Source: Prorocentrum cordatum (Eukaryota). Taken from it: a stretch of DNA of 54,609 nt. Below, piece by piece: positions 1 through 54,609 of the stretch. Location of the stretch: the NCBI GenBank assembly GCA_963575745.1, contig CAUYUJ010000224.1, forward strand, positions 62,001 to 116,609, read 5' to 3'. A program made the position numbers and the translations under genes. The notes under the pieces were generated by a model. The model did no database searches. It saw only the letters and a program-made list of their open reading frames with translations, and was not told the DNA's origin. Numbering within the stretch: the stretch's first letter is position 1; each line of letters starts with the position of its first letter.

Positions 1-44
1 ATATATATATATATATGTACGCATACATATATACATGCATACAT

Positions 45-83
<39 letters not shown>

Positions 84-297
84 TACACATGCATATATAC
101 GTATACGTATACGTATACATACTAGTATATGTATAATACACAAATTTTATATATGTGTTTATATATATATATATGTATACGTATATACATATTGATGTAT
201 ACGCGAATGTACAAATATACACATATATACTGTGTAAACACATGTAAACACACATGCATATAGACATACATATACACATATGTCTATATACAGATAG
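1..297. repeat. AT-rich compound microsatellite (AT)n/(ACAG)n/(ATAC)n
   Basis: Directly visible: atatat..., (acag)n at ~49-82, degenerate atac/atat runs. Confidence 0.9.
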
Positions 298-641
298 CTC
301 GGCCGCACCAAGATTAATCTCGCTACAGCTGCATATATGCATGTTCCGCCTACACCGAATCTCCCCTCGGCATTGCAGTATTCGCATAACGCTGCGACGC
401 CGCAGCTGACGTCGCGGACGACGACGACACTGGTGCCGTTGCCTTTAGTGTCTCCGAGAAACAAGTCGCACCCCACCTAGGTGCAGATCTTACATCCTCG
501 GCGCGCTTGCATCGGCGCCATGAAATGGCCCGCAACAGCGGGCTCTCCCTGCGAACAGACGCCCGTGCCCTGCGATGGCGCCAGCGGTCTGGATCGTCGC
601 CCGCGCGCGGGCGATGCCGATGCGCCCCCGCCAAGGTGCGC

Positions 642-1542
642 TCATTTGTTCAGGTGCTCGAGCATCTCTCCCGCCATGGACGACGCATCGTCTGCCTGGT
701 GCCAACGGGCCCACTGAGCAGACCGAACTCGGTCGCGCAGCGACGCGCTGCCAACGGCCCCAGACCTGCACTTCAGGTAGTTGCGCAGAAGCTGCCAGAA
801 GCGATCTACCACCTGCGCGCCCCCATGCACTGCAGAGCCCCCCCGCCCCCGGGGCGACGCGCTCGCGCACTTTGGCGAACTTCGGGAGTGCCCGCGCGAA
901 CTTCCCGCTGGGCCCAACAAGCTCCCCGCTCTTGCCCGCCAGCTTCTTCATCTCCATGTGGGCCACGCGGTCACGACGCGCCCCAGCGACCTTGAGCTCG
1001 CAGGCGCGGGCGCCGCCCCCGTGAAGGATGACGCTGCGATTCTGGAGATGCTTCTGCGCAAACTGCCATGGTGGGACCTGGCCCAGCGCCCGAGCCACTG
1101 TCTGCTTGGGTTTCAGACGCGTCAGGATGAGCGCCCGCGGGGCCCCGCGCTGCCGAGAACCGCCCCACTGCCCCCAGGCCACTGCGGCGACGAGCCGCCA
1201 TCGTCGACTATGTTTTCCCCCCCGAGATCAGCCTCGTCTGCCTCGACGTCGCACCGCGCCATCTTGCCTGAGTCACTGCCGAACTTGATGGTCGCTCAAT
1301 CCCCCGCGCGCAGAGACAGCGGGCCACGTCGCTCGCGCGGCAATTGCCCCAATGAGCGCTGGAGACCTGAGGACTCCATCCTTGTAGAGGAAGCACTGCC
1401 AACCAGTCATGCCCTGCAGATTGCCGTCGCCGACCAACACGCCCACGATGTCATCGTCGCTCGCCGCGCATGAATCCTTCAAGGTCCTGATCGCGACTTG
1501 TTTTCTGGGATTCTCCCCGTCTCCATGCCATGCCTGACGCAC
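642..1542 (-). pseudogene. Decayed Merlin / IS1595(ISXO2)-like DDE transposase
   Basis: Minus-strand frames give, in order: TLKDSCAASDDDIVGVLVGDGNLQGMTGWQC; DVEADEADLG (~1225-1250, resembles the VE(I/A)DE first-Asp motif); WGQWGG..QRGAPRALIL.RL..KHLQNRSVILHGGGARAC (second-Asp region, mutated); GGAQVVDRFWQLLRNYLK..LRDRVRSAQW (resembles (H/G)TQxI(E/D)xxW). Frameshifted; no TIRs found. Confidence 0.6.
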
Positions 1543-3284
1543 GGGGCCCTCGCCGCCTCCCCCTTTGCGGGCCGCTTCACGCGCGCCTTCCTAGCGAGGC
1601 GGCCCATCCTTTTTTTTTTTGGGGGGGGGTGGGGGGCGCGCGGGCGCCCCACTGCGGGGCGCCGCCGCAGGCCAACACAGCGCCACCTGCCGCTCGCCGC
1701 GAGGACAGCCCCGCTGCGCCTCGATCGCGTCCATCGCCCCCGCGGCCGAGCCCGCCATGCAGGACGCCAGCGGGGCGCGCGGGCGAACGGGGCGCCGCCT
1801 GTCGACCCCCGCAGAAAACTTGCGGCGGGGGGAGGCGTCGGACGAAATGCATTTTGCCATTGTCTAATTTGATGGCAGCGTGAACAACATCTTGACAGGT
1901 TTGCTCTTTGCACAGGCTATCTGCAGCTGGTCAGAAGGACACAAAGAAGCACGAAAAACGACGACGACCCGAGTGGATGACCAGAATATACATGTTTGGA
2001 CACGTCAATTGCACGCCCGTGGGAGAAAAAAAGGGCAACAGGCAAGCTCTCTACGCAGGCGAGCCTAAACCCGCCGTGGCTCTAGTCACGCAGAGGAACG
2101 CTGTCCTCCGCATCAAGATCTTCTGTCTCGTCGGGGTCCACCCGCGGGTCTACGCACTCCAGCACGTCGCCTTCATTGGGAATTGCGGCGCTCCCGTCTG
2201 AATGGAAATCGCAGCGAGCATCAGAATCCATTTCGCTGTCCTCTTCTGGTTCCTGGCCCTCTGCATGCTGCTCTGCCATGACCTCGTCTTCGCCAAGCTG
2301 ATCGCTCACTGAATCGCGCCCAGACTCCCGCCAGAAACCCCCCTCGGTCGGCGCGACGAAATCATGAATTGAGGCGTCGTCGCACACGGCACCGTCTGCG
2401 CCTGGGGCCGACAGGAGGCAAGAACGGCCCCGGCACGTCCTCCATCGGCAACGGCGAGTAGTCACCCGTCGCCACCACGTCCAGGAAGCACCCAAAGCAC
2501 ACGCAGAGGCGCGGCAGAGCGAAACCTTCGAAGGAGCTCAAAACGCATGACGATGTTCATGCATTCGCTCATTGCTCCAACGATGCCTGTAGCAGAACTG
2601 CTAAGCGAGGGATCGCACCAAGTTTTTGCAACGCCACAATTTCTCCCAAATGAAAACTTGCTTTGACCATTCTGAGCGGGGCGGAGGTGTCGCGGGGTCG
2701 ACGCTGCACCCAGGCAGCACCGAACCCAGGCGCGCGACCACGCACTACGCAGGTCATCGCGGCAGAGGGCTCACAATGCAGGCACGCAAGTCGCACGCAC
2801 GGTCGCGCGTCGGCGCTTTCGCCTCTTGAACCGAACGCTGCCAGACGGCAGCGATGAACAGGAGGTGCGAAAAGAAGCGGCTCCTCGAAGCAAGATCGGA
2901 CCATTTCTCATCGCATAGTTTGCCGTTCTCCTGAATGTCGAACAACGCCCAGGCCGCGCGGGCGCCGTCCGCGGGGCGGAGCACCACGGCCATGAAACCG
3001 GCAATCTCCATCTGGCCTTCGCCAACTTCCCCGACCGCGGGCCCGCTGTCGCTCACGACGCAGGCGCAGTCGGCAACAGTCTCTCCAATCTCGTCAAAGA
3101 GGTGCGCGATGATTCGGGGTCGCAAAGCCAGGGGCCACAGCGACCGCGAACGCGCGGCGCCGACAAGGTTGCGAACTCCTGCGTCTGAGCCACTGCTACG
3201 GCAAGCTCCACTGGCACGCGCATTGACACACATGGGCGGCCAGAAGGTCCAACGCCAGCCCGGCGCTAAGTAAAATCCGAAGCC

Positions 3285-3930
3285 CGAACGGCAAGGCAGC
3301 TGCAGGGATGCAAGGTGGAATGTATGGCCCAGGCAAGGCAACACATGCAAGGACGCAGAAACGCACCGCTGGGGCGCTAGGAAAGATAAAGAACCCAAGC
3401 GGCGAAGCAGCTGCAAGGACGCAAGGTGGGATGCAATGCCCAGGCAAGGCAACACACACACATGGCCGCAGAAAAACACCGATGGGGCGCCAGGTAAGAT
3501 GCAAGACCCAAGCGGCGAAGTAACTGCAGCGATGCGAGGTGAAACGCAAGACCCAGGCAAGGCAAACAACTGCAGAGACGCAAATACACGTGAAAGTCCT
3601 TCATGGAACAAGACAGCAGGAGCGCAAGACAGTCGCATTGATGGATACTGTGGTGGCGACGACCTGAAGAAGGACGGCGATGCCTCTGCTTCTTTGCTCA
3701 CCGCAGAAGCGGCCAGCTGAGCTAGCTCGCATACACTGGAATGCAAACCCAGGGAAAGAAACGAACTGCAGGCACGCAGGGCGGCATGCAAGACCCTTGC
3801 AGGGAAGACGCCGCAGGAATGCAAGGGGCCCGCTTGGACGGCGGTTGCGACGGCGACGATCTGAAGAATGATGGCCCCGCCTTTGCTTCTTGCTCACGGC
3901 AGAAGCAGCCGTTTGAGCGAGCTCGCGCAC
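3285..3930. repeat. Degenerate tandem duplications (~112-bp unit x~3, then ~198-bp duplication)
   Basis: cccaggcaaggcaa recurs at ~3328, ~3439, ~3552; ggcgacga(c/t)ctgaagaa..tgctcac..cagaagc recurs at ~3655 and ~3852. Confidence 0.7.
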
Positions 3931-3985
3931 CGATATTTCAAAAGGGCGACGATGGCTCAAGCGCGGCGCCGCGCACCCCACAGGC

Positions 3986-4762
3986 TCACGCGCCCTCCGT
4001 CTTCTGAACCTCGAGATTCAAGTGTTTGACCCCCCTCTCCAAGCGGTCGTTCTCCTCGCGCATTTCCTTCTGGTTTTCCCGGAACTGCTCGATCTCCTCC
4101 CACAGTTTCTCCTCGTCCTCCTGGAGCCGCTCGTTCTGCTCTCGTAGAAGCCGGCTCTCCAGCCGAAGGTCTTCCTCGAACGCGCGAGCAGCCTCCAGCT
4201 GCTCCCCGAGGCCCTTGCAATCCTCTGTTGGCGCCTCGCTCTCCTCGCCCGAGTTATCGTCTGGAAGCGTTTCGTCCTCCTCCTCGTCGCCGCTGCCTTG
4301 CCTGTCGCTCTCGTCGTTCACGTCTGAGCTGTTGCCCGAGCTGGAGTCGTCTTCGTCGTCCTCCCGCGCTGCTGCTTGCGCGGACTGCGGAAGCGCCGGC
4401 GACGCCAGCGCAGCTGGCTGGCGGAGACGGCGGAGGCGGCGCAAGTAGCGGCGCAGGCGCAAGCAGCGCCAAGGGTCCTGCCTCACGGCGCTTTGGGCGC
4501 GCGAAGCTTTCGAGGAGGTGCTGCCAGCTCGCCCCCGACCAACCTCCGTCCAAGTCCGTCGGCAGAAGGCGGAATCTCTGCGCGCTGTTCATCGCTATCT
4601 GGACGTCTCTCTTACGCAACGGCACGCGGGAAGGGTGCACAATGACACCGTCGGCATCTATGCGAGCAAAGACTTGGTCGTACGTGGGCGGGTTCTCAAC
4701 AACGGGCGCCTATTGAGGATGATCTGGCGCGGCCAGTTGAAATTCGGGCCTGGCACGGCCAT
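3986..4762 (-). pseudogene. Frameshifted ORF of unknown protein with acidic linker and coiled coil; probable SL-headed retrocopy
   Basis: ATG at 4762 lies ~100 nt downstream of a relic SL. Peptide pieces: VVENPPTYDQVFARIDADGVIVHPSRVPLRKRDVQIAMNSAQRFRLL.. and LEAARAFEEDLRLESRLLREQNERLQEDEEKLWEEIEQFRENQKEMREENDRLE (heptad-like). Frameshifts are needed to join them. Confidence 0.45.
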
Positions 4763-4863
4763 GCGCGCGGAGCTGTGCCCACCCACCTTGGATGGGAATC
4801 ACGTGAAGGACTTGACAGCAAACTTGCAAAAGCAAAAGATAATTCAATACATGCAAACGGTAG

Positions 4864-4885
4864 CTTGAGCCAACGTGCTTACGTA
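4864..4885 (-). other. Relic dinoflagellate spliced leader (DinoSL)
   Basis: Reverse complement TACGTAAGCACGTTGGCTCAAG vs DinoSL DCCGTAGCCATTTTGGCTCAAG: 16 of positions 2-22 match, with the last 10 nt exact. Confidence 0.6.
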
Positions 4886-4929
4886 TACTTGGAATACAAT
4901 ACAGAACTTGGGCTCAGGATCGTTAGCCT

Positions 4930-5235
4930 TCTCCTCCTCGTCCTCCTCCAGTATCCCTTTTCCTCCTCCCCCCTCGTCTTTCCTCCTCCTCCTCCTCCCT
5001 CCTCCTCCTCCCTCCTCCTCCTCCTGTTCCCCCTCCTTCTCGTTCATCTTCTCGTTCATCCTCCTCCTTCCTCCCTCCTCCATCGTCAATCCTCCTTCAT
5101 GTCCCTCCTCCTCCTGTTCTTTCCCGTGTTCCTCCTCCTGCTCCTCCTACAACTCATTGTCCTCCTCCCTCTCCTCCCTCCTCCCCCTTTCCTCCTCGTT
5201 TCTCCCTCGTCTTTCCTCCCTCCTCCCTCCTCCCT
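4930..5235. repeat. Degenerate (CCT)n microsatellite
   Basis: Directly visible. Confidence 0.85.
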
Positions 5236-5494
5236 GGACGCTTTTCGCGGCATTCTGTTCCTCCCCAAACGCTGATTGCCACATGTTGTAGGACTCCGCG
5301 GCTCACGAAGCCATCCGCCAAGATCTGGTGTAAAACCTTTTGCAAAAAGAAAAAACGATGTCTGCCTCTAGTCCCGGCAATACCATCGTTCAACCTTGAA
5401 CGCCTGCGGTGGCATCGCCTTTTGGGCTTCGCGGTTGCCCCACCTCCATCCCCATCTTCCTCGACGATATCTTTCCCTATCTCTCGGTCCCGCT

Positions 5495-6072
5495 GCCTGT
5501 TCGAAGATTGAAGATCGAAGATCTGAGCACACTTCTTGTGTGCATCTTAAAACAGGGCCTGTATACCCTGGCTGAAGATTCCCAGTCGCTTGAAAACGCT
5601 TGAAAACTAGCCTTCGGCAGCCCTGTTTGAAGATTGAAGATTGAAGAACGTAGCGGGTTTATGGTAAGGGTTATTCAAACAGTGTGTTTCCGTTTGAAGA
5701 TTGAAGGGTGGAGAATGCAGAACACATGTGCCCGCGTTTCTTCAAGCAAGATGCGGCTCCGGTTTGAAGATTGAACATTGAAGAGCATAGCGACCTTATG
5801 TCAAATAATATTCCAACAACGTGCAAATTCAGTGCTTAAAAAAATTCCGACAGAAGTGTCTTGCAATCTTCAACCTTCAATATTCAAAACGGGCCGCCGA
5901 ACGCTCTTATCCTGCACACACCTGTTTGAAGAATCGCAGACACAAGTGCCCAGAAATCTTCTATCTGCAATATTCCAACAAAGTCTCCAAAGGCCCCCAC
6001 CCAACATACAGCCGCTAGAAGAATCGCAGACAGAAGTGCAAAGCAAGATTCAATCCTCAAATCTTCAAACCG
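5495..6072. repeat. Foldback-like block of ~65-bp degenerate units in opposing orientations
   Basis: tttgaagattgaa(g) motifs at ~5500, 5626, 5693, 5763; reverse-complement motifs caatcttcaaccttcaa (~5864) and ttcaatcctcaaatcttcaaa (~6049). Confidence 0.55.
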
Positions 6073-6309
6073 AACTGCCGAAGGCCAGTTGTAAAATGTT
6101 ATAAAACGACTGGGGGGGCCCTGCCGCGGGGGGACCCACGCAGGGCCCTGGACCCATCAAAAAGCGGCTCGGGATGAGAGGCGGGCCCTGGAGAAGGGGT
6201 CCAGAGCAGCGGGGGGGCCGTCTTGATAGAATGAAGGCATGGGAGGTCAGGGCACGGCCTCGCTGGCCAGGCCTGGAGGGCGCGCGCACCGATTCCACAG
6301 GGGCCCAGG

Positions 6310-6850
<541 letters not shown>

Positions 6851-7750
6851 GTGCTTTAGCTTCCTTTGGGACCCCAGAAGTCCCGACCCTTTCTCGACGG
6901 CGGGCTCCTCGTATTGGGCTGTTGTGTCAACGCCCTGGGACCCAGCGAGGCCCGTGTTGAAAAAAATATCCTGGCGAAGGACCCAACCATATGCAGTTGT
7001 GAGTACCGCAACTGTGAGTATCTTCTTCGGTGACGTTCGCGAACTGTATGAGGGGTATGCCGAAATGTGGCGGGGTACACAACGCAAAGGAATACGATAG
7101 GTCTGATTATGAAAATTTGAACGCGGGTGAGTCAGAGCGCGAGGGAGTCTGAGTGTGAATGGGTATGCGCGCGAGTGAATATATTTGCACGATGCGATCA
7201 TGGCTACGCCTGCTGTAAATGTATATGAATGTGAATGGCTCGAGCATGCCTGTCCGAACACTCGTGACACTGGCCGCGGCCGCCGCAGGCAGCCTCCGCG
7301 GGAGCCCCGACGGCAGCGCCCGCACGCCGCGACGCCCATGTCGGCACGCCCCTTGCAAGGATCGCGCCCGTTTTCGTCCCTTCATTTCCTCCCTCTTTGC
7401 CCGCGTACTCCAAAAATCCAAAGCTGGAGGCGCAGCGCAGCGCGGAGTCCCCGCGACGCGCGCCGGTCGCCCCAGGCGGGGTCCCAGCGACGCGCGCGGG
7501 TCGTCCGCTGCGCGGAGCAGAGAAAGCTGGCTAGCTAACTGGCTGGCTGATTGCGGGCAAGGCTCTGACCGCTGGGCAGAGCGACCACGGGCGAACGAGG
7601 CGCCGGGCAAAACGCAGCGCGGAGTTCCCGCGACGCGCGCCGGTCGCCCCGAGAGGGCCCCAGCGACGCGCGCGGGTCGTCCGCGGCGCGAGGACGAACA
7701 ATTAGTCGGGCAGTCGAGAGAAGGCGCGGCTCGGGCGGGCGCTCCTCAGG

Positions 7751-9311
7751 TCAGGCCTCGCGGATCAACTCGGTGAAGCCGAGCTCCCTGGCGAGGGCCG
7801 TCGCCCCCCTCCTGCACCGCTTCGCGCGCGCCGCAAACTGCTCCAGCTGCCTCCGCAAGCCCCCCAGCGGTCCTGCCAGAAAGAACTCGACGCGCGGCGC
7901 CCGCATGAGCAGGAGGTCCTCGTGGCGCGTGGCGCGCGAGAGCAGCGCATAGAGCTCCAGCCACCAATCGTCGCCCTCCTTCTTGCCGTTCCCGACCTCG
8001 CGGCGGCCGCAGTCCAGGATCACGCCTGGGCGACGTCGGCCGAGGGAGCAGTGCGCCGGGCAGCCGACGGCCCAGGGCGAGTCCACAGGACCGAGGTCTA
8101 GCCGCGGACTGCTCGCGCCCCGGAGGTCTGGCCGCCCCCGGAGCTCCGCCCCCCCGCCCCGTCGCCTTCTCGCATGGTGCGCCCCTGGCACGCCACCGTG
8201 GCGATGACCCTGCCGTGCGAGAACGGGAGGCCCGTCCGCGCGACCTTGGAGGTGCGGAAGGTGAACGGCTCCGACGTGCGGGGCTCGATGAACACCAGCG
8301 GGCCCGCGAGGTCCCCCGTGAGGCTGTCGTCGTGGCGCTTCAGGTCGTCCACGAAGGGCGCGCTCGCGTACTTCTCCATGCGCACCCAGAACCCCAGCGG
8401 CAAGCGCTTCAGGTAGATCCTCTTCCCCCCCTCTCTCTCGGCTCACTCGACGTCGTCTCGATTTCGAGGGCCCACGACGATGTGCACGATCTGCCCCTCG
8501 GCATCCCTGACGAGGCCGTTCTTGAGGTCGAGCGCTTCCAGGAGCCGGATCCGCATGCCAACGTGCACCGGGAGCAGCCCGTGCATGCCACCGGAATTCT
8601 TCGGGTTGGCACAGTTCATCATCTTGGCGGCGTCCTTGGCGCTCATCGTCGGCGCAGACCTGTCGGCGGCTTGCACGAGGAAGAGGGGCTTCTTCAGGAC
8701 GTCTGCGTCCCGCTGAGCACGCATGTTCATCCACCGCGCCACGGTGTCCCAGTAGAACCCGATCACGTGGCCGTTCTGGAACCTCTCCTCCCGGAGCCGG
8801 CGATCATCGGATTTCAGCTGCATGGCGTTCCACGTGGCCCGGATGGCCGGAGGGACCTGCTTCCCCAGTTTGCGCAGGAACGCCATGAGATCTCGGAGCT
8901 CGGTGTCCTTGAAGCGGTTGGACGCCTGGAGCTCGCAGCACAGCGGCGTGCTGCAGAAGATCCTCATCACTGCCTGGCACTCTGGGACGAGGTTGATGCC
9001 CGCCGCCGCCAGTTCCTCGAAGCTGGAGATGAGCGACACCTTGCCTCCCGTCGGCTTCAGCTGCAGGAAATCCCCCAGGTGGATCACGATGGGCATCCGG
9101 CCGAAGGCGCCGCCGACCTGGTCGTACTCCCCCTCCTCCGCGCCCCACTCGGCCTTGCGTCCCAGGTAGGACCGGAACGCCAGCATGTTGTACAGGTCGG
9201 GCGAGGTCATGCTCACCTCCTCCAGGATCAAGCACCTGACCGCCTCCCACGTGTCCTGCAGCGCTTTCAGCTTGCCCCCCGCGGGTATGTCCTTGTTCCT
9301 GAAGGACTGCA
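7751..9311 (-). pseudogene. PIF1-family (SF1B) DNA helicase, C-terminal part, N-terminally truncated
   Basis: Motif II LILEEVSM, III GDFLQLKP, IV QASNRF, LPVHVGMRIRL..LDLKNGLV, V IATVACQGRT, VI LYALLSRAT. One in-frame TGA at 8445-8443; one intron 8026-8165. Walker A and any Rep domain are absent, with the 90-bp array in their place. Confidence 0.85.
8026..8165 (-). other. 140-nt GC-AG intron with terminal inverted and direct repeats (introner-like)
   Basis: Minus strand GAAG|GCGACG...CGTCGCCCAG|GCGTG. Removal joins the two frames into CQGRTMREGVILDCG. AGGCG is repeated at both junctions; GGCGACG/CGTCGCC is an inverted repeat. Confidence 0.75.
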
Positions 9312-11940
9312 CGAAATGGGTGTGCGGGACGCATGCGGGCACACCCACTGGGACCTTCGGTGGAGCTCCCTGTTGGGGCCACGAAACGTCTGAGGGGTGT
9401 GCCGAATTGGGTGTAGGTGACGCGTGCGGGCACACCCACTGCGACCTTCGGTGGAGCCCCCATATGGGGCCACGAAACGTGCGAGGGGTGTGCCGAAATG
9501 GGCGCGCGGGACGCATGCGGGCACACCCACTGGGACCTTCGGTGGAGCCCCCTATGGGGCCACGAAACGTGCGAGGGGTGTGCCGAAATTAGCGTGCGGG
9601 ACGCATGCGGGCACACCCACTGGGACCTTCGGTGGAGCCCCCATATGGGGCCACGAAACGTGTGAGGGGTGTGCCGAATTGGGTGGGGGTGACGCGTGTG
9701 GACGGTGGCACTGGGGCCTTCGGTGGAGCTCCCTATGGGGCCACGAAACGTGTGAGGGGTGTGCCGAACTGGATGGGGGTGACGCATGTGGACAGTGGCA
9801 CTGGGGCCTTCGGTGGGGCTCCCTATGGGGCCACGAAGCGTCTGAGGGGTGTGCCGAATTGGGTGTAGGTGACGCATGCGGGCGGTGGCACTGGGGCCTT
9901 CGGTGGAGCTCGCTATGGGGCCACGAAACGTGTGAGGGGTGTGCCAAAGTGGGCGGGGGTGACGCATGTGGACGGTGGCACTGGGGCCTTCGGTGGAGCT
10001 CCCTGTGGGGCCACGAAACGTGTGAGGGGTGTGCCGAATTGGGTGTAGGTGACGCATGCGGGCGGTGGCACTGGGGCCTTCGGTGGAGCTGCCTATGGGG
10101 CCACGAAACGTGTGAGGGGTGTGCCGAATTGGGTGTAGGTGACGCATGCGGGCGGTGGCACTGGGGCCTTCGGTGGAGCTCCCTATGGGGCCACGAAACG
10201 TCTGAGGGGTGTGCCGAATTGGGTGTAGGTGACGCATGCGGGCGGTGGCGGTGGCACTGGGGCCTTCGGTGGAGCTCCCTATGGGGCCACGAAACGTGTG
10301 AGGGGTGTGCCGAATTGGGTGTAGGTGACGCATGCGGGCGGTGGCACTGGGGCCTTCGGTGGAGCTCCCTATGGGGCCACGAAGCGTCTGAGGGATGTGC
10401 CGAATTTGGTGTAGGTGACGCATGCGGTCGGTGGCACTGGTGCCTTCGGTGGGGCTCCCTATGGGGCCACGAAACGTATGAGGGGTGTGCCGGATTGGGT
10501 GTGCGGGACGCATGCGGGCACACCCACTGGGACCTTCGGTGGAGCCCCCTATGGGGCCACGAAACGTGCGAGGGGTGTGCCGAAATGGGCGTGCGGACGT
10601 AGGCGGGCACACCCACTGGGACCTTCGGTGGAGCTGCCTGTGGGGCCACGAAACGTGTGAGGGGTGTGCCGAATTGGGTGTAGGTGACGCATGCGGGCGG
10701 TGGCACTGGGGCCTTCGGTGGAGCTCCCTATGGGGCCACGAAGCGTCTGAGGGGTGTGCCGAATTGGGCGTGGGTGACGCATGCGGGCGGTGGCACTGGG
10801 GCCTTCGGTGGAGCTCCCTATGGGGCCACGAAACGTCTGAGGGGTGTGCCGAATTGGGTGTAGGTGACGCATGCGGGCGGTGGCACTGGGGGCCTTCGGT
10901 GGAGCTCCCCATTGGGCCACGAAACGTGTGAGGGGTGTGCCGAATTGGGTGTAGGTGACGCATGCGGGCGGTGGCACTGGGGCCTTCGGTGGAGCTCCCT
11001 ATGGGGCCACGAAACGTGTGAGGGGTGTGCCGAATTGGGTGTAAGTGACGCATGCGGGCGGTGGCACTGGCCTTCGGTGGGCTCCCTATGGGGCCACGAA
11101 ACGTGTGAGGGGTGTGCCGAAATGGGTGTGCGGACGCATGCGGGCGGTGGCACTGGGGCCTTCGGTGGAGCTCCCTATGGGGCCACGAACGTGTGAGGGG
11201 TGTGCCGAATTGGGTGTGGGGTGTGCACGACTTGGGTGTAGGTGACGCATGCGGGCGGTGGCACTGGGGCCTTCGGTGGAGCTCCCTATGGGCCACGAAG
11301 CGTCTGAGGGGTGTGCCGAATTGGGTGTGGGGACGCATGCGGGCGGCAGCACTGGGGCCTTCGGTGGAGCTCCCTGTGGGGCCACGAAACGTGTGAGGGG
11401 TGTGCCGAATTGGCGTATGAGTTACGCATGCGGGCCGCCGGCACTGGGCCATTCGGTGGAGCTGCTATGGGGCCACGAAACGTGTGAGGGTGTGCCGAAT
11501 TGGGTGTAGGTGACGCATGCGGGCGGTGGCACTGGGGCCTTCGGTGGAGCTCCCTATGGGGCCACGAAACGTCTGAAGGGGTGTGGCCGAATTGGGTGTA
11601 GGTGACGCATGCGGGCGGTGGCACTCGGGCCTTCGGTGGAGCTCCCTATGGGGCCACGAAGCGTCTGAGGGGTGTGCCGAATTGGGTGTAGGTGACGCAT
11701 GCGGGCGGTGGCACTGGGGCCTTCGGTGGAGCTCCCTATAGGGCCACGAAACGTGTGAGGGGTGTGCCGAATCGGGTGTAGGTGACGCATGCGGGCGGTG
11801 GCACGGGGGCCTTCGGTGGAGTTCGCTATGGGGCCACGAAGCGTCTGAGGGGCGTGCCGAATTGGGCGGGGGTGACGCATGCGGGCGGTGGCACTGGGGC
11901 CTTCGGTGGAGCTCCCTATGGGGCCACGAAACGTGTGAGG
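9312..11940 (+). repeat. 90-bp tandem array (~29 units) inside element copy A
   Basis: Main unit ggggccacgaaacgtgtgaggggtgtgccgaattgggtgtaggtgacgcatgcgggcggtggcactggggccttcggtggagctccctat (90 nt), interspersed with a ...gtgcgggacgcatgcgggcacacccactggga... variant. Confidence 0.95.
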
Positions 11941-12019
11941 GATGACGGCAGCGATGATGGCGACGATTCTGATGACAGCGATGATGATGATGATGATGAC
12001 GATGATGGTGATGATGATG

Positions 12020-12668
12020 CCCTCAGCTTCGGGCCGTGGTGCTTCTGGCCAGCAGGGCCCGCAGCGCAGTTGAGCGTTTTGCGAGCAGACGGGCTCTGGC
12101 GTCGACGGCACGTCGCGCCGCAGTTGCCGAGACGGTAGCGGCAGTGAGGAGATTGCAATGGAGAGGAGACAATCAGAAGCAGACACGGGCGCGCGAGAGA
12201 GAACAATACGAGATTCAGCCGAGAGTTCGGACCACGACAGGGGCAATGAACGCAGATGCTTAGCGGCAGCGGTGGCTAAAATAGGACAGATCATGTAGTG
12301 GCGAAGGTCATCTCCGCCGACTGCATTGCATCCAGCTCTGCACGTTTGACATCCCTGCCGAAATCTTCGGGATGTACACCAAGCGTTACACAAACTTCTG
12401 AACACAGCACAAGTTACGAAAGTCGGGAGATGCTGACTTATCACGCCTAACCGAATTGCACACACATCAGCGTCATGCATGTTAGCATCAGGAAGCAGGT
12501 GGAGAATACGACGAAAGAGAGGAGGCACGAGCGAGGGGGCAGGGAAAGACGCACGCAAGAAGCAAGAAATTAGCCTTTGAATATCGAGCCTAGCTACATC
12601 AGGTATGCGACGATGCAATTTGGGCAGGCTACAGATATGATTAGAATTGCTATAGAGTTGATGGAAGA
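12020..12668 (-). mobile_element. 5'-truncated non-LTR retrotransposon (LINE) 3' fragment in a (CAT)n/(GAT)n tract
   Basis: VFRSLCNAWCTSRRFRQGCQTCRAGCNAVGGDDLRHYMICP resembles the C-terminal Cys/His zinc-binding region of LINE ORF2. Flanked by (GAT)n at 11941-12019 and ~12670-12843. Confidence 0.65.
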
Positions 12669-14313
12669 TGCGATGATGGTGATGATGATGGTCGTGAGGA
12701 TTATGACGATAATGGTGATGACGATGATGATGACGACGATGATAGTGATGATGACGACGATGGTGATGATGACGACCATGATGGTGCTGATAATGATGAC
12801 GATGACGATGACGATGATGATGGCGATGACGATGATGATGATGAGAGGGAGGAGGGAGGAGGGGGGAGGAGGAGGGGGCAGCGGGAGGAAGGAAGGAAGG
12901 AGACGCGGGGCACTGTCTCTTCAAAACGAGGACCCAACACCACAGGATGGTTGGGAAGAATCCAGGCCTCTGGGGAGAAGCGGCCTGGCGTCCGAAGAGC
13001 GTCGCCACCAGAAGAGGGCGGCCCGGGGTCCGGCTTCGCGTTGGACGGCTGGGATGGGATACACAGTGGGCGGTGGCGGCTGGGAGGCATCGTGGAGCTT
13101 CGCGTTGGGCGGCGCTTGGGCGGCTTCGCGTTGGGCTGGGAGGGGGAGGGGGGGTCCCCTCGTGGGGCCTGACCTCCCCAGTGGCATCCTGGCGGTGCGG
13201 AACAGGAAACCACGACGGGCAGCTTTTGGTAACTCCTGGAGCCCTTTGCCGGGCCCCGGGAGCGTCAAAGTACAACCCCTGGTGGCACGCAGACGGGGGA
13301 GGGGAGAAGGGGGAAGGCTTCTTGAAAGCCCTCCCCCCTCCCCCCTACCCTCCTCTGCGCGTGACCGAAGCCCGAGACGAAAAACCAGTCCCCAGGAAAA
13401 GGTCCAGACCCCTGGGTAGCCGTGCCGTAAAAAAATGGCGTCGGATGGTTGGGCCTCTCGAGGCGCGTTCTGACCAGAACTTCGGGTCGGATCCAGCCGC
13501 GGTGACGTTGGCGCCCCAGGAGGCCCAACGGCATCCAAAAGCATAGATTCCCGATGCGATGGGGAGAGGACGCCACAAGAAAGCTGGAAACATACATGGC
13601 TAGATTCGCATGTGGAATTAACAAGAGGCCACGCGCTGGATGCATATGCGGAAGCCTGGCGCGCGCGGCCACAGAAGAGCCGAGCGCTGGGAACACCTGC
13701 GGCCACATGTGTACCCGGCTCTTGTCCAGGCGGCCCTCGTCGTGCTTATTCAACTTCCGGGCACACGTTATCTTTTCCTCGGGGAGGAGGCCAGCACCAG
13801 GACAGACAACGCATGCCCGTGTCCCGGCCACCTAATGTGTATGCGGCTTCTCGGGGGCGTCCATGCGGGCGGCGTCCATGCGGGGGCCACGAGTCACGGC
13901 CAGAGACAGGTGCGCGGCCCAAGGGGGGTGACCAGGGGACGCACTGAAAAAGCAAGAGGAGGCCATGAGATCCGGACAGACATCGTGGCCCCAGCCACGA
14001 GATTCACCCCCCTGGTCATCACCCCCCTCCTGGCCGCCCCCGCGCTTCCTGGCACTCGTTACCCAGTCCCCTCGCGGAGGAGGCTGCCTCCAGGACAAAC
14101 CACGCAGGCCCGCGCCCTCCGAGCCCCTGCCAACAAGGAGGGCGCCGCCTGGGGCTCTCGGTGCCCCTGGAGGCACCCAGAGACCTCCGCGGGGCCCCGC
14201 GGGGACGCCCCGGCCGTGCCGTGCCGTGACGACTTGCGAGTCAGCTTCTGGCACCGCGTGGATCGCTCAGCCCTGATCGGCCGCGGCTTCCCGATAGCGC
14301 CGATCGCTTGATA

Positions 14314-14511
14314 CTCGGGTCGGGCAAAAGGGGGGGATAGCAAAGGGGGGATTTGAGAATCAGCTCACGTAGCTGACTTTCCTGGCGCCTCCCAGCGCCG
14401 GAGGCGACTATGTATCGAGGAATGGGCCCCTCGGTGGGGCCGAAACCAGCTGCATGCAGCAAACTTCGTAACCCCCCCCTTTCCCAATCCCCCCCTTTCG
14501 TCCGGCCCGAG
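14314..14511. mobile_element. MITE, ~198 bp, ~40-bp imperfect TIRs
   Basis: Left ctcgggtcgggcaaaagggggggatagcaaag.. vs reverse complement of right end ctcgggccggacgaaagggggggattgggaaag..; flanks ata / atg. Confidence 0.7.
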
Positions 14512-14789
14512 ATGCGTACGCACTGGCCGGTCCCGGGCCACTGGCGACTTTCAACCATGACCCCGCCCAGGCTGCCGTCGCCGCCGCGCCAGCACGACAC
14601 GAAACAACCGGAGGCCCCGTCGGCACACAAATTATCCCGGCAAAGCAACCTAACAGCGATGTGTAGGAGCATATCTGGAAGCATTCCCCTTAAGATTCAG
14701 ATGAGAATCCAGTTGTAGAATTCTGCTGTTCTCGCAGTCGTAGTCGCATTCGCGATGACAGTCGCAGTGGCAACGGCAGTCGCAGTCAC

Positions 14790-16144
14790 AGCCTCAGCCT
14801 CAGCCTGCCTCAGCCTCAGCCTCAGCCTGCCTCAGCCTCAGCCTGCCTCAGCCTCAGCCTCAGCCTGCTTCAGCCTCAGCCTCAGTCTGCCTTCAGCCTC
14901 GGCCTCAGCCTCAGCCTGCCTCAGCCTCAGCCTGCATCAGCCTCAGCCTCAGCCTCAGCCTGCCTCAGCATCAGCCTGCCTCAGCCTCAGCCTCAGCCTG
15001 CCTCAGCCTCAGCCTCAGCCTGCTTCAGCCTCAGCCTCAGTCTGCCTTCAGCCTCGGCCTCAGCCTCAGCCTGCCTCAGCCTCAGCCTGCATCAGCCTCA
15101 GCCTCAGCCTCAGCCTGCCTCAGCATCAGCCTGCCTCAGCCTCAGCCTCAGCCTGCCTCAGCCTCAGCCTCAGCCTCAGCCTGCTTCAGCCTCAGCCTCA
15201 GTCTGCCTTCAGCCTCGGCCTCAGCCTCAGCCTGCCTCAGCCTCAGCCTGCATCAGCCTCAGCCTCAGCCTCAGCCTGCCTCAGCATCAGCCTGCCTCAG
15301 CCTCAGCCTCAGCCTCCTCAGCCTCAGCCTGCTTCAGCCTCAGCCTCAGTCTGCCTTCAGCCTCGGCCTCAGCCTCAGCCTGCCTCAGCCTCAGCCTGCA
15401 TCAGCCTCAGCCTCAGCCTCAGCCTGCCTCAGCCTCAGCCTGCATCAGCCTCAGCCTCAGCCTCAGCCTCAGCCTGCCTCAGCCTCAGCCTGCCTCAGCC
15501 TCAGCCTCAGCCTGCCTCAGCCTCAGCCTCAGCCTGCTTCAGCCTCAGCCTCAGTCTGCCTTCAGCCTCGGCCTCAGCCTCAGCCTGCCTCAGCCTCACC
15601 CTGCATCAGCCTCAGCCTCAGCCTCAGCCTGCCTCAGCATCAGCCTGCCTCAGCCTCAGCCTCAGCCTGCCTCAGCCTCAGCCTCAGCCTGCTCAGCCTC
15701 AGCCTCAGTCTGCCTTCAGCCTCGGCCTCAGCCTCAGCCTGCCTCAGCCTCAGCCTGCATCAGCCTCAGCCTCAGCCTCAGCCTGCCTCAGCATCAGCCT
15801 GCCTCAGCCTCAGCCTCAGCCTGCCTCAGCCTCAGCCTCAGCCTGCTTCAGCCTCAGCCTCAGTCTGCCTTCAGCCTCGGCCTCAGCCTCAGCCTGCCTC
15901 AGCCTCAGCCTGCATCAGCCTCAGCCTCAGCCTCAGCCTGCCTCAGCATCAGCCTGCCTAGCCTCAGCCTCAGCCTGCCTCAGCCTCAGCCTCAGCCTGC
16001 TTCAGCCTCAGCATCAGTCTGCCTTCAGCCTCAGCCTCAGCCTCAGCCTGCCTCAGCCTCAGCCTGCCTCAGCCTCAGCCTCTGCATCAGCCTCAGCCTC
16101 AGCCTGCTTCAGCCTCAGCCTCAGTCTGCCTTCAGCCTCGGCCT
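14790..16144. repeat. (CCTCAG)n satellite with ~155-bp higher-order period
   Basis: Marker tctgccttcagcctcggcc recurs at ~14886, 15041, 15202, 15350, 15555, 15709, 15865, 16125. Confidence 0.9.
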
Positions 16145-16393
16145 GAGTCCTGGGAACTCGAAGACCACGAAGTGGCCTACAATTGTCTCCGGGCATTCAA
16201 AATCATGCCCAGGAATAGAGTTCTGGGAACTCGAAGACCACGAAGTGGCCTACAGTTGGCTCCGGGCATTCAAAATCATGCCCAGGAATGGAGTTCTGGG
16301 AACTCGAAGAACACGAAGTGGCCTACAGTTGGCTGCGGGCATTCAAAATCATGCCAGGGAATGGAGTTCTGGGAGCTCGAAGACCACAAAGTG
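16145..16393. repeat. 73-bp tandem repeat x~3.4
   Basis: gagt(t/c)ctggga(a/g)ctcgaaga starts at 16145, 16218, 16291, 16364. Confidence 0.9.
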
Positions 16394-16736
16394 CGTTACT
16401 GTTTGCTAAAAAGGAGTCCCCGGTTTTCCCAGGCACCCGTCCAGCATCTGCCCAGACCCACCTGGGGAGTCTGATGCTCTCTTTTGAGACCACTAGAAAC
16501 CTATCAGTCTTCGCTGTTGGGTAAAAACCTGCCTGCGGCACGAACCGCCGCGTCGCCACGACACCACGCGTGCCTCCAGGCTCTGTGGAAACGTCGAGTC
16601 GGCGCTGGCGGGGTCGCCACCTCCTCGAGGAAACGAGCCCCCCGTAGACCACCCCAGGACCCCGAGGACTCCCAGAGGCGCCCGAGCATGCTCAGAACCT
16701 CCTCGATGCTCGTCACTCGTAACACCCCGTCGTGAC

Positions 16737-17022
16737 GACCCTCCCTCGGCACCGCCCGAAAAAACCCAAGAGGGGCCCGGCGGGGTAGATCGGCGGCGAG
16801 CGACAGGGGAAGTGAGAAGGAGGATGCCTTCTCAGAAGGCTCGGAAGTCCCCCCGGCCGTCTGAAAAGTTGTCTGAGCCTTCCGCGAAGACACCAAAAAC
16901 CTCTCAGAAGGCCTGAGAAACCCCGCCGCCTTACAAGAAGGCCTTCTGCTTCTCATTTCACCCCATCGCTCGGCGCCGACTGGTGAGGACCCTCCCTCGG
17001 CACCGCCCGAAAAAACCCAAGA
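16737..17022. repeat. Exact 35-bp direct repeat pair 251 bp apart
   Basis: gaccctccctcggcaccgcccgaaaaaacccaaga at 16737-16771 and 16988-17022. Confidence 0.85.
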
Positions 17023-17956
17023 TGAACGGCAACGATTGGCGGGGACTGGCATAGGGGGGGACACATCGACCTGGAATCGGCGATACATCGCCGATACGTC
17101 GACGATAGGCCCCCGATAGCGGAACCGAACCTTCCTGAGCGTGCTGTCGGGCCCCCATCCGCGATCTCAATGGGCCATTGGGTGTCGATGCATCCCCCCT
17201 ATGGGGCGACGAAACCTATACACATCCGCTACTCCCTGGCCAGGCCCGTCCTCAACCCAGCAGCGGTATACACGCCACGCCCGCCCGGCTTGGCCAGGAG
17301 GGCGCCTACGCAGCTCCTGGGCTCGGGATGGGCGTGGCCAGGGAGCAGTGGGTAGGTGTAGACTTCGTCGCCCCATCCTGTGTCTATCCCTCCCCAACGC
17401 TGCCCCTGGCAAGAGGAGCCCGGCGGGGCAGAGGGGCTCGCCGGGAGAGGCCACGGCGCCGCTGGCGCCGCCGCCACCGCCACGGCCACTGGGGGCGCCA
17501 TTGCGCGGCCGCAGGAGCGCGCGCGGCGGGGCCGCAGGAGCGGGGGGGGGGGGAAGGGAGGGGCGCCAGCCTGACGCGGGACGCACAAGGACATACTAGC
17601 ACAGTATGTCCGCCTTGGAGGCGCGCGTCCGGACGAGCATGTGTCATAACCATCTTGTAGTATATCGCTTCCTGAGCGGTATGGCCAGGAAGCGCCTAGC
17701 ACGGAGCTTATACTACAAGATTTCTCGGCGCGCGCGTCACCCCTGGGGGGGGGGCGACGCGCACGTAGTATCATCATGTTGGCGTGGTCACCTAAGCCGC
17801 CGACCCTGGCCAGGCTCACCCTTAGGTGGCCACATCCGAAGCCTACCCACCACCGACCATCGGTTCTCCCAAATCGAGGTTCTCCTACCCACCATCCTCC
17901 TCCTCCTCCTCCTCCTCCTCCTCCTCCTCCTCCTCCCCTCCTCCTCCTCCTCCTCC

Positions 17957-18056
17957 NNNNNNNNNNNNNNNNNNNNNNNNNNNNNNNNNNNNNNNNNNNN
18001 NNNNNNNNNNNNNNNNNNNNNNNNNNNNNNNNNNNNNNNNNNNNNNNNNNNNNNNN
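17957..18056. other. Assembly gap (100 N); further gaps at 33088-33187 and 39213-39312
   Basis: N runs, each abutting a (CCT)n or (CTA)n tract. Confidence 0.99.
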
Positions 18057-18058
18057 TG

Positions 18059-18239
18059 CTCCAGATTTCGTAATACAGGGAGGGGGGTCTCATTTCGGGG
18101 GGGGGGTCTCTTCCAGGCCATCTTGGAGGGCCTGGGGGGGCCTGGGGACGATGTTTTGGAGGGTTCTCCCACGGGGAAGGTCTGAAATGTCTTGTCTTGG
18201 AGGGTCCAGACCCCCTCCCTTTTATTACGAAATCTGGAG
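18059..18239. mobile_element. MITE, ~181 bp, ~32-bp TIRs, probable TA target (Tc1/mariner-like)
   Basis: ctccagatttcgtaatacagggaggggggtct (18059-18090) vs agaccccctcccttttattacgaaatctggag (18208-18239); flanked by tg / ta. Confidence 0.75.
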
Positions 18240-18999
18240 TACGGGTCATCAGGGAAGCGGGTCCTGGACCACGAGCTCCTCTCCATCCGCAGCATGGGGG
18301 CAACGGGTCCTGGGGGAAACGGGTCCTGGGCTCTGGGGCCTTCCCCCCGGACGAGCTCCTCATCCTGAGCCGTTTCCTGACAGTCCTGGGGTCCGTGGGC
18401 AAAAAACCTCAGGACCCGTTTCCCTCAGGACCCGCTTTCCCATGCGAAATCCCCCTAGCGACAAGCTCTTCATGCTGGGTCGTTGCCTGCTGGCCCCAGG
18501 GTTGCCCAGGGAAGCCCGAAGACGGCGAAAAAGCTCCAGTGTCCGCTTCCTCAGCGCACGGTTGCCACACATCCGATGTCTTGAACTTTTCGATACGGGG
18601 GCCCCGAAAGTCCCAACACGTTCCCCGGGGCAGGTTTTTCGTCCCGACTCGTCGTTGGACCGCCCCAGGGCCCGGGCGAGGGCCCCGCGAGATCGAAAAC
18701 GGCCGAAAACCTTCCGTCGTGATGCTTGTCGCGGCGCGAGCACGTCTGGATTCCTTCCCATGGTGAGCGCAGCTGCTTGCGCTGCCCTCCCCCCCCCCTG
18801 GGTTCCGAGACAACCCAGCTGGCGGAAAAACGGCACGGCGCAAGGGTTTTCGCCGCTGGCCAGCCGCGATGCGGTGACCTCTCTCCCGTGGCAGCGCCCG
18901 CTGGCCGCGAAGGGTGCCCTACAGCTGGAGGCCCTCCTCCGGGTGGGCGAACGAGAACCCCTCCTCGGGATTGGGGGGAAAAACACGCCGCGTCATCGG

Positions 19000-19232
19000 C
19001 CTCCTCAGCCCTCCCCTTCCTCCTCCTCCTCCTCCTCCTCCTCCTCCTCCTCCTCCTCCTCCTACTCCTCCTCCTCCTCCTCCTCCTCCTCCCCCCTCTC
19101 TCCTCCTCCTCCTCCTCTCCTCTCCTCCTCCTCCTCCTCCTCCTCCTCCTCATCCTCCTCCTCCTCCTCCTCCTCCTCCTCCTCCTCCTCCTCCTCCTCC
19201 TCCTCCTCCTCATCCTCATCTCATCCTCATCC

Positions 19233-19278
<46 letters not shown>

Positions 19279-19436
19279 TCATCATCATCACACCATCATC
19301 ATCATCTCATCATCATCTCATCATCAGCATCAGCATCAGCATCAGCATCAGCATCAGCATCAGACATCATCATCACCATCAACCACTCACCATCCCATAT
19401 CACATCATCATCATCAGCTCATCATCATCATCATCA

Positions 19437-19483
<47 letters not shown>

Positions 19484-19507
19484 GCATCATCATCTCATCA
19501 TCATCAG

Positions 19508-19541
<34 letters not shown>

Positions 19542-20503
19542 CATCATCATCATCACATCATCAGGCATCAGCTCAGCATCAGCATCAGCATCAGCATCAC
19601 CATCCCATCACCACACATCATCATCATCATCATCATCATCATAATCATAATCATCATCATCATCATCATAATCATCATCATCATCATCATCATCAGCATC
19701 ATCATCATCAGCATCATCATCAGCATCATCATCAGCATCATCAACATCATCGTAATCATCATCATCATCATCATCGTCATCATCATCATGAGAAGCATCA
19801 TCAGCAGCATCACCATCATCATCACCATCAGCATCAGCATCATCATCATCAGCATCAGCATCATCATCATGATCATCATCATCATCATCAACATCATCAT
19901 CAGCATCAGCATCATCAGCATCATCGTCATCATCATCATTACCATCATCACCATCGTCATCATCATCAGCAGCTGCATCAGCAGCATCAGTATCAACAAC
20001 ATCATCATCATCCGAATCCGAATCAAAGTCAGAATCATCAGCATCATTATGATCGTCAGGATCATCATCACCATCAGCATCAGCATAACCATCATTATCA
20101 CTATCCGCATCATCATCAGCAGCAGCATCATCAGCATCATCAGCATCACCATCATCATCAGCATCATAATCATCAGCATCATCAGCATCATCACCATCAC
20201 GGTCAGCATCACCGCCATCACCATCATCATCATCAGCATCACCATCATCACCAATCCCGTCACCCTCATCATCAGCAGCACCGCCATCAGCTTCGTCATC
20301 ATTATCATCACCAGAATCGACATGTCCAGCATCAGTATCACCATCATCAGCATCATCAGCAGCATTATCATCACCACCAGCAACAGCATCATCGGCATCA
20401 GCACCATCATCACCATCACCAGCATCACCATCACCACTACCATCACCACTACCATCACCTTCCCTCCCTCTTCCTCTTCCTCCTCTTCCTCCTTCTCCTC
20501 CTC
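19000..20503. repeat. Compound (CCT)n-(CAT/CAG)n-(CCT)n microsatellite
   Basis: Directly visible. Confidence 0.95.
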
Positions 20504-20914
20504 GAGGAGCCTGGAGCCGGGCGGTCTGTGAACCCCGCGGACGCGACCATGGCCCCTCCGCGCGGCACCGAATGGTGCGCCAGGAAAGGCCATTCCGAAA
20601 ATGGTCCGATCACCATTGGTGGGGCCGGCGAGGGACGAGGAGGGAAAGACGGACGGGGGGCTCGAAAGAAGAGGGCGAAGGGAGCACGAACGGACGGGCC
20701 GAGCGCAGGAGGGAAGGTAACGAAGAGAGAGACCTGCAGGACGGCTGTGGCCCGAGAGCCGCTCCGTCGACGCGCGCGCGCGCGTGCCACACCGCGCGCA
20801 CGCGCGACCGCGCGACCACGCGCGTGTGCACCCAACCCCTCGTCCTCGCCTCGGGGTGCCGTGAGCCGCGGGGCCCAAGGGCGAGGGCGGATGGGCAGGG
20901 TGCAGGTGGCAGTC

Positions 20915-21688
20915 ATGATGCTGCTGGTTGCGGCGGCGTTCGTGGCGTCGCGGTGATGGTGCTGGTCGCAGTCGTGGCATCGTGATGCTGCTTGCGGTCG
21001 CAGTCGAGGTCGTGGTGCTGCTGGTCGGGAGCGCGGCGTACGTTGAGGCGTTGCTGGTCGCAGTCCTTGTGGTGCTGCTGGTCTAGCAGCACTCGTCGCG
21101 CTGCTGCTGGACGCCGTTGTAGTGCACGTGGTCGCTGGGAAGGACGTCGGGTGGGGCACGGAATAGGGCGTCGTGGTGGTGATGATGACGATCGCATTCG
21201 TGGTGATAGTGGTGCTGATGGTCGCAGTCGCGGTGCGGGTCGCGATTCTGCTGGTCGCGGTCGAGGTGGCGCTGCTGGTCGTGGTGGTGGTTTGGCTGGT
21301 GGTCGCAGTCGTGGTGCTCGTGGTGGTGCTGGTGGTGCTGGTCGAGGTCTTGGCGGTGGTGCTAATGATCACCGTCATGGAGTGCGTCGTGGTGTTGCTG
21401 GCCCTCCTCCTCCTCCTCCTCCTCCTCCTCCTCCTCCTCCTCCTCCTCCTCCTCCTCCTCCTCTTCCTCCTGTTTCCTCCTCCTCCTCCTCCTCCTCCTC
21501 CTCCTCCTCCTCCTCCTCCTCCTCCTCCTCGTCGTCTTCCTCCTCCTCCTCTTCTCTCCCATCCTCCTCCTCCTCCCCTCCTCCTCCTCCTCCCTCCCTC
21601 CCATTCTGCTCCTCCTCCGCCTCCTCCTCCTCCTCCTCCTCCTCCTCCTCCTCCTCCTCCTCCTCATCATCCTCATCATCATCATCTC

Positions 21689-21768
<80 letters not shown>

Positions 21769-22117
21769 TCATCATCATCATCATCATCATCATCCATCAT
21801 CATCATCATCATCCTCATCTCATCATCACCTCATCATCATCATCATCATCATCATCAAGCATCATCATCCGTCGCTGTATCATCATCCATGCATCATCAT
21901 CATCCTCAACATCCAACATCATCCTCTCATCATCTCATCATCATCCATCATCATCATCAAGTCATCTCATCATCATCATCATCATCATCATCATCGTCCG
22001 TCGTCGTCGTCATCATCATCATCAGCAGCAGCAGCATCATCATCATCATCATCAAAATCATCCCCCCAACAAAAAACCCCCCCATCATCGTCATCATCGT
22101 CATCATCGTCAGCATCA

Positions 22118-22152
<35 letters not shown>

Positions 22153-22335
22153 TATCATCATCATCAATCATCACCATCATCAGCAGTCATCATCATCAGC
22201 AGCAGCAGCATCATCATCATCATCATCATCCATCATCATCAGCATCAGCAGCAGCAGCATCAGCAGCAGCAGCATCAGCATCATCATCATCATCAGCATC
22301 ATCAGCATCATCATCATCAGCATCAGCATCATCAG

Positions 22336-22402
<67 letters not shown>

Positions 22403-22491
22403 TTTATCATCATCATCATCATCAGCATCAGCATCAGCATCAGCATCAGCATCATCATCATCATCATCATCATCATCGTCATCATCATCAT
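20915..22491. repeat. Degenerate (GTG/GCT)n, then (CCT)n and (CAT)n microsatellites
   Basis: (CCT)n ~21403-21665; (CAT)n ~21665-22491. Confidence 0.9.
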
Positions 22492-22513
22492 CCCGTCGCA
22501 ATTTGGGCTAAAG
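22492..22513 (+). other. Relic dinoflagellate spliced leader forming the 5' end of a LINE
   Basis: CCCGTCGCAATTTGGGCTAAAG vs DCCGTAGCCATTTTGGCTCAAG: 17 of positions 2-22 match without gaps; sits exactly at the (CAT)n / element junction. Confidence 0.7.
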
Positions 22514-22644
22514 ATGCTTTGTTCCACGGGGGAACACGTGGACACCGCTAGTCCGCGGCCAGTCTTTATCCTTTCCCGTGGTCAGCCCCAGGGCGAGCGT
22601 CGAGATGGTCCGCCCCGCATTGGTGCGTCTCTCCCAGCCCAAGC

Positions 22645-23750
22645 ATGGTGCCGCAGCCGCCAGCGGCCACCGTGCTCCGCGGCCCGCGCAAGCCCCACTG
22701 GAGCTGTGGGCTAAGCGGTCGCACGGAGAACCGGGCTTCCCGCATCCAGTGCCTTTGCGGCCGCCAAGCTCTGTCCCTCATCGTCCCCCGCGCGCACCGG
22801 AAGCACAAGGAGGCCGCAGGAGCGGACGGAGGAGGCCTTCGTGCAGCGCCCAAGAAGCCAGCGGGGAGAGAAGCTGGCATCCCGAAAGAGATGTCCGCCT
22901 GGATGCAGGCAATCGAGCAGCGCCTGGCGCCGCCCGATGCCGCGTGGCCCAAGCCTCGGGGGAAGCCGCCCCCATGGCAGTCTGGCGATGATGCCGGTCC
23001 TTGTGCAGGTGGGAGCGACTCACAGAAGTTGCAGAGCACCAAGATCGGCGAGCGTATCAGCGAACTGGAGGACACCCTCAAGAAGCCCCCTGCAGCTGAC
23101 GAGCGCAACAAGGACCTCCGAGGTCCTATCGAGAAGCAGTTGGAGGAGCTGCGCGCAGAGAGGCGCGCGCTGCTGCCCCCCAGGTCCTGCACCGTCGTGC
23201 GCAGCAGGATCCGCAGCGCGCGAGGCCCAGCCTGGAAAAGATAGAGAAGGAACTGCTCGAGAAGCAAGACCAGCTCACGCAGCTGGCGAAGGGCATCGAG
23301 AACCGCAAGGAGGGGATCGAGGCGAAGAAGCTGGAGATCGTTGCGCCGGACACGGCGTCCAGCGAGTCCGCAGGAAGCGCCACGGGTGACCCAGTCAGCG
23401 TCGGCGCGCTGGACGCCCTCCACATGAACGAGGCCGATGTCGCTGACCAGCCCGAGCTCGTCCAAACCCTCAAGTCTGGGCAGTGGACCAAGCTCAAGAC
23501 GGTGCTTTCGGCCAAGTGTGCTGCTCGGTCTGGCGCTGCTGGCGGTGCCACTGGGGATCCCGCGCGCGCTGCCGGCGAGGACTCGGCCGATGCCGCAGAC
23601 AAGGCGGCCCCTAGCGATGGCGTCGATGCCGTTGAGATGGCGCCGCCCACAGATGAGCAGAAGTTGCGCCTCTTCCGCTTCCGCGAGGAAGGCGGCGTCG
23701 AGGCCTTCACGCTGGCCTTCGACGCCATGTGGTCCGAGGTGGCGGCCTAG
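22645..23750 (+). pseudogene. LINE ORF1 remnant (RanBP2-like zinc finger + coiled coil)
   Basis: ATG 22645; HWSCGLSGRTENRASRIQCLCG; KIGERISELEDTLKK..IEKQLEELRAERRAL; frameshifted; stop at 23750. Confidence 0.6.
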
Positions 23751-23874
23751 CGTGCTCGGCATCAGGTTTGACCATGGCGTTAGATCGGAAAGCCCCGGCG
23801 TGCCATTGCGGCTACCTGGCTCGACGTCGCCACGGATACATGCGCTGGATGCGGGCGTCACTGAGTACTGCTCG

Positions 23875-24205
23875 AGCTCTGGCCCGCTCCTCGGGGAGTG
23901 CGAGCGCGGACCTGGCCCGCTCCTCGGGGGTCCCACTGAGCATCGCCCGAGCACTGGCCCGCTCCTCGGGGTGCCCGGGCAGGGAGCTGGCTCGCTCATC
24001 GGGGCCACCCAGGCCTACTGTGACCTGGCTGCCGACGCCATGGCCGATCAGGGCGGCATTGGTTACTGCTGGGCCCTGGCCCGCTCCTCGGCGAGCTCGA
24101 GCGCGGACCTGGCCCGCTCCTCGGGGGCCCTACTGAGCATCGCTCGAGCACTGGCCCGCTCCTCGGGGTGCTCGGGCAGGGAGCTGGCCCGCTCATGGGG
24201 CTCCC
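23875..24205 (+). repeat. ~197-bp duplication built from ctggcccgctcctcgg motifs between ORF1 and ORF2
   Basis: About 8 copies of ctggc(c/t)cgctc(c/a)t(c/g)gg in two blocks starting ~23879 and ~24076. Confidence 0.75.
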
Positions 24206-24578
24206 CTGGCCGACTGTGGCCAGGCACCGCGGCCGACGTGGGGGTCGCGATGCCCGCGGGCCCGCTGAGTGCCGCGAGCCCTCGCCCGGGGGCTGCCGCC
24301 GGCGCGAAGCGCGGGGGGCGCGCCGCCACTGGAGGGGCAGCGTGGGCGGGGCCCGACCGCCACGAGGGGCGGCGCGATGGCCATAGGGGGGCGGGGAGCA
24401 GCTCTCTGAGCGACCCATGCCCCCCCCCCCCCCCCTTCGAGGCAGGCACAGCCACGCGACCGCCCCATGGATGTCTCGGGCGCTGGATCGCAAAATCCTG
24501 GTGCGCCTCTGCGGCTACCAAGCTCAGCTTTGCCATGCTCTGCTACTGCCCAGGTTCGGGGTGGCGAGTTTCCCGACG

Positions 24579-27500
24579 ATGACGGTCGCCAGCGTGGACC
24601 TCGACGAGGATAATGCGCCTGGCCTGAAGTGCGTGGCCTGGCTGGCCATGGTCGTGCCCCTCCTCTTGGGTCGAGGCCCCCACCTACTGCTGAGTTCAGC
24701 ATCGAGACGTACATCGCCAGTGGTGGCAAGTCATCTGTCAAGCGGAGGCTCGCCAGTACTACGGCGAGCGTTGTCCCCCTGCAGGAGTTCTGGCACGTTG
24801 TCGACCACGCCAAAGCCCTGGGCCCATGGTGCGCTGGCAGAGGGCGGCGCGCGATGGCGCTTCCAAGCTTGCCCACAGTCGGCGCGGCCCCTACGGCAGG
24901 CGTTGCGGCTGCAGTTCGCGACAGCCTTGGCGCCAGGCCCCCAGCCCTTGGGAGTGCACGAGGTGGTCTTAAGCAGGATTCAGCACGTTGTCATCGATGT
25001 ACCAGGCGTGAATTGTGGGCTTCGCGTCTTCTATGTTACCTCGTTACGGGCGAGGGAGCAGGCGGGCGCACTGGCTGCATGTTGCAAGAGCTTGGGCTGG
25101 CAGCTGAGGTCCTGGATGGCCCCGCCATCATTGGTGGTGATTGGAACATGCCGCCAGCGGAGCTTGAAGCCAGCCAGTTCCTTTCTCGCGTTGGTTGCTC
25201 TACGGTGTGCACCACCAAAGGTGCGTTCAGAGGAGGCACTGGCAACTCGGTCATTGATGTCTTCCTCCTCAACTCGGCGGTCGCAAAGATGCACTCCAGA
25301 GTCAGCTGCCACGCCAAGTGGTCCAAACGAGGCCACCGCCCAGTGAAGGTAGCACTGAAAGGCGACGCCGAGCACGTCAAGAAGCTGGTAGACACTGTCG
25401 CGCCTAGGATGCGCACGCAAGCCATTGCCGGCCCTCAGTTGCCGTCGCCGCCGCGGGATGTTGCGCAATGTGTTGCTGGGGCCGCGGCGACGGCCTGCGC
25501 CGATGAGAGCGTCGCCCCCGGTGTTGGCTGAGGTCTACCGTCTTCTGCCTAGGGCCACTTTGCAGCGCGAGCTGCTAAGTCCATCGCGGCCGCAGTCGGC
25601 CACGCGGACTGCAATGCCACAGCCTTTGCACGGCCACTTCGGCCCAGATGGATGAATCTCTGTTACACTAGCAAAGATCAGCCGGACTTGCAGGCGGCCT
25701 CCGAGGTCTGGCAGCGGTTGCGCTCAAGCGGCCTGCACGGCCCTACCCTCAGGACATGGCCCAGCATGCAGGAGAGGTCCTCACGTCCGCCACGACTGTC
25801 TGCCACGGGCTTGGCCTGTCGACGCGGCTCGACCGCCTCGCGCAGCAGGCGCGCGCCCTGGCGCAGGCTGGTTTCAACGAGGAGACCCGCCGCGAGCTCT
25901 TGGACGACATCGAGCCCGACGTCAAGCTCGTACCGAGTGGCGCCTCCAAAGAGGACCACCAGAAGTGGAAGGACTGGCGCGCGATGGCTGTGTCGAGGGG
26001 CGCGCGAGTCCCCCGCCACACTACCAAGTTCCGCCGTGTAGCGCAGCCTACGGTGGTCGGCACCGCTCGCGGGCCGTCTGTCCATGTTCACGACGCAGCG
26101 CGGCATGAGGTTGAGCTGTATAGGAAGTTGAGGTGAAAATCACGTCCTGTGCCAGCGTGGATTCCTGGCCGCTCTGCGCTGCAGAGGACGACTGCCACAG
26201 ATATCCGCGCCGTCGCTCAGTCGTTTTCTTCTACTACCACTGCTGCGCCTGATAACTCCCACCCCCGCCATCTCCAGTCGTTGGGCGGTCAGGCGCTTGA
26301 GGTAGTAGGTTTGCTCTTTTCAGCGGTGGAGCCACCTGGCCCCCCGCCAAGACAGCTACGTTGGCTCGTCACCCCCATGCTCCCCGAGACGTCGGGCACG
26401 GGCAATCGGCCGGTGGTGCTCCATGCTGGGCTCTTCCGAATCTGGCGGCCGAAGGTGAGGCGGACCAGCGGCAGGCTTATCACGGCACGCTGGTCGTGGC
26501 TGACTCCAGCAAGGACTGCGAACAGATTCCTCTGGACAGGATACGGGGCGAGTTCCTCAGTTTCCACGCGCCGACGTCCTTCTTCAAGTTAATGTACAAT
26601 ATGTGGCGCTCATCACGGGTCTTGCGTCTCAGCGGTCACCATGCGGGCGAGCCGCTTTGTGCAGCTCGTGGTCTCCCTGCGGGTGACGCGTTCAGCGATG
26701 TTGCGGTCAAAATTTGGCACGTTCGTGGGTGCGATAATTTTCTGGGCAGGCAGCCGTACATACAGCTTGTCAGCAACATAGATGACACTTCCATCCGCGT
26801 GGTACCCACTGCTGTTTGCACCGCCCCCTCCATGATGGTGGCGGCCATGGTTGACTTCAGGCGCGCTGTGGATGTGCTTGATGAGGTTGTCAACGACAAG
26901 CTCGTGATTGCGGGTACCAGCCTCTCTCTCGCGCAGGACATCGCGAGCGCGCTCGGGCCCCCAGCTTCAGATGCCCGGCGCAGCGCTGTCTACGTCGGGG
27001 TCGACGTCAATGAGGGCCGACGCCGCAAGGAGAAGGGCGCGCTCAGCAAGCGGGCGAGGCGTCGTCCGCACATAGTGAAGCGCACGTGGAAGCCCAAGCG
27101 CTTCGGCAAGGTCATCACTCGCCACAAGGCCAAGTCCATCGGCGCAGTCATCCGCGCTGATGCCATGGCCGAGGCCTACGGAAGCGAGGTCGTCGGCCTC
27201 AGCAACGCGGAGTGGCTCCAGTGCCGTCGGGACGTGACGCGAGGCCAGCTCCCCGCGCATGGCAATGAGAGCCTCGCCAGCAAAGCCGCGCTGCATGGCG
27301 TTGGGCAGGGGCGTCAGCCATCGCGCCTGCGATCCAGTGGTGCAGGATGCTGTGGCAGGCCGAGGCATGCAACCACCCGCCGGCCACTCGCGCGCGGCTG
27401 CTTCGGCTTTGGCGCGACGCCAAGCCCTGTGAGGCCAAGGACTGGCCTTTCAGTCGCGGGCCGCTTTCTCGCGCTGTCCTTGCCGTGCGCCGTGCTGGGT

Positions 27501-29380
27501 GGCGCGCGCTCTCTGCGACTAGCTGGATGGACCACAGGGGTTCCGCCATAGATGTCTGTCGCACGCACCCATGGTACGCTGCATGTCATCATGTTAACAG
27601 GAATTCACAGGCAACACGAGCTTTTCTTAGCCGCGCAGCTGGCGGCCCCACAAGGATCGAGGGCCTCGCTCGACGTCGTTCGATCCGTCCTCGGGGCTCG
27701 GTCGCATCGGTTTTCTGGTCTCGCGAGGATCTTAATCGGGAGCTGCTCTTGCCGCAGAGTCTGGACCATAGCCCGTGTCCAAGCTGCTGGCTACCTCTGC
27801 GACAGTCTCTGTGCGTGTGGTCAATGGCAGACTCTCAAGCATCGCTTGCACGAGTGCACCCTGCCTGGCGTAGTTGCCGCTCGTGCCGAGTCCAAGGTCA
27901 GTGCGATGTTGTTGCAGGCTGGCCTCGAGTCAAATGATCCAATATGTGTGCAAGGAGCCTTTGTGCATGATGAAAAGACAGCGCCGCCCCCGTCCTGCAC
28001 AAACCAGGTGGTCCCCGAAGGCCCCCAAGGGGAGGCTTTAGACGTGGAGGTAGAAGGTGTTGCATCGCTCGCCCAGGGGGCGCGACTTGATGTCGCTCCC
28101 GATGGATCGTGCGCGCGACCAGGGTTGCTGTAGCTGGAGCGTGCATCCTGGTCAGTTGCTGTTTTCCCCCTGCATCAGGCGTGCCCGTCGCGATAATGCG
28201 CGGGCCTGTGGCTGCATACCTCCCTCAAACGCCGAGCATCGCCGAAAGCGTTGTTCCCTGCTTGATTGGTCAGATCGCCGACCGCGAGACCCTGGTTGGC
28301 AGTGGCTGCGTTTCGGCGATCCACCGTTTCCAGCAGCCTGTGTCCAATCAGCTGCGTGCGTCCAACCAGGCGGCAGGTATCCTCAAATTCGGTCGTGGCC
28401 TCGAGGGCCACCGTTTCGTCCCAGTGCGCCGAGAGAAGGCTCACCGTTCGCAGGAGCAGATCGGGAGTCTCGGCGCCGAGGCGCGCCAGTGGGCGGACCC
28501 CAACAGGACTGCTGGTCATCATGCCAAGCTGGCCTCCAGCTTCCACCCCTCCCACGCACCAGAATGTGTGGCGTCGCCCGATCTCGCGAGGAGTCGGGCT
28601 GCCGATGTTGTTGCTCTGGCTGGCGCTGTCCTCCCATGTTTCCTCGATGACAGCCCCCAGCGCTGGCGTCGGCCTGCGGTGCCGAGACGCACAACTAACT
28701 TTCGGGGGGAGGGGTGGCACTCGTAGGGGTTGAGCGAACTGGGTTGGCAACGTGTTTTTTGCTTCAAGGTTGCGCCCTCGTGCCGCAATCTGCCGATAAA
28801 TGGTTGTCTTGGGACCCCGTCGTTCCTGAAGCCCCTCACGGAAGACCCTCTCGGGCACCAGCTGGTTGCCGTGTCGGGTTCGCGCCTCGCTCCCCTGCGC
28901 GCCGTGCAGCGCAGTGCCGAGAATAAGGAGGCTGGGCGTGGTTCCCTGCTGTGTGTGAAGTGCGGGGGGCGGAGTCAGGAGAAAGCCATCAAGCTGGCCA
29001 GAGCCTGTGCCCCCCCCGACACGCACAGGGCAGATGTTTTTGCCCCGTGTTCGGCGGAGGTTGGCCCCCAACCAGCGGATCCGTGCGTTGATCGAGCGGG
29101 CCATCCCCGCCCCTCGCGTCGGAGTGTCGGTCACGTCCGCTCGGGACGTTGTGGCCAGGACCACCGTCGCCAGCAGTGCCAGATATGCGGTGGACAGCGA
29201 TGTCCCGTGTGAAGCTTGATTGGCCCGCCTCCACAAGCGAGTCCGAGCTCGTGAAGAGGCCCGTCGGAGGACCTAGTGGGGCGGCGTGCACCTGTCGCAA
29301 ATTCTTCTTCGATGGTGCACCCCCCAATTTTGCATCGGGCTGGCCCCCTCCTCCCTGGACGTCCCTGGGAGCCGTTCATC
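24579..29380 (+). pseudogene. LINE ORF2 remnant: AP endonuclease, reverse transcriptase, zinc finger, RNase H
   Basis: APE: VVPLQEF, AGVAAAVR, IIGGDWNMPP, VIDVFL. RT: APDNSHPRHL, GNRPVVL..LFRIW, RGLPAGDAFS, SNIDDTS (YxDD mutated). ZnF: CACGQWQTLKHRLHEC. RNase H: APDGSC, GPVAAYLPQTPSIAE, EKAH, PNRTAGHHAK. Many stops and frameshifts. Confidence 0.85.
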
Positions 29381-29384
29381 TAAT

Positions 29385-29545
29385 CTCCTCCTCCTCCTCT
29401 TCCTCCTCCTCCTCCTCCTCCTCCTCCTCCTCCTCCTCCTCTTCCTCCTCCTCCTCCTCCCTCCTCCTCCTCCTCCTCCTCCTCCTCCTCCTCCTCCTCC
29501 TCCTCCTCCTCCTCCTCCTCCTCTTCTTCATATTATGATTCTTCC

Positions 29546-29578
<33 letters not shown>

Positions 29579-29630
29579 TCCTCCTCCTCCTGCTCCTCCT
29601 CCTCCTCCTCCTCCTCCTCCTCCTCCTCCC
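29385..29630. repeat. (CCT)n microsatellite at the LINE 3' end
   Basis: Directly visible. Confidence 0.95.
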
Positions 29631-29845
29631 AACCCTTGCACCCACACCCTTTTCCGACGGGAGCGCACGAGCGATCCTGCGCGCTGCGCGGAGTCGTCCA
29701 AAAGGCCGAAGGGGAGCGCATGTCTGTCGCGAGGCAGGCAGGACTGATTCCCCAGGCGCCTGCACCCTTCCTTTTGCGTTCCCTCCCACCCCCCCATCGT
29801 TCCTGCCAGTGTGTGGGAGCGGGGCACGCAGATGCGTTTGCTTAC

Positions 29846-30321
29846 CCTCTTCGCTCCTCGCCCTCTGCCGCAGCTTCCGCCTCGAGCGCCGCCAGCTCGG
29901 CGGCCGCTGCTCGGGCGCGCTGGTCGGCAGCGCAGGCTCGCGCCTGTGCCTCCTCCGCCTCCGCGCGCAGCCTGGCCGCCGCCGCCACCGCCGCGTCGCG
30001 GCGCCCTCGCGCAGCTGCCAGGCCGCCAGCCCCAGCGCCGCGTGCCGAGGCCACGAGGTCGGCAAAGTCCACAGCCGCGACCTCGGCACGTGGCGGCTCC
30101 TCGCCCGGCCCCGCCTGCTCGGCAGGGAGGGGCGCCGCGTGGTCGGCACCCGCAGCGGGCAGCCTGGCCTCGAGGCCGCGGACGGCGGCCACGAGCGCGT
30201 CGAGCCGATCGGTGGCCCTGCGCCACTCGCGGGCGGCCTCCCTGCCGACGTGCTCGGCGGCCGCCTCCCTCGCGTGCGCCCGCCGCACCAGCGAGCCGAG
30301 AAGGTGCAGGGCGTTCTCCAC
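29846..30321 (-). CDS. Probable internal exon of a host gene (Ala/Glu/Arg-rich coiled coil)
   Basis: Open frame VENALHLLGSLVRR..AAAAELAALEAEAAAEGEERR; pyrimidine tract plus CAGAG|G acceptor; G|GTAAGC donor at 29845. Confidence 0.5.
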
Positions 30322-30450
30322 CTCTGAGGGGCAGCGATAAGAGAGGGGGGATAGGCACACACCCCTGCTTAGAGTCCAAAAAAATCGGAGATTGGAAGAT
30401 AAACTTCACGCTAATCGTTTTCTGAGGCGGTGGCCCAGGTCCAGATATAC

Positions 30451-31520
30451 GAGAGAGCGTGATCCACCGCCGCTTTACTGTGGAAAATTGCCGCCCTTTT
30501 CCTCCGGAACCCGGGGGTCCCCCCCCCCTCCGAAAATCCCCCCCCCCTGCTGGACCCCCCCCCCCTCTCCCCCGGCAAAACACCCCCCCCCTCCCCTCCC
30601 CCCCCCCCTCCCACTCTCGAAAACCGGGGGGTCACTACCGGTTCGAACTCCCACCCCTTCCCTCGAAAGCCGGGAGGGGGGGTTCACTACCGGTCCTCCC
30701 CACCCACCCCCTCTCACCGCCAGCAAACGACTCCCGGTCCCTACCACCGTCCTCACCACATCCCCCATTGTTGTTTCCAGCACCACTCACCACCAGTCCC
30801 CACTGGTTCCACCACCGCCCCTACTGTCCCCACCAGTGCCACCACCACTGTCGCACTGTCCCCACTATCCCCACCACTGTTCCCACCACGGTTCCACTCT
30901 CCCAATTTTCTCCACGGCCCCAACCACTGCCCGACTATCCCCACTGTCCCCACTGTCCCACTGACTCTTCCGCTGTCCTACTGAGCTGTCCCACTGTTCC
31001 CACCACTGTCCCCACTGTCCCCACCACTGTCCCCACTGTACCTCTGTCCCATTGTCCCACCGCCGTCCTCGCCACCGCCTTCACCACTGTCCCCACCACT
31101 GTACCCTCCACTGTCCTACTGTTTCCACCACATTCCCACTGTCCCCACACCACTGTCCCCACCACCACCGTCCCCACCACTGTCCCACTGTCCCCACTGT
31201 TCCCACCATTGTCCTCACCATTGTCCCCACCACTACCGTCCCCACCACTGTCCCACTGTCCCCACCACTGTCCCGCTGTCCCCTCACCACTGTCCCCACC
31301 ACCACCGTCCCCACCACTGTCCGCACCCCCCCTTGGTTTTCGAGGGGGGGGGGTTCGAACCGGTAGTGACCCCCCCGGTTTTCGACTTCGAGGGGGAGGG
31401 GGATGGGTTCGAACCGGTAGTGACCCCCCTCGGTTTTCCGGAGGGGGGGGGGGAAGGGGTTCGAACCGGTAGTCACCCCCCCCCTGGTTTTCCGCCAGCA
31501 GCGGTAGAACACGCTCTTTC
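30451..31520. mobile_element. Non-autonomous TIR DNA transposon (1070 bp) with target-site duplication
   Basis: 24-bp TIRs match 20/24 (gagagagcgtgatccaccgccgct / rc gaaagagcgtgttctaccgctgct). AGATATAC duplicated at 30443-30450 and 31521-31528. Subterminal gtcactaccggttcgaac motifs are inverted at the two ends; central ccactgtcccca minisatellite. Confidence 0.85.
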
Positions 31521-31834
31521 AGATATACGAACACTCTACGAAGAAAGGAGGCTCCAAGAGAACGTCCAGGGTCCAGTCCAGATTCTTGATTTTCTTGAGC
31601 GAAATCTGGAGCCCATTAAAGTTGCTGTTTTTCTTCAGATGTCTGATGGGTGTAGGGGAGCCATCGACCTGGAATCGGCGATGCATCGTCGATTGATCGG
31701 CGGTTGAACCCAGATGGCAAGTCCGCAGCTTCCTGGGCGGGGTGGGGCCATCAGACCCCCCGTCGGTGACGAATGGGCCACTGGGGGGCGATGCATCCCC
31801 CTGTGCCTTTTCCCCACCCGATCGTTGCCCCCGA

Positions 31835-32960
31835 ACCTCCTCCGCGCCCACCCCGTGCTGCAGCGCCCCGGCCAGGGCCCTGCACACCTCCTCCGGCCGC
31901 TGCTTCCGCGCGGCCTCCGCCAGCTCGAACCGCGCTGCAGCGCGCGGATCCTGCACCGCCACCGCCACCGCAGCCCCTGCGTGCTTCCCCCCCGCCGCTG
32001 GCGCGGCCGCGCCACACCGCGCGCCCCAGTCCACACCTCTCGGAGCAGGGCGAGCTGCGGCAACGGCAGCTCAAGCGCACATGTTCACGGGCTGCGCCCA
32101 GCTGTGGCGACGAGGAGGCTCCTCGAAGGCAAACTGCCGTCGCCTCAGCTCGCCCTCCTCTGACGCTCGGGGCGACCCCGCGCCTGAGGCCGCCTCCGCC
32201 GCGAGGGCGGCGGGCGGCGGCGGCAGCGACGCCCGGCGCTCGGGCGGCGGCGGCGGCGCGGGCGCGGGGCAGGCCGAAGGCGAGTCGCCGCGGCGTGCCG
32301 CAAGAAGCGCTGCGGAGCGCCGGCGCCCCGAGCCGCTCCGCCGCCGCTCCCCCCGCGGGTCGCCGACGAGGGCGAGGGCCTCCCCGGCAGGCGGCTCCGC
32401 CGAGCCGAGCGAGCGGGCGGCGCCCTCCTCCCCCGAGGCCGCCGCGGCCGCGCGGGCCCTGCGGGACCCGTGGCCGGCGAGCGCCCGCTGGTGCCGCGCC
32501 GCGGCGGAGCCGCCGTCGGCCACCGCGGGACCGCTCTCCTCCCCGGACGCGTCGGCGCCAGCGGCGTCGGGCCGCTCGCGGCCGCTGCGCCTCCGCTCCC
32601 ACCTCGGTCACACGCAAGAGTGACCCTATAGGCAAGAGTGACCTCTGTTGCGCGGCTTCAGAACACCGCGGGAGGCCCAAATCTCTGGCGAAGGGCCACT
32701 CTTACGCGCAGCCGGCCACCGCGCGTCGAGGCCGTCCGCCGCCGCGCCAGGCTTCTTCCCCATCGGCGAGGGGCAACGGGCTGCCAGCGCTGGGCAGCAG
32801 CCTCGGCAGAGGCTGCCTCTGCCGTGAGGCCGCTCGCAGGCCCAGCCAAGGCGGGCGCCAGCCGCGGCCTCCAGCCTCGGCCGCCAGGTCTAGCTTCGGC
32901 TCGATCCGCAGCTTCGGCTCGATCTGCAGCTCCAAACTCTGGCTCGATCTCCAGCTGCAG
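31835..32960 (-). CDS. Possible further minus-strand host exons (low-complexity Ala/Pro/Arg-rich); boundaries uncertain
   Basis: Very GC-rich frames such as AAARFELAEAARKQRPEEVCRALAGALQHG and RASEEGELRRRQFAFEEPPRRHSWAQP; a ctttcctgcag acceptor-like site at ~32957. Confidence 0.25.
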
Positions 32961-34624
32961 GAAAGATGGGAGGACAGGGACGCCTCACCGCGCCGAGTCG
33001 CTGGGCCAGAATGGTTGCGAACCTTCCTCCTCCTCCTCCTCCTCCTCCTCCTCGCCCTCCTCCTCCTCCTCCTCCTCCTCCTCCTCCNNNNNNNNNNNNN
33101 NNNNNNNNNNNNNNNNNNNNNNNNNNNNNNNNNNNNNNNNNNNNNNNNNNNNNNNNNNNNNNNNNNNNNNNNNNNNNNNNNNNNNNNCTCCTCCTCCTCC
33201 TCCTCCTCCTCCTCCTCCTCCTCCTCCTCCTCCTCCTCCTCCGCTCCCCGCCCTGGACAGCGGCGCGCGCATGCGCGGCTCTCTCCGCCACCCCCCGCCC
33301 GCGCTCTCCGAGGGCCACGCGGGCAGCAGCTCGGCTCCGCGCCGCAGCGTGAAGGAGCGAGCCAGGAGCCCCACCTCCGAAGAGGGCAGTGCCCAAGGGG
33401 GGGGGCATCCAGGAGGGGGTCTCGCTACAGTAGGAGCCCGACCACGAAAAATCTTCCACGAGAAACCCAACCCTGAGACCCCAGGACGTCCTTTGATTTT
33501 TGGTGTGGGAGCGTCACGCTTTCCATAGCAGAACCATCGAAACCCAAGAAACCCAGGGCACCCTGGAGGCAAGCAGGGTGCTTCTTGGCATGGGCCCCTA
33601 CGGTAGCTGCATCAGAGGCCCAGACCCCCACGCGTCGCGGAAAGAAGCGCGACGAGCGGTGCTGCCAAAATTTCCACCTCTGGGGAACCTGGCCGGGCCT
33701 CGGCGCCGTCAAAAAGCGGCTCGGGGTGAAAAACTGGTACGTCATCACGACGTCGGAGGTCTGGGCAAACCTATCCTCAGATCCAGGCGTCGCCAGAAAA
33801 TCGCGACGGTCAAGATTCTGCCGTTTTCGGACTCTGGAGACCTTTACTTGGTCCAAGAACCGTCGAACAACTACTCAGGATGAAAAACCAGCACGTGAAA
33901 TGTGGTCGAGATCCATGGGGGTCAACGTCACGAAAAAATCCAACACTGCAGGAGAGGGTCCACGAAACGAACCTCCCTGGACCGTCCAGGCAAGTCCCCC
34001 AGGACCCCCCAAGGAACCCAGAAACGCCCAGAACTTCTTCGATCCTCGACCCCATTTCCTCGGCCCTCGACTTCCAGGAGGAGGCGGTGGTCCCCCTGCT
34101 GGTAACCCGCTGCCCCCCTGGTATCCGCCAGTCCGACTCTTCAACCCGCGGCCGCAGAGATCCCCGGGGACCGCATCCCTGGGGGTAGTTTCCTGTCCTG
34201 GAGACGCTTTGGTGGCCTGTGGGGCCCGGAAACGGTGCCGTGGGGGGCCGAGACCGAGGTCGGGGATCTTCTGACCCGGGTCAATCCAGACCCGGGTCAG
34301 CAGGAAACCAAAAACTGCATGCAGGACAAAAAAACTGCAGCGCAGGTCTTCGCAAACCCGGGTCGGCCCATAGGCGCGGCCGCCTCGCGGCCACGAGCGG
34401 CTCCCTGACCCGGGTCAGCCAGAGGGGGTCTTCGCAGGATCCTGCAGGATCCGGTGCCCAGGCTGACCCCCGCCTGCACTGACCCCCGCCTCGAGGCTCC
34501 CGACGAGGAAGAGCGGTGGCGCGGCCCGGGGGGGGGGGACGCGCGAGGGGGCGGGCCCTGCTCAGGAGGCCCGGAAGGCTGCGGGCCTTCTGAGCGGAAA
34601 ACTCCGCAGAAGGCGAGGAGCAGA

Positions 34625-34770
34625 AGGAGGAGGAGGAGGAGGAGGAGGAGGAGGAGGATGAGGAGGAGGAGGAGGAGGAGGAGGAGGAGGGGTAGGAGGA
34701 GGAGGAGGGGGAGGAGGAGGAGGAGGAGGAGGAGGAGGAGGAGGAGGAGGAGGAGGAGGAGGAGGAGAGG
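34625..34770. repeat. (GGA)n microsatellite
   Basis: Directly visible. Confidence 0.95.
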
Positions 34771-35790
34771 GCTTCTGAGAAGCCCCGCCGCGTTCTGAGG
34801 AGGCCTTCTCCCTCTGACTACCCCCCACTGGCCTCGCCTCCGAGAAGGACCGCCCGTGGGAAAGGCACGAAGCCAGAGATCTGGGCTTGGCTCTGCCCGA
34901 AGTCCTCCGGGTCTGCCATCGTTTCGTGGCGTTGGCTCCAGGAGATCTCGAGCTTTTCCCCCAGGCAAGCTTTTCATCCTGAGCCGTTTCTTTGACGGCC
35001 CTGGGGCCGGAAAGCAGCCTCCTGGAGCCCTAAACGACTAAAATCTGGACGTCACGATTTTCATGTAACGCCGAATGGGTTCCGAGCAGATGAGGTTGGA
35101 GGATCGCGCCGCCTCCCCGACGCATCGCCGATGCATCGGCGACGTCGGCAATGAATCGAGGCCGCCAGCATGGAAAAAAAACAAGCTCCACATCAAGCCG
35201 CATCGTCGCGATGCATCGGCGATGAGGCGCGATCCTCCGACCCCATCTACTTCGACACCATTTGGGAAGCCTACACCCCCTCGGAAAAGCAGTGCAACTT
35301 TCGCAAGTCGTGTCGAACAATCGTCCCGGGGAACTCCCCGAGGGTAGTTTTTCATGCCGGGCTCGTCTCTGCCGGCCACGGCGCCCGAAAACGGCCCCCA
35401 GAGGCCAGAAAACTGCGACGAACACGAGCAGATCGACGACGAGAGCTGCACTACCTTTTAGCAGGGCACCAGGGATGCCCGAAAGCCTCCAGCACCCCGC
35501 AGCAGCGCTCCCCGTGGAGCAGCGCCTGCCCCGGGGGCAGCCCCGGCACGCCGAGGCCCTGCTGGTGCTGCCCGCGAGCGTCGCAGCCGCTGTCGCCGCC
35601 CGCGTGCAGCACCGCCGCCGCCGTGCCGAAGGCCCGCCGAGGCCCCCTCGGCGTCGCCAGGCGTGTCCGACTCGACTCTTTTTCCATCGGCCCTGGGCCG
35701 AAGAACACCCTCCAAGAACATGAGACCCTCCGTCGACCGAAGCACACAGAATATGCAAGGGTACCCTCCCCAGAATGCACAAGAACATCC

Positions 35791-37921
35791 AATTAGCCTG
35801 GCGAAGGACCCAACAATATGCAGTTGTGAATGCCGCAATTGTGCTAGGTGGTGGCGGACGCATGCGGGCGGTGCCACTGGGACCTTCGGTGGAGCTCCCT
35901 ATGGGGCCACGAAACGCTGTACTGGGTGGGTGAGACGCGGTCAGCAAGGGCTGTGCTGCGTGGTGGCGGACGCATGCGAGCGGTGCCACTGGGACCTTCG
36001 GTGGAGCTCCCTATGGGGCCACGAAGCGCTGTACTGGGTGGGTGAAACGCAGGCAGGGAGCAAGGGCTGCGCAGGGTGGTGGCGGACGCATGCGGGCGGT
36101 GCCGCTGGGACCTTTGGTGGAGCTCCCTATAGGGCTACGAAGCGCTGTTCTGGGTGGGTGAAGCGCAGGGAACAAGGGCTGTGCTGGGTGGTGGCGGACG
36201 CAAGCGGGCAGTGCCACTGGGACCTTTGGTGGAGCCCCCTATGGGGCCACGAAACGTGCGAGGGGTGTGCCAGAATGGGGTGTGGAACCGCATGCCAGCG
36301 CAGCCACTGGGGCCTTCGGTGGAGCTCCCTATGGAGCCACGAAACGTGTGAGGGGTGTGCCGAAATGGGGGGTGGAACCGCATGCGAGCGCAGCCACTGC
36401 GGCGTTCGGTGGAGCTCCCTATGGGGCCACGAGACGTGTGAAGGGCGTGCCGAAGAAGGGGGTGGAACCGCATGCGAGCGCAGCCACTGGGGCCTTCGGT
36501 GGAGCTCTCTATGGGGCCACGAACCGTTTGAGGGGTGTGCCGAAACGAGGGGGGAATCACATGCGAGCGCAGCCACTTGGGCGTTCGATGGAGCTCCCCA
36601 TGGAGCCACCCACGAAGCGTGTGAGGGGTGTGCCAGAATGGGGGGTGGAACCGCATGCAGGCGCAGCCACTGGGGCCTTCGGTGGAGCTCCCTATGGGGC
36701 CACGAAACGTGCGAGGGGTGTGCCAGAATGGGGGGTGGAACCGCATGCGGGCGCAGCCACTGGGGCCTTCGGTGGAGCTCCCTATGGGCCACGAAACGTG
36801 TGAGGGGTGTGCCAGAATGGGGGGGGAACCGCATGCGGCGCAGCCACTGGGGCCTTCGGTGGAGCTCCCTATGGGGCCACGAAACGTGTGAGGGGTGTGC
36901 CAGAATGGGGGGTGGAACCGCATGCGGCGCAGCCACTGGGGCCTTCGGTGGAGCTCCCTATGGGGCCACGAAACGTGTGAGGGGTGGCCAGAATGGGGGG
37001 TGGAAACCGCATGCGGGCGCAGCCACTGGGGCCTTCGGTGGAGCTCCCTATGGGGCCACGAAACGTGTGAGGGGTGTGCCAGAATGGGGGGTGGAACCGC
37101 ATGCGGGCGCAGCCACTGGGGCCTTCGGTGGAGCTCCCTATGGGGCCACGAAGCGTGTGAGGGGTGTGCCAGAATGGGGGGTGGAACCGCATGCGGGCGC
37201 AGCCACTGGGGCCTTCGGTGGAGCTCCCTATGGGGCCACGAAACGTGTGAGGGGTGTGCCAGAATGGGGGGTGGAACCGCATGCGGGCGCAGCCACTGGG
37301 GCCTTCGGTGGAGCTCCCTATGGGGCCACGAAACGTGTGAGGGGTGTGCCAGAATGGAGGGTGGAACCGCATGCGGGCGCAGCCACTGGGGCCTTCGGTG
37401 GAGCTCCTTATGGGGCCACGAAACGTGTGAGGGGTGTGCCAGAATGGGGGGTGGAACCGCATGCGGGCGCAGCCACTGGGGCCTTCGGTGGAGCTCCCTA
37501 TGGGGCCACGAAACGTGTGAGGGGTGTGCCAGAATGGGGGGTGGAACCGCATGCGGGCGCAGCCACTGGGGCCTTCGGTGGAGCTCCCTATGGGGCCACG
37601 AAACGTGTGAGGGGTGTGCCAGAATGGGGGGTGGAACCGCATGCGGGCGCAGCCACTGGGGCCTTCGGTGGAGCTCCCTATGGGGCCACGAAACGTGTGA
37701 GGGGTGTGCCAGAATGGGGGGTGGAACCGCATGCGGGCGCAGCCACTGGGGCCTTCGGTGGAGCTCCCTATGGGGCCACGAAACTTGTGAGGGGTGTGCC
37801 AGAATGGGTGTGGGAGGGGGAGGAGGGGGGAGGAAGGGGAGGAGGAGGAAGGAGGAGGAAGGAGGAACGCGGGGCGACGTCTCTTCAAAACGAGGACCCA
37901 ACACCACAGGATGGTTGGGAA
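35791..37921 (-). mobile_element. Helentron-like element, copy B (non-autonomous: termini + array only)
   Basis: Left aattagcctggcgaaggacccaacaatatgcagttgtgaatgccgcaattg; right tctcttcaaaacgaggacccaacaccacaggatggttgggaa; (GGA)-rich tract at 37812-37866. Confidence 0.8.
35845..37810 (+). repeat. 90-bp tandem array (~21 units) inside copy B
   Basis: Main unit ggggccacgaaacgtgtgaggggtgtgccagaatggggggtggaaccgcatgcgggcgcagccactggggccttcggtggagctccctat; the first ~3 units are longer (~112-115 bp). Confidence 0.95.
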
Positions 37922-38744
37922 CAAACACGAAGAGCACTGAAATACCCTTCCCGAACCGACCTCGATATTATACCTCGGTCCGACTGGAAGCAGAGGGAGG
38001 CAAGCTGCAGGGAATGAAGCGCGACGGAGCGTGCCTGGCTCGAGAATTGCGCCGAGGGAGGGCAGCAGCAGCCGCAGGCAGCACGGGGGAGGGCGAGAAA
38101 ACAACGTGTTCGTCCTTGGCTTTGCGCGTGCTCGCACCCTCTCCACCTCTCGGCCGCTGGATTGGGTCAGGACAGAGCATGGCCAGGGCGACGATGCCCC
38201 CTGATCTGCAGGCCCAGGGTTTTTCAGAAAACATCTGTATCAGCGGCAGGCGCGCGCTTCCCCGCATGTCCAGGCGCTGCCAACAACAACAAGAGAAGAG
38301 AGAACGGCCAACTGTTCGCCGCGTTCGGCCTCTGGAGGCCAGCTCTTGGCCGCGGGGGGGCCTCGAAAACCGACCCCAGGAGGAAGACCCGGTCCCGGGG
38401 AAGAGGCCCAGAGAACCCGGGACCCCGTGTTGATAGAACTGCGACAACGGAGGTCTGGGCACGGCCTCGCCGGCCACGCCTCATAGGCGCGCACTCATGC
38501 CCAAATGTTGTATGCAGCACGGGGACCCCTGAAGTCCAGGGGAACTGGTCGAGATCCCTAGGGACGGCGTCACGAAAAAATGAGAGCGTCGGAGGACAGG
38601 GCCTCCCTACCAGGACGAGGACGACGGGAAGGAGAACGAGAAAGAGGGAGAGGAGCAGGGAAACGACGACGGCGGCAGGGCCAGGACTGGGGCAGGGGCC
38701 GTGGCTAGGGACACGGCCAGCATTTACAACAACGACGACGACGG

Positions 38745-38776
38745 TTAATACTAATACTACTGCGCTACTACTAGGG

Positions 38777-38810
<34 letters not shown>

Positions 38811-38915
38811 AACGACTACGACTACGACTATGACTACGATTGTGACTACGACTACGACTACGATTACGACTAACACTTCGTACGCTAAGACTACTTCGAC
38901 TAGTATTTCTACTAT

Positions 38916-38989
<74 letters not shown>

Positions 38990-39016
38990 ATACTACCACT
39001 ACTACCACGACTACTA

Positions 39017-39059
<43 letters not shown>

Positions 39060-39060
39060 G

Positions 39061-39135
<75 letters not shown>

Positions 39136-39145
39136 GTTGCTGCTG

Positions 39146-39199
<54 letters not shown>

Positions 39200-39496
39200 T
39201 TACTACTACTACNNNNNNNNNNNNNNNNNNNNNNNNNNNNNNNNNNNNNNNNNNNNNNNNNNNNNNNNNNNNNNNNNNNNNNNNNNNNNNNNNNNNNNNN
39301 NNNNNNNNNNNNCTAATACTACTACTACTACTACTACCGATCACTAAAACCATTCATGCTACGACTACTAACTACATTACTAACTTCTACTTCTACTACT
39401 ACTACTACTACTACTACTGCTGCTGCGCTGCTGCTACTACTACTGGAACACTACTACTACTACTACTCTACTACTACTTCTACTACTACTACTACG

Positions 39497-39529
<33 letters not shown>

Positions 39530-39601
39530 GCTACTACCACTACTACTACTACTACTACTACCACTACTACTACCACTCCTTCCACTACGACGAGTTCTAA
39601 G

Positions 39602-39651
<50 letters not shown>

Positions 39652-39765
39652 ACTTCTTCTACTATGTCTACTACTACAACTACTACTGCTACTACTACTA
39701 CTACTACTACTACTACCACTACTACCACTACTACCACTACCACTACGACTACGACTACGACTACG

Positions 39766-39796
<31 letters not shown>

Positions 39797-39895
39797 TTAC
39801 TACTACTACTACTACTACTACTACTACGACTACTACTACTACTACGACTACTACTCCTACTCCAACCCCTACTACTCCTACTACTACTACTACTT

Positions 39896-39948
<53 letters not shown>

Positions 39949-40032
39949 GCGACTACTATCACTCAAACCATTCCTGCTTCGACTACTACTACGACTACGA
40001 CTTCTACGTCTACTACTACTGCTGCTACTACG

Positions 40033-40096
<64 letters not shown>

Positions 40097-40429
40097 TTAC
40101 CACTACTACTACTACTGCTACTTCTACTACTACTTCTACGACTTCTACTACTACTATCTACTACTACTACTACTATTACTACTACTACTACTACTACTAC
40201 TGCTACTACTACTACTAACTAACCTCTACTACTACTACTACTACTACTACTACGTACTACTACTCTACGACTACGACTACGTACACCTACTACTACTACT
40301 ACTAAGCACCGCTACTACTACTACTACTACTACTAACTACTACTACTACTCTACTACTACTACTACTACTCTACTACTACTACGACTACTACCACTACTC
40401 CTACTCCTCGACTACTACTATCCCATACT

Positions 40430-40461
<32 letters not shown>

Positions 40462-40656
40462 TTACTACTACTACTACTATTACTACTACTACTACTACTA
40501 CGACTACCACTTCTACTACTACTACTACTGCTGCTGCTGCTACGACTACTACCACTACTCCTACGCCGACTACTATTAATACTACTACTACGAATACTAC
40601 TAATCATACTACCGCTACTGCGACTGCTAGTGCTACTGCTACGACTGCTACTACCA

Positions 40657-40717
<61 letters not shown>

Positions 40718-40823
40718 GACTTCTACTTCTATTTCTACTTCTACTACTACTGCTACCACTACTACTATTACCCCTAAGACCACCACCTTTACTCCTACGA
40801 CAACTACTACTACTACTACTACG

Positions 40824-40879
<56 letters not shown>

Positions 40880-40939
40880 ACACTACAACTAACTACTTCT
40901 ACTACAACTACTACTGCTACTACTACTACTACTACAACA

Positions 40940-41018
<79 letters not shown>

Positions 41019-41181
41019 GCTGCTGCTACTACTGCTACGACTACTACTTCTACTACTACAACTACTACTTCTACTACCACTACTACTGCTATTACTACTA
41101 CTACTACTACTACTACTACTAGGACTACTACTGATACTACTACTACTAACTACTACTACTACGACTACGACTACTACTACG

Positions 41182-41254
<73 letters not shown>

Positions 41255-41256
41255 AG

Positions 41257-41290
<34 letters not shown>

Positions 41291-41308
41291 TTATTACTAC
41301 TACTACTT

Positions 41309-41364
<56 letters not shown>

Positions 41365-41368
41365 TCTT

Positions 41369-41446
<78 letters not shown>

Positions 41447-41447
41447 T

Positions 41448-41486
<39 letters not shown>

Positions 41487-41487
41487 G
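38745..41487. repeat. Long (CTA)n/(CGA)n microsatellite containing an N gap
   Basis: Directly visible. Confidence 0.95.
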
Positions 41488-41658
41488 AGGGTCACACTTG
41501 ACTTATGGACTGGGAGGTTTGGGTATAGGTTTGGGTTTGGGTTTGGGTTCGCTCGGTTTCGGTGGGACGCTTGCATATTGGATCTAACATGGAACTCAAG
41601 GGGGAAGGCTTCTTAGGAATTCAAAAGATTTAATATATAGAACAAAAAAAACAACATC

Positions 41659-44600
41659 AAATTAGCCTGACGAGGGACCCAACCATATGCAGGTGTGAGT
41701 ACCGCAATAGTGATTCACTTTTTCGGTGGCGATCCCTATGAGGCAACGAACCGTGCTAGGGGTGTGCCGACATGAGTGGCGTGGTACACAACGCGAACGA
41801 TAACGATTTATCTGAGTACGTAGGGAGACTGAGCGCGGGTGAATCTGCGCGCGTGCGTGCGAGCGAGTCTACGCGCATGAATGCGAATATGACAAAGCGT
41901 GGTGCACTTGTGCATGACTGTCAATAGTTTGACAATGGCTGCCTCTGAGTACTCGTGACGCTGGGCGCTTGGCCGCCGCAAGGAGCTCCCCCGGGACTCC
42001 CCGACGGCATCGCCCGCGCGCCGCGACGCCAATGTCGGCGCGCCCCCCCGCGAGGATCGCGCCCGCTTCCTCCCCTTCCTTTACCCCCTCTTTGCCCGCG
42101 CACTCAAAAGTCCAAGGATGCGGGCGCAGCCCAGAGCGGAGCCCCCGCGACGCGCGCAGGTCGCCCCGGAGGGGTCCCAGCGACGCGCGCGGGTCGTCCA
42201 CTGCGCGGAGCAAAGAGAGCTAGCTGGCTGGCTGATAGCGGGCAAGGCTCTTGCCGCTGGGCAGAGCGACGACGGGCGAGCGAGGCGCTGGGCAGACCGC
42301 AGCACGGAGCCCCCGCGACGCGCGCAGGTCGCCCCGGAGGGGTCCCAGCGACGCGCGCGGGTCGCCCGCTGCGCGGAGCAAAGAGAGCTAGCTGGCTGGC
42401 TCGGACCTGCTGTGGGGCTCCATATGGGGCCACGTAACGCTGTACTGGGCAAGGGAGACGCATGCGGACTGCGCCACGGGGACCTTCGGTGGAGTTCCCT
42501 ATGGGGCCACGAAACGTATGAGAGGTGTGCCGAAATGAATGGCGGGGACGCATGCGGACTGTGCCACTGGTACCTTCGGCGGAGCTCCACTGGGGCCACG
42601 AAACGTGTGAGGGGTGTGCCGAAATGAGTGGCGGGGACGCATGCGGACTGCGCCACGGGGACCGTCGGTGGAGTTCCTCTGGGGCCACGAGACGTGTGAG
42701 GTGTGTGCCGAAACGAATGGCGGGAACGCATGCGGACTGTGCCACTGGGACCTTCGGCGGAGCTCCTGTGGGGCCACGAAACTTGTGAGGGGCGTGCCGA
42801 CATGAACGGCGGGAACGAATGCGGACTGTGCCGCGGGGACCTTCGGCGGAGCTCCTATGGGGCCACGAAACGTGTGAGGGTGTGCTGAAATGAATGGCGG
42901 GGACGCATGCGGACTGTGCCACCGGGACCTTCGGCGGAGCTCCCATGGGGCCACGAAACGTGTGAGGGGTGTGCCGAAATGAATGGCGGGGACGCGCGCG
43001 GACTGTGCCACCAGGACCTTCGGCGGAGCTCCTATGGGGCCACGAATCCTGTGAGGGGTGTGCCGAAATGAGCGGCGGGGACGCATGCGGACTGTGCCAA
43101 TGGGACCTTCGGCGGAGCTCCTGTGGGGCCACGAAACGTGCCAGGGGCGTGCCGACATGAGTGCGGGGACGTATGCGGACTGTTCCACTGGAACCTTCGG
43201 CGGAGCCCCTATGGGGCCACGAAGCGCGCGAGGGGTGTGCCGAAATGAATGGCGGGGGCGCATGCGCACTGTGCCACTGGGACCTTCGGCTGAGCTCCTA
43301 CGGGGCCACGAAACGCGTGAGGGGTGTGCCGAAATTACACACCCACAAGGACCTTCGGTGGAGCTCCCTATGGGGCCACGAAACGCGCGAGGGGTGGGCC
43401 GAAATGGGTGCGCGGGGCGCATGCGCACACACCCGCTGAAACCTTTGGTGGAGCTCCCTATGGGGCCACGAAAACTGTGAGGGGTGTGCCAAAATGGGTG
43501 CGCGGGACGCATGCGGGCACACCCACTGGGACCTTCGGTGGAGCTCCCTATGGGGCCACAAAACGTACGAAGGGTGTGCCGAAATGGGCGTGGGGGACGC
43601 ATGCGGGCACCCCTTCTGGGACCTTCGGTGGAGCTCCCTATGGGGCCACGAAACGCGTGAGGGGTGTGCCGAAATGGGTGTGCGGGACACATGCGGGCAC
43701 ACCCACTGGGACCTTCGGTGGGGCTCCCTATGGGGCCACGAAACGTGTGAGGGATGTGCCGTAATGGGTGTGCGGGACGCATGCGGGCACACCCACTGGG
43801 ACTTTCGGTGGAGTTCCCTATGGGGCCGCGGAACGCGCGGGGGATGTGCCGAAATGTGTGTGCGGGACGCATGCGGGCACACCCACTGGGACTTTCGGTG
43901 GAGCTCCCTATGGGGCCACGAAACGTGCGAAGGGTGTACCGAAATGGGTGTGCGGGACGCATGCGGGCACACCCACTGGGACCTTCGGTGGAGCTCCCTA
44001 TGGGGCCACGAAACGTGTGAGGGGTGTGCCGAAATGGGTGTGCGGGACGCATGCGGGCACACCCACTGGACCTTCGGTGGAGCTCCCTATGGGGCCACGA
44101 AACGTGTGAGGGATGTGCCGAAATGGAGTGTGCGGGACGCATGCGGGCACACACACTGGGACCTTCGGTGGAGCTCCCTATGGGGCCACGAAACGTGTGA
44201 GGGGTGTGCCGAAATGGGTGTGTGTGCGGGACGCATGCGGGCACACCCACTGGGACCTTCGGTGGAGCCCCCTATGGGGCCACGAAACGTGTGAGGGGTG
44301 TGCCGAAATGGGTGTGCGGGACGCGATGTACCGAAATGGGTGTGCGGGACGCATGCGGGCACACTCACTGGGACCTTCGGTGGAGCTCCCTATGGGGCCA
44401 CGAAGCGTGTGAGGGGTGTGCCGAAATTGGTGTGCGGGACGCATGCGGGCACACCCACTGAGACCTTCGGTGGAGCTCCCTATGGGGCCACGAAACGTGT
44501 GAGGTGTGTGCCGAAATGTGTGTGCGGGACGCATGCGGGCACACCCACTGAGACTTCGGTGGAGCTCCCTATGGGGCCACGAAGCGTGCGAAGGGTGTGC

Positions 44601-45015
44601 CAAAATGGGTGTGCGGGACGCATGCGGGCACACCCACTGCGACCTTCGGTGGAGCTCCCTATGGGGCCACGAAACGTGCGAGGGGTGTGCCGAGATGTGT
44701 GTGCGGGACGCATGCGGGCACACCCACTGGGACTTTCGGTGGAGCCCCCTATGGGACCACGAAACGTGCGAGGGGTGTGCCGAAATGGGTGTGCGGGACG
44801 CATGCGGGCACACCCACTGGGACCTTCGGTGGAGCTCCCTATGGGGCCACGGAACGTGTGAGGGGTGCGCGGAAATGGGCGATGACGATGATGATGGTCG
44901 TCGTCGTCGGAGGAGGAGGAGGAGGAGGAGAGGAGGAGAGGAGAGGAGAGGAGAAGAGGAGACGCGGGCCACCGTCTCTTCAAACGAGGACCCAACACCA
45001 CAGGATGGTGGGGAA
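41659..45015 (-). mobile_element. Helentron-like element, copy C (non-autonomous)
   Basis: Left aaattagcctgacgagggacccaaccatatgcaggtgtgagtaccgcaa; 41661-42400 resembles 6967-7700 of copy A; right tctcttcaaacgaggacccaacaccacaggatggtggggaa; (GAT)/(GGA) tract at 44880-44960. Confidence 0.8.
42413..44880 (+). repeat. 89/90-bp tandem array (~27 units) inside copy C, two variant blocks
   Basis: 42413-43335: ..aaatgaatggcggggacgcatgcggactgtgccactggga..; 43335-44880: ..aaatgggtgtgcgggacgcatgcgggcacacccactggga.. Confidence 0.95.
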
Positions 45016-45072
45016 AAATTTAATTCAGTTGAATAAAATGATACCAGAGAAAAACCCACATGATAATATTAT

Positions 45073-46602
45073 TAGGGCTGTGGGGCAAAAGGGCCATATG
45101 GGCTATAGGGCTATTGGGCTATAGGGTAATAGAACTACAGGGCTATAGGGCGATAGGGCTATAGGGTATAGGGGTATAGGGCTATAGAGCTATAGGGCTA
45201 TACGGCTATAGGGCTCTTGAGCTATGGGGCTATACGGGTGTAGAGCTATAGAGCTGTAGGGCTATAGAGCTATAGGGCTATAGGGCGCTATAAAACTATA
45301 GGGCACCCCCGGGCACCCGGGCACGCCCGGGCACGCCCGGGCACCCGGGCATCCCCGGGCACCCGGGCACCCGGGCGGGCGGCGAAAATTGGCGGCAAAC
45401 CCAACCTAACCATATGAATCCGCTTGGACCCCTACAGAGGCAAGTTCTGCTTGCGGAGAATCACTTGGGATCCAATATATAGCGACTGCAATAGGAATGG
45501 ATGAATCCCTTGCGAACTTGGAAAAGCCCAACAGGAAACCACAAGAGCCAGCCGTAGGCGAAGTATGACATACACAAATCCCGAATAAGGTTTTCATAAG
45601 TTTTCATACATCCATATTGAGGCCCAGCCACAATACCGGCCACAAATGCGCGGGAACTAGTGCTAAGTTCTGCTGAGCCTTGCGCAGCCCCATGAAGCCC
45701 TGCGAGGCCCTGCTACAGTCTGCTCAGCCCTCCTAAGTCCTGCTGAAACCTGGTGAGCTCCGGCAAGCCCTGCTGCAAGAGCTGGTAAGCCCTGCGGTAC
45801 GCTCTGCTACGCCCTGCTTGCCTCTGCTAAGCCCTGCAGCGCCACGCCAGGCTCTGCTAGGCCAGGCAGACTCTGGCAAGCCATGATTTGACCCGGTAAG
45901 CACTGCTAATCCCTGCTACACAGGGCGAAGCCCTGGTGGCCCCTGGTGCGTTGTGCGTGGTGCGTTGTGTATGCTGCGTTGAGTGTTGTGTATTGTGTGT
46001 TGTCTTGTGCGTTGTGTGCGGCATGTTGTGTTGGTGTGTGGTGTGTTGTGTGTGTGTTGCGTGCTGTGTGTTGTGTGTTGTGTGCTGTGTGTGTCGTGCG
46101 TATTGTGCGTGCGCGTTGTGCGTTGTGTGTGTGTCGTGTGTGGTGTGCGTGTTGTTTGTGTCGTGCGTTGTGCGTTGTGCGTGCGTGGCGTGCGCTGTGT
46201 ATTGTGCGTTGTGTGCGTTGCGTTGTGCGTTCTGTGTTGCGTGTTGTGCGTTGCGTGTGTTGTCTGTGTTGTGCGCGTGCGTTGCGTGCGTTGTGTGTTG
46301 CGCGTGCCGCGTGCGCTGCGTGCGTTGTGTGTGTGTGCGTGTTGTGCGCGGTTCGTCGTGCTCGCTGCGTAAGCTGCGTAAGCGCTGTGTGCGTTGTGTG
46401 TGGCGCGTTGTGTTGGGTGCGTGGCGCGTGGTGCGTTGTGTCGGGTGCGTTGTGCGTAGCGTTGTGCGCGTTGCGTGTTGCGCGCGTGCGCTGTGTGCGT
46501 TGTGCGTTGTGTGTTGTGCGTGTTGTGCGCGTCGTGCGCGTCGCGTGTTGCGCGCGCGGTTCGCGCTGCGTGCGTCGCGTGCGTTGCGTGCGTCGCGCGT
46601 CT
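45073..46602. repeat. Stacked minisatellites: (GGGCTATAG)n, (GGGCACCCG)n, (AAGCCCTGCT)n, GT-rich (GTGCGTT)n
   Basis: Approximately 45073-45302, 45301-45376, 45660-45935 and 45945-46602. Confidence 0.85.
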
Positions 46603-48269
46603 CTCAGGGGTTCATATTTCTGGCGCCGCCCAGGGCGTTCCTCGCGGCGCCCCCCGGAGTCCACGGTCGCCCTCCTCCTCCTCCTCCTCCTCCTCCTCCT
46701 CCTCCTCCTCCTCCCCCTCCTCTCCTCCCTTCTCCTCCTCATCCTCCTCCCCTCCTCCTCCTCCTCCCCATCCCCCCCCCCCCCTGCCCCCCCCCCCCTA
46801 ATGTCGCCCCTGGCCCCCCCCCGGCGCGCCGCCCTGCCTGCGAGCCGCCGGGAGCCCCCACGGCGACGACGACGAGGAGGGAAGAGAACGGCGAGGGAGT
46901 CAAGAGGAAAGAGGAATACGACGGGGGCGATCCCCCACCCCACCTCCACTCCCGAAACGCGCAGAGACGGGGCGCCCAGCAGCGCCGGCGAGCGGGCGCG
47001 AGGCGCCCGCGCGGCGCAACCGCGGCAAGCCCACCGAATTATTTCGACACACAAATAAGAAGCCCCCAAATCAAAGCATTGCTCAGGGAATGCGCAATTG
47101 AAAACTCTGCGATGGACCCCACGACATCCTGGATGGGCCTCAAGCGCGAAACAGCTACGCTGACCCAGCGCGAGACGTCAAAAGAAGGCGCCCCTTAAAG
47201 GCGCGAAGCGAAAAGATGCGGCGCACCAGAACTCGCCGTCGCCGACGCGCTGCCTGGGGCGGCCCCTCAAGCGAGGAGCGGCCCAGCCGCGTCAGCCACG
47301 GGCCGCGCGCGCCGCGCTTGCCGAGAGAACGGTTCGCCTAAGCACCGGCACCGCCGCTCTCTGCCACGGGCGGAGCGACCCCCGGATTGCCTTGACAGAT
47401 CTCCGTCCAGGCGGAGTGACGCTGTTGTGTCAACCCCATCGAGGATGCGCGCGAGGGCTTCGGGGGCCTCGTGTTTCGACCGCCGCAAAATGATACGCGA
47501 AGAGACACCTTGCTTCAGCTCCCCCGCCGCGGCAGAGGGGCCAGAGACCCCCATGTGCACCCCGTGCACCTGTTGGCCTGCAATGCTCACTAGCGTCTAA
47601 CACGACCCCGAATTTCCCAACTTGACAAGCGCAACCCCAGCATGCAAAGCATACTGATGCTCGGCGTTAACAGAGCCAGTCATCGCACGCGGCTGGCCCA
47701 CTCCGAAGCTGGAGTGGCCGACGAGGCGACCCTTGTCACTCACGCGAAACGACGGGAGTGGGCACGGGGCCTGAGACGTCGAGACGGAACTTTGACCCCC
47801 AGGATGGCCACGCGTTGGCCGGGCCCCCGCGCGCACAGCAAGACCGCAATACCAGAGCGCCTCCTGCTTCTTGCCCGTGTCCTGCTCGTCCGAAGTCGTC
47901 GCCCTTCTTCTCCTGCCGCCGCCCTGCCCATCCGATTCCTCATCATCTGAACCTTCATTCTCGCCCTCCCCCGCCATCCTCGCCCTCGTCCTCGCCCTTC
48001 CTCGCCGCCCTCTCACCCCCCCCGCCCTCCGCCGGATAATCACCGTCGCCCCCGTCGCCCCCGCCGCCGCGGCCATCATTATTTCCTCGCCCACCGTGCC
48101 CCAAGAGGCCCCCGGGACTGCCCGCGGGGACCCCAGCGGCTCACCCAGGATGGCCCCGACGGGCCCCCATGAACACTCTACGTTGGGCATGCGTCTCTTT
48201 TACACACCGAGCCCGCCCCGTTCTGGCAAGCGTCGCAAATGGCCCCGCCGATTCAGATGGCGGCTCTAA

Positions 48270-48665
48270 GACGGCCCAAGAGGCCGTCGGAATGCCCCAC
48301 GAAGCCCCCGAGAAATCTCGAAGACGGCCCCGAGGGCCCTCAATGCGGCCCCACAAGCTCTCAGAGCGCCCATCGGAGACTCTCGGGAGCCTCCGGGTAG
48401 CTCCCAAGGGCCTCTCGGGATCTTTCAGCAACCTCCGAGGAATTCCCAGAGGCCTCTCGGGACTTTCAAAGAGTGCCCCCAGGCTTCGCGGGAGCTCTCT
48501 GAGGCCTCTCGGACGCGCGCAGAACTTTCTCGGGATAGCCCAGAGGCCTCTCGAGAGCTCGCTGAAGTCTCACTCGGAGCTCTCCGAAGCCGATCGGACG
48601 CACTCAGAAGCCCCCTGGGGGCCCTCAGGAGCCCATCGGGAACTACCAGAAACTGAAGGGGCCCT
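48270..48665. repeat. Degenerate gcctctcggga..-type short-period repeat; similar tract at ~53560-54120
   Basis: Recurrent gcctctcgg / ctctcgggag motifs on both sides of the CRE-like element. Confidence 0.55.
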
Positions 48666-49606
48666 GGGACAAATACACACAAATGAAATAATTCCCGATA
48701 TTTTCCCATGTGTGATTAGTTGTTGCATTCCCCCCCACTTCCCATATGTTCCCGCATGTTCCTCGGAATCGGCGATTAGTTGTGTCTGTGTGTGTTTTTA
48801 CCCCTCCCGAGAAGCCCCACATCTGCAGGGTCGGGCGCGCGCCTTCTGAAAGGCGGGGCGAGAGTCCACTAAATTCAAAGCAGAGTCGGAGAAGAAGCCC
48901 AACATGCCGCCACGCTGGTTCCGGGCAGGCTGCGCGGCCCGGCGGAGGGGGGCGAGGAGGGGGGAAGGAGGCAGACGACGACGAACGCCCAGGCGGGAGG
49001 CCAGGGCCGGCGGGGCAGGCGGGCACGCAGAAAACGGGCCAGGCGGAAACGGCAGGCAGGGAGCAGGAGGAAAGGAAAGGGAGGGAAGCAACGAGCAGAA
49101 GCGGAGGGAAAGCAGGGGGGGGGAAGAGGAGGAGGAGCAGCAGCAGCAGCAGCCGCAGCAGCAGCAGCAGCAGCAGGGCCAGGCCAGGGGCCGGGAGGGA
49201 TAAGCCACCCGCGACGAATCTACGGACACTACGGCGGCGACAGGGGGGTCGGCGCGGGCGTCGGGAAAGGCGTCGGGGGGAGGGTCGCGGGCGCAAGGGC
49301 GTCGGGAAGGGCGTCGGCGGGGTCGGCCGTGGGCGTCGGAAAAGGCGTCGGGAAGGGAGTCGGGAAGGGCGTCGGGAAGGGCGTCGGGGGGGGGGGGGGG
49401 GGGCCTGACCGAACCCAGCACACTGCGGCTTGGTGGGGAGGGAACCTCCGCGGTATCACCAACCGCCCCGCCGAGGAAGGGACGGCCGGCAGCGCGGGGG
49501 GAGCGCCGGCACGCCATCCGCGAAAAATGGCGCGGGGGAGGCGCCCGCACTGCCCAGCCAGGGCGGGGGGAGTGGGCAGGGGGCGTCAAGCAGCGCCCGG
49601 CCGCGC

Positions 49607-52600
49607 TCACGCGGCGTCCGCCGCGGAGGCCGCCGCGGCCGCGGCCAGGCGGGCCACGACCACTCCCGCCCCTCCAGACTGTGTCTGGAGGCGCCGCAAC
49701 ACCGCCCGCGCGTTCCCCCCGTGCAGGGAGATGGAGAATCGCTGGGCGTGTTGGTCCGCTACCAGGGCGGCGCCCCCCGCGGCGTCAGCCACCCGCTTGG
49801 CCAGGACCCCGAAGGCCCTGCGCGCCTCGCGGCCCCACCCGCCGCCATGGGCCTCCACCACCATGGGGATGAAGGTGAAGCCCTGCTCCGCGCACAGCCG
49901 CGCGGCGTCCTGGTGCTGCCTCTTGAACTCCTCGCATCGCCCCGTCGGCGCGCTGGACGACGCGGCCGACGCGGCGAGGAGATCGGCGCGCAACCCGGAC
50001 GCGGCGGCAATGTCCCAGACCCCGCCGCGCCGTTGCGCCACCTCGGCAGGTAGACGTCGGCGGGGCAGCGGCCGCTGTCGCCCACCTGGGACCCGCCCTG
50101 CTCGCCCCCGGTGGTGGCCCCCCCAGCGTGGCGCGCGGGTAGCAGCCCCGAGCGCTCCAACTCAGCCCCGGCGTGACCAGCGGCCAGGGCGTCGAAGAAG
50201 GCCTGGCTGCGCAGGGCGTCGCGGCGTTTGGTCATGTCGCCGCGGCAGGCGCAGACCAAGGCGCGGTCGCAGTAGACATCCATCACCTCGCCACAGTCTG
50301 GACAAAAGCGCCCCTCCTGCAAGAGCTGGACTCGCAGCCGCCTCTGCAGGCCGACCTGCATGAGACCGCGCGGGAAGGCGGCGCCGGCGGCCTCGCAGGG
50401 CGGCGCCTGAAGCCACGCGGCGGCGCACGGGGCCTGCACCAGGGAGAGGCGCGCCTTGCCGGCCAGGGTGGCGCCCGCCAGGAGCCCTTCGAGCGTGGCG
50501 CTGCCCACCGCGTCGGAGAGGGCTTTCTGGTTGCTGTGCTGGGCGTGGTCGAAAACCACCTTGTCGGCGTCCCGCGCGACTGCGTCGTGGGCCTGCACCG
50601 CCGCCGCCAGGGTACCTCCGTCGTGGTCAGCGCTGCTGGAGTAGCTGGGGTAGAGCCGCTTTCATCAGAGGTCCGTGCTTTTCGCTCGGGAACCAGAGTA
50701 GGCGGCGGCGGCGTGCTGCGCGGCGGAGCGCAGGCCGAGCCCCCCCTTGTCGAGCTTGAGCTGAGCCTGCCGCCAGGCGGCGTCGGAGGGAGAGCAGCCG
50801 CCTAGTTGCCCCCCCCAGGCAAGCCCGGACAGCGTCGCCCATGGCCACCAAGGAGGCGGCGCGCGCATTGGGCGGCACCACGCGCGCGGAGTAGCCCAGC
50901 TTGCAAAAAGAAGCGCACTGCCGCAGGAGGCGCAGCGCGACCTGCGCGTTTTCGAGCGCCCCCAGAGCCCGAAGCAGAGCGGCGGCGTCAGCAACCCGCT
51001 GCCTCGCGCGCCCCGCGCAAAAGTCAGCGCCCCCCATTGGCGCGCCGAGCAGCTCGAAGCTGCGATCGGCGCGGAGGCGGAACCCTTCTGGGAAGCCGCC
51101 CAGAGACACGTCGGAGGCGCCTCCGCCAGTAGGGACAACCTCGCACTTGCCGGGGCCGGTGCTCAGCTGGAGGCCCACCGCGGCGAGCTCGGCCACGAGC
51201 AAGCGGAGGAGGCGAGCGACGGCCGGCGCGTCGCCCGCGAGGCAGCCATCGTCCAAGTGGAAGAAGCTCAGGTCGACGACGCCGTCGGCGTCGTCGCGCG
51301 GCGCGCGCAGGGCGGCCTCGGCGGCGCGCTGGAAGGCAAAAGAAAACAGCAAAGGCCCTAGGGGCCCCCCCCCTGCTGCACCCCGCTCTCGGAGTCGACG
51401 GTCTTCTTGCCCAGGAAGAGAGTCGACGGGCGGGAGTAGCACCAGTCGGCCCAGGGCGCCAGCGCGGGGATCTCTTCGTGGACAGCGCGGAGCAGGACCT
51501 GCCGGTCCAGGGCGTTAAAGGCGTTGGCAATGCCAGCTTAACGAATACCTTCCTCCAGTCACCGAGGTGGCGAGTCCACCACTGGCGCGCCACGTGCACG
51601 GCCGCTTCGGTGCCGCCCGGGACCGCAACGCCGATCTGGAGGGGCGCCAGTCGGTCGCGTGCGGCGTCGGCCACCTCGCGGCAGAGGCACTTGCCGACGA
51701 GGCGCCGGAGCACCTCCTCGACGGCCACTGGGCGTAGGCCTCCGTCTTTCTTAGGCAGGGCCACCAGAGAGGCTCCTGCGAAGTACTTGGAGACGGCCGG
51801 CAGGGCCTGCCCCCTGGGGCAGAAGTCAACAAGGTTCCGAAGCTGGTCGGCGACCTCGCCCCTGTGGGCCGCGGCGAGCAGCGCGTCTTTGAGGCGTTGG
51901 GGTCGGAGGCCCGTCGGCCCCGCAGCCGAGCCCCGGGGGAAGGCCCGCACCTCCCTCCGGACCGCGCCCCCGCCCACCTGTAGGGCGGCAGCCGCGTGGA
52001 CAGCCGGAAGTCTGGCAGGGTCCACTGTTTGGCGGCTGGGCGGGTGCTTCCGGCGCATCTGTTCGACGACGTCTAGGGTGACCTCAGCGGGGGGCTCGCT
52101 GGATAGGGCCGAGCAGCTCTTGGAAGACTGAGCGTCTGCAGCGAGCTGCACGCACCTTTCCGCACGTTTGGAGGCGTCGTCGGAAGCAGTCTTGGCAGCG
52201 CGAACCTCTACGGTCTCGGCCCAAAGGGGGAGCCCGCTCCCCGTCCAACCAGCGCTGGCAAAGCGCCTTGGTCTGCGCTTCCCCGGCCGCCCCGCTGTCT
52301 CGGCCGCAGCGGGCGGGCGGGCGCAAAACAGATATCGGAAGCATCGCGAGCTCAGTCCATGCCGCCTCTGTGTTATAGTGCGTCGTCTGGGCCACCGTCT
52401 GCGTTCAGCACCGTGCCCAAAGGTCCCTGGCGCCCTTCGGGACATAACGCTTGGTGGTAGAGCGTTTGGAGAAGACCTGCTGGAGGGTGGGGAGACCGGC
52501 GCGCCCGTCGGGAGGTCCGTCGCCGACGGCGGGAGCGGCGGCTGCCCCTGGCGCGGCCGCGCGCGCGGCAGGGCGGCATCGCGGGCAGATGCCGCCGTAG

Positions 52601-53574
52601 CGCGTCGACAAGAAGCGCTGGCACACCGAGCGTTGTTCGAGGCGGTGCTCCCGTAAGTACTCGGGCGGGACTGGCGGGAGCCCAGGAAAGCATCCAGCAG
52701 CATGCTCGTTCAAGTGTGGGCGCATGCTTTGGTGGTCCCCCCAGCCAGCGGAGGACGCTGCGTCGCCGCGCGGGCACCCAGGGACTGGGCAGTACACCCG
52801 GACGCGGGCCCGAACCCTGCGTTGGTGGGCCGGGTCGGGTGCGGGAGGGGCGGGAGGCTGGGCGTCGGGTTGGGGGTACGGTTGGGCGTGGGGCTGCGCG
52901 TGGAGTTGGGCATGGGGCTGGGCGTCGGGATGGGCGTGGGACTGGGCGTGGGGGTGGGCGTGGGGCTGGGCGTGTGGCTGGGCATGAGGCTGGGCGTGGG
53001 GTTGGCGTGGGGCTGGGCGTGAGGGTAGGCGTGGGGCTGGGCGTGGGTGGGGGCTGGGCGTGGGGCTGGGCGTGGGATTGGGCGCGCCTGGGTGAGCCGG
53101 AGGCTGGGCGTGGGGTTGGGCATAAGGCTGGGCGTGCGGGTGGGCGTGGGATTGGGCGTGAGGGTGGGCGTGGGGCTGGGCGTGTGGCTGGGCATGAGGC
53201 TGGGCGTGGGGTTGGGCGTGGGACTGGGCGTGAGGCTGGGCGTGGGGTTGGGCGTGGGGCTGGGCGTGTGGCTGGGCGTGGAGCTGGGCGTGGGGTTGGG
53301 CGTGGGGCTGGGCGCCTGGGTGGGCCGGAGGCTGGGCGTGGGGTTGGGCATGGGGCTGGGCGTGCGGGTGGGCGTGGGATTGGGCGCCCTGGGTCTGGGC
53401 ATGGAGTTGGGCGTGGGGTTGCGCGCCCGGGTGGGCTGGAGGCTGGGTGCGGGAGGGCTGGTGGTGAAGTAGCTCCTGGCCGGCAGCAGGCGGCGCTGCC
53501 TGTGAGGCTGCCGGCGTGGCACTCTCCCAATGAACGCTGGCCACGGATCTGTTGGCAGCCTCGGACGCTCTCAA
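49607..53574 (-). mobile_element. Decayed CRE-like non-LTR retrotransposon (N-terminal ZnF, RT, CCHC, restriction-like endonuclease)
   Basis: [155 protein letters not shown]. Several frameshifts. Confidence 0.85.
52855..53425 (-). repeat. 12-bp repeat encoding (HAQP)n at the N-terminus of the CRE-like ORF
   Basis: (gggcgtggggct)n on +; one frameshift near 53050-53080. Confidence 0.85.
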
Positions 53575-54432
53575 AAGGGGCCTCGGGAAATCTCAGGGGC
53601 CACTGGGACGCTCCCGAAGGCCACTCAGGAAATCCCAGAAGCCTCTCGGGAGCGCCAAGGGATCTCTCGGAGATCTCTCGGGACGTCTCGGATGCATCTT
53701 CGGAAGCTCACAGAAGCCCCTTCGGGAGCTCTCAGGCCCTCTCGAGAGCTCGCAGGGCCTCTCGGTAATGTTCAGAGACATCTGTTAAGCTCTCAGAATC
53801 TGCTTGGGGTGCCTCAACAGCGTTTCGGGAGCTTTGAGAAACCTCTTCAGAAATCCCCAGGGCCTCTCGGAGGCTCGCAGAAGCTTTTCGGAAGCTCCCA
53901 GTGGCCTCGCGGCAACCCTCATAAGCCGCTCGGAACCGTGTAGAAGCCTCCCGGAAGCCTTCACAAATTTGCGAAGCCCCCTCGGAAGCTCCCAAAGGTC
54001 TTAGAACATGCTCAGGATTCAACGAAGTCTAGAGAGTTCTGTGGATTCCTGAGAGGCGCTCCGAATTCTGTCGGATTTCCTTTGGATTCCTCGGGAGTCC
54101 TCAGGAGGCCTCAGGATTCCTCAATTCGTCTTCGAGTGCTGTCGCGTCAAATCGGAATCCGAACGGCCCCGCCGGGAATCACAAAGAATTCCACAGGAAC
54201 CCGAATTGCGTTGTAAGGGTTTCGACGCGCTTCTGGGGGGCAATATGAGGAAGGCGAAACGTGACCAAAGGAATCATTTGAAAATCGTCCGGCGCATGTC
54301 AACCCGGCCATAAACCAAGTGTGACTTACTCGTAATGTGTATTCGGTTTCCATATGCCAATACTGCCGGCCTTACACAAGTACCGGCCATAGTAGACGGG
54401 CGGGACGCTTCCGGCCACAGAAAAAGGGTGAT

Positions 54433-54471
54433 CCTACTACAACGACGACTACTACTACTACTACTACTACG

Positions 54472-54524
<53 letters not shown>

Positions 54525-54544
54525 GACTACGACTACGACTGCTT

Positions 54545-54609
<65 letters not shown>
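54433..54609. repeat. (CTA)n microsatellite running off the window end
   Basis: Directly visible. Confidence 0.95.

What the first reader, a model, noticed from the sequence alone, without database searches (positions are those of the whole stretch)
6967..45015. The 90-bp 'satellites' are cargo of one Helentron/HINE-like rolling-circle element family (3 copies, one with a PIF1 helicase)
Seen: all three arrays are bracketed by the same two termini in the same orientation. On the helicase (minus) strand the layout is 5'-TT CCCAACCAT CCTG TGGTGTTGGG TCCTCGTTTTGAAGAGA, then a (CCT)/(CAT) microsatellite, the 90-bp central repeats, an optional helicase plus 3' region, a CAGTTG..CAACTG hairpin, ATGGTTGGG, a short CCT-TCGCC-AGG hairpin and a T-run, with no TSD. 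Established: asymmetric subterminal inverted repeats, terminal hairpins, T-rich targets, an internal microsatellite and central tandem repeats characterise Helentron/Helitron2 elements and their DINE-1/HINE derivatives, and Helitrons encode PIF1-like helicases. Inference: a dinoflagellate Helentron-type family disperses and amplifies this satellite. I know of no description of it but cannot verify novelty.
Basis: partly seen in the sequence, partly recalled or inferred. Interest (0 to 1): 0.85.

Follow-up and report, generated by a model that had tools for sequence, protein, structure and literature searches.

The report
Satellite-carrying Helitron2-like transposons in a dinoflagellate
Three stretches of a 90-base tandem repeat each sit inside a defective copy of one rolling-circle (Helitron-type) transposon family, a known way of spreading satellite DNA in animals that is seen here in what looks like a dinoflagellate genome.

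Summary
The window has exactly three copies of one element, all on the minus strand: A 6960-12957, B 35781-37921, C 41644-45015. Each has the same 5' end, the same 3' end and a 90-bp array between them. The flanks are unrelated, so this is not a segmental duplication.

Every satellite unit in the window lies inside these copies. Copy A's "helicase" is a dead fragment. It covers the last ~520 of ~2620 residues, has no Walker A motif, and carries an in-frame TGA. It is 74-77% identical to a 2623-aa protein that has DUF6570, a Helitron Rep domain (HUH, YxxxYxxK) and a PIF1-like helicase.

A metagenome contig 90% identical in DNA reads on upstream of A's breakpoint with intact helicase. It also shares the 3' UTR-like region that copy C retains. 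So A, C and B form a nested deletion series.

In three independent public DNA runs the 3' end is far more abundant than the interior. It is directly joined to the satellite unit in 44, 18 and 12 contigs.

The end structure matches Helitron2/HINE definitions. No relative has an AP endonuclease, so "Helentron" in the strict sense is not supported. The 3' hairpins fold no better than shuffled sequence. Verdict: a new member of a known kind.

The parts
6960..12957 (-). Copy A: a non-autonomous element that retains a RepHel fragment
   Evidence: Both termini are present. The flanks are unrelated to those of B and C.
12916..12957 (-). Copy A 5' end (LTS): TT, a 9-bp 5' inverted repeat CCCAACCAT, and its hairpin partner
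   Evidence: Identical to copy B over 40 nt. The hairpin folds with z -2.32.
12672..12902 (-). Copy A microsatellites, (CCT)-like then (CAT)n on the element strand
   Evidence: TRF rows 12672-12844 and 12845-12902.
12020..12671 (-). Copy A variable segment between two CAT microsatellites, of unknown origin
   Evidence: No match elsewhere in the window. No match to the RepHel proteins.
9312..11941 (-). Copy A array of 90-bp units (about 29 units, with a 270-bp higher-order period)
   Evidence: TRF. Mean unit identity within the array is 0.88.
7751..9311 (-). RepHel pseudogene fragment: helicase from just before Walker B to the stop codon. It has an in-frame TGA at 8443-8445 and a 140-nt GC..AG intron at 8026-8165.
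   Evidence: Sequence and translation. 77% identity to P0035 residues 2102-2504 and 88% to residues 2513-2623. All protein alignments start at 9309-9312 or inside that point.
7033..7750 (-). 3' UTR-like region shared with copy C and with metagenome contig L001. It includes a degenerate satellite unit at 7038-7075.
   Evidence: 76.4% identity to copy C over 741 bp. The L001 alignment runs to 7449. The degenerate unit is seen.
6960..7032 (-). Copy A 3' end (RTS): imperfect hairpin, the 3' inverted repeat ATGGTTGGG, a short palindrome, then ATA plus a T-run
   Evidence: Depth and loose ends in other runs are bounded at 6960-6963 and at 7010/7032.
35781..37921 (-). Copy B: termini, microsatellite and array only. 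It has 112-bp variant units at 35840-36253 and 90-bp units up to 37808.
41644..45015 (-). Copy C: termini, the 3' UTR-like region (41729-42401), the array (about 42402-44879) and microsatellites (44880-44961)

Best explanation
The three arrays are the central tandem repeats of three old, defective copies of one rolling-circle transposon family. The family belongs to the Helitron2/Helentron group (HLE2) and is built like the HINE/DINE-1 non-autonomous elements of animals.

The autonomous partner is not in this window. By inference it is an element of about 8 kb or more. It encodes a RepHel protein of roughly 2600 residues with DUF6570, an HUH/two-tyrosine Rep nuclease and a divergent PIF1-like helicase. 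Some relatives add a ubiquitin hydrolase domain. None has an AP endonuclease.

Inferred mechanism, taken from what is known of Helitrons:
1. Rep nicks at the T-flanked 5' end, where the 9-bp repeat folds into a hairpin.
2. The helicase peels off one strand in the 5'-to-3' direction.
3. Transfer stops at the 3' end, which is marked by the complementary 9-bp repeat, a small palindrome and a T-run.
4. The strand re-inserts between Ts without a target duplication.

Shown here: internal deletions produced copy A (breakpoint inside the helicase, at the array), copy C (only the 3' UTR-like region left) and copy B (ends and array only).

The 90-bp unit is related to the element's own 3' subterminal sequence. 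It was amplified in tandem, and each copy's array has since homogenised on its own. Each transposition therefore seeds a new satellite locus.
For: 1. Three copies have the same ends in the same orientation and unrelated flanks.
2. 82 of 82 satellite-unit hits in the window lie inside the copies, all on the element strand.
3. The ends are better conserved than the interior. The first 42 nt of the 5' end are identical in A and B, and the 3' 47 nt are 91.5% identical between A and B. The A-C 3' region is only 76.4% identical.
4. The helicase fragment is 74-77% identical to P0035. P0035 has DUF6570 at 189-344, Helitron_like_N at 693-878, HUH at 873, YxxxYxxK at 1286 and Walker A at 2038. P0029 and P0053 also join Rep to a helicase that aligns to the fragment.
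5. L001 is 90.4% identical in DNA to 9312-7449. It continues upstream with Walker A, and downstream it shares the region that copy C keeps.
6. Runs X1, X2 and X3 show zero depth left of 6942, then summed depth of 63576/33518/1971 over 6942-7023, against about 100-600/20-370/25-80 over 8336-9311.
7. In the same runs, loose ends behind 7032 read the satellite unit in 44/18/12 contigs. Diverse or poly-A loose ends lie before 6960-6963.
8. The anatomy matches published definitions. Helitron2 has 8-15 bp asymmetric repeats, the 5' one 0-2 bp from the end and forming a hairpin, and the 3' one 20-30 bp from the end upstream of a hairpin (PMC3627910). HINEs have a subTIR, an IR, a microsatellite, central repeats and a right flank of about 60 bp (PMC4067079, PMC7492417).
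9. DUF6570 and UCH are reported as HLE2-specific domains (PMC11417382, passages read).
10. Unit identity is 0.84-0.93 within arrays and 0.78-0.81 between them.
Against: - No full-length autonomous copy with these termini was seen. L001 ends before any terminus, and after window position 7449 it diverges into microsatellites.
- The window has only three copies. No whole genome was available, so there is no genome-wide census and no empty site.
- The 3' hairpins are not better than shuffled sequence, and the palindrome after the 3' repeat is only 3-4 bp.
- B and C have a different 3' tail from A, so the exact 3' end is not fixed.
- Depth from pooled contigs is not a copy number (caveat given).
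- No RepHel phylogeny with labelled Helitron1/Helitron2/Helentron references could be built. HLE2 placement rests on the end structure and on domain markers taken from the literature.
- CCT and CAT microsatellites are common elsewhere in the window, so their presence alone is weak evidence.
Confidence: 0.8

Rival explanations
1. The termini belong to some other, non-Helitron mobile element (a short-TIR cut-and-paste element or an unknown type). Copy A merely picked up, or landed in, a fragment of an unrelated Helitron-type gene.
For: No autonomous copy was seen with these ends. The 9-bp inverted repeats could be read as TIRs. The fragment is dead and truncated.
Against: - The region next to the helicase stop codon is shared by L001, which carries helicase, and by copy C, which has none. 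The RepHel 3' UTR and the element's 3' part therefore travel together.
- The repeats are asymmetric: 2 nt from one end and 22 nt or more from the other.
- No TSD is seen in 3 of 3 copies.
- No other transposase-like match was found in the copies (one search tests RepHel relatives only; one search found no Pfam hit in 14 ORFs elsewhere in the window).
Confidence: 0.1
2. The arrays were spread by a process other than transposition, for example segmental duplication or excision and re-integration of circular satellite DNA. The shared junction sequences would then be simply part of the duplicated unit.
For: The copies are old and diverged (76% in the A-C 3' region). Two of the three lie only about 3.7 kb apart, and all three are in one orientation.
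Against: - Homology stops sharply at both ends, and the flanks are unrelated.
- In other runs the sequence beyond the 3' end is diverse (agreement 0.49-0.57 at 6961-6963 in X3) or poly-A (X2).
- The ends are more conserved than the interior.
- The end structure is that of a known transposon class.
Confidence: 0.06
3. The family is a canonical Helitron (HLE1) rather than an HLE2 element.
For: If the first T is counted as flank, the element begins TC. B and C have CTAA (a CTRR match) after the palindrome.
Against: - Copy A lacks CTRR.
- B and C share 9 more bases beyond CTAA.
- The flanking bases are T/T, not A/T.
- A 5' hairpin and paired 9-bp repeats are present.
- Relatives carry DUF6570, which is reported as an HLE2 marker (PMC11417382).
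Confidence: 0.03

Closest known systems
HINE / DINE-1 non-autonomous Helentron-group elements (mite, Drosophila, mosquito; PMC4067079) and Cg_HINE of the Pacific oyster (PMC7492417)
   Same: The layout matches:
- a short 5' subterminal repeat 2 nt from the end, with a nearby complementary IR;
- a microsatellite, then a variable segment, then central satellite-like tandem repeats;
- a right flank of roughly 60 bp holding the complementary repeat and a small palindrome;
- T-rich junctions with a variable number of Ts, and no TSD;
- deletion derivatives of a RepHel element.
   Different: - The host appears to be a dinoflagellate rather than an animal.
- The repeat is 9 bp rather than 11-15 bp.
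- The relatives of the partner protein have no AP endonuclease.
- The microsatellites are trinucleotide.
- The arrays are long (2.0-2.6 kb) and GC-rich.
Helitron2 (Bao and Jurka 2013, PMC3627910); the Helitron2-like element of Symbiodinium microadriaticum (Heringer and Kuhn 2022, PMC8788227)
   Same: - Asymmetric terminal inverted repeats, with a 5' hairpin that uses the 5' repeat.
- The 3' repeat lies about 22 nt from the end.
- The 5' base is T.
- The RepHel has no endonuclease.
- The host is a dinoflagellate in the 2022 case.
- Abundance is biased towards the 3' end, as described for the Chlamydomonas CRe elements.
   Different: - I could not test whether the S. microadriaticum protein belongs to the same family.
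- The passages I read from those papers do not mention central satellite arrays in that element.
- The RepHel relatives found here are very long. They have 395-442 residues between the HUH and tyrosine motifs, against 167 in a fungal relative.
Canonical Helitron (HLE1) and cellular Pif1 helicases
   Same: All involve a PIF1-like SF1 helicase. The only significant solved-structure matches of the helicase profile are PIF1 proteins (E 2e-8 to 8e-6).
   Different: - The termini are not of the TC...CTRR type, and insertion is not between A and T.
- The helicase is fused to a Rep domain in relatives.
- It is only distantly like solved Pif1 proteins (36 bits over about 100 residues), so a recent host-gene capture is unlikely.

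Membership tests
HLE2 (Helitron2/Helentron group) element structure | [quoted passage not shown] | tested here: met
   CCCAACCAT lies 2 nt from the end, opposite ATGGTTGGG. Complementarity is 9/9 in A, 8/9 in B and 8/9 in C. The motif occurs 5 times in the window against 0.34 expected.
HLE2 (Helitron2/Helentron group) element structure | A 5' hairpin that involves the 5' repeat | tested here: met
   The predicted hairpin is present in 3 of 3 copies, with z -2.32, -1.88 and -1.66 against shuffles. The signal is modest.
HLE2 (Helitron2/Helentron group) element structure | The 3' repeat is subterminal (about 20-60 bp from the end) and followed by a palindrome | tested here: inconclusive
   The position fits: 22 nt from the end in A and about 28-34 nt in B and C. 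The palindrome is only 3-4 bp, and the 3' ends fold no better than shuffles.
HLE2 (Helitron2/Helentron group) element structure | Insertion between T and T in T-rich sites, with no target-site duplication | tested here: inconclusive
   Ts sit at both junctions and no TSD is seen in 3 of 3 copies. Other runs show a variable T-run. No empty site could be examined because no genome is held.
HLE2 (Helitron2/Helentron group) element structure | An autonomous partner that encodes RepHel (HUH and two-tyrosine Rep plus a PIF1-like helicase) and shares the termini | tested here: inconclusive
   The fragment in A is 74-77% identical to a RepHel that has the Rep motifs. L001 links the intact helicase to the shared 3' region. 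No full-length copy with these termini was seen.
HLE2 (Helitron2/Helentron group) element structure | A DUF6570 domain in the transposase (marker proposed in PMC11417382) | tested here: met
   DUF6570 was found in 5 of the 7 relatives scanned, including P0035, and in 3 of the 10 scanned. The window's own fragment does not reach that part of the protein.
Helentron in the strict sense | An AP endonuclease domain in the RepHel protein | tested here: not met
   0 of 32 relatives scanned has an Exo_endo_phos-type hit (15, 7, 10). The window's ORF and P0035 both end right after the helicase.
HINE/DINE-1-type non-autonomous element | SubTIR plus IR, microsatellite, central tandem repeats and a 3' subTIR plus palindrome, with no intact coding capacity | tested here: met
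   All modules are present in this order in 3 of 3 copies. The only coding remnant is a truncated fragment with a stop codon.
Canonical Helitron (HLE1) | 5' TC, 3' CTRR after a hairpin, and insertion between A and T | tested here: not met
   Copy A ends in ATA plus a T-run. The flanking bases are T or C, G, T on the 5' side and C, G, G on the 3' side.
Cellular Pif1 (a captured host gene) | A stand-alone Pif1 helicase close to host or cellular Pif1 proteins and not linked to Rep | tested here: not met
   The closest full-length relatives carry Rep. A single-sequence search against solved structures found nothing. A profile search hits PIF1 only at 2e-8. No tree was built.
Cut-and-paste TIR transposon / MITE | Symmetric terminal inverted repeats with a fixed-length TSD | tested here: not met
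   The repeats are asymmetric (2 nt against 22 nt or more from the ends), and no TSD is seen in 3 of 3 copies.

The most novel reading that the evidence does not exclude
This may be a dinoflagellate-specific branch of the Helitron2/Helentron group. Its giant RepHel has about 400 extra residues, including a Cys/His cluster, inserted between the HUH and tyrosine motifs, and a ubiquitin hydrolase in some members.

Its HINE-like offspring may be a main vehicle that seeds and spreads a 90-bp satellite across Prorocentrum-like genomes. They may be abundant enough to be conspicuous in ocean metagenomes. If so, part of the tandem-repeat load of dinoflagellate genomes is transposon-borne.
Probability: 0.45. 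Interest if true: 0.6.

Novelty: new member of a known kind. Interest (0 to 1): 0.45.

Why it matters
Dinoflagellate genomes are huge and rich in repeats, and their tandem repeats are poorly explained. This finding shows that at least one satellite travels inside a Helitron2-type element, as in oysters and flies. That gives a concrete and testable route for satellite dispersal in an alveolate.

It also extends HINE-type elements beyond animals, and it provides clean termini for annotating the family. The finding does not reveal a new mechanism.

Tried and rejected
- Whole-genome search: not possible, because no genome is held for this window.
- Earlier-findings look-ups: three look-ups found nothing.
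- Collection scans: the 5' end and the satellite core gave 0 matches in viral contigs and in genome contigs.
- Rfam: no family matched the window or copy B.
- Pfam on the window's own helicase pieces: 0 hits. Pfam on 14 large ORFs elsewhere in the window: 0 hits.
- Representative-library profile search (the first try failed on size): 1784 hits, but the best 150 were all close, mostly fragmentary family members. It gave no outgroup for a classification tree.
- Rep profile against solved structures: nothing meaningful, so no sequence-level link to a solved Helitron transposase.
- RNA run X17: only 8 contigs were laid, three of them on the helicase. DNA carry-over cannot be excluded, so no claim of expression is made.
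- L002 and L003, which are more distant relatives: no matching termini or satellite.
- Segmental duplication: rejected on unrelated flanks.
- Two compound (CCT)n-(TCA)n microsatellites at 19010-20433 and 21403-22492 were checked as possible opposite-strand element remnants. No terminus was found there.
Full report
**What is there**

Tandem Repeats Finder reports three arrays of a 90-bp unit at 9312-11941, 35840-37808 and 42457-44879. I read both sides of each array and lined up the ends on the minus strand. This gives three copies of one element: A 6960-12957, B 35781-37921 and C 41644-45015.

The 40-nt 5' end is identical in A and B, with 0 matches expected by chance. In C it differs by one substitution and one single-base deletion. 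The 21-nt 3' core occurs three times with 0, 1 and 2 mismatches. Profile searches built from the three copies find exactly three hits for each end in the 54.6-kb window.

A profile of the satellite unit finds 82 hits, all on the minus strand. 80 lie in the three arrays. The other two are degenerate units at 7038-7075 and 41744-41781, next to the 3' ends of A and C. No satellite unit in the window lies outside an element copy.

**Not a duplication**

BLAST of each flank against the window finds no similarity between the flanks of different copies, apart from microsatellites. Homology stops within a base or two at the 5' end. At the 3' end it stops at the T-rich tail.

The ends are better conserved than the interior:
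- 5' end, first 42 nt: identical in A and B.
- 3' end, 47 nt: 91.5% identical between A and B.
- Shared 3' region of A and C: only 76.4% identical over 741 bp.

**Anatomy**

On the element strand the order is:
1. TT.
2. The 9-bp repeat CCCAACCAT.
3. Its partner a few bases on, which forms a hairpin.
4. About 25 nt of conserved sequence.
5. A CCT-type microsatellite and then, in A and C, a CAT-type one.
6. In A only, a 650-bp segment of unknown origin.
7. The 90-bp array.
8. An optional interior.
9. A short imperfect hairpin.
10. The complementary repeat ATGGTTGGG.
11. A 3-4 bp palindrome.
12. A T-rich tail.

The two 9-mers are complementary at 9/9 positions in A, 8/9 in B and 8/9 in C. The 5' hairpin folds somewhat better than shuffled sequence (z -2.32, -1.88, -1.66). 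The 3' ends do not (z -0.34, +0.84, +0.12). The CAGTTG..CAACTG stem is perfect only in A. B and C share a 13-nt tail after CCAGG that A lacks. There are therefore at least two 3'-tail variants.

**The helicase**

The minus-strand reading frame from 9311 to 7751 has no Pfam hit of its own. It does have strong relatives. The best is P0035, a 2623-residue protein that is 77% identical over 403 residues and 88% identical over the last 111 residues up to the shared stop.

P0035 carries these features:

| Feature | Position in P0035 |
|---|---|
| DUF6570 | 189-344 |
| Helitron_like_N | 693-878 |
| HUH motif | 873 |
| YxxxYxxK motif | 1286 |
| Walker A | 2038 |

The motif names are recalled from the general Helitron literature. 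Two further proteins, P0029 and P0053, join a Rep domain to a helicase that aligns with the window's fragment.

Of the 37 relatives of the region upstream of the helicase, 25 have a precomputed Helitron_like_N domain. Of the 30 relatives of the Rep region, 28 have it. The named ones are 14 from Prorocentrum cordatum, one from Symbiodinium sp., one from Effrenium voratum and one from a fungus. This is the only basis here for calling the host a dinoflagellate.

The window's fragment begins just before Walker B. It lacks Walker A and everything upstream. It has an in-frame TGA at 8443-8445 and a 140-nt GC..AG intron at 8026-8165. Every protein alignment starts at 9309-9312 or inside that point, which is the junction with the array.

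**A deletion series**

A metagenome contig, L001, is 90.4% identical in DNA to window 9312-7449. Upstream of the point that matches 9312, L001 continues in frame with the rest of the helicase, including GQGGSGKT. It has a lysine codon where the window has TGA. Copy A is therefore an internal-deletion derivative whose breakpoint abuts the array.

Downstream of the stop codon, L001 shares about 290 bp with A and also with copy C, which has no helicase. The 3' part of C thus descends from the 3' untranslated part of a RepHel gene. B keeps only the ends, a microsatellite and the array.

L001 then diverges into microsatellites and ends, so it does not show a terminus.

**Other data sets**

No public run holds more than 27% of the sampled words of 6860-9311. 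I laid the contigs of three DNA runs and one RNA run on that stretch at 85% likeness.

Summed contig depth along the stretch:

| Stretch | X1 | X2 | X3 | X17 |
|---|---|---|---|---|
| 6860-6941 (flank) | 0 | 0 | 0 | 0 |
| 6942-7023 (3' end) | 63576 | 33518 | 1971 | 3.5 |
| 3' part of helicase | thousands | thousands | tens to about 100 | 0 to about 2 |
| 8336-9311 | about 100-600 | about 20-370 | about 25-80 | 0 to about 3 |

The tool warns that this summed depth is not a copy number. The shape still fits many short derivatives that keep the 3' end.

Loose ends behind 7032 read on into the satellite unit in 44 (X1), 18 (X2) and 12 (X3) contigs. Loose ends behind 7009-7011 are diverse. Those before 6960-6963 are diverse in X3 (agreement 0.49-0.57) or poly-A in X2. 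This places the 3' boundary in the T-run and shows a variable T number. A further 379 loose-end rows were not shown by the tool.

**Array evolution**

Units are 0.88, 0.93 and 0.84 identical within arrays A, B and C, and 0.78-0.81 identical between arrays. About 55 nt of the unit is conserved and about 35 nt is variable (units outside 85-96 nt were dropped). A and C show a 270-bp higher-order period. Each array has therefore homogenised locally.

**Comparison with known families**

The definitions come from passages I read in four papers.

- Helitron2 (PMC3627910): 8-15 bp asymmetric repeats. The 5' one is 0-2 bp from the end and forms a hairpin. The 3' one is 20-30 bp from the end, upstream of a hairpin. 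The 5' base is T.
- HINE/DINE-1 (PMC4067079): subterminal repeats, a nearby IR, a microsatellite, central repeats and a 3' palindrome. Targets are T-rich, with Ts that vary in number, and there is no target modification.
- Oyster Cg_HINE (PMC7492417, abstract and section 7): the same modules, carrying satellite-like arrays.
- HELIANO paper (PMC11417382): DUF6570 is a marker of the Helitron2/Helentron clade, UCH is enriched in two of its subgroups, and the endonuclease marks Helentrons.

The element fits these definitions except for the weak 3' palindrome.

None of the 32 relatives I scanned has an endonuclease. Some have UCH at the N- or C-terminus. The family is therefore Helitron2-like and not Helentron in the strict sense.

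The helicase profile's only significant solved relatives are PIF1 proteins, and weakly so (2e-8). A single-sequence search found none.

**Novelty**

PMC8788227 (passages read) already reports a Helitron2-like RepHel element without endonuclease in Symbiodinium microadriaticum. I could not test whether it is the same family.

Six searches of the held library returned no paper whose title or abstract start describes satellite-carrying HINE-type elements in dinoflagellates. Only the five papers cited here were opened, and none was read in full:
- 'Helitron' + 'dinoflagellate'
- 'Helentron' + 'HINE' + 'tandem repeats'
- 'Prorocentrum' + 'Helitron'
- 'dinoflagellate' + 'satellite DNA' + 'tandem repeat' + 'transposable element'
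- 'Helitron2' + 'Symbiodinium'
- 'Helitron2' + 'terminal inverted repeats' + 'hairpin'

Subscription journals and Repbase are not covered, and I did not open any supplements. I rate this a new member of a known kind, of moderate interest.

Noticed in passing
window 38890-41486; 6424-6850; 54434-54609: Very long (ACT)n/(TAC)n microsatellites of one motif; the largest is about 2.6 kb. Two of them lie only 109 and 157 bp beyond the 3' ends of copies A and C. The short spacers between them and the elements are unrelated. This could be coincidence or a target preference.
   Followed up: partly
window 19010-20433 and 21403-22492: Two compound (CCT)n-(TCA)n microsatellites on the plus strand. They carry the same motif pair as the element's 5' part but have no element terminus nearby.
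   Followed up: yes
proteins P0035, P0053, P0029, P0213 versus P0221: The dinoflagellate-type RepHel relatives have 395-442 residues between the HUH and YxxxYxxK motifs, including a conserved Cys/His cluster. A fungal relative has 167. This is an unusually large insertion in the Rep nuclease.
   Followed up: partly
proteins P0018, P0043, P0143, P0170: A ubiquitin C-terminal hydrolase domain is fused to the RepHel. It is N-terminal in some proteins and C-terminal, after the helicase, in others.
   Followed up: no
window 8026-8165 (minus strand): A 140-nt GC..AG intron lies inside the transposon's helicase gene. It is also present in metagenome contig L001 and absent from the protein P0002.
   Followed up: partly
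L002 about 2310-2500: A more distant RepHel relative has a run of 13-14 bp tandem repeats in the region downstream of its stop codon. Tandem repeats in the 3' part may be common in this family.
   Followed up: no
window 45073-45286: About 27 copies of an 8-bp unit (TAGGGCTA) start 58 bp beyond the 5' end of copy C, followed by GGGCACCC-type repeats.
   Followed up: no
window 14789-16393: A 1.36-kb (CAGCCT)n array is followed directly by 3.4 copies of a 73-bp repeat.
   Followed up: no
window 7436-7514 / 7613-7690 and 42137-42233 / 42305-42401: The 3' UTR-like region contains an internal direct duplication of about 80-100 bp. The two copies are 91% identical in A and 98% identical in C.
   Followed up: no
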